Origin: Leucoraja ocellata | Taxonomy: Eukaryota | NCBI GenBank assembly: GCA_036785375.1 | Contig: JAWMAR010000023.1 | Coordinates: 11,222,001 to 11,286,000 of the forward strand | Length of the DNA: 64,000 bases | Direction of reading: 5' to 3' | Shown here: one piece after another, positions 1 through 64,000 of the stretch | How the letters are laid out: every line of letters starts with the position of its first letter | How positions within the stretch are numbered: the stretch's first letter is position 1 | The notes under the pieces: model-generated | Databases searched by the model: none | Seen by the model: only the letters and a program-made list of their open reading frames with translations | Told to the model about the DNA's origin: nothing | Program-made: the position numbers and the translations under genes

Positions 1-245
1 TTAGCTCGGGGCAGTAATGCATTCTGACAATGGCACATTGGCGATTTAACCCAGGAGCAAACCCCCCTAGCGGGCTGTCTGTGTGGATGTCTGATTAGCT
101 AGATAGTCCAGGCTCTCTCCACAGATGCCTGATTAGGTTGGTAGCTCCTTCAAGCAACCCGTGTGGATTTGTCCCCGCAGATGAGAATATAAATTGGTTT
201 GTGTTACTGGCCTGAGTGACTGATCCCTGTAGGGGTCCCCAAACC

Positions 246-334
246 GGTTCATACACAGGACAGTCAAAAGTCCACACTGTGAACTTGGAATGACCCCAAA
301 TGCTGCCTTCCTTCGCAGGTTCAACCAGAGGACA
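246..334. promoter_or_regulatory. Candidate retinoic-acid-responsive enhancer: three DR5-type elements
   Basis: GGTTCA-tacac-AGGACA (246-262, +); TGAACT-tggaa-TGACCC = GGGTCA-N5-AGTTCA on minus (280-296, perfect consensus); GGTTCA-accag-AGGACA (318-334, +). Confidence 0.55.
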
Positions 335-691
335 GCCACAGTTTGTTACATAGATGTGATGCTTTCTGCCTGGGTAACAACAAGCAGATCAAACAAACCA
401 GCCATTTCACTCTGACAGTAGCACACAATCAGCGAGAGAATGCGAATACAACGTCCCCACTGCAGTCAATCAACGACAAGCACCTATTTAAATATGGGGA
501 CAATGGAGTGAACTTTATCACTGAAATAAACATGCAAAACACAGCTCACAGCAACAATATGCAAAGCACATCGCAGTCAATCTCAGCTTCCTCACAATAA
601 CATCTTCTTGTTTTTATATTTGACATAATGGAAGATGAATTTTGTGACTTTGTATTCTTTATGTAGTCTTATAAAATATGTCTTGTCAACA

Positions 692-996
692 TGTGGCACA
701 GCGGTAGAGTTGCTGCCTCACAGCGCCAGAGACCCGGGTTCGATCCTGACTATGGGTGCTGTCTGTACGGAGTTTGTACGTTCTCCCCGTGACCTGCATG
801 GATTTTCTCCGAGATCTTTGGTTTCCTCCCACACTCCAAAGACGTCCTGGTTTGTAGGTTCAGTGGCTTGGTAAATGTAACAAAAATTGTCCCTAGTGGG
901 TATAGGATAGTGTTAATGTGCGGGGATCGCTTGTGAGCGTGGACACGGTGGGCTGAAAGGGCCTGTTTCCGCGCTGTATCTCTAAACTAAACTAAA
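692..996 (+). mobile_element. tRNA-derived V-SINE (HE1-like), near full length
   Basis: A/B-box-like head (gtggcacagcggtagag...gggttcgatcc), V-domain-like core (gttctccccgtgacc...ggtttcctcccac), LINE-like 3' end and (TAAAC)n tail. Confidence 0.8.
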
Positions 997-1179
997 ATAT
1001 TATTTGCACAAGAAGTTGCTTCCTAGCTCGTCCTGTGTTTGGAGAATTGTGTACAGTTCCTATAATGGAACATTGTGGGAACATTGTTCCATTATGGGAA
1101 TGATGTGGGGGTTATGGAGAAGGGGCAGGTGAAGTTTATCGGAATGCCGCCTGGAATAGAGGGTATTACCTCGAAGGAG

Positions 1180-1570
1180 AGGTTGGAGAAACTTCTTCTC
1201 TGAAACACCAGAGGTTGAAGGGAGACCAAATCGAAGTATATAAAATTATGAGAAGCATAGATAGAGTGGTCAGTCGGTGCCTTTTTCTCAGGGTGGAAAT
1301 GTCAAAGGCTTGAGGGCATAGCTTTAAGGTCAGAGAGGGAAAGTTTAAAGTAAATGTGTGGGGCAACTTTCTTTTACATAGAGAATGGTGGATGTCAGAA
1401 TGTTCTGCCAAGGATGGTGGTGGAAGCAAATACAATAGTGGGACTTCAGATGCTTTTAGTTAGGCACATGGATATGCAACGATATGGATCACTGAGCTGG
1501 CAGAGGAGATTAGTTCAACTTGGCATCACGTTGGCCATAGACATTATGTTCCTCTGCTATGCTGTACTAC
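1180..1570 (+). mobile_element. CR1/HER1-type LINE 3' fragment, degraded
   Basis: aggttgaagggagacc...gaagtatataaaattatgaga...gggcatagctttaaggt motifs of the CR1 ORF2 C-terminus. Confidence 0.7.
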
Positions 1571-1924
1571 TGCACCTCCTTCACAACTGGCCTGAATATT
1601 GAGGGAATGTCACTGGATCCCACATCAAACGCCACGTGTCAGATTACTGGATCATCACAGGTTTATATCTGTTCTCTACGCACATAAACATGGATTATTT
1701 TGAAGTTACCGTTGGCTACAGTACATTCAGAGTTGGTGGTAACCCAGTATCGGACAGATTAAATCTCATTTGTGCCATTTTAGATGGAACATTTGCCATG
1801 TGTTAATATTCTTGTTTTCTAACCCTTAGTTTTGGCCCGATATCTATCATTTGTACTGTCTGGTTCTCAGTCATTTCTGTACCAGGTCACTTGGAACCAG
1901 GTTTACCCTACTCCAGGCAATATC

Positions 1925-2290
1925 CTGTTGAATGTCATAGAACCATTGCTCTGTACAACTCAGAAGTGGGCCCGACAGCACAACCTGCCCATTCCAACTG
2001 TGATCCCATTCACATGAATCCCATTTTGGTTGCATTAAGCCCATATCCTTTTATTTTCCTGCTAAATTACCTGTCCAAATGCCTTTTAAATGCTGTAATT
2101 CTATCGGTCTCTATCATCTCTCTCTGACACTTGTACCACATAACCACCACCCTCTGTGTGTGAAAAACTTACTTGCCCCTCAGATCACCTTTACATTTAT
2201 CCCCTCTCACTTAATCCTCTGACCTTTGGCTTTAGATTCCCCTCCCCAGCAAGAAGGATGGTGGCCATCCGTCCTATCCATGTCCCTCAC
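1925..2290 (-). mobile_element. CR1/HER1-type LINE 3' fragment, degraded
   Basis: Reverse complement of the same CR1 3' motifs (acctgtccaaatgccttttaaatg; accaccctctgtgtg). Confidence 0.65.
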
Positions 2291-2487
2291 AATGCTTGTT
2301 TTCTCTCATGGATCTATCTATAAGCCCTTTTAGTACCAGATAACAAGCAGCAGGATATTATTAGTGCCACACATTATAATTCACATTGTAAAGCAATGCA
2401 ATAAAAGTTTGCCAGCAAAAGTAAAGCATGAGAAAGTCATCCTTGTTTAACAAGAGGAAAAACACCAATGTGAAGGAAGGAAGGATG

Positions 2488-2690
2488 GAACTGCAGATGC
2501 TGGTTTAAACTGAAGATAGACACAAAATGCTGGAGGAACTCAGCGGGACAGGCAGCATCTCTGGAGACTGAGAATAGGTTGAAGACTAGGATTGGACTGA
2601 AGAAGGGTCTTGACCCGAAACATCACCCATTCCTTCTCTCCAGAGATGTTGCTGCCTGTCCCGCTGAGTTACTCCAGCATTTTGTGTCTC
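2488..2690. mobile_element. Penelope-derived fold-back insert
   Basis: Inverted arms (gacacaaaatgctggaggaactcagcgggacaggcagcatctctggag and its reverse complement), central ctgaagaagggtcttgacccgaaac, flanking cac/ctaatgtgaagg duplication. Confidence 0.75.
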
Positions 2691-3989
2691 ACACTAATGT
2701 GAAGGTGCAAATGCTCTCCAGTCAACAGAACTCTTTCAAAAATCACATAGCAATTTTTCCGATCCAATAGCCAGTTGGTTCTGAACAATAAACAGTCACA
2801 ACAGCTTTGGGGAACTTTACTTCACTGCTACAAAATCTACAGGACAATATTAATAGAATCAGATAAAAGTGCTTCAAGAAAATTGCTCTGCTGTTGATTA
2901 AACATTTGCTGCGGGATATCTGAATATTATCATGATATCTTTATGTATAATTTCTTAACCACACTGAATTGGCGAAGTTACAACATTTTGGAAAATAATT
3001 TGCAAAAATAAGGGATAGGTTTCCAACTGACCTCTCAATGCACTGTGGTACATACTGGGTGCTGTAAATTATTTGGGATGCAATCTTAAACCATTTAAAA
3101 TGGAACATCTGCAGATCCCTGCATAAAACTAGGCAGCTGCCTTTTCATCACTTTAGATGAAATGAGGCAACTCTGCGCAAACACTTTTTCATGATTGAAA
3201 GCTAATCCTGTGTTAGACGAGTTGCACAATAACATGAAAAATCAGGAGAAATGTAAACACAGCTTGGACATTTTAAGTAAGCGTATTCTGTATGCCTGCA
3301 TAGAAACGTATCAAAATTACATTATTCTCCTTAATAGAGCTACTAACTAATTTACAAACAATTTATAACTCACAATATCACAAAGAAGATAAGATTCACT
3401 GAAGCTGTCAAAATTACCAGTTTATTACATGGGCCAGGCTGGGGTGCTGCTAAAATTATATTTTTGTGAACAAAAATGGAAGAAATATATCTTTTTTTAA
3501 TAGATTAGTTTATTCAAATTCATGTGAACTGCAACAAGACAAATATTAAGTTAGTTTCTTTCCAGTGACTATATTTAGGATCAAAGTACTATTTAAAATG
3601 AAGAGATAGGCAGTGCAACAAAAGGGCAAGTGCAGAGCCAGCTGATGTGAACTTTCTTTCAACCTCAACTGCTTGCCAAGATAAATATGTTGAACTGCTC
3701 TCCACGGGTTACACTTAAACGGGAAGAGTTCACCTAGTGGAGCTCTGTGACAAAATGGAAAAGCAATTATACTTTATTTGAATGAGAACTGCACATCAGC
3801 TCAAACTGTTAGAAAACCACCGCCCTCTCTCTCCTTCACAAGATAAATGGCAACTACAGATAATGTTTACCCTCTTTGGATTCAAGACAATGTACAATTA
3901 GAAAAGCAGTTGCCTTTAATAACCTTTACAAATGGACAAAAAAGGGACACATTATTATACCTGACCTCCAGCACATCCTCTAGCAGCAC

Positions 3990-4890
3990 ATTCTCTCTAC
4001 GCATCGCCCTGCGTGCAAAAAAACTGCCCCCCTCAGGTCGCTTAAATCATTCTCCTCTCACCTTAAACCAAAGCACTCTAGTTTTAGCCTCCCCAAGCCT
4101 GTGCAAAGACTGTGGCTGCTAACTTTATCTGTATTCTTCATTATTTTATATACCTCTCTGTGTGGTCACCTGCAGCCTCTGCGCTCTTGGGAATAATGAC
4201 CCAGCCTACCCACATCTCCGAACTCAAACCCCCCAAACCCAGTAACATGTCAGTAAATCTCTTTTGCAGCCTTTCCAGTTTTCTGGCATTTTGATTTTCA
4301 GCAAGGCGACCAGAACTGTGTGCAGTACTGCAAATGTGACCCGACCAATGTCTTGTACAGCTGCAACATTGCATCCCAACGCCGGCGGTGAAGGCAAGCG
4401 GGCCAAACGCCTTCTCCATCACCCAGTCCACCTGTGTCACCACCTTCAACAACCATGTACAGGATTCCCAGGTCTCTCTGTTCCACAATACAGGCCAGGG
4501 CCATACCATTTACCATGCCAGTCCTGCCCAGGTTTTTCCTACCTACAAAAATGCCGTACCTTGCATTTTCTCAACTGGCATGCACAAAAACTTTTCACTG
4601 TACCTCTGTACACATGATAATAAATTAAACTGAACTGAAACTCTATTTGTCATTAGGCCCATGGTCTCATTGATCTAGATCCTGATGTAAGTGTAGATTA
4701 CCTTCTTTACAGTCCACTGTTATAGTCACCTGCACCTTGCTACACATGTCACCGACATTCACATCCAAACTTTGAATAAATAACGAACAACAGTGGACCC
4801 AGCACCCATCCCTGGGGCCCACCACTTGTTACAAGCCTCCTGTCTGAAAAACAACTCTCTATCACCACCCTCTGCTTCTAAACAATTTTG
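3990..4890 (-). mobile_element. CR1-type LINE ORF2 fragments, interrupted by a Rex1-like tail at about 4575-4640
   Basis: Translations LYKTLVGSHLQYCTQFWSP and KLERLQKRFTDMLLGL, typical of the CR1 RT C-terminal region. Confidence 0.75.
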
Positions 4891-4899
4891 TATTCAATT

Positions 4900-5145
4900 G
4901 TTTAAGAAGGAACTGCAGATGCAGGAAAATCGAAGGTAGACAAAGTACGTTTTTCACACACAGGTGGTTATGTGGTACAAGCTGGCAGAGCGAAATTATA
5001 GAGACAGATAGAATTACAGCATTTAAAAGGCATTTGGACAGGTATTTCAGCAGGAAAATAGAAGGAAGGCAAAAGTGCTGGAGAAACTCAGCGGTGCAGC
5101 AGCATCTATGGAGCGAAGGAAATAGGCAACGTTTTGGGTCTAGTT
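4900..5145 (-). mobile_element. Penelope-derived insert carrying an internal ~120-bp LINE fragment
   Basis: gtttaagaaggaactgcagatgc...ggagaaactcagcgg...ggaaataggcaacg, split by an inverted copy of 2046-2175. Confidence 0.7.
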
Positions 5146-5791
5146 GAGCTTCCTGACAGTATATTTCATTCAAAGTTATTCATTAATGATCTCCAATCAC
5201 TTTCATCACTACCACTGAGCTGGATTGCATAACCTCAGTTCACAAGGAAACCAATATTGCTGAGGTTGTCATCATAAAGTATTAGACACTCCATGTCAAC
5301 CTAGAAAATTCTCTGATGTGATCAATCTGGGTTTCTACGCTCACTCTGATTAGAAGGGCAACATGTATTCTAATTATTAACAAATAACTTGCATTTATAT
5401 AGAGACTTATATATAACTTGAGAATATTCCACAGCTTCCAAGTTGATAAACTACTTTTCAAGTACAATCCCAAATAAAATGCCGAGAAAAGACACTAGCT
5501 ATTTATCATGCTCAGTATTGGATTAGATTACAAAGGCCTGGTGAAAATAGTTTTTCCGTGTGGTTTTCAACTTGACGTATGTGCCATTCCATCCTTGTGA
5601 AATCCCACTGGAATTTCCCACTTTAATGTCTTCAAGATGAGAGATTTAACAACATAGCATAGGCTAAACTAGACTTGAACTGAAAACACTGATCATATAA
5701 CTAAAATTTACCATCTTCAAAGAGGAATTTCCCGACCAGTGGATGAAAATAAATCTAACAGCTGCATCATGACATTGTTCATCAAATGTAC

Positions 5792-5959
5792 CTTAGCAGC
5801 TGAGTTGGAGACTCCGTGCGTGACATTTCGTATTAAGCCTCCAACGTTTCCATACTTGATCAGCCCTGAAACGCCCTCCGACACATCATTCAAAAGTCCC
5901 ATTGGATTGCCCAGAAAATCCACCGAGCCCAGTATTCGAGTCGCCTGGCTCATCAATTC
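5792..5959 (-). CDS. VPS13D: VPS13D exon (~65), 168 nt, VPS13_C/ATG2_C-like region
   Basis: [56 protein letters not shown]; atag|...|gtacat; the next exon was not found in the window. Confidence 0.95.
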
Positions 5960-8900
5960 CTATCAACAAAAAGACATTTTACCATAAGAAATAACCAATG
6001 TATTAATGTCCATTTTTAGTAAGATTTGGCATTAACCTTTGGGTTACCGTTGAGAAGATAGTTGCATGACTGGCTCAGCTACCTCAACAGGCAACCACTT
6101 TGACGTGGGACTGACAAAAATCAAAATTTCAAACATGTGGCTCAATGGTTTCATAACCAGGTTCAAACCTAACCTCTGTTGCTGCATCTTTGGAGTTTGC
6201 ATGTCCTATCTGTGACCGAATGAGATTCCTCTAGGTTAGCGTGAAGAAGGGTCTCGACTCGAAACATCACCCATTCCTTCTCTCCAGTGATTCCTCCAGG
6301 TGGCTTTGATTCTCTCCCCCAACATCTCAATAATCATACCAGTTAATGTAGCAGCATCATTTGAAATATGAAATGTAAGTTACCCACCACTGATACATAT
6401 CTGATAAAGCTGATAAACGCTGGCTTCAGACAAACCGCCCAATAATTTCCTTTGTCCGAAGCAACTGCAGATGCAGGTTTAAACCATAGATAGACACAAA
6501 ATGCTGGAGTAACTCAGTGGGACAGGCAGCATCTCTGGAGAGAAGGATTGGGTGACGTTTCAGGTCAAGTCTGAAGAAGGGTCTGGACCCGAAACGTCAC
6601 CCATTCCTTCTCTCCAGAGTTGCTGCCTGTCCTGCTGTAATTTCCTTCCGTTGGCCTCTCTCCTCTAAACAGTCGAATAACAATTCACGATTTTCCAGTC
6701 TTCTAAACTCTAAAGATTCTTGAACGATGACTACTAATGCCGACAACTCGACAGCTATCTCTATAAGAAGCCTGGGGTGTAATCCATCTGGTCCAGGTGA
6801 CCAGATTTAACACTGATAGGTTTGAAGAAGGGTCCCAACCCAAAGCATCTCATGTCCATTTCCCCTTCATCTATGCTGCCTGACCCGCTGAGTTCCTCCA
6901 ACACTGTTTATTTGCTTAAATTCCTTGTATACATATTTGGATAATAACATTTATTCAATTCAAGATTCCAGCATTTGCAATATCTTGTGACTCCAGGTGA
7001 GATCAAGCCTTGAAACTAAAGCAAGCTCGTCCCTCCGGTTACGCTTGCTCTTCCAGTCAAGACTCACTCTGAAGCACACATTGCATGCTAAGTGCTGCAA
7101 ACAGTAATGTTAATTAGACACTGTTTGCCAATACAATGATGGAATCTCACCTTTCTTCATTATCACATTCCACCCTGCTGCCCTATGTCTTCCCCACTTA
7201 TCACCTGGAGATAGACAAACAAGCTGGAGAAACTCAGGGATGAGGCAGCATCTATGGAGCAAAGGAAATAGGCAACGTTTCGGGTCCAAACCCTTTTTCA
7301 AACTGATGTGAGGGTGGGGGCAGGAAGAAGAAAGGAAGAGGTGGAGTCAGTGGGCTGAGGGAGAGCTGAGAACGGGTGGTGAAAGTAGGGACCACCTGAA
7401 ATTAAAGTCAATGTTCATGCCGCGAGGGTGCAAACTGCCCAAGCGGAATATGAGGTGCTGCTCGTCCAATTTACGGTGGTCCTCACTCTGGCCATGGAAG
7501 AGGCCCAGGACAGAAAGGTCAGATTTGGAATGAGAGGGGGAGTTGAAGTGCTGAGCCATCGGGAGATCAGGTTGGTTATTGTGATCCGAGCAGAGGTGTT
7601 CGGCGAAGCGATCGCCAAGCCTACGCTTGGTCTCACCGATGTAGAGCAGCTGACATCTAGAGCAGCGGGTGCAATAGATGAGGTTGGAGGAGGTGCAGGA
7701 GGTTTTTACGAATGTGTGAGGAAACCAGAGCTTCTGGAGTAAACTCACGGGAAGAACGTACAAACTCAGCACAGACAGTACCTGTAGTCAGGATCGATCG
7801 GGCTCTCTGGTGCTGTAAGGTAGCAACTCTACAGCTGTGCCATCGTGTCGCTACTGAATGCCAATTATTTCACATGCAGAGCCTCCAAGAGGAAAAGGTA
7901 GACCAATTTCCTACTGTTGGACTAGGTATGTCTAAAGTGTTCATTGTATTTTAACCTTTGGTGGAATAATAATTTCTGTTTGACCAGCTCAGCTGCCCAC
8001 TCGAATTCTCACCTCCTTAAAATGCTTGAGAATGTCGTTGATAATGAACTCCTGTGTCTCATATGGGTGCACTCTGGTGTATGGGTCCAGGTGGATCACT
8101 GCATCCTCAAAGCGGATCAACCGGATGCCCAGCATGCCCTTCAAAGCCTGCAACAACAAACAAAAAAATAACACCAAACTGATACCTGCAAAAATAAGAG
8201 CAAAGGATGACTAATTCAGGGAGTTCAGAGTGAAAGCTGACTCGGAATATCATGTCAAAGCCAGAGCACTGCCTAAGGGAAAGTAACCTGTCAATTTTAT
8301 TCTGTTATCAACAGACATCTATGACTTAACCATGCCGTAAGATTAGGATGATTCATGTAGTTTGATTGTGTCATTTACAAAGGTCAAAAGGCTGACAGTG
8401 ATGATGGGAACCAGAAAATAATCACTAAGGACAAGGAAAGTCCCTTCGTCTGCAAGCTCATTCCTTCAGGGAGCCGACCCACAGTTTTAGTTTTAGTCTT
8501 ATTTCTCTTATTTCGTCGACTATTTCAAATATTTCACTGTTTCTGATCTCGGACATGTTTTCTTGGCTCAGTTACATGGCACTCGCGCCTTTCTTTCAAT
8601 AGTCGAATTATCAATTCCCATTCTACTGAAGAGATATTCTCAACTGACATTCCTGTGCAGCACTGAAAAACATTCATCATCCTTTGTGCGAGATGTTATT
8701 ACAAGGCTTTGTCTACGTTTCCAATATCTAGATGATATATGGCACCATTGGAACAACAGAGTACTTTTCCAAAATCATGATCAGAATTGCTCCTCGTCTC
8801 AAATATCATCAAAATTTGATATATTGTCTAGTTATATCAGTACCATGCGGGGCTCGTATAATGGAAAACAGTTGCTATATTTTCTTGTACATCTACAAAT

Positions 8901-11900
8901 TATGCTGATTCTATGACCAAACAAGTTGCAACAGAACTATGTCTCCATTTCCTTTTAATTTTCACTAATTTGTGATGCTGTAACTATAGATAGTTTCCCA
9001 CTTGTTTGATCAATGTCTATTGCTCTTAACCAGACCTCTGACAACTTCCACTGGAGTTCTATGGGCTCTGAAGTGGTTTATAATGTCATAAAGGAATAGT
9101 AGAATTAGGCCATTCGACCCATCTAGTCTACTCCACCATTCAATCATGGCTGACCTATCTCTCCTTTCCTAACCCCATTCTCTTGCCTTCTCCCTATAAC
9201 CTCTGACACAGGTACTAATCAAGAATCTATCCTTCTCTGCCTTAAAATTATCCACTGACTTGGCCTCCACAGCCTTCTGTGGCAAAGAATTCCACAGATT
9301 CACCACCCTCTGACTGAAGACCTGTAGCATGTGCAGACGGCCACAGTTCGAGCAAGAGACATTCATCAGGTAAGGTGGATGAACGGTAGGTGCTTTCCAG
9401 TTTAGATGGGGGCATCTTGGTCTGCATGGGCTAGTTGGGCCGTAGGGCCTATTTCCGTGCTGTATGACTATGCCACGTATAGCACGATCTTAAGAAACTC
9501 GCCTTGAATTCAACAGGTAGCTTGCTTGAAGTAAATACGCTCATCTTGATTTGTGGCATGCTGAGTTTGAGGTTTTCAAAGTAATAGCGCTTTGCTGTTC
9601 CACTTTTCTCATTGTTCTGTTCAGGGGCATTTTCATCTGGCTTTTCTACATCTGTGAAGGAAGGAGTTTAAGATATCAAAACTTTCACATCTGAAATGAA
9701 CTGCTCTTGTACACTGAACACAATTAATTAGTGAGGCACACATGGTTACTTAGATTAAAGCTTCACTGATCAATGGTAAATTAAGATGATGATATGGAAT
9801 CATTCGATAGTGCTGATGGAGGCTTTAATTAAATAGAACCCCTAGAGTACAAATCAAAAAGCAAAAAATATATTAAAAATGCAGGTGCTTAAAATCTAAA
9901 GAACAGAACAAAACCTACGGGTCAGACATTTGCGGAGAGGAAAAACAAACGGCGATATTTAGCTTTGTTTAGAAGTACAGGACAGGAAAAGGCCCATCGG
10001 CCCATCGATTCCACACCGGCCATCGATCACCCGTTCACACTAGCTCTACGCTATCCCACTTTCTCATCCACGCCCTTTACATTAACGGGAATCTTACTGA
10101 GGCCAATTAACCTACAAACCCACACGTGTCTGGGATGTGGGAGCAAACCTGAACAGCTGGAGGAAACCCATGGGAGTCACAGGTAGAACGTGCAAACTCC
10201 ATACAGACAGCACGTGAAGTCAGGATCAAGCCCGGGTCTCTGGCGCTGTGAGGCAGCAACTCTACCTATTTCATTGACCTGAAAGGTTGATTCTGCTGCT
10301 CTCTCCACTGATGCTGCCAGATGCATGAAATATTTTGTGCATTTCATTTCCGCGTTTAAATAACCATCTAAAAAAAGTTTATAGAAAGGCTACTCTGGAG
10401 AATTCACCATCTCAGTATGGCAACAGATTCCTCAGTCTTTGTCACGAGCTTATGACCCTGACCGGCCATGTTCGGCAGTTGTCATTCTGGCAAACACAAA
10501 GGAACCTTAATCCCCTAAATCAGACTCACCCACCATTAGACAACGTGTTATTTATAATATAGACAAACTTTATTATATACAAGGAAGTTGTCAATTTAAA
10601 ACAGAAAGTCAAACCACTTTGTTACTTTTTTAATCTTCGCCTTGGGTTTAGACTCGACAAGTACCACACCTGCCTTCTACCCCCCATCCCCCCACCCCCC
10701 CCCCCCCCCACCCATCCCCCCACCCATCCCCCCACCGCCACCACCCAGCCACCTGAAATCCAGTAACCGAATAAGTAAGCTGCACCGGGCAACCATATAA
10801 ACTGCTCATGGATTTCACAAGCAATTACAAATATATTTTTTGCTCTATCAGTGTAATGTAAAAAGCCTGGATAATTTCTGGGTGAACATCACTGAAGCAG
10901 TTTAGTTGCAGTTAGAGCCCACAATGAGTGCCACTGATTGAACTCAAATTGATTGACATTTTATAACACAGATTATAATGATTAACATATATATCCTGGA
11001 GTGATTTGAAGGTTAGAAAATTAATCAGAATTAAGATACAGAATTTTTTGAACCCCTCAATTAGATTATGTTGCAACTTATTCTGGTATATGTTTTGCTT
11101 CATATACAAATCATCCATCCCCCCAGTTAGATTCTAGCCTGCAGGTGAGTGCAGATATTCTCCATTACATTGGAGTGTCCATGCATTTGTATTTTAATGA
11201 CCCGTACAACTGTATTCCACTAAGCTGAACAAGTGTCTAATAATATTTCAATCTTATTTCCTTCGCATACCTATATCATAAGCTGAAAAAATATTTTTCT
11301 AGATTTGGCGAGATCTGAAAAAAAGGTATTTTCCAACCTTCAAAACCCAATCAACAGTGGAAATCATCAACAAACTATAAACAAAAATGCACTCCAGCAT
11401 CAGGGCTGGATGGTTGGGATTCAAGGGTTGGGTATGATCCTGAAACATACAAACCTCTCCACAGTAGTTTCAAAAGAAGAAGAAAATGCGGTCTTAAAAA
11501 TAGCACAGACTATCGTGTAATAACAGAGTACAAATGGGAACATATGTCTATCTGTTTCAACTTTACAGCAATAAACAGTTTAAGATGTTAACCACTCTTC
11601 CAAGAGTAAGTAAAGTCACCCATATGCAGTAGACCCTGGGTTCACCTTCTATCATGGTTTGAATTAGTGGACTTCAGCCTCCCTGTCCTCAAGATGAAAC
11701 AAGATAACCATATTAATCAGAAGTGGCTTTCTGATAGATGTTGTCATGGTAAATGTGTTTGATACAGGCCTAATGCATGGTTGTCTGAGTGCAACTCCCA
11801 GACCAGTACATAAACATTTTGTATACGACAACTTTGTGCCGCTTGCAAAGTCTACCGTAAACATTGTTTTTGACCCAAATGCAGTACAGGTGCACAACCT

Positions 11901-14900
11901 TTTATCCGGTGTTCCGGAAACCGAAAAGCTCCGAAAACCGGCCATTTTTTCCAGATGTCGTCTGCGCACCAAAGCTCGCGTTTGGCGCCAAACCTGACCC
12001 AAAACGACCCACGGTCAACCCAGGTCTGTACTACTGTAGCGGCTGCCTCCTCCCTGGAGACCGGGAGACGCTTAAACATCTGTAAATCATTGCTTAAATG
12101 TTAGTCAGTTAGTTTGGAGGGCTTTTATGTGAAGGGGGGTGAAGGGGTAAACTTTAATTCTTAGTCCCCTACCTGGTCGGAGAGGCGGGGAGCGGTCAAT
12201 GCCTTACCGGGTCGCTGTGCAGTAAGCTCTGCAGCGCTGTGGCCGGTGGGGCTGCGGGCGACGCCGGTTGTAGCTCCGACCCCGGCAACTCTACCCCTGG
12301 CTGCGAGGCGCTCCAAATCCAGCGCGGCCCGCGGCCGGACGCCCCAGCTCCGTGAATGTCGGGAGTCGGCGGCGTCGCAGCGCTGGGTGCGGTCAATGCC
12401 TTACCGGGTCGCCGTGCGGCAAGCTCCGGAGCACTGTGGCCGCCGACCCAACATTCGCGGAGCGTCGCTGGATTTGGAGCCGCGCAGCCAGGGGTAGAGT
12501 TGCCGGGGTCGGAGCTCCAACCGGCGCCGCCCGCGGCCGGACGGAGCCCCCAGCTCCGCGGCTCCAAATCCAGCGACGCTCCGCGAATGTTGGAAGAAGG
12601 CGGCCACAGCGCTCCAGAGCTTGCCGCACGGCGACCCGGTAAGGCATTGCTCGCTCCCCGCTGGTATCCCAGCGCTGCGACGTCCGGCCGCGGGCCGCGC
12701 TGGATTTGGAGCGCCTCGCAGCCAGGGGTAGAGTTGCCGGGGTCGGAGCTACAATCGGCGCCGCCCGCGGCCGGACGGAGCCCCCAGCTCCGCGAGGTTG
12801 GGAGTCGCCGACCAGGTAGGGGACTAAGAATTAAAGTTTCCCCCTTCACCCCTACACCACCACCACCACCACATAAAATCCCTCCAAACTAACTGACTAA
12901 CATTTATGCAATGATTCTCCCGGTCTCCGGGGAGGAGGCAGCTGCTCCAGACTTTTCAAGCCGCCCGCGCTACCTACCTAATCTACGCTAAAAATCTTCC
13001 ATTCTGAAATCCGAAAATGTCCGAAATCCGACAAGTGTCTGGTCCCAAGGCTTTCGGATAAAAGGTTGTGCACCTGTAGTATTTATACTGGGCATCAAGG
13101 CAATATTGATACCCTGCTTTAGAACTTGTACCTTGGTCCAACTGTCCCAAGCCAAAAAATTGCACTAGCTTCAGCAAGAGCTTCTCTTCGATTTGGACGG
13201 TCAGCTTCCGCACTGTGATCATGAGGTGCTGGAGATACAGAAAGAAATAGCGTCACTACAAATGCAAGAAGCTAATAAACATTCTGTTACTTCACTGGAG
13301 CCAATTCCTGGTAAAGAAAAGGAGAAAGTGAAATTCTAATGTTGCGTTTTCTCTCCGTTCTTTACCCAGCCTTAAACATGATTTCAAGATCAATAAACGT
13401 AATAAATTCTGCTATATACCCCTTTATTTGAACTACATTTTGTCCATCTTAATGTAAGTTCACCTGAAATTCTTTATTTGCTGTAGTGGGTGAAGGAGAT
13501 CAATAGCACCTCCAATTTTAATTATCTTTTCATCGCTCCAACACAAGGTTTCTGGACAGAAAAGGTGCTAGGTGTCCCGCTTCTATGCCCTTTATAACCA
13601 GTTACAAGTTAGCGGCAGCCATACCAATATTCTTGCCCATGCTGTGCGAAAATTGATTACTCCCATCCGTAGATCAAATGAGGATCGACTTGCATTTCTG
13701 CCTCCTACCACATTGCTATTTTTTAAACACCACACATTTATCGATGTCTGAAGAAATGAATAGCACAAAAACCCTCCAAGAACTGCAATGTGACACTTAA
13801 AGATAGTGGAGTCAGGGGATATGGGGAGAAGGCAGGAACGGGGAACTGATTGGGGACGATCAGCCATGATCACATTGAATGGCGGTGCTGGCTCGGGGGG
13901 CCAAAGGGTCTACTCCTGCACCTATTGTCTATACTGTGGGGTCCATAATTGAGTCCGTTTCTGCTGGTCTAAAACTAAACAAACATTGCACCTGTGTCAG
14001 TAATACCATTAATCCCAGCAATCAATGATATACAGTTATAAACTAGAGGACAAACTAGAACCACAAATCCTAGGTCAGATTTTACAAGGAAATGTTGATG
14101 AGGTATAAGATGGGGCGAGAGCAGTAAACACATTAAAAAAACTAACAAGATAGGTGAGAGCAGAATGGCTGTTGTTGACGATACATATTTTGTGAAACAG
14201 CTTGTACCTGCTGGTACAGTGTGAAACTGAGAACATTCTAATGATTTCTACCATACCCAGTTTAATGTGGAAATCCTAAAGTTCTCATCTGTGATTCAAC
14301 ACTTACATAATTTGCACCATTTTACAAATAAATAAACTGAAAAATGTTATTCCCGTTATAAACTTTCAAGCTTTTTTGCCCGAGTAACAGTAGACTTAAA
14401 ATAGAATACATTTACTAAAGTTTATTTTCCAGTTTCTATCTGAATCATATATGAATGTTCCAAACCTTGCAGTTTGTATAAATGTTGAAATTATAAGCTC
14501 ATAAGTGCTCAAATTACAAGCACTTTATTCCGCTCAGTTTCTGGTCTGCAAGAATTATTCACTCTGTTTGAGTGTCAGCTGACCAGATTATATCAGTTGC
14601 TGGCAGTGAGTGATCTCCGAGAACTGACGCCGAATACAAGCCAATATTGGAAAAAGTGGAAGCTCAGATCACAGAAGTCACTCGATCTACGAGAGCAGCC
14701 CTCCGCAACATCGTCCCTTAACCAGTGAATATAAAGTCATCATCGTTGAAAACATCACCGGGCACGGTGCCTTACAATGCTATGTACGACAGTGATCGCA
14801 ACTTTGACTGAAGTGGCGATCCAAGCCAGAAATTCCAACATTTTACAGCGCGAAGAATAAGACCATCAGGATATTAAACCTCCAAATAAGCTCCGAGCTA

Positions 14901-17900
14901 CAGAGATTTGGCAGCAGTGTTTTTGTCCCTGCATTATTAGTATTTCTTTGTTTTTTTAATATATATGCTGAACTTTTTTGTTGCTTATTTTGGTGTTTAC
15001 AGATTACTATGGTTACATATCTGTTGTTCTGCTGCAAATAAGAATTTCATTGTTCTGTTTTGGGACATGAGAATAAAAAATTTATGACACTGAAAAGTGA
15101 GCTGCTACATTTAACCTCTTCTTCCCGATGCCAATTTCACTCAGTGTACTGCAGTATAAGGGGCTGGGAAGGGAAATCAGTTCAAATTATGGACAAAAAG
15201 AGTGCTGGAATAACTCAAGAGGTTCATGAAGCATCTCTCGAGGAAAAGGATGGGTGACTCTAGTTTCAGTTCGTTATGCTTGATCCCAATCCAATACACC
15301 ACTGAGAATTACGTGCTGATGTATAGCGAGTATTCGACAAGGCCCAACTGTGATGCCTTTCGGAGTACATTTTCTTGTCAGTATTAATGTTTCAGATAAT
15401 AATATTTTAAAATGGTCTCATTCGGTAAAGAATCAAGACTGAACAGGAAGAGCTGCAAATAGACACAAAATGCTGGAGTAACTCAGCGGGCGGGACAGGC
15501 AGCATCTCTGGAGAGAACGAATGGGAAACGTTTTGGGTCAACACCGTTTGTCAACGTCTGAAGAAGGGTCTCGGCCTGAAACGCCTCCCATTCCATCTCT
15601 CCAGATATGCTGCCTGTCCCGCTGAGTTACTCCAGCATTTTGTGTCTATCTTCGGTTTAAACCAGCGTCTGCAGTTCCTTCCTGCACAAGAACTGCAACA
15701 TTGAGGAAAAACAAAAAATCTGGAAGGGAAATGAAGCACCACTAAATTAATTTAAGTCAAAGCGAAATCTCTTTTGAAGAAGGGTTTTGGCCCGAAATGT
15801 TGCCTATTTCCTACGCTCCATAGATGCTGCCGCACCCACTGAGTTTCTCCAGCACTTTTGTCTACCTTCTCTTTTAACACTATCTGGTATCATTCAAGTG
15901 AATCTTTTGTGCCTATTACATGAAGCCCGGTTTAAAAGACAAACTCCTCATGGAGATATTTATTCAGATGAAGACCGTAGTACAGTGCTACACCAAGAAC
16001 CCAATCTATAAAGAGGCTATTTTCCACTCAGACTAACCATCACAGATAGGGAGGGTTTGTGAAGAAGAGATTGATTCAGACTAAAGAGCCACGTGCAGTT
16101 GTGATCCTATCAGGTAATGATACTTGCTAAAGTAAGCATGCCTCAGTTTTGATGAGTTGTAATAACAGCTTTGGCTGAAAGTCCTCCAAGCTAATACTGA
16201 ATTAGTCTTGAGCCTCTATTGTAAATCTGTAGGATACCTTTCTTTCCTTGCAGCTGAAACACCAAAGGTTGGATAATAAAACACGGTGTGCGATGGGTGA
16301 CTTTACATTCCACACGCATGGACATTGTACTTTAGCTGGATTACTAGATTGCCATCGCCACCTGGTGATCATCCTTGCTGTACATAATATGTCACTCCTC
16401 AAAGCTTCACTGGTTGGAAGCCATCCAGACTGCTTCCTTCACATGCAAGATGATATGTTGGCAGGTTATTCTGCAGTGATCATTCTGCAGTGCCTTCCAG
16501 CCAAATCTGATCATGTCCTCACTCGCTATCCACACTCCAGACTATTATTGCAATGGCCAGCTGCTAGCGACTAATCCTAGCTAAGTGTTCCCGCATTCAG
16601 AGATGCCAAGATGTACCAGAGCACGACAACTTGTGCCCCAGTTACGATCTGCAAAATCAGTCCAGAGATCAAACCTGAGCTCCTCCAACTCATGCAGTCT
16701 TGACATGCAACACTTAATACCTTTGCAAATAAGCATTTAGGAGCAGGAGACTATTCTTCTTTGCTCGATGTTGTTTGGGGTGGGAGGAAATGTGTGTATA
16801 ATGGACAGGTTAGTTCAACAACTCGTTTATTTGCTATACATTCCAAGTAATTTACTGTGTTGTTAGATGTTTTACTTATAAATATGGACCAAGTCAATCT
16901 TCAGTATACTGATTCATTCAAGACTCACCTTGAAGAGTTCAGTCAGTGCGTTCTTGCTTGGGATCTTCATTGCGTTGATCTGAACAGCAGGACCAAATTC
17001 CACGGGTTCTGTTTCACTTTCAGGGGTGTTGGGTGTTAGAGAAAGGATTATAGGTTGTGTTGTTCCCAAAAGTTGGTTATCAATCTTGTGACAAACAGAA
17101 GGAAGCAAAATATAAGTAGCCTTCAACAAAATATATTTTCTAAAGGAGTGTTCTCGCACTACAAAACTGAATGGTTTCAAACACCATATTTTTCAAAAGC
17201 CAGTCTAAGTAGAGACATCTTAATCTTTTATAATTGGTCACACACTCTGTTCCAATACAAAATATCATATTACATCTTAAAGAAACTTAGTGATCTTTAG
17301 ATGCCAACAGTAAATGTTGGTATCGAAGAAAGATGCAAAATGCTGGAGAAACTCAGCGGTTGAGGCAGCATCTCTGGAGAGAGGAAATGGGCGACGTTTC
17401 AGTCTGAAGAAGGGCCTCTACCAGAAATGTTGCCCATTCCTTCTCTCCAGAGATACTGCCTCACCCGCTGGGTTACTCCAGCATTTTGTGTCTACCTTCG
17501 ATTCAGACCAGCACTGCAGTTCTTTCTTACACAAGTAAATGTTGGTAGACAGTTATAGGAATAGAATTAGGCCATTTAGCTCAAGTCTGCTCCACAATTT
17601 AATCATGGCTGATCTATCTTTCACTTTCAACTCCATTCTCCTGCCCTCTCCCCATATCCCCCAACACCCTTGCTAATCATGAACATGTCTTCACCTTAAA
17701 AATACCCAATTACTTGGCCTCCACAGCCATCTGTGGCATTGAATTCCACAGATTCACCACCCTCTGGCTGAAAAAAATCCTCCTCCTCTCCTTTCTAAAG
17801 GTACGTCCTTTTATTCTGAGGCTGTGGCCTTTGATCCTAGACTCTCCCACGAGTAGAAACATCCAGCACTGATGGATAATTATCCAATCCATATGGAAAT

Positions 17901-20900
17901 TCCTCCTCTTCATAATTTACAATGCTGTATGTGGCTATTCAACAATATTTCTTCCAGCTTTCTTTTTGAAGAACCCAAAACTAATCCCATTGCCTTTGTT
18001 TCCCCCACACACAGCTCATATTTTTGCTTGCACTGAACGACAAACATCGACAGCTGCATAATCTGTACATTGCTGGCCCTCAATCGTCTCATTGTCCGTC
18101 TCCTTGCCTAGTCTAGAACGCATGTGCATCACAGGTCAGGGAGAATCCAGCTTGCGGTCTGTATTGTGCGTACCATTTTTACGTGTCTTCAAATGATCAA
18201 ATTTGAGGCCTTGAAGTGCTGACTATAAAGTATGGTTAAGATGTGCCTCGTTACCTGTACATCCTGAATGCTGACCTCGAGCATCTGACCAGTGGCGACC
18301 TTTGTGTAACGAACATCTATCCCTGTCAGAGTGGCGAATACCAATTCCTCAGGGACTTTGTTAATCAATGATACACCAACTCCACCATCCAGTTTCACTA
18401 AAACCTGTAGATTTACAGCAAAATACACATTTCTTTAAAGAGGTAAAATACTTAATTCCATCAAAGTTGATTTCCTTCTATGGAGCGATATAAAATTATT
18501 CATTCTCCAGAGGGCGTTAACTCTTGGGCAGTGCTCTACAGACATTTTACACCTCCCCAAAGGCCATTTTACCTGTGACACTTGCATGAAAAACCACCGA
18601 TGGACAATCACAGAGAAGCATGATTGGGCCTTAAATCAATATGTACCGATTGTATTGGTCACTGAATATGGTGGAAAATGTGTGACAAACAAAAAAAGAA
18701 ACAGGACTTGAATTTCAACACCACATGGACTATTCACTCCACTGATGACGGAGTACTTTCATTGTGAATGCTTTGCATCAGTCAGGGGCGGAAATCTCGG
18801 GGGGGGGGGGGGAACGGGTCCCCTCCATGTTTTCAGAGGTGGGGGACGATTCCCCCCCCCCCCCCCAATGTTTTGTGAAACATGTATTGCTACATATAGC
18901 AATTGCTACAGAGGTAGCTACATTTCAGAAGGAAATCCACCTTAGGAAAAAGCTTCAATGATTTTATCACAAAGTACCTGCATCTCGACTAGTGGGAGCT
19001 GAAGACTCGATGGGAAATTAAAGGGCCTGTCCCACTTACGCGAATATTTCCGCAACTGCCGGCACCCGTCACTATTACCATGCACAGGGCGTGTGTGTGT
19101 GTCTGTGTGTGTGTGTGTCTGTGCGTGCGTGTATGTGTGTGTGTGCGCGTACGTGTGTGTGTGTCTGTGTGTGTGTGGGTGCGTGTGTGCGCGCATGCGC
19201 GCGTGGCCACCAAGAAATTGTCTCCCCTGGTCCCCCCCCATGTTTTAATATCGATTTCCATGCCTGGCAACAGTTGTACAAGGCCTTGGGGAGACCACAC
19301 CTTGACTGTTGTGTGCAGCTGGTTCACCTTATCTGACAAAGAATGTTCTTGCTACGGAGGGAGTTGAGCAAAGATACCAGAAGGGTCTCGACCCGAAACG
19401 TCACCTATACCGTCGCTCCATAGATGCTGCCTCACCCGCAGAGTTTCTCCAGCATTTTTGTCGACGTTCTACATTTATTTCAGTCTGTTAACAACTGCTC
19501 GTATTGTTTCAGACTGGGCAGTTTGTCTTGTTCCTCTGTGCCCTGACAAGGAGTTTTGGAAACTTCTTGTTTGTTTTGAATCAAACACATCGGAAGATTA
19601 CAACTAAAAACTGAAATGGAACATAGTCACACCTCCAACTCTTGTTCAGCTTCCAGGTTCTTCAATTTCCGAATTTCACCAACCTCAGCGACCGGACACT
19701 CCTCGGTCCCTGTGAGGGAACGATTGGTTCTGCGATGCTGTAGATCCGTAATCTACAACAAGCCAAGATGGTCACACGACCAACAAAGTGAGCAACCAGT
19801 TCAGAAAGTACAGAACCAATGGAACAGAGTGATTATATAAAATACAAACATAAAATGGAAACAAATTTGCCATTCAAAATTTCTACAAAATCCACAAACC
19901 AAACTTACATAGAAAATGCAGAGAGAGCATCAAAGGGAAGGGAGAATTTAATTTTCCGCTATAAATACATAATAGTTAGAATTCAAAACAGAAAAATAAA
20001 CAAATGAAGGTGTCATTAATGCTGGAGAAACTCAGCGGGTGAGGCAGCATCTATGGAGCAAAGGAATATTGCCTCATCCACTGAGTTTTTCCAGCATTTT
20101 TGTCAACCTTCGATTTTTCCAGCATCTGCAGTTCCTTCTTAAAAATAAAGGTGTCAGGTATGTCTCTGTTTCTATCACGAAGTCAGAAGATTGTGAGGGT
20201 GCAAATACTATTCCAGAGATCTGTGCAATTGTGCTGTATTGTTGAAAGTATGTCTTTATAAATAAATGTTAAACTGATTCTGCCCACTTCATAAAAGATC
20301 CAATTGTACAAGAAACGTTGGATAAAAGATTATCTCAACACTATTAAATTACTGTCAATAAGAGCTTGCTGCTGGCAGAACCGTGGCCATGTTTCTTACA
20401 ATTCAAAAATACTTGCTGTAAAACACTTAGATTGTCCACAAATCATGAAAGATGCTACATAACATCATTTTGAAGGACAGAGGATGAAAATGGGAAGGGA
20501 TAAAGGAACGAATGAAATACCAAGGGAAGGCGGAAGAAATTAACTGGATGACCTATTGAAAAGAACAACAGAAGAACAACTCAATGAATCAACAAAAGGA
20601 CACCAAAAGAATATTTAAAAGAACAGGTGGAAAAGACGGAAAGAGGGCAATGTAAAAAAGCATAGGAATATTAAAAACATGTTGTGATCTCTCAGAAGAA
20701 AATTAACTAGCATGAATGGATTGGAGCAGGAAAGACAAAATGGAAATTGAAAGCACTTAGCATTAATTTCATAAATGACAGCAAGTGCAAGAAGGAGTAG
20801 TGTAGCAGGGAGGTGGTGCAATCAGTAATTACACACACATATCTTCCCCACCCTAAACAGAAAACATATGGAACATAATTGGAATCTTAGTGTCTGAGAA

Positions 20901-23900
20901 AAGAGTGGCTTTTCCAAATAAGAGGTGGGTGGTGACAAACTGTCTGGACTGGTGTTTGAGTTTGAGGTTGCCTGGGGAATGGGTGGAGATATATCGTGGT
21001 TGCATATAAGAAAGATCACTCAAGTAGCAGAAACTGTTGGAAGAAATATTGGTAGAGGCTGGACTAGAGGAAGGGATGAGGATATTCAGGAACAAGTGCA
21101 CCAGAAGCTGATTGAAAATAACTGCTGTGCAGCACGGAGCCCATGGCAAAGTTGGAGGGAGAGGAAAGAATTCTTCTTAACAGATGATGATTAAGATGGG
21201 GAACTATGCTCTGTTGATGTGTGGATTCATAATCCAGAAGGAAAAAGTCACCTGTTAAAAATATATTCTGCAAGGAAATATGAAGAAGATACATTTAGGT
21301 TAAGCAGCCGCTTGTGATCAGCATACCTGCAACACACGTGTAGGACCATCAGGAATTACTCGCAAACAGAGAACTCCTGAACCAGGTCTCATTTTCTGGT
21401 TGATGAACTGTTGCTCCACTGGAACTGGTTCCAGGCCAAGGGTTGGTTCTGGACCCAGCACCACCTCTGCTCCATCGTACAAGCCTGAAATGCCTTTGGT
21501 TATCTAGATAAATCAGAGACTTAAGATTCTTTGCACCACACTCACACACTCAAATAAACAAGTTCCAGTTAGAACACAACTAGACCAAAGTGTTGTACAT
21601 ATGAGTTGTATGATTATTTGAAATGCATATACAAGGGCAGCACAGTAGTACAATGGTAGATATGCAGCCTTATAGTGCCAGAGACACAGGTTTGATCCTG
21701 ACTACGGGTGCTGTCTGCGTGGAGTCTTTATGTTCTCCCTGTGACCATGCGGGTTTTCTCCTGGTGCTCTATTGTCCTCCCACATTCCAAATAATGGTTA
21801 ATTGGCCATTGTAAATGTCCCCGAGTGCGTAGGATGCAAATGGGATAACACAGAACTAGTGTACGGGGAGATATATTGGGCCGAAGGGCCTGTTTCCACG
21901 CTGTATCTCTAAACTGAACTTGCTGGCTAAAGCATCAAAAGCAAAATCAATCACAGTGACGTTGTGGCCAAATGGTCTGTTCCTGTACTGTTCTCTGTTC
22001 TGCTCAGTTGTCAGTATTGTGCTAACCTAGTTTGCCAATACCTTAAAATTAAAATGCTCATTCTCTTGTTCAAATGCCTCCATGCCTTGCTCCTCCCATT
22101 GCTGTAACCTCCACTGAAATCCGATTCCTAACTTTAGCATCCTCCCTCTCTCTGGTGTGTGTGGATTCAAGCTTGTAAGTGTCAGATCCTGTTTGCCAGC
22201 CCCTTTATTAGAGCCTCTTAAACCCTGTATCCTAAAGTGCAGCACTAAGCTTTTAATGACCATTCCCAAATATCTCTCTCTTTATCAGTGTCATTTTTTC
22301 TCCTTGGTTCTGCTTCTGTGAAACGCCTCAGGGTGTCTTCCTGTGTTAAAAATTGCCAGTCGTTGCTGTAAACCTGACCTGTTGTTCAAGTTCCGTAACT
22401 GTGAATGTAACGTTCCCAAAAAGTTAAATCAACAGATCTGAACAAATCCAGTAAATCAGCTTGTCTACCTCAGGTGTGCTCTGCACAAAAGAACATTACT
22501 ACCTGGGGAAAAGCAACCACAGCTAAAATAAATGACAGGCTGTAACATGTTGCAAGCAACAAATCACCAAGTGTCACCACTAAGTGGTTAGCTTTTCTGT
22601 GTCCGCCAGCTTTGGCTTCTTGCCTAAACCCCTCTCAAGTGCTCGTTTTTCTAGTATCAAGTAAAATAATTTCAAACTGCAGACAGTGAGTTTGAGTCTC
22701 GGTTTCATTTATCTCAGCCAGTTGAGGTGCTGCAGTTGGACCGAGTGTCCCTCACTCAGGAAGAAGAAAAATGTGTAACTTATTAATTCTCGCGGAAACA
22801 GGCAAATGCCGAGGAGAACAGAATCAGGATCAGGATCAAGGGTGAATTCCAAAATGTAATAATGCTTGTGAGAAACATTTGCAAAGACATGGTGCTGGAG
22901 GAAATCCCCATGAGAATGCAAACAGAAATGACAAAAGTGCTTTGAAGGTGAAATTAACTGCCCAGTGCTGGACAGACTAGTTTTCTCAATTATCTCTGCT
23001 TTGAAGAATTTTTTAGATATTTGGGAAATCAGCACGGATTCATAAAACACAGGTCTCTTTTGGAGGTGAAAAAAACCCGGCAGTCTGAGAAATGTCTATG
23101 AACATTACCTACATGTGTGGAAGACACTTGATAAAAACCTCTCATGGAAGACTCATGGAAAGTGAGCTAAGTATTGAGCCAGCTATGAAATGACTGGGTG
23201 AATAGGCAGGTCACCCAATTCATAAAACGTAGCATGTGACATCTTGCAAGGATCTGCCACGGAGTCTCAACTATTTACTAAATAGCGGGGAATATAAAAA
23301 CTGACTCTAAAAGCTTTTTAAAATATGTAAAAAAGGAAAAGATTAATGAAGACAAATGTAGGTCCCTTACAGTCAGAGACAGGTGAATTTATAATGGGAG
23401 ACCAGTTAAACGAGTACTTTGGTTCCGTCTTCACTAAACGAGGGGTTATGCTGCCAATGTTGTTGCTCTTTACCTGTACTACCATTCTTGTTTGGCCACA
23501 GCTCAGGCGCCCATCTTGGAAATACCAACACTGGCTGGTGCCCCGACGTCGGTCAGGATTTCTCAGCATGAGTGGCTCATACCTACAACACACAGAGGAG
23601 GACAACATTTTATTTATGTCTATGCACTTATTATAGGTACAGTAAGTAANNNNNNNNNNNNNNNNNNNNNNNNNNNNNNNNNNNNNNNNNNNNNNNNNNN
23701 NNNNNNNNNNNNNNNNNNNNNNNNNNNNNNNNNNNNNNNNNNNNNNNNNNNNNNNNNNNNNNNNNNNNNNNNNNNNNNNNNNNNNNNNNNNNNNNNNNNN
23801 NNNNNNNNNNNNNNNNNNNNNNNNNNNNNNNNNNNNNNNNNNNNNNNNNNNNNTATATGTTCATTATTTGAACTGCCAGTTTGTAATCACTGAAGATTTA

Positions 23901-26900
23901 AGAATAGCCCTGTGGATCAGCACCTGGAGTTCTAAATGTATTGCTTCATAAGAAGAAAGAAAAACAAACAAAAAGTAGGATTGTAATTCATTTTATGGAA
24001 CAGCAATGAGTTATATTCTATTCAGTCATTGGAATGGAACAAAGAAGTGCTGAATTGTGGCAGCCAAATTCATCAAAATGTTAATCTAGATGAACCGTCA
24101 TGAGAAAGTAATTTAACAGGATTTTAAAGTCTCATTACTGCGGACACCACCTCAGCCTTTTTAACACTCTGAGGAAAGGCTTTTCCTGAATATTCAATCC
24201 ACAGAAGCAATCAAGCAATTGCTGGTATAATCGGCCAACCTCATGATACTTTAATGAAAGACAAATGGATGTTGACAACTGAGAGATGTGCCTGAAGAAA
24301 TGAGCAGCAATTTATACCACAACATTTAAGAAAGTGAAGAATGAGAATTAAACTTTGTCTCCTTCACCCGATGACAGGTAGCAAACATTACCTGCAGTCG
24401 GTGACAGCAGCCACGCCTGCAATGTCGAGGACCAACCCAGAGTTTGGCGGTTTACTAGAAGAGGGTTTGTTGGGGTTATGAGGAGGAGAAGAACCCTCAT
24501 GGCATAACATCCCACTACCAGTCATGCGCCAAAGCTGTGATCTTTTACCTGGTTCCTAGATTTTAGCAGAATTTGATTATGGTTAACAGGTAGAGCAAAG
24601 AACGGGATACACGCTAAAATTATAATTTAACACTAGCTAATCAAAGTATGACAAAATTATGACATCACTGAATAAAATTAATTTAACTGTGATCTTTTCT
24701 TCTGACTGCCCCAACATTTATGCCCCAAAAGGTAAATGCTCGCTGGGCTATAGTTTAAGGGGACTGACCACCTCCAATGAACGTGCCATTCTTCATGTAC
24801 AAACCTTCATGCACATGATTAACATCAGTGCCTGGGCTTGGAGGGAATAAAACTAGTTACAACATAATTGGCCTGGTTTGCAATCCTATTAGACTGGCAA
24901 ATAGTCTGGCAACACTTGTTTTCTAGCAGTCTCGGTGATTAACAGTTGACGAGGTAGTACTGTCCCCTGAAAGACATTTTCCAAAGAATGAACAGCTTTC
25001 AATATGATGATTTCCTCACAGATTATATTTTTCTCTTTTTACCTTTTTCTTCAGGATTACTCTTCCAGTTTTGGGTGCAACATCCAGCACTAGCTGCGCA
25101 CAGCAAACATTTTTCTTCCCTGAACCTTGAGCAACAGGCCTACCAGAGGATTCCACAAGCCTGATTTAAATATACAACACAAATGTAACATTTTATTAAG
25201 GAAGAACCATCAAGCGCCTGTACATCACTTTTCACAACCCCACACTTGCTTCACAGACAATGAAGAACAGATGGAGTCACTTGCTCAATAGCTAATACGA
25301 GTCGTAGCTTCATAAAAATATTGTACTTAAAATCATCTTGAAATGGTACCAAGGGTTAGTTCCACTTGCCAGGAGATGGGATTTCAGATTGACACCTTGC
25401 ACAAACACCCCCACTGTATCTTTAGCATTGCACTAATGTCAGACCTGATTGAGTACTCACGACTCCATGTTGGGGCTTACATTCCAAAGCAAATGCCAGT
25501 GAGTCATGTCCAATATATTCATCAAAACAATGCCATTTCATCCAATTTCAAATATATTTTATATTCAAAATACAAGGATCAGCTATTTTAGTTTTGAAAG
25601 GCTTATTCATTAAGCCTAATTCAAACTGTGCCCTGAATTCTGAGTTTATAGTTGAAGGTTCCTTAGTTTCGTCTAGATCCATGCAGATTTGAAATGGGGG
25701 TGATCCTTGTATCTATTTATCCATCCCCTTTACCCCCTATCATCTACCTCATCAGAGGCCCTTGGACTATCTTTAATTGGACTTTACCTTGGACTAAACA
25801 TTATTCCCTTTATGTTTAAGAAGGAACTGCAGATGCTGGAAAATCGAAGGTACACAAAAAAGCTGGAGAAACTCAGCGGGTGCAGCGGCATCTATGGAGC
25901 GAAGGAAATAGGCAACGTTTCGGGCCGAAACTCTTCCGAGTTTCGGCCCGAAACGTTACCTATTTCCTTTGGGTTTCGGGCCGAAAGCAGCATCTATGGA
26001 GCGAAGGAAATAGACAACGTTTCGGGACTTCGCTCCATAGATGCTGCTGCACCCGCTGAGTTTCTCCAGCTTTTTTGTGTACCTTCGTTATTCCCTTTAT
26101 CGTGTATCTGTACAATGTGGGTGGCTTGATTCTAATCATGTATTAGTCTTTCCGCTGACTGGACAGCACACAACAAAAAAAGCATTACACTGTATCTTGG
26201 TACACATGACACTAAACAAGTAGTTACGAAACTTAGACTTTCTAAGAATCTTAAAAACAGAGTTCCAATCAGCTCTAGTCAATATTTTAGAATTTTAAGT
26301 TAGCGCCACCTGGCATGAGGACTCCTTTGGGAATATTGAAACCAGTTAAATGGTATTCAAAATCATGAACTCATTGATCCACCAGTTGAACTGATCTTGA
26401 CATGGGAAGAAACTAGAAGTCATGAAAGCCATTAGCAATTTCAAAAATAAGGTTAGGTAGATGCACTCACAAGCAAAGATTATGTTCCAAATCTTACATC
26501 TATTTATCTTGATTACACATTTATTCTCTCACTGTTCACCCTGATTGAAATCTAAAAGTTTTATATACAATGCAATGAATATGGGGGCTATAATAAATGC
26601 ATGCAATGATATTGAGATGTTTTTTCCTTTCAGCTTAAACTGTTAAGAGTTTCATGATGACCATCTAAATTCATCCTGAAGCTCTAACTAAATAATTGAT
26701 ATCAGTAAAGAACAATGAACATTATTCCAATGAGACATAAATCCAGGCAACCAATATTTAAAAACCTACCCAGAGAAGGTATAGGAGGCAGCAATGTAGA
26801 TGAAATTCTCATAATAAAGCTGCTTGGACTCTTTAAAATCATTCATATCACAGGTAATTTCTGATGAGCCTGCCCCTTTCACTGATAATGTGATAAAAGG

Positions 26901-29900
26901 CTGAAGAACAGGCTCATCCCAAGCATAATCTAGTGACGTGGAGGGTTTTACTTCTGTCTTTAGCCTTGGCTCCACCACACCATGTTGATTGAAAATAATC
27001 GCAACCTGATGCAACAGGGAAAGAGGAGAGATTAGGAGCTTAATGTGAAGGCAGATACATACTTCACAATGACATTGGGAGACCAATTCCTCCTCTGCCT
27101 ACCTACTCGCGTTAAACACAAAATGCTGGAGTAACTCGGCGGGTGAGCAGCTGCAGAAATAGCTTTAAGCATTCTTGTTTTAAACCAGTGCTAATTAAAA
27201 ATATACACAATCATTATCATTATTCTCTCATATTTAGTTTGTGATTAATTATTGAAATGCACAGCACAGTTAACGTAGGGAAAAATATTCTATTTGCGCC
27301 GTAACCAGGCATCAGAAGATAAATCGCAGGACTATAATTCTAAGGGTTTTGAGCTAGAAATTTTGGAATAATTTTGCAAACTGACATAAATATACAGAAA
27401 GGTTTTGGGGAAACCACGTGACTGAAAGAATGCTGTGGAAATCAAGCATTCCATTTCATGGATCACTGGTGCAACAACACCGAGGATCAGCACCATTATG
27501 GTGGCTGCTTCTGAAATGAGCTGGGAATGGGGTCGAATCAGCAAGATATAGGGTCATCAAATGTACATTAACCCAGTAAATGAACTGAGCCCGATAGCCC
27601 CAGGGGAAATGATCGTATTAATAATATTTTGCAATCAAATGCAAGGGTACAAACTCTTGGTCAATTGGGCTTTATGCAACATAAGTAAAGGATGTAAAAT
27701 AATTTGATTTTTTATGAGATCTCAGAAATGTGTGTGTAAAGCATTAAATGAGAAATACAAATGAGAACACATTCAGTATGTGTATTTTATTCAAACACAC
27801 TTACTATAAGGAACTGCGGGCATAACTTAATGATATATGACAGCATTGTGTTCAAGTCTAGGAATTACTTATAGCAGATAAATTACCTCTGATGTTTTGG
27901 GAGCCTCAGACCAAAGTATAATCTAAAAATCAAAAAGTGATGATCTGATTGAATGAAGCATCAAGTTTGAAGGGCAATGTTTGCCTATCCTGTCCTTATG
28001 TTGTAATGTTCCTAAAGATCAAATACATTCCTAGTTTGTTATGATGCATGTGACGAGTTTATTTTGGAGATGGCTGAAACTCTTGCCAAAGGTTAGTTTG
28101 CTGGGAAGTGCCATTAAGTAGGAAGATTAGCATCTTCTAATACACTTATCTAATCAGCATATCTAAACACATTTCCAGGCTGTGGCAACATTTTGAAGAG
28201 TTGTGTTTGTAACACTTGAATTGTGTTATGGATGCATGGGCAATAGTAAATGCCAAGAGTGATTTACCTCTGAAAAGTTATCAATGCGGAAGGGTGGTGG
28301 CAGCTGTTCAGAGTTACTGAATGCAATGTGATATGTTGCTCCTTTAAGGGTGATTTCGACCCGGAGGAGGTGACAATTACCTTGGGTATCCCTGCAAAAC
28401 AAAACGTAGTTGAATGATGCCTTCAAAGTTAAAATCATCAGCCTGCTCCTTGCACAATTTCCCTGCTTACCACTGCGTCTCTCTGGTATTTTCAATATTC
28501 TGCAGTCATTTTCCCACAAATCTATATTTTAATACTCAGCGGACAGTGACATTGACTTGGACAGTTAATCATGAGGTTGATGTCTAACAGTGATTGTATG
28601 GAACATCCCCTCAGGAATTGCTACAAAAAGCTCAGGAATGGAAATGTGTGCCAATTTTCCACTCCCTGCTCTCTGGACACCGAGGCAAATTGTGCCTCAT
28701 TTATTTAAACAGCACCTAGAATTTAAGTGGTGCAGCATAGGATTGAAAATCAAAGACTTGTGTAAACCCCAGAATACAATATGTCGTGAAGCCAAGGGGG
28801 AGACGACATGTACTGCATAATAAGCTTTTACTTTTGCACTTGAACATTTCATCTAGACTTCTGAACTGATTTCAAAATTATCACAATAAGAGCAGGCAAA
28901 TTGGCGAAGATTTAACCAGTATGTGGAGGAGAAAATCTAACAGATATTGAAAAGCCCAGGTTTGCTAAATAGTTAACATGGAAAAAAAGGCTCATATTTG
29001 GCTGTTGGCCTCTTAAACCTAAACATGTTTATTTTAAACTCTACAAAGATTTGGCTCATGTGCTCCACTAATTTGGTCACTGGGATTTAATCCCACTGTT
29101 CATTCTTGTAACAAAAAAAAAGCATTTTTAAATCCCTCAGCATTCTAAAAATCAAAATTATGGCACAAAAGGAAAACTAAACACAAAAAAAAGTGGATTT
29201 TAGATTTTGACAAAATCAAATCGTGGAGAAAATTCCTTCCGAACGAAAGGCATTGCACTAAGCCAGTTGACACAAACTATAATATGTTCTTAAATATCCA
29301 TAAAATCAATGAAAGAAATTACTAACTTTTCGCAATCTGCCAGTAACTACCATTCCACCAGGGGTTTTGGCAGGAACTATGACACTCAAGCTGTCCAGTG
29401 ATGGATGTGAAATTAAAGACCCACCACACTGAAGCGAGGTGAAGAGACTAAAAGAGTCTTAATCATTCCAAACAGATTACCAATGTGGAGACATGAGACT
29501 GCAGATGCTGAAATCTTGAACATAGTGCTGAAGGAACTATGTTGAAGGCAGCATCTATGAAGGGAATGGACAGATGAATAGACGGATGTTACGACCCTTC
29601 TTCAGACGGAGCTGGCCCATATTATTGGTAATGCACAGATTTTTATATCATGTTCATAACTTCTGTAAAGGGGACCCAAGTGCCTTAAAAAGGAAGTGTG
29701 CAACATAAGTAGTTTAGATCATGGCCATCCTGCTCTTTTACTGATAGCACAACTCACCAATTTCTAAGTGTCAACAATATCCTTGTTAAGCTGTGAATGA
29801 CCCTGACTTCAGCTACCTCATTTCATTTCTCACCTCATGTTGACGTGGAAGGAACTGTTCTTGTTCACCTCAAACCCCCCTGACCAAGTGCAGTTGGAAA

Positions 29901-32900
29901 CATCCATTAGGCGTACACATAGCAACTGATCATAATCATTCCTTGGCCAATGGAACACTACACTAGCTCCGGGTAGAGTTGAAATATAACCATCTGGATT
30001 TTGAGTCCCCTGAAAAAGAAAGTTTACATTCATTGTTGTGTCAAGAGTCAAGAGCGATTNNNNNNNNNNNNNNNNNNNNNNNNNNNNNNNNNNNNNNNNN
30101 NNNNNNNNNNNNNNNNNNNNNNNNNNNNNNNNNNNNNNNNNNNNNNNNNNNNNNNNNNNNNNNNNNNNNNNNNNNNNNNNNNNNNNNNNNNNNNNNNNNN
30201 NNNNNNNNNNNNNNNNNNNNTCCATTTATGTTTTTTTTTTAAATGGTGTTTCATCAAATGCTTCAATTCTAATAAAATACTTGTGAAATGCAAATTCTTG
30301 GTTTAAAATCCAATTAGGAGGCAAACTACATCGACTGGTGGTTCAGGTGAAAAATGCAATTACTGAAGCAGTTAAGTGTCATGTTAGTTGTACTACATCC
30401 TCATTCTTAATGGACGAGCAAAATGAGTGGAATGACTTTTGTTATGATATCTATAGCTGGCAAAAACATATGAAAGCAGGGTATTCTGAAGCTAATTTGT
30501 TCAAAGCAAAGTCCCAGAAATCACTAAAGAGATGAAACTAGTGGAATTCAATGAAATATCCATTGGGTGTACACATAGCAACGGACAGTTAGTGTGTGCT
30601 CTTAGCTCCATCTGCCTGATCAGACTTTGCTGATCTATTAAGGACAAGCTTTAACAGTATTATTCTCTTACCACCTTGTTGAAGTGTTGGGCAAGAAGTA
30701 TTCAAATTTCAGATTGAAACCCAAGTCACAATTTACGTGGCGAGGATTATGAAATGAAACATATTTATAAACACAATTCAGCCACTGGACTGATCCTTAG
30801 CGGAAACTATAATGCTATTGCTAAAGACGAAAGAAATTGAGGTTTTTAAATTTAGAAAAAGGCGAATGAAAGTTGAGAATAAGAGGAACATTGCGAAACT
30901 TAAACCACGGTAGGCCAAATGACACAGATTAGGACTGACATCTGCAAATTCACATAAACACTGACACACAGATAGAATACTCGTCCAGGCAATGGAGGTG
31001 CATTTGAATGTCATGAGAACAGGACTGTAGCATCTTTCCTAATGGATGAACTCAAATGAGCTGAATAGCTCTTGTTATCTGCATCCATCTTGTACTCACA
31101 CAGGCGTACACACATAGCAAAGCAGTTGGGGGAGAGAACCAAGTAGCGCATTGAAAGTGTAATATTCATACAATAGATAAACGTTTTAGAAAGGATAAAA
31201 AGCAGTTCTACAATATCACTGATGGGCTAAATTGATAACCAATTAAAAGCTACTAACAATGTATAACACTGATGGAATGAGCTCATCATATTACATCAAC
31301 TGTTCCAGCAAGCCTGCCCTGGGTCTGCCTAACTTATTCATGTTGCTGATTCTGCATCACTACAGTTTGCAAACTTGTTGACGCAAAACCTTTGTGCAAA
31401 TGTCCATACCCATTATCAAATTCTTTTCTCATCTATTTTAAGAGAAAGGCTAATGCAGTACAGGCAGGAATTCATCAAGTTTGCTCATGTGAAATAAAAT
31501 ATTTGCAGTAAGTTCCAAGTTTCTGCTGCTTTTAGTAACACATTCCTTTCTAAAACACAATTTAATGTGTCCTGTCTACACAGCATCAGAAAGCGCAAGC
31601 CTACCAGGCCTCGGGCAAACTCCCGTTGGGCGAAAGCCAGTTTGTGAGAGGATTTGTTGTCCAGTAGATATCTGGGTGCAAACGTTACAATGTTGGTATC
31701 TCTGTAACGGCCTCTACCCTTCCGGATATCAATTCCTGAAACAGAAAAATAAAAGCATTTAGAAACAACAAATTGCAGATGCTGTTTTTCGCAAAAGGAC
31801 ACAGAGTGCTGGAGTAACTCAGCAGGTCAGGCAGCATCTCTGGAGAACATGGATAGGTGACGTTTCGGGTTTGGACCCTTCTTCAGTAGGGTTTCGGGTC
31901 AGGACCATTCTTTAGCATATTTTCTGATGCAAGGCCCTGATCTGAAATTCCACCTACCCATGTTTGCTGGACCTGCTGAGTTACTCCAGCACTTTGTGTC
32001 CTTTAATATAAAAGCATGTTTGGAGACCCAGTAACCTAAAGCAGGAGTAGAGGGATAAAAACATTATTGTTGGCACTGGACAAAACCCGTTAACAGCTGT
32101 GCTTTTGCACATCAACATTCTATTCATCAACACCTGAACATATCTCAATTAAGTCAGTAACAAACTTTATTCAGCCTTACCAATACTGTAAATAAGTCCT
32201 GGTCTGTTCCCATGTTGAATCACTTTCACGGCTCGGACACCGCTGCCTCCATCTGGGGAGAACTCCTGACACCACCCGGGTACTGCATCTGGGTGGATCC
32301 CTTTTCCAATCCTCATGGTACACCTGCAAAGATCATCAGAAATGTGAACAATGTTGGTGTGTCTTGGTTAACATTTGATCAATTTCCCTCCTGAGATAAA
32401 TAGTTCTATCCTATCATACAGTTACACAGCTAAAAGTGATGCAGGGACCCAGGAGATGACCGATGCTGGAATGTTGTGCAAAAAAACAACTGAAGGTGGA
32501 TCTGGGGACCACGAGGCATCTGTGGAAGAAGATGTACAGACGACGTTTCTAATCGAGACCCTTCTTCGAACCTAGGATAGAGATAGCTGGTGGAAAAAAG
32601 TAATTGTTGATCCTTGAAGCTCATGGTTAAAATAATGTGTAGAAAGCGTCAACATTTTCCTTTCATCAAATGGCCGTTAACAGTCTTTACATTAGGTCAT
32701 GAGGTCTTTACAATGGTTCAGTAAAAAGAATAATGAAAGTGTAACGCTCCACAAAAGGGTATTTCATAATTACATTAAATCTGCATTATAGAACATGTTT
32801 ATTGTTTCAGGATGGGTGAATGATGATGAGGGTGGGGAAAAGAAATAAAGATGGGAATCTGCAGGTAAAATGAGTGAGATACAGGAGGTGGCAACTTTCA

Positions 32901-35900
32901 CACAAAGGAATTGAGGATGTCACTTTAAGAAACAAACTGACTGCAAATCAGTTCAATTGCAAAGAGAAATTGAAAAGGTAAAGGACTGGCCTCTCACTAG
33001 AGAATGAGTTTAAGTAGTGAAGACACAACAGAAAATCAATGAGTCAGACAGCAACTGTAGAAAGTGAACCAGTTAACGCTTTAGGTCAAGAAGATTTCAG
33101 CATAACTGTGAAAGAGTGAAAATAAGGTGGTTTTAAGATCTAGATTTAGGGTTCACTTAAGCAGACATGTACATTTCATATTGATTTAAGTATGTTTAAG
33201 TAAGAATTTTGAATTCCTGGCATCTTAAAAATTAAAGCTAGGCCTTAACAAAGGTGAAAGGATGGATGTATCCTGTACGAACAGCTGAAACTGGAGAATA
33301 GTCACATGGAGGATAGAAGATAAAGCTGGGCGTGTAGTGTTACATGTATCACTCACATGTTGGGTTGCTCTTTGTCTGCAAAGCTGAACAGGAGGGGGCT
33401 GAGGCTTCGTGCCAGCTCGTGCTCCTCAAATTGTCCTGCTGCATCAGCCTTCGCATTGTCCTGCCGAAAAATCAGAGGCAAGCCTGTGGCAAGATGGGAA
33501 TGAAACAGAAACCTTCAGAGGGTTCATCTCTGCACATCACTTGCAGCATTACAATATGCCCACTTATTATTACTCTGGAATTTGAACCCTTTTCTTACCC
33601 GTCTTATTGAGGAGCCAGTAAGGGGCAGAAATAAGTATCTTGAGGGAACCTTCAGCTCTGCACACAATCCGAATGCTCAGATTCAACAGGCTCTTATTGG
33701 TATCATAGAGTCGCATGTGAACTTGATAATTAGTGGTCCCTGCTGGGATCAGTAGCTCCTTGCACATGTGGAAGTTTTCAAGTGTTATGCCTGACAAGAA
33801 AAAAAGATTTAAACGCATTCTAAAAATAAGAGTTTATTTTTGCAGTTATGTGGCTTGTACGACGTTAGAACGGAAATGCTGTTTTCATTTCAGATTTACA
33901 GCATCAGCATTTTTTTTTGTTTTTGATTAACTGAAGCATTATGACATCAAGTATCACTATTCCTCACAGCAACCACTTCTGGGATTTGTGTTTAATTTTA
34001 ATTTTAGTGGTAAACGTTCAGAGCAGAATTGACCAGGATGCTGGAAACGCGCTGAATAGTGTCACATGAGTTTTGATTTAGATAGAACATACAAAAGTGC
34101 AGCTCAGGAACCGGACATCCAGTCCACGATGTCTTTGCTGAGCTTGAAGCAAAATGAATCATTCTGCCTGTGTATCTCCTCCCACCACCAGCCTTGGTAG
34201 CGCATTTCAATAACCTACCACTCTCTGCACATCTCCTTTATATTCCTCCCCACCCACTCACAATAATGCCATTCCCTCTAGTCTTTGACATTTCCACCTG
34301 GAAAAGGTTCTGACTATCCACCCTATATATGCCTCTCAATATTTTATTTACTTCTGTCAAGTCCCCGATGCTTTAGACAAATTTACAGAAAAAAGCAACC
34401 TGATAGATCTTTTGCAACATCAAAGCCTCCACATCCTTTCATTTAACCTACAGACAACTATATATTTAAAGTGAAGCATAAATACAAAAGGATTTAACAG
34501 CATGTGCAAGAGAAAGGCAAGGCAAATTCTGTCTGAAGAAGGGTTTCGGCCTGAAACATTGCCTATTTCCTTCGCTCCATGGATGCTGCTGCACCCGCTG
34601 AGTTTCTCCAGCATTTTTGTGTACCTTCTGCATTGAAGACACTTCAGTTGCAAGTTTCTACCTTTAAACAGACTCGTGCTTCTAATAGAGTAAGCGAGAG
34701 AACATATATGTGTGTTTCCAAACACACATGAATGGTACATTTAAACATCTTATCTTACAAAGTTTCCAAAACATGCTTGGGCAGAATATCAAGTGTTGTC
34801 TATTTTACTCTTTAGCAATTTGGAGATGTTGCCTGCATTGAAACAGATGAAACAACCGGTCAGTGTCTTACCCAGCTCGATGTTGTGAGACGTGTCAGCT
34901 GTGTGCAGTACAGCATCTTTCCCTCGCTTTAATGAGCCACTGATGGGGGTGCCTTTGACATAGTAGGACAGCTCACAGGGGAGGAGGTTTGTCAGAACAA
35001 GGGTGGGCAACAAGTAGATGGTGTGCCCTGGTTGTCGGTAAACCTGCATTGCATTGCCAGACATTAAATTTAAGGGCAGGTAATCAGGGTAGTTCTCTTT
35101 CTTAACTGCCACACAGTACCTGGATGAATGACAAAAGTCACAGTATCACATTTACATTCATATACTCCCAATACCAGTGATCTGGAAAATTCACAATAAT
35201 AAACAGAAAGGTTTATTATTTCACCTTTATTAATTTGCAGCTGCAAACTGAAAGACGTATATTTTTTGAATTCGACAAACGTCTTTAAGATTTGATTTAA
35301 GTGCCTGGAAGCTGAGAGCAAATTTTCATAATTGCAGAAAAAGCAAGTGAATGAATGTCATTAATCTGATTAGATAAAACAATTGAAGACTGCATGTCAT
35401 AAATGTAATTGAAGACTGTATGTATAAATAAGTTTACTTTGTTGTCACGTGTACTGAGATACAGTGAAACATCTTGAGGCCGTGGTCTGCGGAGCTTCTA
35501 GCCGTGGGCGCAGTGGACTTAACATCCGGAGCGGGATCCCTCACCGGGGATCCCTGGAGAAGAGCTCCGACCTCCGGCCTGCGGCCTACAACATCCTGAA
35601 GCCGCAGTCTCCGGTAGGGGAGCACCGATTCGGGACTTAGCTTCCAGAAGAGAGGGCCTGTACATCTGGCCGCCCACAGCGGCGACTGAGGTTCATGGCC
35701 CCGACCATGGGTGAACAATGCAGGAGGACTGACTGTACTTTGTGCCTTCTACCACAGTGAAGAATGCTGTGGGTGTGTGTGTGTTAAATTTTATTGTGTA
35801 TTGTGTGTTCTTTTTAATTGTACTGCTACTGGCAAGTTAATTTCACTGGACTTGATTGTGTATGTGATGAATAAATCTGATTGATTGATTGATTGATTGA

Positions 35901-38900
35901 AAAGCTTTTGTAGCGTGCTAACCAGTCAGCGGAAGGACAATACATGATTACAATAGAGCCATTCAGTGTACAGATACATAAGGGAATAACGTTTAGTGCA
36001 AGATAAAGTCCGATCAAAGATCATCTGAGGGTCCCCAAATGAGGTAGATAGTTGTTCAGGACTGCTCTCTAGTTGTCCGATAACAGCTGGCACAAATATC
36101 CAAATATCCACTATGATTCCCAGTGATAAATGCAGCAGATAAAAGAGCACACTGCTTACCTGAAGGAGCTATTGTCATCACAGTCTGACGAATGGCACTC
36201 TCGCTTGCTGCTGTTCACTTCTCCTACTTTTGCTACACTGGTCCAGTGGATTGGCGTTTTACAGAAAAACAAACCAAATCCATTTGGTCTTGCTTGTAGA
36301 CGCCAGGACGTCAGGTGTAAAGGGATTGCCAATGAGTCACCGGGCAGCACAGCTGGCAGCACCACTGGTTCTGAAATTATTATATTAGTTTAATTGGCAA
36401 TTGGCATAGATTAGAAAGAAATCAAAAAGTAAACCATCTTTGTAAAGTCAGTCACACAGGACACTGGCCCCTGGGCCCCCCCATGTCCATGTCATCAATT
36501 ACTCATCTACATGAATCTCATTTACAAACATATGACGTGTGCCTTCTATGCCCTGGCACTTTAAAGTGCTCCCCTTAAAATTTGTGAGAGTCAGCACAGT
36601 GTATTCTAGGCTCCAATTATGGGCCGACTAGCTCAACAACCTTCCAACATTGACTATCTGATTGCCTCTAATTGCTGCCTGACCCGCTGAGTTCCTCCAG
36701 CTGCTTGTTCCTCTTTTGCTCCAGATCCCAGCATCTGCAGTCTCTTGTGTCTCCATTTTATTGACAAACTTGGTTGCATCGGGCAATATTCTGTTCACCT
36801 GCTGGTGCTTTGCTTTGGCCCCACACGTTGAGCTACTGGTCTATTACTGCAGTTCAGCATTCGCTGTAATTGTGCAGAGGCTCAGGAATCCTGCACAAAG
36901 GCTGACAACCTGAACTTCCACACTGCTAAAAGGTGGTGATTCCATGATTAAACACCTCCATTGGACTACTGCAAGGGAGGGTAAACTTCTGCAGATTTCC
37001 AACCTTCAGTTTTTTAATTCTGCACAAATATCTTTTGAATGTGGATAGCACACAAGGTTGTAGCAAAAGCGGATGCATAGGCTTGGTAGATGTAATGATC
37101 CTTGGTAGAAATTGCATTATTTCTGTTGGGGGTGAAGGAAAGAGCGCTCACTTCAATCGCAGCCCTGTTTCCACCAATCTTTCCACCACCACGCACAAGA
37201 AGCAACAAGACAGACACCATTGTATGCAGATGCCGAGACGTGTGTTCAGCTCTGGCTGAACAACTTCTAATCTTGTGTGTGGACTCGATAAGTAGAAGAA
37301 GTACTGTTGAATTGCAGATGGATTGCCACAGAAAAATCTCAACTTAATGCCGCATGGATTCATAACTTACTGTCTGGAGCAGATGGACTATCCAATCTCA
37401 GTTCCATGGGTACCTCCAGTTTGTTTTTCACTATCAGTGCTGAGCGGACTGTTATCACTTTCCTTGCGCTTCCCTCAAGAGTCACAGAGAATACAACCCG
37501 GACAGGGGGAAGAGCCGAGAACTGCAAGGTGAGAGAGGAGTGAAATACTTTATTTATAAAGGACCATGTGTAACACGTTATTAATAAACGATCAAAGCTA
37601 TCTGTGCAAGTTTATCTGCAGTACTCCCTTAAGTACAAAAAACCAGGTAAGGGCCTGTCCCACTTGCCGATTTTTTCGCCGACTGCCGGCATCATTGACT
37701 GACGTATCAGGTCGTCCGAAAAAGTCGCGGCGTGATGACGTATTGACGTCCGGTGTTTCCCCAAATGTCGCAACATTTTTTTTGTTGTCGCTGGATTTTG
37801 AAATGTTCAAAATCTTTCGGTGACCCTGATACGTTAGTCAATGATGCCGGCAGTTGCCGAAAAAATCGCCAAGTGGGACAGGCCCTATACAGATTAGTTT
37901 AGCCTTTACACCTTGTTCACATGAAGTTCACAGTAAGCAATATGCATGAACATAAATAAAACAATGATAATAAAGATGAGTGTAAAAGTCTATATTCTGG
38001 ATATTAAATTCTTAATCTATGTGTAAGAACTACAGATGCTGGTTTAAATCGAAGGTAGACAAAATATGCTGGAGTAACTCAGCGGGTGAGGCAGCATCTC
38101 TGGGCGATGCCTAATTCCTTCTCTCCAGAGATGCTGCCTCACCCGCTGAATTACTCCAGCATTTTTTGTCTACAAACTCTTAATCTAGTTCCAATAGTCT
38201 GAAGAAAGGTCCGAGCCAAAATATCACCGATGTATTCTCTCCAGATGTGGACCCACTGAGTTAATCCAGCATTTTGTGTCTATCTTTGGTAGAAAACAGC
38301 ATCTGCTGTTCCTTTTTATATTATATTCCAATAGGGCACTTATCGTTAAAATCTCTATTAACTCAGTAAATGAATTGGTACAATATTTTAAAATATTCAA
38401 GCAGACCCGGCACTGATTGCTCACGAAGGGTTTAGATATCTCCTGAGCCTAGCACTGCATATTCAGATATATATTTGATAATGTTAGATTCATGGCCTGA
38501 CTAAACATGTTTTAATTACTAATCATGTTTTAATTACTAATCAGGATAAGGGGGAAATCTTTTAGGACCCAGATGAGGAAAACATTTTTCACACAGAGAG
38601 TGGTGAATCTGGAATTCTCTGCCACAGAAGGTAGTTGAGGCCAGTTCATTGGCTATATTTAAGAGAGAGTTAGATGTGGCCTTTGTGGCTAAAATTATCA
38701 GGGGGTATGGAGAGAAGGCAGGTACAGGATACTGAGTTGTATGATCAGCCATGATCATATTGAATGGCGGTGCAGGCTCGAAGGGCCGAATGGCCTACTC
38801 CTGCACCTTTTTTCTATGTTTCTATGTTGGCATGATTTAGAAAAATGCTTTATTGTTCTGAATGTAGATAAATATAGAAGATAATGTGAAAACCGTGCTG

Positions 38901-41900
38901 TCTCATAGTGACAAAAAGATGCTGGTGGAAGTCAAAATATTGCCAAGACATCAGGAAAACTCCCCGATTCGCTCTTAATTGTTCTACAGAAACTGGAGTT
39001 CAAAAATATACACAAGAGGAAACAATCTTAATTTAAAATATATATTCCTAATGACACAATGCCCATCCAATGCTCAGTCTAGAGTGTTTAAATTCTTGTG
39101 ATGTGTGTTCTGGGGATCACACAAACCCGATTCAAGAAATAATATGTCAGAATGAGGGGGAACTCTCATAAGAAGGAAGAAGAAATACAAAGGAATATAA
39201 ATATAAATGATGGAAACTATACATCATAATCATAAACAGCATAGTGACAACTGAGACATTCCTGCAATACAAATTTAAAAAAAAATCAAATACCTGGAGA
39301 TTTGGAAAAAATGACATTTAAAAAAGAATTCAGTACAAAATTATATCATAAAATAATTTGAAACAGTAACATTACATTTTTATGAAGGTTGTAATCAGAG
39401 AGTAAAAGAATGCTTACATAAACATGTGGATGTATTATATTGGTCTTGCTAATGGGACTTCCAACCTGCGGCACAAAGAAAGCAGACATACACATTACAA
39501 AAGCAACATGTGTTAAGTCTTATGACTTGTTGTGCATCAGCATCTGAAATAGCGTAGCTTTCATAAAATACTTTTGCATGTAGCGGCTGACAATGAACGA
39601 TTGAGATGGAAGGTTTAATGTGAACTATCTGGTAAGAAAATATTAGGATCAGAATGAGCTCTTTCATATTTTATATTTCACTCACATCCAAGAGCTTGTG
39701 ATCTGGTAATATTAATAAACAATGAGGCAGATAGGTATATATTACCTCTCGATTGTGTTCGTGAATTATCATCAGGGAATTTTACTTTTCAGATGGAAAA
39801 ATCCACAGTTGTTTTCTTCCTCTCTCCTGTATCTTTGACAAAGTCAACTAGGCCCAAACAGTTCATCTCTACTCTGCTCAATTATCCATGCTACCTCATC
39901 GAAATCTTTCAGCAAATCCAGAATTCCCTTCTCAAAGGATTGTAGGAATTTCCCTTCAATTTATCTGTACAATTTGAAACAACTGCCCAATTTCCTGGAA
40001 AATATCGTTATATGTTTTTCTTGTCAGTTGTATTGTGCCTTTGTGGACCTTGTGGACAAATGGAGATACGCCTAAGGCTACACTATCAAAACCTTCCATA
40101 AATTAAAAAACTTTGAATAGATTACTCCTCAGCTGCCTCGTTTCATAAGATTCAACCTGTTCATTTTATCCCAATCAGTGTCATTTTATCAAACTACGTA
40201 AATGGTTTTCACAGCTTTTGAGTTTTTCTGTTTCTTTTTGTAAGACGGCAACCTAAAATATATATATGTGGCCCTTCTACTGTAACCAGAGTGTTGACTC
40301 AAGTTCAGTAAACCTCTCTAGTCTTTTTTTTTTTTAATCGTAAGGTTCTGGATTATATCGCCTTATATGCTATTTAAAAAAACTTATTATTTGCCAAATA
40401 ATTCTGAGCAGTTGATTCTTCAGAATCTCATGTTATCAAATTACTGCTAAAAATACAGAGTCTTATAAGTTTTGACAAATGATGTGCAAGCAGTTAATCA
40501 CAGTTACCATGGATGACTGGTTGTTGCGATCAGGTGCTGCACAGCGGAAGAAGATCCCGACTTTATCCACAGATACTGGGCTCACTTGTTCCCACCCATT
40601 AACACGGACCAAAAGCTGATGAATCTTCAACTCATGGGTATGTCTGTTGGTACAAATGCAAATTGTAGTAACATTACTATATCAGCCATGATCACAGTGA
40701 ATGGCGGTGCTGGCTCAAGGGGCCGAATGGCCTACTCCTGCACCTATTGTCTATTACTTACATTCAATTACATTGCACAGTTTACATTACATTACAGTTA
40801 TGACTACACCATTTTACACAGCACATGCAACGCAGCACAAATACAGTTACAATAGTGATAAGATTGTAGAAGGAATCTTGTTTCACCCACCTGTGCCTTA
40901 GTTTTTCCCTGGCTTCAAACTCGAAAGGAACTTCTTCTCCAGGGAGCACCTCACGCCACTGACTGACATTGTGCTGGTCATCAAGGTCAGCCACAGTTGC
41001 TTCATGCATGTAGCCTGGCCTTTCGCTGTGAGACAGGACCACTCTACAATAAAAAAAAACATCTACTTCACTGAGGGTGCATCAAACAACTCTCATTTAC
41101 AGTCACAGCATCAGTACAATCCAATGACAATTCATATTGAAGTAAGTACTTTCAATTCTGAAGCTATCAAATAAATGTAATTGGAGGAATAAGGGACAGC
41201 TGGATGAAATGCCAAGCAAGTCAACTGCTGCTGAATGATCAATGACATTTAGCATGGTGATATATCTATTCATAAGTTCATATGTGAAAGGAGTAGAATT
41301 AGGTTATTCGGCCCATCAAATCTACTCCGCCGTTCAATCATGGCTGATCTATCTCTCCCTCCGAACCCCATTCTCCTGCCTTCTCCCCATAATACTCCAC
41401 ACCCATACTAATGAAGAATCTATCTATCTCTGCCTTAAAAATATCCAATGACTTGACCTCCACAGGCACCTGTGGCAATGAATTCCACAGATTCACCACC
41501 TGGAATCGGTTTCCAGCATAAGCAATCGGTGAATGGGTTTAGTTATTTATATGAATGCATCTTTGCCAATGGCCAAGCTGAAGGATAAAACCTAATATTT
41601 GTAATGGAACATCCAGATATTATTAGAATATAAGATGCCACAAAGAGCAGATTCCACACCTTGTTGGAGTGGTGGTGAGTGTGGCGAACCACAAGGTGCA
41701 TCCCGTGTGGTTCCTCAGAGCGTACGGCACAAAAGGTTGCCGTCGTTTCAGTATCTTCTCCTCTGCTGCAAAAGGAAACAAACAAATTAAAAGCCACTGT
41801 TGATAGGGAGTTGATCACCGTAAACCTTATTTGCCCCAGATAGTCACACAAACCAACCTCCATTCCACTGACCTCATCTGCGCTTCACGCTGCCTTGGCA

Positions 41901-44900
41901 AGGCCAGCAGCATAATCAAGGACGAGTCCCACCCCGGCCACTCCCTCTTCTCCCCTCTCCCATCAGGCAAGAGCTACAGAAGTGTGACAATGCACACCTC
42001 CAGATTCAGGGACAGTTGCTTCCCAGCTGTTATCAGGCAACTGAACCATCCTACCAACAACTGGAGAGCGATCCTGAGCTACTATCTACCTCATTGGGAC
42101 CCTCAGACTAGCTGTGGACATTACTGGACTTTATCTTGCACTAAACGTTATTCCCTTTATCATGTATCTGTACACTGTGGATGCCTGAATTGTAATTGTG
42201 TATAGTCTTTCCGCTGACTAGCTAGCACGCAACAAAAACCTTTCAATGTATCTCGGTACACGTGACAATAAACTGAACCTTCAGCGCCCATGAAAATGGT
42301 AGTTTGGCAGCTGGGAGCCCTGCAGGCAGATGCTATTAAGGAACATGTTAGAATGTGACTGTGCGTGACTCAGGATGCAAATCATCCTGCTGAGGTTTCA
42401 CCAGTTCATCATTTTTCTTTTGGAGGGTCAAGTTAAACATAAACTCCGACGTTATTGCTGAATCACATCTTACAGGTGGCACTTTTTCTTATTAATAAGA
42501 GACACATTCAGTTTTCAGGATTGAACATCGCTGGCAAGGCCAGCATACATTGGCCATCCCTAATTACCCGGGGTAATTTAGTGTTGTGAGCCACGTTGCT
42601 GCAATCATTCACGTGAACATAAGGATTGGCAGATTCCTTGGCCTCTGTAAATTGCCTGTGTGCTGTGGAGGTGAAAGGAGGTAATGTAGAACCAGTGTGT
42701 GCGGAGGATCAATGGTCGGCATGGACTCGGTGTGCCGATTTCCATGCTCTATCTTTCAATCAATCAATCAATCAACCAACACTCCAACTGTGTTGTTGAG
42801 TGGACCTTCCAGAGTTTAGACCCCAGTAATGATGAATATATTTCCGCATCAGTATGTGCAGGGGATCTTCTAAGTTGCGATATTTCCATAAGCTTGCTGC
42901 TCCAGCCCTACTTGGCAATATGGGTTGTGCATTTGCGGGGTGCTTAGTGACCTTGTTGAGTAAACTCGATGCGTTTTTGCAAATGGTACACACTACCACC
43001 ATTGTGCGCTGCAGGTGGTGGGAAAGAATATTTAGGGTGATGAATGGCTTTTGGGTGGAGGGAGACTTGGGGACTAATCCGGTAGACAGTTTCAAGGTGA
43101 ATTGTGTGAGCTTCTTGAGAGTTGAAGGAGCTGCACACATCCAGACCAGCACAGTGTATTCCATCATGCTCCTCACTTGTCCTTAGAGATTGTGGGAAGG
43201 CTTTGAGCTGTCAGATGAGTAACCCGCCAGTGGATAGCCAGACTCTGACCTATGCTTGTGGCCACAGCATTGAAATGACTGGTCCAGATGAGTTTCCAGA
43301 CAATGATGATTCCCAGGCTATTGTCTGTAAGTGCAGGATCATTTATAACTGCATTAAAAACAAACAACAATATCATTGAATGTTGAGGAAGGTTGGAAAT
43401 TGTAATTATTTGGAACTTGAATGGCACTGTTGTTACTATCCACTTGTCACCCCTTGCCTGTATGTTGCCTGTCTTGCTGGGTATTTGTTAGATCAAGTTA
43501 TTTTGTAAAGTATTCTAATAAACATATACATTATTTAAAATTAATTGGATTGTAAAAATATTAGACAAAATTAATTTAATAAACTAATGTTAATCAAATA
43601 TTTATCAGGATTCTTTGAGATGAGAATCTATGGTGAGAATTGAGATATATTTGTAACCACCAACGCGAGGATCATTAGCATGGGATTACATTTCTGTAAC
43701 CAAATGAAGGTGGTGACTTTTAATGATAAAATTAAACACTTGAAATTGTGTCCCTTAATCCAGCCTAACCAATGCAGGACTGTTGTGGGAATAGCAAGGA
43801 GCTGGCTTCATAGTGCAGTTAAACTATTTGGCAAAACAAATGCAGACATTGCACTGGTGTGGAAGGAATATCAAACTTTACGAGCATGCTACAAACCATA
43901 TAGCTATGTTTGTGTGTGTTTATAAACATGGTGTGCACATCTTGGCTTCTACTACACTCAGCTGGCAAGCTTGGCGTTACTAACTTGCAAACGTGTGATT
44001 TCTGTAAAGACTTTTCCAGACCCAGCTCTGAGCTCACACACTCTGCTGGAATGAGTACTGATGCACAGCAGTTATTCCTTTCACCCGAAAAATCACTTGA
44101 TGAAAGGTGCCTTTTGCTTTCAACAATCATGGCCCCCTTGTCATAACTGATAACAATATACAATTTCAATGTTTACAGTAATAAAGAACATATATAGTTC
44201 ATATTTTAAACAAAAATCAGAATGTGGCTATTTGTGATAGACACAAAATGCTGGAGTAACTCAGGTAGACACAAAGTGATGGACTAACTCAGTGGGTCAG
44301 GCAGCATCTCTGGAGAAAAGGAATGGGTGAAGTTTCAGGATGAGACTCTTCTTCACAACTACATACACTGACGTGAAAACAACCATATGAACAAAACAAT
44401 TGGATAATTACCTAAGAATGGGCTTGGTCCTGAAGAAGCACAAGATGAAAAGAGAAAGAATCATTTTGCACCATAAAGAACAATGAACAGAAAAGCAACG
44501 TATCTATTTGATGCTCATGTACAGTACACTAAATAGCTCTTGAAATTGTTTCCTGTCCTATAGTCCTGATCTGCTCAGTGAAACTAAACAGCAAACCTCA
44601 CGTTTGAGACAAATTGCAATTGGGTACATCATGACGGGGACCACTGATTATATTAAATATTGATACTTGATCCTGGAATGCTTATTCGCAATGTTTCGCA
44701 AACTAGTTTTAAATGAAAATCAAAGTAAATCTGGAAGGTTTCATGTACATCTTTGTAAGTGGATTCATCACCAGATTCAGAAAAAATACATTCGCCTCAG
44801 TTTAAAAAAAGCAAGGGAGGACATTGCAGGGTGTTGGAAGAAACTGCAGATGCTGGTTTAAACTGGATAGCGATGGAGTAACTCAGTGGGACAGGCAGCA

Positions 44901-47292
44901 TCTCTGGAGAGAAAATATGGGTGATGTTTCAGGTCAAACCCTTTCTTCAGAAATTGCACAGGGTTCTGATAATCATTTGTTGATCATCCCTTGCTGCAGG
45001 AATGGTGTTGGGTGTGAGTTTGCTTAAAAAAAACAATGAAGAGATAACAAATAATTACAGACCAGTTTGTCCAACAAGTGGTGAGCAAATTACTGCAATC
45101 AATCCTGAGGGGCAGTGTAAACCCTCGTACGAGATGTTTTCTTTATTAGCCCAGCAATAGATAAAAGGACCAGGGAGGTCTATGCTAGAACTATACACAA
45201 CTCTTGTTTGTACCTTGTACCCTGTGGTCATTACTCCCGAAGAGTCCACCAGGGACTATACTATGACCATAGCTTTAGAAATGTGTAGAGTTCCGATCAT
45301 CAAATATTACACTGGAGATGGTGCAGAGGACATTTATGAGCATGTTGCCAGGATTACATGTTTTAGCTGAGAAGAAAGATTAGGGTAGAACGGTTGACTT
45401 TGGAACAGGGGAGGTTGATTGGAGATTAATTTTGTTGTATAAAAATAGAAGAGCCCTGGATAACGGCAATAAACAAGGAATGTAGACAAAAATGCTGGAG
45501 AAACTCAGCGGGTGCAGCAGCATCTATGGAGCGAAGGAAATAGGCAACGTTTCAGCCCGAAACGTTGCCTATTTCCTTCGCTCCATAGATGCTGCTGCAC
45601 CCGCTGAGTTTCTCCAGCATTTTTGTCTACCTTCGATTTTCCAGCATCAGCAGTTCCTTCTTAAACAATAAACAAGGAATCATGGCCGGCACAGAAATTG
45701 TGGGCCAAAGGGCCAGTCCCTGTGCTGTACTGCATTTAAAGTCATTTACAGAAAGATAAGGAAGAAAGAGAGGATTTTTTTTTCCACTCGGATATGTTAG
45801 AGGTTGGGAACTCAATGTCAGAAAGGGGCATAATGGCAGAAATCCTCACCTCAGCAAAAAGTGCTTATGTTTACACCAGAAGTGCTGTAATCTGCAAGGC
45901 TACCAATCAAGTGTGGGACATTGGGCACTGTTCTGATTGGCATGTCAAATGGCAACCTGCTCTGTTGTAAATCTCCTATGATTCTATGTATTCAGAGTTA
46001 CATGGCAAAGGAAAAATAGAGCCAGCATCTTTTTATGTAGCTTGCCATCTGTGAAGTAACTGAAATAAAACACTGACAGCAAGTTGGACTGCTCTTTTTC
46101 CAGTTGGCTAAAACAGTCTCTATCATCACATACAATACAAGGCAGCCTCTGTACATTCTTGTACAAGTCAAGAGAGGTCCAAATGTTCTAGAGGATGTGC
46201 ATCATCTGGAGACATAAGAGTGTACTGGAATCTAGAGCAATAAATCTGCTGGAGAACATCTCGAGTGGCAGACTTGGGGGGGGAGGGGGAAATAGGATTG
46301 CCATCATTTTGGGTCAAAACCTTGCATCAGAAAAGACAGTGGAGAGGGGAGATAGCCAGTGTAAAAAGGAGACAATTGTTGAGACAAGGTCATTGAAATG
46401 GCTCACTCAGGATAGGCACTGTGGACAGGGTGTAGCTACTCTGAAAACAGGTCGCCTTTTTGAGGAGGCTACATCGGTAGGTTGGAAAACTGGATTGGTA
46501 CATAACCATGTAATGTGCGCAAAGGAATAAGTGACCTTCAATGCAGCTCACACAATGGGATAAACTTTCCGAATTGAAGTCAAGTTTCAGCTGAGACAGA
46601 AAGACTCTTGGTTCGAAGATAAATAAAGTTTACACTTCACATTTTCCTTCTGGCTGGCACTTGGGAGACCTTAATCAATGGCTTGCTTTGCACCCTTTGT
46701 TTTTGACCCCTCCCACATGTCTGACTAGCAGGAGGGGAAGGGTCTGGGAAATTAATAGACAATAGACAATAGGTGCACGAGTAGGCCATTCGGCCCTTCG
46801 AGCCAGCACCGCCATTCAATGTGATCATGGCTGATCATCCCCAATCAGTGCCCCGTTCCTGCCTTCTCCCCATATCCCCTGACTCCGCTATTTTTAAGAG
46901 CCCTATCGAGCTCTCTCTTGAAAGCATCCAAAGAACCTGCCTCCACCGCCCTCTGAGGCAGAGAATTAACATCATTACTTGGGCACAAAATACTTGAAGT
47001 AAACTACTAAACACTGACTGAGAGAGTGAAATGTACAAAAATACATTGGCACGACAATGGACAATGTACCCCTAAGTCTGACTAATAAACAGAAACGGTA
47101 TAGATAAGAAAATATAAGACAACAGTCAATTGCTTTTTGTTGGTATGTTACACTATATCTTATCTGTTAAAAATATATATTTTTCACTTCTTCCCACTGT
47201 CAGGTGCAGTACCTCTGGCATATATCTGCCGCTCTAGGTTGGTCAGGCTGGCAGTGCTTCTAGTTCTAAGGTAGGCAAGAGGGCTGTCTGAC

Positions 47293-47325
<33 letters not shown>

Positions 47326-50300
47326 GAAAGAAAGGTTGAGTTAGAAAGTAAACCGTGAAGGTTATTCCTCCTTAGATTGAGAAATGTAATGACCAATAAA
47401 TATGGGTACAATGATGATAGGTATAAAATAATGCTGCATTTTAAATGTTATACAAAGTCTATACAGATAACCCTCATTATGAAAGGACCATGGGGTAGTG
47501 AGAGGGGTATGATGTCCATTATTGCTGATTGTCTGCTATAACCGAGTAAGGGAGGTAATGAGTTAATTACATATACCACGTGCTTTTTAACAGCTAATAC
47601 TAAAGGCAGTCTGTTGCATTGTTTATAGCGTCTCATTGCATTAGTGTCAATCGAAGCAATTGCTTGTCAATTTGAACGGGCCCCCGCAATGTAACTAGCA
47701 GCCCGTGTACTTAAAGAGAGCGTGGTGTCCGATTACTGTGGGCACGCTCCGTCCACTGTAACCAAAATCCATAATAATGAGGGTATACTATTATTAAGTG
47801 TCTATTGGTGATTTTTAGGCAGTAATTTTAATTTACTTCTTCTTAAGTTTGGGTCTCATCAGTCATTTAACTAGTACAAAAATGATTGTATTTGCATATT
47901 GCTTGTCACTAATGCAGATTTTACTTCCCGATGTCAACCTGGATTTAGCAATAATCAAAGCACTCATTCGACACGTTCAAAGTAATAAAAACTCCCTAAA
48001 ACTCATTGGCATTTTACAAACCATGTTGAACTGCATCTGCTTTGTATTAAAGAATGAACAGTTTTGCTTAACGACTACTTCAGTATTGCATGCTGAAGCA
48101 TTCTAAATCATCTTTATATTACTGACAGAAGAAGGGAAACCTTGTTTAATATGTTTGTCTTTTAAATGGAGATAATAACATATTTTAAAGTAAATATTTC
48201 ATTCATATGGACCACCAGGCAGGCCAAAATGGTGATGAAAACTATAGGGACTGACTGGCACATGACTCTCAGTTTGGACAGCATAATATTAAAGTTGCCT
48301 GAGAGGCCATCTGGGAAACTATCGCACAGGATGGGAATATATAGAGTAACAACAAAATAAGTTATTATTTTCCTCATTAGAAAAAGTGCTTTGTAGAACT
48401 TTGCAAAGTGGCACAAATGTAACTGTTCGCCAGAAGCTCATCAGTGAAATGTTTCGAAAAGTCAAAGTTAATTCATTGTAGTTTAATAGGTGAATCAACA
48501 GGCTTTTTACTGCATAACCTGCACAGCTTAAGAAGGGGCATCATGCACCTTTTATTTGAGACAGATTTATAGGGATGAATAATGACACTTGGTAATGTTC
48601 CTTAGCTTAGCAGTGGGACATGTCATTGGAGAATAATTTATCCTAATAGCTTAGTATTAATAAAATGAATAATTTCTCATGTGAGTAGACAAAAGTGCTG
48701 GAGAAACTCAGCGGGTGCAGCAGCGTCTATGGAGCGAAGGAGATAGGCAACGTTTTCTTCGCTCCATGCAAAGAGTTGAACAATCACCACTATAGGAAAT
48801 AGGTAACGTTTCGGGCCGAAACCCAAGGGTTTCGGCCCGAAACGTTGCCTATTTCCTTCGCCCCATAGATGCTGCTGCACCCGCTGAGTTTCTCCAGCAC
48901 TTTTGTCTACCTTCGATTTTCCAGCATCTGCTGTTCCTTCTTAAACAATTTCTCACGTGAAATTAAAAAGATTTGGTAACATACTTGAAATTTGTGTAAC
49001 TGAGGAGAGGTTGTAACAGAACTGTAATGCATTTCCTATCAGAAAACTCCACTCCAAAAGGGCACATCTGGGATTTAATACGATACGATACCACCACTTT
49101 ATTTATCTCAGAGGGTAATTGGTCTGCCACCAGTCAAAAGATACAGTTACAAGGCATTGGGAGTGCCATGTGCATTATAATAATGAGATTTAAGTGACCA
49201 GTTATTGCACAGCACATATGCAATATTGCACTAACATGAAATTAAATTCTCATGGAAACAACCAGGATGAGGGATGTGCATAAGGGTCAGTCTACCCTAC
49301 GACAGAAGTGTGAGGAGTTGTACAGTTTGATAACCACAGGGAAATAGGATCACCTGTGGCGTTCACCTTGGTGGGACCAGTCTGTTGCTGAAGGTGCTCC
49401 TCAGGTTGACCAGTGTGTCACGGAGGGGTACAATACACATTTTATACAAAATGGCTTCATTAGCTTTTAATTCATAGAGTCATACAGCATGGAAACAGGC
49501 TCTTTGGCCCAACTTGTCCATGCCGACCAAGATGCCCCTTCCAAGCTGGTCCCATTTGCCCAGCTTTGGCCCATGCCCAACGACACAAAACGGTCTCTTC
49601 GATAGTCCTTTCTTAAACTGCTCCAGTTCATATTGGAAACTTTCCTGCTGTTGCAGGGGTCTGATGTTGACATATTGAGTACAAATAGCAGAAAGAGGCA
49701 GCATTCATGGTGACTCAGAAATGAAAAACTCCCAAGACTTTGTTTTTAAAATAACTAATAATTAATAACAGATTTTGAACTCTTGACATTGTTAACAAAT
49801 TTTAGAAATTTAATAATTTGAAACTATATCTAACAAAATCTAGCTATCACGCAGTATGAATAATTCCCACCGCTCTTTGGAGTTGATTGAAACATCAGTT
49901 GGTCATTGGGATGTAGATGTTTCTGACCCACATTTCCATCTAGTGAGCTTTTGTCCATGAGAACAGCCTGTTGCATTTGCTGCTTTAACCATTCAATACA
50001 TGTTATATCTTCAACTGGGAGCTTGCAACCTTCAATCATGAGCCCATGGTCACTTTGTCAAGATGACATGGCATTATGTAGAAATAAGGAACTGCAGATG
50101 CTGGTTTACACCAAAGGACACAAAGTGCTGGAGTAACACAGCAGGTCAAGCAGCATCTCTGGTGATCATGGATAGGTGAACATGGATAGGTTGGGACCCT
50201 TGACATGATGACTTGGCATCATGTTCGGCAGGGACATGGTGGGCCAAAGGACTTGTTCTACTTTTAGGTGCACTTTCAGAGCCGATAATTTAAGCAAGAC

Positions 50301-53300
50301 TGCTAAATTCAATTTTCTGATAGACTTTTATTACCTTTAACAATGGAAGAAAGTGTCCTACACTTTTTTATATTAAGTACTTACTTTGTCCGAGTAATGG
50401 ATCGACATACATTCCAGTCCTCCACTGAGATGTTTCTGAACTCTCACTTTCTTCCTTACAGTAGTCAGCAATCCAAGAGGCTTTTGTCCTTTTGCACTGC
50501 TCTATAAAAAACAAATAGAACAGTAAAATGAAAGGGATTGGGTTGGGTTGGAAATTATACTTTTGGAATAATGAACATTTAACATCTGTGGAGAGACACT
50601 TTATTCAGAATTCTTCCTCCTTCAAACCAGCCACTAAAGAGAATATGAGAGCAAGGATACCAACTGAAATGTATAAGTGTAATAGAGATGTAAAGAAGCA
50701 GATTTCACATTTCACTGCTGTACATCCATTCACAATAACTTTTCTGTACATCTCTCGTATAAACTAATGGTTGGCATTGGTTACAAAGTTCCAGCCAGCA
50801 TAAATCTCCAGTAATTTTCACAGACCAACAGGTAATCCTCAAGTTAACAGCTAACACAATGCCTGCACTAAGCTCTGCCGACCTGTTACTACTGAAGATT
50901 CCTTACCCATCAGGACAGATGTAATGTTGATGTCAAGCCGCTGTTTTGCTTGGAGATCCAACTTAAGTCGAGGTGGGTGAAGACGGCTAGCTGCTTGCTG
51001 CTGCCAACTCAGGAACGTTGTCCAAGGTTCTGCAAAAGGCTCCCACCCTAGTGTAAAAATATAGGGGACATTCAAGGCAGCCAAATTATGAAAAGCATAC
51101 AAACTACACCAAAGCAATTGATCTAAAGTTTGTGAAGGATTTGATACTGAACAGATAAGAGCTTTGCACCATCACATTCTTGCTTGTTACCTCGTCAACA
51201 GACTGTAATTAAATTGGTCTATTAGCAATATCCTGAATATTGTATCAGGGAGAGTTGGTCCATTTACACTTGTGATGTGTTGGTATATGTGTCACTACTG
51301 GCTGGTAAGATCCCCTGACAACATTTGAAATTCAAATTTTGTATTTTGTCAGAACTGGACTAGGGAGGCTAACCCCAAGTGCTAATCGTTTTGTTCATAT
51401 AATTCTTTAAAAGATTGCATTGGAAACTTTGAACTGATTTAGAAAAGAGCAAAACCAAACAATAATTAATTTCATGACGATTTTTCTTTGCTGAAACCCA
51501 ATACTGGTACTTTGGCCCTTGTAATATCTCCGTTCTTCTGAAAGACCTCCAAATCCTATCGTTTAATTGTGTTATTAAAACTCAAGATTCAAAAACTATT
51601 TTACTTTATTCATGGGATGTCAACGTGTTTTTGTCCTGCCAATAATTACCCCTTGGATTGGGGATTAGTAATTCATGTCAGGGGGCAAGTAAGATTGGAT
51701 AATTTCATTCACAGAGGACATCAACAAGCCAGATTTTTATCTTCTTTTATGATCACCCTGTATGCTCATTGAGATCATAACTGAATTACTTGAATTTAAA
51801 TTCACCAATTCCAATTCATGTCTCTGGATCAAATGTAAGGTGTCAAAGTACTAAATACTAGTCTGGTAATTTAACCCCTGCCAAGGAAGCTTGTTGCATG
51901 TTGTATAGAGTACGATGTACTTTATGCAACATGCAACTCGATGCAGTTGCTGATAATACTACGTTTTGCTGCTGCAAGTTAGAATTTCACTGTTCCGTTT
52001 CAGGACAAATGACAATAAAACTTGACTTGACTCTTTTCAAAAACTGCACAATAATCAGAGCTTGTCACCTTGGTACAAGCTATGAATCAGAGCAAAGATT
52101 TCCATATTTCAAATCCACACCTCTTTGGTCCTTGCCTGGCCAAAGCTGAAAATGGAACTGGATGCAGTTGAATGTTCCTGAGATTTAACTGAGCCGATGT
52201 GTGCGTGAACTCTATGCCTAACTGCAGCTTGCAGGACAAGCATGCTTTCCTGGATGCCAATGCAAGAGCACGAGGTTTTCACAATAACTTGGCCAGGAAG
52301 TTAAATACTGATACATTGGAGACCTGATTGGCAAAATAAAGTTTAAAGTAAACCTGAGGCCTTACAGCTTATCATAAATTTTAAAAGAATTAAGAAATAA
52401 CAGTATACATTATTGGATTTCTGCAACAAATCTGGAATCAAAATGCCCTCAATTTCAAATTCCTCAGCAATATAATCTAGAAATAATTCATTGAGTACAG
52501 AAAAGCTTTTATTGAAATAATAAATCAAACAACACTGCTACTCTGTTCTTTGTGCGGAGATTTGGCTACTGCTGAAAGATCTTGTTGTCTGTGTAAGGAC
52601 ATAAAGTCTTTGGTGTTGGAAAATCCTATCCAGCAGTCTGTTCGCTAATAAGCCACGTCAGCCAGAAAATCAAAAGAGCGCACATAAAACCCTTCAGGTC
52701 CCATGTCCCAGTGTATTGTAATTTAAATTATTCGGATGAACGGGGGGGGGGGGGGGGGCTCCATGGACGTTCTTTAAAAAAAACAAAAGCTGTCACAACA
52801 CCAGCACCAGAGGGTTTTAATATCTTTGTTCCCCATCAATTACAAAATTGCAACGATTTTGAAAACCAAATTAAAAATGTGCCTGCTTTTTAAGTTTTGA
52901 GCATTGGCAGTAGTTCCCATCACTACATCCAATGATGTGCAGTCACGAGGACAAGAATACTGCGGATGCTGGAAAAATCGAAGGTAGACAAAAATGCTGG
53001 AGAAACTCAGCAGGTGAGGAAGCATCTATGGAGCGAAGGAATAGGTGACGTTTCGGGTCTCGACCCGAAACGTCACCTATTCCTTCGCTCCACAGATGCT
53101 GCCTCACCCGCTGAGTTTCTCCAGCATTTTTGTCTACCTTCAACACTCAGAAGTAACTGTTTAATGTTTGAGTACTCAGGAAAGCATGCCTACAGTTGAC
53201 CTACAATACATTCAAGCAACAGCAAAAATCCAGCTTTTCAATGTTGAATACAAGCATTGTAAGCTAAAACAGAAGAATGAGCCAAGAATGCACAGCAGGT

Positions 53301-56300
53301 CAGTCTGCATTTGAAGCAGAGCATGCAGTTTACTGGTTTGAATATAACATTTTCAAGAGCACTTGAATTTCTGTGAAAAACTACCCAAAGCTGAATTGGC
53401 ACGGATCGCAATGGACAGGCTGTGCATTTCCAACTATTTCTGCTTTGCCTCAGATGTTCAATATTTGCAAATTTTTCTAACATCATGTGTACAGCATTAA
53501 ACACAGGTGATGATGTGGCACATAACCACTCTCAAATAATACTAGATATTAGCCCCATCTAGTGGTTATTACAGTGGAATATTGTTCTGTCATTCAAATA
53601 TTTCAATGTAATAAATGCTAGGGCATAACATACTGCCTAAGGGGGTTTTCCTGGTGGACCATTTGTCCCACAGCAGTGGGAAAAGTGTGTTTGCATTATT
53701 GAAGCTCATTGAGCTTCTAAACGCGTCTTTTCCCATTTACAGCCTTAAGGATTATCATTAAGGTGTTTTCCATGTAAAGGCAAAATAAATATATCTAGCA
53801 AAGATAAAAGTTATTCATGTGTTAGACACACAATGCTGGAGTAACTCAGCGAGACAGGCAGCATCTCCGGATAGAATGAATGGGCAACGTTTCGGGTTGA
53901 GACCGTTCGAGAGGTCTCGACCCGAAACATTACCCATTCCTTCTCTCCAGTGATGCTGCCTGTCCCGCTGAGTTACTCCAGCATTGTGTGTCTATCTTCG
54001 GTGTTAGCCAATTGTCTCACTTTTTCTAGTCTACAGAATTGTTACTTCACTCGGTTAGTGTCTTAACCTCCCCTATCCACTCATTGCAAATTTCCAGGGT
54101 TATATCAGCCATCCCACATTTTCCATTTTGGGACCAGACCAGGTAGGTGGGTCCTGCCACAACTTTACATTGAAGATACTTGGTACGTGGTGTAACAGCA
54201 CGCATATTCATTCAAAGTTATTACCTGAAGTATACAGTGCTTTCTATTTTTAATTAATAAGATCTTACCTGACAACTCACGGTTGTAATAATCTCCAGAA
54301 AGAGTAAAATTAGCCGACCCCTCTGGATTTGATCCCACTCTCTGCAGGAAGTATAATCCTAAATAAAGAAAATAATCCGCTTTAAGGGCCTATCCCACTT
54401 ACTCGATTTTTTCGGCGACTTCCCGGTACCCATCATAGTCATAAACAGGTCGCCAAAAATGTTCAACATGTTTAAAATCCAGCAGCGATCAGAAAAAGGT
54501 ACGACTCTTTGGGCGACTACTCACGACCATACAGGCGTCACCCCGCAGTCGCGGGGTGAAGCCTGTATGGTCGTGAGTAGTCGCCCAAAGAGTCGTACCT
54601 TTTTCTGGTCGCCGCTGGATTTTCAACATGTTGAAAATTTCCGGAGACCTGCTGCAACTATGACGGGTGCCGGCAAGTCGCCGAAAAAAATTGCGTAAGT
54701 GGGACAGGCCCTTTAAGCACCTGAATATGAAACGGTCCTGCTTCAATGATCAATAAAAACATGCTTAATAGATGAAACCCCTTCTATAGTTGCTCTAGAA
54801 TTGTGCGTTCCATAGCCATCTGCTCTCAATCCCAGAAATTGGGATTATCTTTTGTCCTCAACACACAAATTCCCCTTCAGTAATTTCTAAATCACATTGC
54901 TGCTAACTGTATTTTGGTGTACTGCAACAAAATTGATGGATGGTTTGGGTCCAGTTATACCTTGAGCTGTGGCAAAAGTATGATTTAACGAACTCTTGAT
55001 CCAATTACTATTTCTACACACATATCAGCAAATCTATCCATAATGTTGTAAACTTTTAACAAGTTGAAATCCATCTTTAACTAAGTTTGGTGTAATGAGA
55101 TGACTATGGAGGCTGGTGGGGTTGAAGGCGAGGACAACACTGTAAGAGAGGGAGTGTAGAGGAAGAGCAGGTGTGTAGGAAGCAGAGAGGGTTGATAACC
55201 CTCACCAACCATGGTCAAATGGAAGCCATGGTTCAAGACAAATGAATCTGTTTTAAACGGACTGGTCAACAGAACTGTTGGAGTTGAGACGGAGAAAGTG
55301 AGAAAATGGAATCGAGTTCTTGCAGGAAGCTCGTTTTCACCTCGATGGGTTAGTATTGAATCAGACAGTGACTTTTCCAACTTGTCTATTAAGGAAGCTG
55401 GGTCATTTTTAACAGTGTTGTTCAAGTAACCTACTTGAAAAGGTAAGTTCAGCAAGAGGTACATCACAATCCATGCAGTCATCGATCAAGCAGATACAGA
55501 TGCTCTCAGCTTTCACCTCGACCCCGGAGATAAGCAATGCTGCACCTGCTTCACCATCACTGCTGATCGCTGCTGCACCTGCCGACACGGGCTCAGCGTT
55601 CTTAAACAACCACATGGCTGCCTGATTCAGCTGGCCTGCACCGTTAGAAACAAACAGGAATTAAATTATTAAATATGTTCAGTAGCTCCGTTTATAACAA
55701 ACAATAAAATGCTGTGGAATCAAAGTGCTACCAATGCAGGTTATTATTTAAATTTGCAGCAAGCACACTGGACAATGAGCAGGAAGCATGAATATTGGCT
55801 GATTTGGTTCGACCATTCCATGGATTGAAATTGGTGCGGCATAGGCAAGCAATAAACAAAGAACTTCTGGTGTGAACTACTAAAGTTAGGCAATTCATCA
55901 TCTTTAAAGGGAATAGGATGCAAAGGCATTCTAACTTCCATAATTCTCAATAGACTGAAGGATCCAGAAACCACAAGTTTATACATGTGTCAAAATATCA
56001 ATCTGAATAAGAATGTTTCAAACAAGAGATATACGAGGAGAGACACACAACAAGCTGGAGTAACTCAGCGGGACAAAACCAGCAATCAAAATTAATTTGA
56101 ATTAATGCCACATTTTGATTGTAACTAAAGGAATGTCCACAGAATGAATTTCCGTGTTAAAGGAGAAATGTGTAGAGAACTTTCTCTCTTCAAACCAGAG
56201 CAGAAGAAGTGATATCTAAAGTGAAGCAGAAGAATTCACTTTCACTCCATCTTTTCCCGATGTAGTAAGAAGCCAACAACTATACAAGAAGGGGCCGTGT

Positions 56301-59300
56301 ATGTTCTCCAGCTTTGGATTGCAGCAGTGCTTTACGACAATCATCCAGGCTACATTTTCATTCAGATTCTTTTTTAGTAAAAGCCTCTTTGGAAATGGGT
56401 CAGGAACATTGCAAATCACAAATTCCAGGAAGCCAAATGGTTTTAAAATGTCTTTTCATAAACTATTTGATAAATGAGTCTTAATTTTTCCTCCTCTCCT
56501 CAAATTCCTGAGAATAATTTTCCATTCCAACATTAGGAGCATGACCAAAAATAATATACTCTACAGTTGCAATTACATGTATGTTCTCTACCTTTGGATT
56601 GCAGCAATGCTTTACGACAATCGTCCAGGTTAAATCCAAGGTCTTGGAGGCGATCCAGCTGCAACTCTGCAATAAAAGAAAGAAAATGCTGCTGTATAAT
56701 TAAAACTAACAATCTCTGCTTTTCACATGGGTTAAAGGCAATTTAAGGATTGTACATAAGCCTCTATATCACCTACGTTGTATATACAATTAGTACAAGC
56801 AACAGTTTTTATTCTAGAAAGGTAACCCCGTGGGAAAATGTGCAAAGCTGCAAAAAAATTACAGTCATTATTCAGCCACCATAATATGACGGTTCTTGAC
56901 TGATTTCAAATGGAGAGGATTAATATCAAACAGCTAAGTCCCAATTGGAATTTTCCCCACTTTCAAATCTTATAGACTTGCAATTTATAACGTGACTTAG
57001 TCAGCTGCCAAAAAAAATCCGGCAAACGTTTGGATTTTGACTTCAATTAACCATGGAGAGATTTGTAAATTACTCAGTTAGGAGCTAATTCAAGTAATTT
57101 ATAAAGAAGAATATTTTCTTTAATGAGGCAGTCATGATCTGATGAACTGACTATCTTTTAACTGGAGTTTAAAAATAGTCAAGAATGATACAATGACCTC
57201 ACTTGCCCAGAATTAATTGAGTCTAGACAATTTGAATCCAACTTGCATTTCTGAATGTTGACATAAAAAAAACAACTCATATACTTGGATATTAACTGGG
57301 AAACTTGTTAGGAAAGAATTAAAGAATGAGTAAATATGATAACTGCTATTTTATCAATGGTTCAATGGTACTTCAATGGTTCAGTGGTTCACTCATCTTA
57401 CTCATTCTTTAAGGTACACAAAAATGCTGGAGAAACCCAGCAGGTGAGGCAGCATCTATGGAGCGAAAGAATAGGTGACGTTTCGGGTTGAGATCCTTCT
57501 TCAGACTGATGTATACTGATGTGCTCATGTATAGAATGCTTTGACTGGATAGCATGCAAATAAAGTTTTTCATTGTATCTCAGTGTATGTGACAATATTA
57601 AAGCAATACCAATTCCAATTATAATTTGTCGAATACCATATTGGGAGCAGCTTGAGGGGCATGCAGACTACTGACAAAAAGGATAATCAATAAAGGGGTT
57701 CTGTTGCTTTGCCTATTACTTACCAAGGACAGGATCTATTTGGTGTCCACTTGTTTCTTTTTTCCCAGATCCTGTTGTTGAGATGCCTGTCAAACGAAAT
57801 GAGTTGGTATTGCCATTCATTGACCCAGGATCAGGCATGACAGGCACTGCAGTCGTCTGCTTCGGTATAGACTTCACTATTGCCAGAAATAGCTGTACAT
57901 CGTTGTATGAAAGTCTGATGTCAAGACTGGAGAATTGAATCTGAAACAAGAACAAAATAAGTTTAAGATTACGACAGATATCTATGGGCTTCTTTTGTGT
58001 ATCTATCTATAGTTCTATTATATGCATTATCTAGTCTTCTTTCTATTTTTGAACATGAAAAATGAAGCCTAGATTGAAAAGATATCAGTAATATCTCTTA
58101 AATTATTCGGTCTTCATTTTGAATTGTCATTGAAGCTCATCACTTTTGGGGCAAGAGTCTTCTGCCTCATATCCTTAGAGATGCAGCACAGAAACAGGTC
58201 TGAAGAAGGGTCTCGACCCAAAAAGTCACCCATTCCTTCTCCCCAGAGATGCTGCCTTCCCGCTGAGTTACTCCAGCTTTTTGGGTCTATCTTGGACAGA
58301 AACAGGCCTATTGGCCCACCAAGTCCGCGCAAACCAACTATCACCCCGTACACCTGCACTATCACTAGGAACAATTTCACAATTTCAAGAAGCCAATGAA
58401 CCTATAAACCTGTACGTCTTTGGAGTGTGGATGCACCTGGAGGAAACTCACGCGGTCACAGGTAGAACGTACAAACTCCATACAGACAGCATCCGTAGTC
58501 AGGATCAAACCCGGGTCTCTGACACTGTAGGCAGCAACTCTACTGCTGCGCCATTGTGCCACCCATTCTTCTTATTACATATTCTAAGACTATATACTGA
58601 TTTGCCAACAAACTACAGCACATGATCTATTTTAGACCAGCTGGCATTGACATCACCAAGTCAGATCTATAGTGTTTCCCAGTCGTTTTTCAAGACTAAC
58701 TTTCACTCTCATTTTCTTATTCTTGAAAAATGACAGAGAAAGACTGTTAAAGGGAGACATTATTTCAGCTTTCCATGGCATGGAAAAGACTCTTCTGCAA
58801 AAGGGTTGGAAGATTCTGGCCTCCATCTTGGAATGAGGCAGTGGCATGAAGTAAATGATCAGAATTTAGGATTATGATGCTCACAGATTGCACACTTGCC
58901 CTTCCTTTGGATATAAACGGACTATATTTCTGCTCTCTCGGACCGATATTGCCAAATGGGATACAGCAATCTTGTTAGAACCAATAAGATCTGGAACTTG
59001 TAAAGGCAGAAATTTGTATGCGAACCATTGATGTTCAGCCATTTGAATGGCCAATTTCAAAGCATGTGCTTTCAGACACATTTTATACACTGACTTGATG
59101 TGAATGGTTGGAGCATCTATTTTAGCTTTTTACTCTTGATGCTGTGCTAGTCTATTCAACCCAGTTTAATATCTGTAAGTGTTTCATCCAGATAAATGAG
59201 GTGGTTTAGCAATGGAAATAAGACAAATTCCAACTAATTTGCCTGTGTAAAGATAATGTATAATTTTTAATGTTTTGCTTCTCTTTTCTTTCATCTAAAT

Positions 59301-62300
59301 TCATCCACCTCCATATATCCTCTCTCTCCTTTCCCACCTAGAGACCTTCAGTGTCAATTTCATGAACTTTGGCTGCCCTCCAGTAGCTCAGTCAAGTGTC
59401 CATTCTTCCCTTGTAAAGCTAGACAGAGCCGCACACAGCATGCCTTCACTATGATAATTCCACTGAGGATAACCTCATCTTGTCTTAATCTTTAAAAGCT
59501 GAATAAATCTGCAAGTGATTATAATGCATAGCATAAAACAGTAACCACATCCAAAATCCAACTCCTCCTATCTTCTTCAATCTGTTCTCCACCCTCAACT
59601 AAAAGTACCACCACATGTTTGCTTTGAACCCAGAAAATTACAGTGGCTTTATGACGAGGGTTTCAGACTCTGGTGTGTCACACCAATGTCTCATGCCACA
59701 GCCAGGGGAAATTAAAGCTTTTAAAACTAACAAATAAAAATTGCTTCATTTACTGTTGATCTTCAAATTCGTCTCAATCTTATGTTAGCAGTGATGTAAA
59801 ATTATATTCACTCGTTATTGTTCTTGGAAATAGATGTTATAAATGAAGGCCCTTGATATCGAGCTTTGTGTAACAGTGATGCTCATTATAACTTAGGTCA
59901 AAGAGGGCAAAAGCTCATTGGAATTGTAGGACAAAACTTACGTTCAGACTTTCTTAATCTTTACTCCAAATTCGTGATTTATTATACTATAATGTTCAGT
60001 TCAGGAGCACTAAATATATGATGTATTTGTCCCTGGTGGATTACTGCTCTGCATTGATCAAAATGTTAAATGGTTGAAGTTAAAAACTTCTTGGTTTCTG
60101 TTTGATTTAAAAACTCTTCTTTTCAAAGTCAAAAGCCTTTTTATCATCCTTCGTGATTTATGATTAATATCGCAATAACTTACATCTGGAAATCCTTTAC
60201 GACTTTGGTTTGACTTCCTCTGTTTCTCTATTCTGCAATTCATAAAATCTGGTGTCTAACTGCCTCAAGGTGATTTGCAAATTATGAGTATTGCTTAAAA
60301 GAGCAAATGAAGCAAGCAGGGAAAATGAAGTAGCAATTTTATCCATGATTCTTGCATGTGATGCCCTGAGTAATAAGGGCTGGAAACTACAGTAGTGTCA
60401 GGGTTAGAGAAAGGTCAGCAAAGCAACTCCGCACAATTGCCACTGGCAGTTTGACATTTTCCCTGCAATCAGTATTTCAATCTCATGTGCTATTCATCTT
60501 TGGTTTTCTTATAAAACATATGTATGGAAAAGCAAGACACAGTACTTTAATGTTAAATGTGCATTCCTTTACAAAAGTGATCTAATAAACAACCATTTCA
60601 ATTGGAATCTCTTCAATCACTAGACTGTAAATAGCTGCTATTCCAAATAAAACACTGCTTGAATTTCTCTCTACTCTTCTTTAAACCCAAAATTACTGAT
60701 GAATGACTTTAAAGGCTTCTTCAGTAATATACTGACAAAAATATTGATTTCATAGAAACATAGAAATTAGGTGCAGGAGTAGGCCATTCGGCCCTTCGAG
60801 CCTGCACCGCCATTCAATATGATCATGGCTGATCATCCAACTCAGTATCCCGTACCTGCCTTCTCTCCATACCCTCTGATCCCCTTAGCCACATCTAACT
60901 GCCTCTTAAATATAGCCAATGAACTGGCCTCAACTACCCTCTGTGGCAGAGAGTTCCAGAGATTCACCACTCTCTGTGTGAAAAAAGTTCTTCTCATCTC
61001 GGTTTTAAAGGATTTCCCCCTTATCCTTAAGCTGTGAGCCCTTGTCCTGGACTTCCCCAACATCGGGAGCAATCTTCCTGCATCTAGCCTGTCCAACCCC
61101 TTAAGAATTTTGTAAGTTTCTATAAGATCCCCTCTCAATCTCCTAAATTCTAGAGAGTATAAACCAAGTCTATCCAGTCTTTCTTCATAAGAGTCCTGAC
61201 ATCCCAAGAATTTCAGGCAGAATCCCAACATTTAAAAAGGATAGAACCTGCTGGAATCACAATAGTTCAGGCAGCATCTGTGGAAATGGAAACTGTAAAC
61301 ATGTCCAGCATTTCTATTATTTCAGATTTCCGGCACTGCAGATTTAAAAAATGTTAATCTACCCTCAAATGTATGTCTCTTTCAAGTTGAAAGATGCAAG
61401 AGTCAATTGCAGGAGCTTACACACAGTATTCGAAAAAAAGGGAACAGAGAATTATGGGCCTGTGCCACTTAGGCTATTTTTAGGCGACTGCCGGTGACTG
61501 TCATAGCCGTAGCAGGTCACTGAAAAAATGGCGACTGGACCTCCCCTTCGACATAAAATTTGAAATAGAATCATTTACTTTAACAAAAAAAACCCCCGAA
61601 GTCAACAAAAAAAAACCGAAGTCAGCACCAGCGACAACTTACATCACCTGGGGACAACTACGACAGCACCTACGTAAGGAGAAGTCAAGCTGCGCTCATT
61701 GGTGTCAAACCCACTGTCACCGACTGTCTCAGAAAATGTTTCAACATGTTGAAAATCCAGCGGCGACCAGAAAGACACTATGACTCTTTGGGCGACTGAG
61801 GAGACTACTCATGACAATACAGGCAACACCCCGGCGACAGCCTAGTTACCTGTAGTTGCCTACAAAAATAGCCTAAGTGGAACAGGCCCTTTATTTTCCT
61901 TCTTCTTAATTAAGAAGCTAATCTGATTGTTGCACTCCAAACTACTGCATAGCTAAGAACAATTAACAATCACAGATTGACAATCAAATCTCAGAAGTCA
62001 TCTGTTAAAATGATACCTCAAGTACTGGTGGGAAATCCTCACTACCAAAGGCATCTAGTAGACCCGAGCTCCTCTGGTAGATAGGGTTGCCAATCAATTC
62101 TATCTGCACATTTACAGGATCGATAATGGACAATGCAGTCTCTTGCTCACTGCCAAGTCGACATGAAAACACCTGTAAATAGGGTAAAATAGCACAGGTT
62201 TAGAATCACAATCTGGAACACAAAAGGGGAAAATAAATCTAGCCAGTGTTTGCTGCAGTTTTAAAATATGAAAATATCAATGCAATTTATTTTTTTAAAG

Positions 62301-64000
62301 TATTGCAGTACATAGTAGACATTTTACAACTCAGGTGACTAACTTTAGTCACATCGATAAGAAAGGAGCAGCAGGAAAAAAGTAGCCCCATGAGGAATGC
62401 AACCAGTTCTTTGACTTCAATCCAGCAAGCCCAGAGTTAAATTGAAGTAAACTTCATTATAGGGTCTATGGCTCTATAACTTTTATATTTGATTTTTCTC
62501 AATGTGTAAGTGACTGGTATCTCTGGGTTTTGAACCCAAAGTAAACTGTTTTGGAAATAGTGACCGAATGACAAATTAATAATTCATTTGTGATATTAAT
62601 CTTTTTTGAATAGGAGTATATTTAGAAAGTTATCTTGATTACACAGTGCAATGCAATATACAACAAAATGACCGTTAACTTGTAAAACAATTTTATTTTC
62701 TTCATCATCAGGAATTTTTACCTCAATTCCTCCAAGACTGCCGGAGAAAGGCCGATCTACCAGACGTGGTTTGTAGGTGAGCACAGTCGTGGCCTTCAGA
62801 ATGACTGCATTTGTATCATGGCATGACATGTCTTCAACCACTACAAATTCAGTACCTGTGGAAATAATTAGCGTTGGTTCTTTAAGTCATGCTAAATTGG
62901 GATTGGAGACAGAAATGATATTTAACCCTTAAACTACACAATTGAAAAAACAATCCCATTCAATGGGAGTAGCGCAAAAGAATGTTACTTTATTTGAGCA
63001 TGATCCATTAAAAAAAAAATTTGGATGCAGGTTGCTTCAAAGACATTTAAATGCTAATGACATGGTGTTGAACTGGTTTGGTAGCCTGTAAAATAATGGT
63101 TTTATCAAGTCAAATTCACTATGTGCTTTAATCAGATTTGACTTATTCAGGTATTGTAAGAAATAGACCACTGAAGACAATAGATGGCATTTTGCACCTC
63201 AGGATACCGCTGACTAATGCATGTACAAACAATTCTGTGAAAGCAGGAATAAAAATTCAAGAAAATATCTTCTGCAACAGATGGCTCAAATTATATTTTG
63301 AATTCAATGAAGGCTCAGCATTGTATAGTTTACCCCACTGAATTATTTTTCATACATGAACTCTTGCAGCCTCAAGATTTTGTGATGAACATAAGTTATG
63401 CGTGTCCGAGCAAGTAAAATGATTGTTAACAAGCGACTTGAAAGCAGTGAGTCCCATTCGCCCGTCAACATCGCATTTGTGCACAGGCCAGCCAATACTG
63501 CCAGCTGGTCCTCATGGTGAAAACTATTGGTAATTTGAATTCTTCCAAGTCCAGATGAATCCATGCTAAATTAATATTTCAACTGCTGTCCAAACACCAC
63601 CACCTAATTCAGGGGAGAGAATTTCAAACTCTGTCCAATGCCTAAGCAGCTGACCACTATACCCAGTGAACGTCTTACAGCTATGACCACAGGAATGGAG
63701 ATTTTAAGGAAATATAAAATTATTCTCCAGATACCTTCAAAAGAAACAGATCTGGGAACATATAGGCATATAAACATGTATTAACTTTCTAAAGATAAAT
63801 TGCAGTTTTTACCGGTTACGTTGATTTTCACTTCCAGGTATTTCTCATTTGGCATTGGCACAGACGAACGTTTTGTGACAACTCCATACTTGACAGTTTT
63901 GGGAATCAACACTTCGCTGCCCACTTTTCGGTCACGCGCTGGCGAGGCATTTTCTGGTTTCTTTGGGCTGTCAGAGGTTTGCAGGAAATCGCGCACAAGC
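5792..64000 (-). CDS. VPS13D: VPS13D (vacuolar protein sorting 13 homolog D, bridge-like lipid transfer protein), partial multi-exon gene, 35 coding exons in window
   Basis: Spliced minus-strand exons translate to peptides colinear with vertebrate VPS13D as I recall it (e.g. [69 protein letters not shown]). All 34 junctions are phase-compatible; 33 introns are GT-AG and one is GC-AG. Confidence 0.97.
6463..6640. mobile_element. Penelope-derived fold-back insert with an intact hammerhead-like core at 6571-6598
   Basis: CTGAAGA-A-GGGT-ctgg-ACCC-GAAAC-GTC between inverted arms. Confidence 0.75.
7208..7700 (-). mobile_element. Penelope-like retroelement 3' end: GIY-YIG endonuclease plus terminal repeat
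   Basis: [34 protein letters not shown]...HF...[17 protein letters not shown] is a Penelope-type GIY-YIG domain; it is followed by the same terminal repeat found in the short fold-back inserts. Confidence 0.88.
7712..7851 (-). mobile_element. HE1-like V-SINE 5' half
   Basis: Reverse complement of the tRNA head and V core seen at 692-850. Confidence 0.7.
8013..8147 (-). CDS. VPS13D: VPS13D exon (~64), 135 nt
   Basis: [45 protein letters not shown]; gcag|...|gtgaga. Confidence 0.94.
9085..9320 (-). mobile_element. CR1/HER1-type LINE 3' end
   Basis: [19 protein letters not shown] motif plus 3' UTR. Confidence 0.85.
9503..9651 (-). CDS. VPS13D: VPS13D exon (~63), 149 nt, ends at a GC donor
   Basis: VEKPDEN...[29 protein letters not shown]; acag|...AAG|gcgagt. 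Confidence 0.9.
9965..10266 (-). mobile_element. HE1-like V-SINE
   Basis: gtagaacgtgcaaactccatacagacagcac...cccgggtctctggcgctgtgaggcagcaactctac is the reverse complement of the SINE head. Confidence 0.78.
10680..10752. repeat. C-rich low-complexity tract (G-quadruplex-competent on the minus/sense strand)
   Basis: Runs of CCCCC separated by CA/CAT. Confidence 0.8.
11887..13076. mobile_element. Non-autonomous Tc1/mariner(pogo)-type DNA element with GC-rich internal inverted and tandem repeats
   Basis: 22-bp terminal inverted repeats (TIRs) CAGGTGCACAACCTTTTATCCG / CGGATAAAAGGTTGTGCACCTG, TA on both sides (11885-86, 13077-78), subterminal CCGAAA repeats. Confidence 0.85.
13132..13228 (-). CDS. 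VPS13D: VPS13D exon (~62), 97 nt
   Basis: [32 protein letters not shown]; ccag|...|gtacaa. Confidence 0.92.
13800..13932 (+). mobile_element. CR1/HER1-type LINE 3' UTR
   Basis: ggggatatggggagaaggcagg...gatcagccatgatcacattgaatggcggtgctggctcg...tactcctgcacctattgtcta. Confidence 0.8.
15445..15870. mobile_element. Penelope-derived inserts (fold-back 15445-15685, single arm 15775-15870)
   Basis: Same terminal-repeat family as 7208-7305. Confidence 0.75.
16929..17084 (-). CDS. VPS13D: VPS13D exon (~61), 156 nt
   Basis: [14 protein letters not shown]...[22 protein letters not shown]; less common aag| acceptor; |gtgagt. Confidence 0.9.
17324..17865. mobile_element. Penelope fold-back insert (17324-17533, agtaaatgttggta TSD) followed by a CR1 3' fragment on minus (17555-17865)
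   Basis: Inverted arms with a 14-bp flanking duplication; [15 protein letters not shown] motif. Confidence 0.8.
18255..18404 (-). CDS. VPS13D: VPS13D exon (~60), 150 nt
   Basis: [31 protein letters not shown]...SIQDVQ; acag|...|gtaacg. Confidence 0.94.
18783..19266. mobile_element. Non-autonomous hAT-like element containing a Harbinger-MITE end (about 19022-19070) and a (GT)n microsatellite (about 19090-19205)
   Basis: Imperfect TIRs CAGGGGCGGAAATC / GATTTCCATGCCTG; 8-bp flanks GCATCAGT / GCAACAGT (7/8 match). Confidence 0.65.
19633..19752 (-). CDS. VPS13D: VPS13D exon (~59), 120 nt
   Basis: [12 protein letters not shown]...[12 protein letters not shown]; gtag|...|gtgtga. Confidence 0.9.
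20020..20143. mobile_element. Short Penelope-derived fold-back insert
   Basis: Inverted arms; flanking aaat(g/a)aaggtgtca duplication. Confidence 0.7.
20335..20465 (+). mobile_element. Ancient Deu-domain SINE-like relic
   Basis: gagcttgctg...atgtttcttaca...cttgctgtaaaacactt...tgaaagatgctacataa resembles the Deu/AmnSINE-type 3' region; heavily decayed. Confidence 0.4.
21327..21503 (-). CDS. VPS13D: VPS13D exon (~58), 177 nt
   Basis: [18 protein letters not shown]...[30 protein letters not shown]; ctag|...|gtatgc. Confidence 0.92.
21636..21920 (+). mobile_element. HE1-like V-SINE
   Basis: tRNA head (ggtttgatcctgactacgggtgctgtctg), V core and gggccgaagggcctgtttcc...tgtatctctaaac tail. Confidence 0.78.
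23281..23437 (+). mobile_element. CR1-type LINE ORF2 internal fragment
   Basis: NIKTDSKSF...[17 protein letters not shown]...[10 protein letters not shown]; ends about 35 nt from the exon 57 donor. Confidence 0.75.
23474..23582 (-). CDS. VPS13D: VPS13D exon (~57), 109 nt
   Basis: [36 protein letters not shown]; gtag|...|gtaaag. Confidence 0.92.
23650..23853. other. Assembly gap (N run)
   Basis: 204 Ns. Confidence 0.99.
24392..24555 (-). CDS. VPS13D: VPS13D exon (~56), 164 nt, ricin-B-like region
   Basis: [32 protein letters not shown]...[13 protein letters not shown]; ctag|...|gtaatg. Confidence 0.93.
25043..25160 (-). CDS. VPS13D: VPS13D exon (~55), 118 nt
   Basis: [10 protein letters not shown]...[20 protein letters not shown]; tcag|...|gtaaaa. 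Confidence 0.92.
25730..26225 (+). mobile_element. Rex1/Babar-like LINE 3' UTR with a nested, internally rearranged Penelope fold-back (25814-26087)
   Basis: 3' UTR matches 42060-42280; the nested insert is flanked by a ttattccctttat duplication. Confidence 0.75.
26770..27005 (-). CDS. VPS13D: VPS13D exon (~54), 236 nt
   Basis: [15 protein letters not shown]...LDYAWDEP...[17 protein letters not shown]; tcag|...|gtaggt. Confidence 0.94.
28268..28391 (-). CDS. VPS13D: VPS13D exon (~53), 124 nt
   Basis: [41 protein letters not shown]; gcag|...|gtaaat. Confidence 0.94.
29834..30009 (-). CDS. VPS13D: VPS13D exon (~52), 176 nt
   Basis: [34 protein letters not shown]...SFHVNM-R; tcag|...|gtgaga. 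Confidence 0.94.
30060..30220. other. Assembly gap (N run)
   Basis: 161 Ns. Confidence 0.99.
31605..31735 (-). CDS. VPS13D: VPS13D exon (~51), 131 nt
   Basis: [43 protein letters not shown]; tcag|...|gtaggc. Confidence 0.94.
31770..32003. mobile_element. Penelope-derived fold-back insert; hammerhead-like core on minus at 31859-31886
   Basis: Minus strand CTGAAGA-A-GGGT-ccaa-ACCC-GAAAC-GTC; flanking ataaaagcat duplication. Confidence 0.75.
32181..32323 (-). CDS. VPS13D: VPS13D exon (~50), 143 nt
   Basis: [48 protein letters not shown]; gcag|...|gtaagg. Confidence 0.94.
33357..33483 (-). CDS. VPS13D: VPS13D exon (~49), 127 nt
   Basis: [41 protein letters not shown]; acag|...|gtgagt; preceded by a short 115-nt intron. 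Confidence 0.94.
33599..33790 (-). CDS. VPS13D: VPS13D exon (~48), 192 nt
   Basis: [15 protein letters not shown]...[19 protein letters not shown]; tcag|...|gtaaga. Confidence 0.94.
34872..35119 (-). CDS. VPS13D: VPS13D exon (~47), 248 nt
   Basis: [13 protein letters not shown]...[11 protein letters not shown]...[12 protein letters not shown]; ccag|...|gtaaga. Confidence 0.94.
35433..36085. mobile_element. Rex1-like 3' UTR (minus) split by a GC-rich retroposon with an (ATTG)n tail (about 35473-35897, plus)
   Basis: The halves gatacagtgaaa | agcttttgtagcgtgct rejoin into the 3' UTR seen at 42200-42280; the insert ends aataaatctgattgattgattg. Confidence 0.65.
36160..36370 (-). CDS. VPS13D: VPS13D exon (~46), 211 nt
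   Basis: [28 protein letters not shown]...SSKRECHS...SSF-R; tcag|...|gtaagc. Confidence 0.94.
37371..37521 (-). CDS. VPS13D: VPS13D exon (~45), 151 nt
   Basis: [50 protein letters not shown]; gcag|...|gtaagt. Confidence 0.94.
37650..37886. mobile_element. PIF/Harbinger-like palindromic MITE
   Basis: TIRs AGGGCCTGTCCCACTT / AAGTGGGACAGGCCCT with long inverted arms. Confidence 0.8.
38020..38315. mobile_element. Two adjacent Penelope-derived inserts
   Basis: Fold-back 38020-38173 with aaa(t/c)tcttaatcta duplication; single arm from gtctgaagaaagg at about 38198. Confidence 0.72.
38540..38828 (+). mobile_element. CR1/HER1-type LINE 3' end
   Basis: tttttcacacagagagtggtgaatctggaattctctgcc...(TTTCTATG)n tail. 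Confidence 0.85.
39418..39465 (-). CDS. VPS13D: VPS13D small exon (~44), 48 nt
   Basis: [16 protein letters not shown]; gcag|...|gtaagc; phase 0-0. Confidence 0.88.
40508..40643 (-). CDS. VPS13D: VPS13D exon (~43), 136 nt
   Basis: [45 protein letters not shown]; acag|...|gtaact. Confidence 0.93.
40891..41043 (-). CDS. VPS13D: VPS13D exon (~42), 153 nt
   Basis: [10 protein letters not shown]...[23 protein letters not shown]; gtag|...|gtgggt. Confidence 0.93.
41275..41500 (-). mobile_element. CR1/HER1-type LINE 3' end
   Basis: Same 3' UTR as 9085-9320. Confidence 0.8.
41660..41765 (-). CDS. VPS13D: VPS13D exon (~41), 106 nt
   Basis: [35 protein letters not shown]; gcag|...|gtgtgg. Confidence 0.93.
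41826..42280 (+). mobile_element. Rex1/Babar-clade LINE 3' end
   Basis: [31 protein letters not shown]...[17 protein letters not shown] is the Rex1-type RT C-terminus; the 3' UTR ends gtgacaataaactgaac. Confidence 0.8.
42515..43480 (-). mobile_element. Older CR1/L2-group LINE 3' portion with a nested V-SINE tail (about 42640-42780, plus)
   Basis: [25 protein letters not shown]-terminal motif; 3' tail gctggccttgccagcgatg. Confidence 0.6.
45482..45666. mobile_element. Young Penelope fold-back insert: perfect 72-bp stem with a 14-15-bp TSD
   Basis: 45482-45553 is the exact reverse complement of 45559-45630; aataaacaaggaat flanks both sides. Confidence 0.88.
46755..46965 (-). mobile_element. 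CR1/HER1-type LINE 3' end
   Basis: (TAGACAA)n tail, ggccattcggcccttcgagccagcaccgccattcaatgtgatcatggctgatc. Confidence 0.82.
47213..47287 (-). CDS. VPS13D: VPS13D exon (~40), 75 nt, probable alternatively spliced cassette exon
   Basis: (N)[24 protein letters not shown]; symmetric phase 1-1; (CT)n acceptor tract; weak donor gtactg. Confidence 0.9.
47292..47333. repeat. (GA)n microsatellite, which is the (CT)n polypyrimidine tract of exon ~40
   Basis: About 40 nt of GA repeats directly before the acceptor on minus; CTAAC branch-point-like motif at about 47340-47344. Confidence 0.9.
48685..48946. mobile_element. Penelope fold-back insert with a 14-bp TSD and an internal filler
   Basis: aatttctca(t/c)gtga on both sides; inverted arms; doubled tttcgggccgaaacccaagggtttcggcccgaaacg centre. 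Confidence 0.85.
50385..50501 (-). CDS. VPS13D: VPS13D exon (~39), 117 nt
   Basis: [18 protein letters not shown]...VDPLLGQ; atag|...|gtaagt; phases fit neighbours. Confidence 0.88.
50907..51047 (-). CDS. VPS13D: VPS13D exon (~38), 141 nt
   Basis: [46 protein letters not shown]; tag|...|gtaagg. Confidence 0.94.
52960..53141. mobile_element. Penelope fold-back insert with ~80-bp arms
   Basis: 52980-53059 pairs with 53062-53141; apex GGGTC-TC-GACCC. Confidence 0.85.
53822..54005. mobile_element. Penelope fold-back insert
   Basis: Inverted arms tagacacacaatgctggagtaactcagcg / cgctgagttactccagcattgtgtgtcta. Confidence 0.8.
54269..54358 (-). CDS. VPS13D: VPS13D exon (~37), 90 nt
   Basis: (R)[30 protein letters not shown]; ttag|...|gtaaga. 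Confidence 0.92.
54385..54712. mobile_element. PIF/Harbinger-like MITE, near-perfect 328-bp palindrome
   Basis: TIRs AGGGCCTATCCCACTT / AAGTGGGACAGGCCCT; TTA on both sides (54382-84, 54713-15). Confidence 0.85.
55435..55635 (-). CDS. VPS13D: VPS13D exon (~36), 201 nt, end of UBA domain
   Basis: [15 protein letters not shown]...[21 protein letters not shown]; gcag|...|gtaggt. Confidence 0.92.
56298..56349 (-). repeat. Partial duplicate of the UBA exon 3' half and adjacent intron
   Basis: 48/52 identity to 56578-56629; donor GT changed to CT. Confidence 0.9.
56592..56666 (-). CDS. VPS13D: VPS13D exon (~35), 75 nt, N-terminal part of the UBA domain
   Basis: (E)[25 protein letters not shown] with the UBA LGF motif; gcag|...|gtagag. 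Confidence 0.92.
57410..57510 (-). mobile_element. Penelope-derived terminal-repeat arm
   Basis: aatgctggagaaacccagcaggtgaggcagcatctatggagcg...ccttcttcagactga. Confidence 0.72.
57724..57940 (-). CDS. VPS13D: VPS13D exon (~34), 217 nt
   Basis: [26 protein letters not shown]...IDPVL; cag|...|gtaagt. Confidence 0.93.
58198..58565. mobile_element. Penelope arm (58198-58290, plus) inserted at an HE1-like V-SINE (about 58296-58565, minus)
   Basis: cagaaacagg duplicated around the Penelope arm; SINE head ggcagcaactctactgctgcgcca. Confidence 0.75.
60751..61209 (-). mobile_element. Young CR1/HER1-type LINE 3' end with an open ORF2 C-terminus
   Basis: [34 protein letters not shown]...[14 protein letters not shown]; (CATAGAAA)n tail. 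Confidence 0.92.
61455..61890. mobile_element. PIF/Harbinger-like MITE (longer variant)
   Basis: TIRs (T)GGGCCTGTGCCACTTAGGCTATTTT / AAAATAGCCTAAGTGGAACAGGCCCT; TTA on both sides. Confidence 0.8.
62017..62172 (-). CDS. VPS13D: VPS13D exon (~33), 156 nt
   Basis: [20 protein letters not shown]...SEDFPPVLE; cag|...|gtatca; not in ORF track. Confidence 0.92.
62722..62855 (-). CDS. VPS13D: VPS13D exon (~32), 134 nt
   Basis: [44 protein letters not shown]; cag|...|gtaaaa. Confidence 0.93.
63813..64000 (-). CDS. VPS13D: VPS13D exon (~31), truncated by window end
   Basis: ...[23 protein letters not shown]; donor ACCG|gtaaaa, phase 1. Confidence 0.9.

Follow-up and report, generated by a model that had tools for sequence, protein, structure and literature searches.

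Heterodimers of RXR and RAR bind direct repeats of the form RGKTCA-N5-RGKTCA (DR5), with co-repressors when no ligand is present and with p300/H3K27ac when it is. One of the genes connected with this response is DHRS3, whose product reduces retinaldehyde to retinol. In the mouse, RAR acts directly on Dhrs3, with RAR-bound elements at -1356, at -978 and in intron 1, further ones being allowed for (PMC11808460), and no distal Dhrs3 element is discussed in the main text of that paper. A 2022 paper stated that no functional Dhrs3 RARE had been demonstrated (PMC8950952). The clusters cRE1, cRE2 and cRE5 (PMC11808460) resemble the element described here in being groups of RAREs through which retinoic acid (RA) feeds back on its own metabolism, but they lie within about 1.4 kb upstream of Dhrs3 or in its intron 1, whereas the present element lies far downstream, in another gene. 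A distal Cyp26a1 RARE enhancer (PMC13738024) offers the same kind of feedback and was tested by deletion.

The closest described system is a pair of DR5 'RARE enhancers' given for mouse Dhrs3 by Berenguer et al. 2020 (PMC7259794, Table 2 and S3 Table), namely GGGTCA TTCCA AGTTCA at chr4:145034810-145034826 and GGTTCA TCGGG AGGGCA at chr4:145034847-145034863 (both mm10), scored as conserved in rodent, human, bird, reptile and frog, and not in fish (zebrafish). The H3K27ac peak holding the pair (chr4:145033496-145035860) decreases in Aldh1a2-/- trunk (log2FC -0.65), as does Dhrs3 mRNA (log2FC -1.11), and no second RA-regulated gene is given for the Dhrs3 TAD. Across the RARE set of that study, 19 of 24 fall in mouse RAR ChIP peaks, a set-wide count that is not specific to the pair. 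The name Vps13d has 0 occurrences in the main text or the readable supplements.

In zebrafish, dhrs3a (+) and vps13d (-) are arranged tail to tail, separated by a single small gene, and eight Myc-RARaa ChIP peaks (2637-2644), obtained with an injected tagged receptor and added RA, are spread across the locus (PMC8608873). Peak 2644 (Zv9 chr23:22,012,045-496) is the strongest of the eight (-log10 p 125, 14-fold), with a -log10 q of 120 against 81 for the next best, if the file-5 score is read as 10x -log10 q. It overlaps an ATAC peak whose signal under RA is 8.6-fold that under BMS493 (ratio of three-replicate means; FDR 9e-9), annotated to vps13d intron 63 of 67. Two additional RAR peaks are found in vps13d intron 65 of 67, and peaks 2641-2644 are missing from the CNE table. 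The same study describes, in skap1 intron 4, a conserved RAR-bound element serving the HoxB cluster and tested in transgenic zebrafish (PMC8608873). It is comparable to the present element as a vertebrate-conserved RARE of DR5 type in the intron of a neighbouring gene, assigned to an adjacent RA target; it differs in its HoxB target and in its transgenic test, whereas the present element is a triple DR5 and a sequence-based candidate.

The stretch analysed here, called the window, covers 64 kb of the Leucoraja ocellata genome, and holds three DR5 motifs in an intron of VPS13D. This cluster very likely corresponds to the mouse pair, and it is probably a RAR enhancer that acts mainly on DHRS3, as predicted from its sequence and its orthologues.

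The DR5 cluster and its host intron

A motif scan of the window recovers the three DR5s (Table 1) that an earlier note had reported from the letters, with the same start-to-start distances of 34 bp (DR5-A to DR5-B) and 38 bp (DR5-B to DR5-C), so that all three fall within 89 bp. Each consists of two direct-repeat half-sites separated by exactly 5 nt, and the mismatched half-site of both outer motifs is AGGACA. The central motif is the sole perfect DR5 among the 14 matches with at most one mismatch in the 64-kb window. The half-sites of the cluster are additionally arranged as IR5, DR6 and DR7.

Table 1. Features at the cluster and in its surroundings (positions in the window; a point marks features without a strand)
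Feature	Position	Strand	Description
DR5-A	246-262	+	GGTTCA-N5-AGGACA, 1 mismatch to RGKTCA
IR5-like arrangement	269-285	.	1 mismatch; half-site common to DR5-B
DR5-B	280-296	-	GGGTCA-TTCCA-AGTTCA, 0 mismatches
DR5-C	318-334	+	GGTTCA-N5-AGGACA, 1 mismatch to RGKTCA
Low-substitution single-copy block	191-446	.	1/21 substitution sites
SINE-like dispersed repeat	693-996	+	depth ~1e6-1e7; adjoins the element, outside it
Part of VPS13D host intron 65 (human numbering)	1-5791	-	3' end beyond position 1
VPS13D exon 65, last in window	5792-5959	-	56 codons, ~95% identical to amniote VPS13D

The chance of such an arrangement was estimated from 300 simulated sequences, each of 64 kb and drawn from a third-order Markov model. 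The simulated windows hold on average 0.14 perfect DR5s, in line with the figure of about 0.1 given in the note, and 4.3 sites with at most one mismatch. A pair of DR5s within 100 bp appears in 23 of the 300 windows and a triple in none (0/300), while a Poisson estimate for the triple cluster comes to about 1e-4. The three-DR5 cluster is beyond chance, as had been claimed, with the caveats that the motif and the allowed mismatch were picked post hoc and that DR5-A and DR5-C share 17 of 21 bases, a likeness that stops there, since their flanks differ. The two could therefore stem from one local duplication instead of being independent draws, which makes the chance figure for the triple somewhat flattering.

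The host gene was identified by tblastn with vertebrate VPS13D proteins, which reveal collinear minus-strand exons between 62190 and 5792. Exon 65 terminates at a GT donor, with 277 VPS13D residues still to come (the commonest value, seen in 23 proteins), and the C-terminal tails of 40 proteins give no credible further VPS13D exon in 1-5791 (tblastn; best E 0.017, on the wrong strand). The cluster sits about 5.5 kb past exon 65, inside intron 65, and its placement deep in a VPS13D intron is thus borne out by the collinear exons. DHRS3 itself is absent from the 64-kb window; by the mouse and zebrafish gene order it would lie beyond this end of the window, the direction that the note had given.

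The human VPS13D gene comprises 70 exons and its protein 4388 residues; codons 3130 and 3227 belong to exons 46 and 47, respectively (PMC11121673), and the exon numbers used here were counted from these two anchors. The human residue letters at 2896, 3130 and 3227 disagree with the proxy proteins and those at 4221-4222 agree, so the numbering rests on exon boundaries and not on exact residues; the proxies are probably non-human VPS13D proteins with small indels. In a protein tree of 15 rows, which include no named cartilaginous fish, gar or coelacanth, the VPS13D of the window falls outside teleosts plus amniotes (moderate support, 87/85), a position that is compatible with the chondrichthyan origin assumed in the note but is no proof of it.

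Copy number and constraint were derived from contigs of four sequencing runs, each under a different organism code and chosen out of 22 listed, compared over 1-1200 and about 97-100% identical to the window. In each of the four runs, one contig spans 1-716/720 at a baseline depth of 27-50, with 1, 5, 21 and 7 differing letters, which makes the element single copy and rules out a dispersed repeat over 1-680. The same region has no second match below E 0.4 elsewhere in the 64-kb window. The SINE-like repeat begins only at 693 and has five more blastn matches at four places (7696-7842, 10102-10266, 21655-21920 and 58299-58553); the description of the cluster as lying in unique, non-repeat sequence is upheld.

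In 1-680, 21 distinct substitution sites are listed, one of which falls in 191-446 against 7.9 expected (scan-corrected P ~0.011), a count of listed changes from which four per-run differences (three in run X8, one in X18) are missing, as they were not itemised. The lone listed change in this block, at position 253 in run X8, affects the spacer of DR5-A, and the half-site bases of all three DR5s are unaltered among the listed changes of the four runs. This invariance is not significant by itself (P 0.32 for the 36 half-site bases), because the compared relatives are close; nor is the count for 246-334 alone (P 0.22). The block is likely the extent of the candidate enhancer.

Another stretch, 39-175, for which none of the four runs has a listed substitution, carries two CTGATTAG homeodomain-like motifs, near 92 and 130 and 38 bp apart, and may belong to the same candidate enhancer. 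Within the constrained block, TGACAG at 413-418 is presumably a MEIS-type motif, although a lone 6-mer is weak.

Other searches at the element concerned copies in distant collections, RNA and coding sequence. When metagenomes are scanned for the 17-mer joined to the adjacent half-site, there are 0 matches. The 17-mer alone gives 96, none of them with a second DR5 within 70 bp or with flank similarity above background; they were rejected as vertebrate copies and attributed to chance, since in so large a collection a match to the 17-mer has no meaning unless its position agrees as well. No Rfam family is found at the element (1-700), and RNA folding of 39-446 on the minus strand gives a z-score of 0.52, with no structure signal. 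The open reading frames over the element (95-388 minus, 283-600 plus) are stop-to-stop frames with no credible VPS13D tblastn match, and a coding role for them was discarded.

Comparison with the mouse and zebrafish elements

DR5-B is identical to the first mouse Dhrs3 RARE in 17 of 17 bases, spacer included. Exact matches of a given 17-mer are expected about 7e-6 times in 64 kb, and a match of the spacer by chance has a probability of about 1e-3. DR5-C agrees with the second mouse RARE at 13 of 17 bases, a score reached at just 2 places in the window, and the start-to-start spacing of the matched pair is 38 bp in the window and 37 bp in mouse. In both species, the second motif lies toward the 5' side of VPS13D, the mouse strands being deduced, as the table gives none; the comparison consists of 34 bases from this strandless table, with the flanks outside it. 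There are two motifs in mouse versus three here, and DR5-A has no counterpart among the two mouse Dhrs3 rows of S3 Table (PMC7259794).

The host gene agrees as well. In mouse, 79.8 kb separate the start of Dhrs3 (+) from the low end of its neighbour Vps13d (-) (PMC3560948, Table 2), with Tnfrsf1b 320 kb off. The coordinates place the mouse pair within Vps13d, about 62 kb from its 3' end (arithmetic that mixes mm9 and mm10); its distance to the Dhrs3 H3K27me3 peak, taken as the promoter, is 141 kb. As motif identity is accompanied by agreement in order, spacing and host gene, orthology of the cluster with the mouse Dhrs3 RARE pair appears very likely from these comparisons.

The element is, therefore, essentially already published, since two of its three motifs were listed in 2020. 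What is new is probably the conservation reaching cartilaginous fish, as the published range ends at frog, and this suggests an origin before bony vertebrates; the third DR5, the assignment to intron 65 of VPS13D and the match by position with a zebrafish RAR peak are also new. In the open-access literature, no cartilaginous-fish report of the element or of dhrs3 was found. The result is a useful pointer and a conservation extension, not a new kind of element: the window picks out the distal element flagged in mouse and offers a target of roughly 250 bp.

In zebrafish, five exons follow vps13d intron 63, just as five follow intron 65 of the 70-exon VPS13D. Peak 2644, the strongest RAR peak at that locus, matches the cluster by position only, in the corresponding intron of the same host gene when introns are numbered backwards from its 3' end, and with tail-to-tail dhrs3a synteny, of which the window holds the VPS13D side only. 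It lies outside the CNE table, and the authors' pipeline assigned its ATAC peak to si:ch211-145d10.5 and not to dhrs3a (PMC8608873).

Proposed action on DHRS3 and competing readings

The proposal starts from a group of three DR5s that spans 89 bp of a constrained, single-copy intron block and which sequence, order, spacing and host gene strongly suggest to be the orthologue of the mouse pair. RXR/RAR heterodimers are predicted to occupy up to three of these sites, and RA binding would swap the co-repressor for p300 at the cluster, raising DHRS3 transcription. The enhancer would reach the DHRS3 promoter through a loop spanning the 3' exons of VPS13D and the body of DHRS3, the two genes being tail to tail, across about 141 kb in mouse and 54 kb in zebrafish. 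DHRS3 would then convert retinaldehyde back to retinol, limiting RA synthesis and closing a negative feedback loop; the enhancer, if real, would let retinoic acid switch on its own brake. Sites 34-38 bp apart may leave space for three heterodimers, and could give a stronger or steeper response. The enhancer is likely to act alongside the promoter-proximal RAREs and not as the sole driver; given that RAR-bound elements exist near the Dhrs3 promoter, it is probably one of several.

The view of the cluster as a RAR enhancer for DHRS3 had already been put forward in the earlier note, and it gains support from the RARE listing and H3K27ac in mouse, and from RAR ChIP and ATAC in zebrafish; it is no new discovery. 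The idea of an ancient DHRS3 enhancer is backed by published data as regards the enhancer and a link to DHRS3, while the choice of DHRS3 as the target relies on proximity. The status of VPS13D as a bystander is uncertain: the mouse TAD, without another RA-regulated gene, agrees with it, but zebrafish vps13d is raised by RA. Within the open-access literature (subscription papers being outside its scope), no reporter, deletion or contact/looping test of the element was found for any species. A VTE GWAS variant near DHRS3 was assigned by proximity and carries no link to the present element (PMC12495096).

An alternative, judged unlikely, is that the cluster consists of conserved nuclear-receptor sites that form a redundant shadow element or serve other receptors, and do not mainly mediate RA activation of DHRS3. 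COUP-TF/NR2F are AGGTCA-binding receptors, and COUP-TF binding is promiscuous; the half-sites can also be read as IR5, DR6 and DR7. Redundancy would be in keeping with the RAR-bound, eRNA-producing elements near the mouse Dhrs3 promoter (PMC11808460), with eight RAR peaks across the zebrafish locus and with the modest change of H3K27ac in mouse (-0.65). Against this, DR5-B has the same 5-nt spacing in mouse and window, down to the letters of the spacer, and RA affects the chromatin of the site in mouse and, judged by position, also in zebrafish.

That the RAR-bound enhancer has VPS13D as its target, alone or together with DHRS3, seems quite improbable. Zebrafish vps13d is RA-upregulated (log2FC 1.71 at 3 and 8 somites; FDR 7e-4 and 1e-5; PMC8608873), and the distance from peak 2644 is 45 kb to the start of vps13d and 54 kb to that of dhrs3a. 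However, vps13d is not among the BMS493-lowered genes, a list of which dhrs3a is the top row (PMC8608873), and the mouse Dhrs3 TAD is given without another RA-regulated gene. The zebrafish rise could be real co-regulation, but it could also be enhancer RNA or dhrs3a read-through counted as vps13d; the main text of PMC11040003 does not mention vps13d.

A chance or neutral arrangement, such as a small local duplication, part of a repeat or a structured RNA, draws on the 17/21 identity of the outer sites and on the post hoc choice of motif, but it is highly improbable and already largely refuted by the 17/17 agreement with a mouse element that was published independently and lies in the same gene, the single copy in 4/4 runs, the lack of an Rfam match in 1-700 and the folding z-score of 0.52.

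If the cluster is a RAR enhancer of DHRS3, a bolder and rather doubtful reading would make VPS13D intron 65 the seat of an ancestral jawed-vertebrate master enhancer, with a triple DR5 of which two motifs are listed in mouse, diverged too far to be aligned yet still RAR-bound in zebrafish, and needed for full DHRS3 induction. Were this true, it would explain the lasting tail-to-tail order of DHRS3 and VPS13D, and deep-intronic VPS13D deletions would become a candidate cause of DHRS3-type retinoic-acid embryopathy.

Other features of the window

DR5-like sites with at most one mismatch are more frequent in the window than expected (14 versus 5.0 +/- 2.5), and none of 100 shuffles reaches 14. 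Leaving out the cluster, 11 such sites are present, three of them in the host intron (3028-3044, 3648-3664 and 5665-5681, all on the minus strand). Rfam on 1-6000 gives two weak, sub-threshold matches at 2533-2674. Two stop-free frames on the minus strand, 7347-7787 and 60842-61231, are presumably retrotransposon fragments, which we take to resemble a GIY-YIG endonuclease and the C-terminus of a CR1-type LINE. Two runs of N (~23640-23850 and ~30060-30225, 365 bases in total) are located in the introns adjoining exons 57 and 52. In the GC-rich segment 12165-12892, within a VPS13D intron, identical peptide blocks recur in the open reading frames of both strands, which suggests a tandem repeat of about 220 bp.

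What the first reader, a model, noticed from the sequence alone, without database searches (positions are those of the whole stretch)
2488..61345. About 30 miniature Penelope-derived inserts, many fold-back hairpins whose apex is a hammerhead-ribozyme stem
Seen: roughly every 2 kb there is a 100-270-bp insert made of the terminal repeat that follows the Penelope GIY-YIG ORF at 7208-7700. Many are inverted pairs with 13-15-bp TSDs (17324, 20020, 25814, 38020, 45482, 48685). The repeat contains CTGAAGA-A-GGGT-N4-ACCC-GAAAC-GTC. In several fold-backs the symmetry axis falls in or next to that GGGT-N4-ACCC hairpin (53055-53066 exactly, also 45549-45563 and 48808-48845). Established: Penelope-like elements carry minimal hammerhead motifs (CUGANGA...GAAA...UH) with a palindromic helix III, and they often insert with an inverted terminal repeat. 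Inference: the ribozyme helix II may be the point where nascent cDNA folds back and self-primes. That would produce a reproducible, MITE-looking but retro-derived element class that fills pre-mRNAs with long dsRNA stems.
Basis: partly seen in the sequence, partly recalled or inferred. Interest (0 to 1): 0.7.

Follow-up and report, generated by a model that had tools for sequence, protein, structure and literature searches.

The report
Miniature Penelope hairpin retro-inserts
Thirty-two tiny pieces of the end of a Penelope retrotransposon, 13 of them folded-back hairpins, make up 7% of this intron-rich stretch of a likely skate genome, and their shared ends suggest that the enzyme likely copies its RNA twice, once from each side of the DNA cut, with the two copies probably joined in or near a mostly decayed ribozyme motif.

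Summary
There are 32 loci (7.2% of the window) of the terminal repeat of a Neptune-type Penelope-like element, inside a minus-strand VPS13-family gene. Thirteen are head-to-head fold-backs, and TSDs run 8-18 bp. The repeat carries a minimal hammerhead motif, intact in only 2 copies, with no Rfam hit.

The 'apex = helix II' claim holds only for a minority. One of 13 apices lies on the helix II axis and one on an overlapping 7-bp inverted match; arm ends inside helix II are not enriched (4 of 26).

Two stronger patterns emerged:
(1) 5' ends pile up just upstream of the ribozyme core (17 of 45 arms; only 2 pass it), not at the cleavage site.
(2) 3' ends are bimodal (the known Penelope 'tail'), and 12 of 13 fold-backs have exactly one tail; in 6 of these the tail-less arm reaches further 5', which a single snap-back cannot give.

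Best reading: double target-priming, run-off to a fixed RNA 5' boundary, then end joining that sometimes uses hammerhead palindromes. Inverted pLTRs, tails, hammerheads and junction self-priming are all in print, so this is a miniature, high-density variant with testable mechanistic clues.

The parts
7209..7700 (-). Longest copy: 5'-truncated, decayed Neptune-type Penelope 3' end (GIY-YIG fragment about 7380-7700, pyrimidine-rich spacer, hammerhead motif 7273-7300, tail-less end at +94)
   Evidence: Pfam GIY-YIG E=0.00098, below cut-off; 79% and 71% identity to Leucoraja proteins; linker motif in relatives
7301..7355 (-). Native sequence 5' of the hammerhead: 84% pyrimidine, no other AG for about 50 nt, branch-point-like heptamer near -51, ending in CAG at -4..-2; reads both as a 3' splice site and as an initiator-like motif (consensus motifs recalled)
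2484..2690 (.). Fold-back: tail arm 5' end +29, tail-less arm +1, 17-nt filler, 15-bp TSD
6458..6637 (.). Fold-back: tail arm +13, other arm -3..+67 with intact minimal hammerhead core at 6571 (+ strand, antisense to host), 10-bp TSD
15459..15681 (.). Fold-back: both arms reach about -2 (left arm diverged; +14 is an alternative reading), 11-bp TSD
17323..17528 (.). Fold-back: tail arm -5, tail-less arm +23, up to 4-nt junction microhomology, 14-bp TSD
20018..20143 (.). Fold-back downstream of the hammerhead: tail arm +54, tail-less +32, 14-bp TSD
25814..26087 (.). Complex fold-back: tail arm to +6, short inverted copy +9..+39, two further antisense pieces, tail-less arm from +37, 13-bp TSD
31771..32004 (.). 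Fold-back: tail arm +1 with intact core at 31886 (- strand, helix I 0 bp), duplicated hammerhead piece, decayed arm from -1, 13-bp TSD
38027..38173 (.). Fold-back: tail arm +44, tail-less arm about +25, 14-bp TSD
45482..45666 (.). Young fold-back: tail arm +11, tail-less +26, junction on 7-bp inverted match, 72-bp predicted stem, 15-bp TSD
48685..48946 (.). Complex fold-back: tail arm +7 with short inverted copy +9..+38, 26-nt filler, tail-less arm to +22 with an 11-nt snap-back-like extension, 17-bp TSD (2 mismatches)
52959..53141 (.). Fold-back with axis exactly on helix II (53055-53066); loop belongs to the tail-less arm; no TSD found
53823..54000 (.). Fold-back with no tail on either arm, apex near +6..+10, 7-bp TSD-like repeat (below threshold)
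61235..61341 (.). Old, decayed fold-back, +43 / +74, 9-bp TSD
4900..5142 (-). Tail piece (4900-4944) and tail-less piece (5060-5142) separated by unrelated sequence
6242..6291 (+). Solo +2..+51, 13-bp TSD
6820..6905 (+). Solo -2..+82
15199..15270 (-). Solo about +19..+84
15773..15870 (+). Solo -1..+97, 8-bp TSD
19379..19471 (+). Solo +5..+98
27113..27151 (-). Solo +52..+91
29498..29607 (-). Old solo -2..+117 with tail
32505..32567 (-). Old solo +3..+63
34531..34629 (+). Solo -2..+97
36673..36746 (+). Solo +51..+122 with tail
38196..38314 (+). Solo -3..+122 with tail, 9-bp TSD
44236..44355 (-). Solo +2..+95 preceded by a 28-nt tandem repeat of its start, like a false start at the inner initiation site
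44837..44951 (-). Solo -1..+123 with tail
50083..50201 (-). Solo about +7..+125 with tail, 18-bp TSD (2 mismatches)
56039..56075 (-). Solo +58..+94
57411..57512 (-). Solo -8..+95, one of two arms that pass the 5' edge
58198..58293 (+). Solo -2..+95, clean 11-bp TSD abutting both ends
5720..62886 (-). Host VPS13-family gene (VAB, middle and UBA domains; VPS13D by domain content, name recalled); the inserts lie between its exons

Best explanation
These are very short insertions of a Penelope-like retrotransposon's terminal repeat, likely made when its enzyme primes DNA synthesis from both ends of a staggered cut at two start sites about 30 nt apart, probably runs to a fixed RNA boundary just upstream of the hammerhead motif, and the two copies are then likely joined head-to-head. 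Numbering: C of CUGA = +1. Shown in the sequence: 3' ends at +82..101 or +116..129; 5' ends piled at -5..+3; exactly one tail in 12 of 13 fold-backs; 8-18-bp TSDs; both arms of one subfamily. From published work on another clade: the two 3' ends are RT start sites, both DNA strands are primed, and uncleaved RNA is the template (PMC11167929). Inferred here: (a) the two primings are coupled, one per site, probably on one RNA; (b) the -2 edge is an RNA 5' end (transcription start at an initiator-like motif, about 0.5) or a block at a 3' splice site (about 0.3); (c) the two antisense cDNA ends are joined bluntly, with filler, or through inverted microhomology, which helix II and its neighbours supply passively; short snap-back extensions occur at some ends. 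The ribozyme is not needed as a catalyst, and the copies are unlikely to cleave the host pre-mRNA.
For: 3' ends of 45 arms: 25 at +82..101, 0 at +102..115, 17 at +116..129, 3 earlier. One tail in 12 of 13 fold-backs and never two; p=0.0009 against independent choice. Tail-less solos have clean TSDs (58198, 15773), and the tail-less arm abuts the TSD with zero gap in 9 of the 11 fold-backs with TSDs (boundaries hand-curated). Tail-less arm reaches further 5' than the tail arm in 6 of 12, tail arm further in 4, near ties in 2. TSD in 11 of 13 fold-backs against 5 of 19 solos, p=0.003. 5' ends: 17 of 45 at -5..+3, p=3e-6 against uniform, only 2 further upstream; 2 of 45 near the cleavage site. 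Flanks upstream of the edge are unrelated to each other, to the native upstream and to the GIY-YIG end. Both arms are of the same subfamily in 12 of 12; mean relative rank of the partner arm is 0.11 over 24 arms. Junctions 52959 (+9/+21) and 45472 (+11/+26) match the strongest short-spacer inverted matches predicted for their subfamilies. Intact minimal core in 2 copies only.
Against: Only one 64-kb window and 13 fold-backs; breakpoints were curated by hand and several are ambiguous (2484, 15453, 38025, 50083). Long palindromes suffer later central deletions and arm-to-arm conversion (established knowledge), which could create the arm asymmetry and arm similarity after insertion. 45472 and 17322 fit a snap-back of the tail-bearing cDNA equally well, and 25819 and 48685 contain short inverted copies that look like real snap-backs. 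How one RNA would be copied twice over the same stretch (strand displacement) is untested. The in vitro work is on a Poseidon-clade protein and reports no strand difference in start site. In D. virilis the transcription start lies about 120 nt upstream of the intron end that abuts helix I (PMC2377424, PMC4209133), so a start at -3 would differ from that element. No expression data were available.
Confidence: 0.58

Rival explanations
1. One reading: one nascent cDNA folds back at hammerhead helix II and primes its own second arm.
For: 52959 has its axis on helix II, and 45472 on a 7-bp inverted match with a predicted DNA hairpin of -4.0 kcal/mol, the strongest in its subfamily. 12 of 19 non-edge fold-back arm ends lie at +5..+26, p=0.006, post hoc window. 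Short inverted copies in 25819 and 48685. Self-priming at junction palindromes is proposed in PMC3846280.
Against: 4 of 26 arm ends in helix II, p=0.6. In 6 of 12 each arm has sequence the other lacks, and in 52959 the loop belongs to the tail-less arm. The copied arm would have to stop at the same site where independent solos begin. The helix II DNA hairpin is weak, -2.1 to -2.7 kcal/mol.
Confidence: 0.12
2. Mixed route: two primings happen, but the joint is made by snap-back of one cDNA followed by annealing to the other cDNA; or all fold-backs begin as near-perfect palindromes at the RNA 5' edge and later lose their centres at microhomologies.
For: Multi-piece junctions (25819, 31771, 48685). 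Two fold-backs with both arms at the edge (15453, 31771). The most asymmetric centres include diverged copies (2484, 6458, 17322, 20002: 10-16% arm divergence).
Against: The youngest copies (45472, 25819, 38025, 48685, 52959; 0-4% arm divergence) already have centres at +6..+44, so short centres are not only an ageing effect.
Confidence: 0.18
3. The short units are a self-propagating non-autonomous family: a few master hairpins or solos are transcribed and re-mobilised in trans, so the shared ends are inherited, not made afresh.
For: The short inverted pieces of 25819 and 48685 both span +9..+38/39 and share a G29A change absent from their own tail arms. Only 1 of 32 loci carries coding sequence. 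pLTRs suffice in cis for mobilisation in trans (PMC3846280).
Against: No two of the 13 fold-backs share both inner breakpoints. The -2 edge recurs in all four sequence groups, and no shared flank is carried along.
Confidence: 0.1
4. Class II MITEs with terminal inverted repeats.
For: Small size, inverted arms, high density.
Against: TSDs vary from 8 to 18 bp. Arms are unequal by a tail. 19 of 32 loci are single arms. The repeat is contiguous with a Penelope GIY-YIG. Real MITE-like elements in the same window have a different 16-bp terminal repeat.
Confidence: 0.01

Closest known systems
EN+ Penelope-like elements, Neptune clade (inverted pLTR plus 30-40-bp tail architecture; PMC8557442, PMC3846280)
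   Same: C-terminal GIY-YIG followed by a terminal repeat with hammerhead motif; head-to-head inverted 5' copy; tail on one end; variable TSDs (8-10 bp in the rotifer paper); palindromes and overlaps at the inverted junction.
   Different: Here 31 of 32 insertions have no coding sequence and are at most about 275 bp, at one per 2 kb. They show a sharp shared 5' edge just upstream of the hammerhead, which I did not find described in the texts read.
Poseidon element of Anolis (PAc; PMC11167929)
   Same: Two RT start sites that define the tail, on the order of 100 nt downstream of the hammerhead; both strands cut and extended; no use of hammerhead-cleaved RNA (here 2 of 45 5' ends near the cleavage site).
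   Different: Different clade. The paper saw no strand difference in start site, while here fold-backs almost always pair one tailed with one tail-less arm.
Minimal hammerheads of metazoan PLEs (PMC4209133)
   Same: Core boxes, extra unpaired base 5' of helix II, G10.1-C11.1 pair, no helix III loop, palindromic 15.2-16.2. Mostly single motifs from truncated PLEs; opposite-strand pairs 100-700 bp apart were already reported.
   Different: Helix II is 4-5 bp rather than 7-8 and helix I only 2 bp (as in D. virilis). Only 2 copies in the window keep a full core.
Non-LTR retrozymes (bioRxiv 10.64898/2026.07.22.740005)
   Same: Short, non-coding, pLTR-derived, hammerhead-bearing, present in a chondrichthyan.
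   Different: Retrozymes are head-to-tail tandem arrays with ribozyme-defined units. These are dispersed solos or head-to-head pairs whose ends do not match the cleavage site.
L1 twin priming (recalled, no paper read)
   Same: Both target nicks prime, giving a 5' inversion with a TSD and microhomology at the junction.
   Different: In L1 the two cDNAs cover adjacent, non-overlapping parts of the RNA. Here both cover the same 50-90 nt, giving a hairpin.

Membership tests
EN+ Penelope-like element | GIY-YIG endonuclease at the ORF C-terminus, followed by the terminal repeat | tested here: met
   Pfam E=0.00098, below cut-off; 51-79% identity to the 11 hits, best to Leucoraja proteins; repeat contiguous at 7209-7700
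EN+ Penelope-like element | Telomerase-related RT upstream of the EN | not testable with these tools
   The only coding copy is truncated inside the EN. Relatives reached through P0005 carry RT (PF00078) plus EN in 800-1000 aa.
EN+ Penelope-like element | 30-40-bp tail on one end | tested here: met
   Bimodal 3' ends about 30 nt apart; 12 of 13 fold-backs one-tailed
EN+ Penelope-like element | Inverted 5'-truncated copy, head-to-head | tested here: met
   13 of 13 inverted pairs are head-to-head
EN+ Penelope-like element | Variable-length TSD | tested here: met
   8-18 bp in 16 of 33 boundary pairs, null 1.25%
EN+ Penelope-like element | pLTR includes the first codons of the ORF | tested here: inconclusive
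   An ATG at +50 opens up to 26 codons to the tail end in subfamily B, but gives no clear match to N-termini of the 46 long relatives (best local score 39, no null run)
Neptune clade | CX2-5CXXC linker before the GIY-YIG | tested here: inconclusive
   The window copy starts after the linker. It is present in the elasmobranch relatives P0002-P0005 and in most long relatives, so the assignment is by association.
Minimal type I hammerhead (PMC4209133) | CUGANGA and GAAA..UH core with helix II and extra 5' base | tested here: met
   Family consensus matches. Descriptor finds 2 intact copies against 0.09 in 100 shuffles. Helix II pairs 88% of cells.
Minimal type I hammerhead (PMC4209133) | Helix I of 4-5 bp (2 bp in D. 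virilis) | tested here: inconclusive
   2 bp at best, 69% of cells paired. The hammerhead fold is 4.5-8.3 kcal/mol above the MFE in the four consensus RNAs.
Minimal type I hammerhead (PMC4209133) | Covariation in helices | tested here: not met
   Covariation score 0.186 against 0.202 shuffled, 332 of 500 shuffles as high; these are decayed copies, so the test has little power
Minimal type I hammerhead (PMC4209133) | Self-cleavage as dimer or with protein | not testable with these tools
   Needs an in vitro assay
Rfam hammerhead families | Covariance-model hit | tested here: not met
   No hammerhead family among 22 matches at E<=1; a motif without helix III is probably outside those models (inference)
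Non-LTR retrozyme | Head-to-tail tandem units, each with a complete hammerhead | tested here: not met
   No such array among 12 tandem repeats; only a decayed 29-nt duplication at 31862-31924
MITE (class II) | Fixed short TSD and equal terminal inverted repeats | tested here: not met
   TSD 8-18 bp, unequal arms, 19 of 32 single-armed

The most novel reading that the evidence does not exclude
Most Penelope insertions in this genome are run-off copies of the first 100-130 nt of the element's RNA. A dimeric RT binds two CCAGCA repeats about 34 nt apart, primes one DNA end at each site on the same RNA, and the hammerhead's palindromes serve as the joint. This yields a retro-made hairpin class, some members of which are re-mobilised as masters, that loads skate pre-mRNAs with dsRNA stems much as inverted Alus do in primates.
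Probability: 0.3. Interest if true: 0.65.

Novelty: new variant of a known kind. Interest (0 to 1): 0.42.

Why it matters
How Penelope-like elements make inverted repeats and a one-sided tail, and what their hammerhead is for, are open questions; only one element has been studied in vitro. A genome with one miniature insertion per 2 kb gives a very large natural set of junctions. The one-tail rule and the sharp 5' edge can be tested at once from an assembly, and they separate double priming from self-priming. In practice such elements are easily misfiled as MITEs or miRNA hairpins (the Rfam hits are sub-threshold miRNA-type models), and they would be the main source of intronic dsRNA at this locus. 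The components themselves are known, which caps the surprise.

Tried and rejected
Rfam scan at E<=1: no hammerhead family, only sub-threshold hairpin-type hits. Covariation count on 15 motif copies: not above shuffles. Enrichment of ends inside helix II: none (4 of 26 fold-back arms, 2 of 19 solos); at the cleavage site: none (2 of 45); fold-back versus solo difference in the +5..+26 window not significant (p=0.12). Spliced-exon explanation of the 5' edge: no shared upstream exon and no match to the GIY-YIG end in 18 flanks, and TSDs abut the edge in 58198, 38196 and 15773. ORF start inside the repeat: no clear support. The 8-of-11 count of G at -2 was entered from an early reading and is superseded by 9 of 13. 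The first TSD scan used rough boundaries and self-overlapped on short loci; it was replaced. Three weak BLAST loci were dropped, and five inner pieces of complex loci plus the fragments 4900-4944 and 44236-44262 were left out of the 45-arm table. Literature searches for Penelope with skate and palindromic (0 papers), twin priming (3 unrelated by listing), Neptune, MITE and palindrome, cartilaginous fish (1), self-priming and solo, hammerhead and shark found no description of this family. Repbase, Dfam and subscription journals were not searchable, so a prior entry is quite possible. No animal genome collection was available, so copies outside the window stayed unchecked; viral and metagenome contigs also stayed unchecked.
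Full report
SETTING. The window lies inside one large gene on the minus strand. Of 13 exon-bearing ORFs sent to Pfam, four match VPS13_VAB, one VPS13_M and one UBA; seven match nothing. This domain set is that of VPS13D (name recalled). The nearest relatives of the retroelement fragment are Leucoraja, Mobula and Hypanus proteins, so the host is a cartilaginous fish, likely a skate.

INVENTORY. BLAST with 13 reference copies gave 35 merged loci. After dropping three weak ones, merging one pair and splitting one, 32 remain, covering 4,597 bp or 7.2%. I numbered the repeat from the C of CUGA (+1) and decomposed each locus against four subgroup consensuses. Thirteen loci are inverted pairs, all head-to-head, and 19 are single arms. 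One copy (7209-7700) continues about 400 nt upstream into a GIY-YIG fragment: Pfam E=0.00098, below cut-off; 11 hits among 70 candidates, best 79% identity. Close relatives carry the CX4CXXC linker that marks the Neptune clade (definition in PMC8557442). A class II origin is excluded.

HAMMERHEAD. The consensus fits the minimal PLE hammerhead of PMC4209133: core boxes, extra base before helix II, G10.1-C11.1, no helix III loop. But Rfam gives no hammerhead hit. A descriptor finds only 2 intact copies (6571 on +, 31886 on -) against 0.09 expected, with helix I of 2 and 0 bp. Covariation is not above shuffles. In the four consensus RNAs the ribozyme fold lies 4.5-8.3 kcal/mol above the minimum, with helix II probability 0, 0, 0.01 and 0.37. 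The only intact core on the host-transcribed strand has no helix I. Cleavage of the host RNA is therefore unlikely (inference).

3' ENDS. Of 45 curated arms, 25 end at +82..101, none at +102..115, 17 at +116..129 and 3 earlier. This is the Penelope tail, which PMC11167929 showed to be the stretch between two RT start sites, with both DNA strands cut and extended. Twelve of 13 fold-backs carry exactly one tail, one has none, none has two (p=0.0009 against independent choice). Each site lies 10-20 nt after a well-conserved CCAGCA, the two about 34 nt apart; that these are binding sites is a guess.

5' ENDS. Seventeen of 45 arms stop at -5..+3 (p=3e-6 against uniform over -5..+70) and only two pass it; two stop near the cleavage site at +28/29. 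Among 13 edge arms with T at -1 (57411 excluded), 9 have G at -2, about 2.6 expected, so the modal edge is -2. The sequences upstream of the edge resemble neither each other nor the native upstream sequence. The native sequence there is 84% pyrimidine, free of AG for about 50 nt, has a branch-point-like heptamer and ends in CAG. It reads as a 3' splice site, like the D. virilis intron that ends at helix I (PMC4209133), and also as an initiator-like motif (consensus recalled). Either an RNA 5' end or a block at the splice site would give the edge. Cleaved RNA is not the template, in line with PMC11167929.

THE APEX CLAIM. Only 52959 has its axis on helix II. 45472 uses a 7-bp inverted match overlapping helix II. 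Both are the strongest short-spacer inverted matches predicted near the ribozyme for their subgroups, out of 3-8 matches of >=5 nt per subgroup, so microhomology there matters. 53823 and the short inner hairpins of 25819 and 48685 turn at +6..+10. Arm ends strictly inside helix II are not enriched (4 of 26, p=0.6). A wider window, +5..+26, holds 12 of 26 (p=0.047), or 12 of 19 if edge ends are set aside (p=0.006), but I chose it after seeing the data. A single self-primed cDNA requires the tail arm to contain the other arm. In 6 of 12 one-tailed fold-backs (2484, 6458, 20002, 38025, 52959, 61235) the tail-less arm reaches further 5'; in 4 the tail arm does; 2 are near ties. In 52959 the loop is in the orientation of the tail-less arm. 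Later central deletions could produce some of this asymmetry, and 45472, 17322 and the inner pieces of 25819 and 48685 are compatible with real snap-back.

MECHANISM. The best fit is double priming. A staggered cut is made; one end is primed at the inner site and the other at the outer site; both cDNAs run toward the fixed boundary; and their 3' ends, both antisense and on opposite strands, are joined bluntly, with filler, or through inverted microhomology such as helix II. In support, TSDs are kept in 11 of 13 fold-backs but 5 of 19 solos (p=0.003), both arms are of one subgroup in 12 of 12, and an arm's partner ranks near the top among all arms (mean relative rank 0.11), though conversion could also cause that. 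The ends, tails and TSDs are shown; coupling of the primings, the nature of the edge and the joining route are inferred. One unexplained point: the short inverted pieces in 25819 and 48685 span the same +9..+38/39 and share a change absent from their own tail arms, which hints at a re-mobilised master with a 5' palindrome.

CONSEQUENCE. On the host-transcribed strand 12 of 13 fold-backs fold far better than approximate shuffles (z -6 to -36), with uninterrupted stems of 38-72 bp in six; 45482 gives -146.8 kcal/mol, z=-23. Editing or small-RNA production is untested.

WHAT IS IN PRINT. PMC3846280 (passages and Discussion read) describes inverted pLTRs with tail, TSDs and junction palindromes and proposes self-priming. 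PMC4209133 (parts 1-2 of 4) reports widespread solo minimal hammerheads and opposite-strand pairs 100-700 bp apart. PMC11167929 (parts 1-2 of 4; supplement 2 gave only figure labels, so its map of genomic ends could bear on the novelty of the 5' edge). PMC8557442, PMC2377424, PMC6155905 and PMC8969392: passages only. bioRxiv 10.64898/2026.07.22.740005: parts 1-3 of 5, supplements not seen. Lunse et al. 2017, Arkhipova 2006 and L1 twin priming are recalled, not read. Searches found no account of this miniature family or of the edge and one-tail statistics; Repbase and Dfam could not be checked.

VERDICT. The fixed 5' edge and the one-tail rule are the parts worth following. New variant of a known kind; interest 0.42.

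Noticed in passing
window 37650-37886, 54379-54718, 61447-61898, and a right-facing end at 19022: MITE-like elements with a shared 16-bp terminal inverted repeat (7 matches, 0.01 expected); at 54379 the flanks read as a 3-bp TTA duplication, as in PIF/Harbinger MITEs (recalled). 54446-54651 is itself a 101-bp near-perfect hairpin.
   Followed up: partly
window 25940-25969 and 48794-48824: Short inverted pieces in two separate insertions span the same +9..+38/39 and share one base change absent from their own long arms; possible common master with a 5' palindrome.
   Followed up: partly
repeat positions about +75..80 and +109..114: A CCAGCA direct repeat about one tail length apart precedes each 3' end cluster and is among the best conserved columns; candidate binding sites for two enzyme subunits.
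   Followed up: no
window 7293-7300 (- strand): The long copy has U3 and A8 in the hammerhead core, the compensated variant reported for Schistosoma PLEs in PMC4209133; single copy, may be chance decay. Subgroup B helix II carries a UUCG loop.
   Followed up: no
window 44238-44292, 31862-31924, 50161-50191, 57505-57522: Short tandem duplications at cDNA start or end points, like false starts or template jumps (the last seen directly).
   Followed up: partly
window 12185-12890: GC-rich block of nested inverted repeats with arms up to 106 nt, unrelated to the Penelope repeat.
   Followed up: no
window 56294-56351 and 56580-56631: The short exon encoding the UBA-like stretch appears in two similar copies about 290 bp apart; possible duplicated or alternative exon.
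   Followed up: no
window 60842-61231, 4141-4509, 41807-42205, 58296-58560: 3' fragments that look like CR1-, L2/Rex- and SINE-type repeats (labels recalled; two of these ORFs were scanned and gave no informative Pfam hit); the solo at 58198 is inserted at the start of the last.
   Followed up: no
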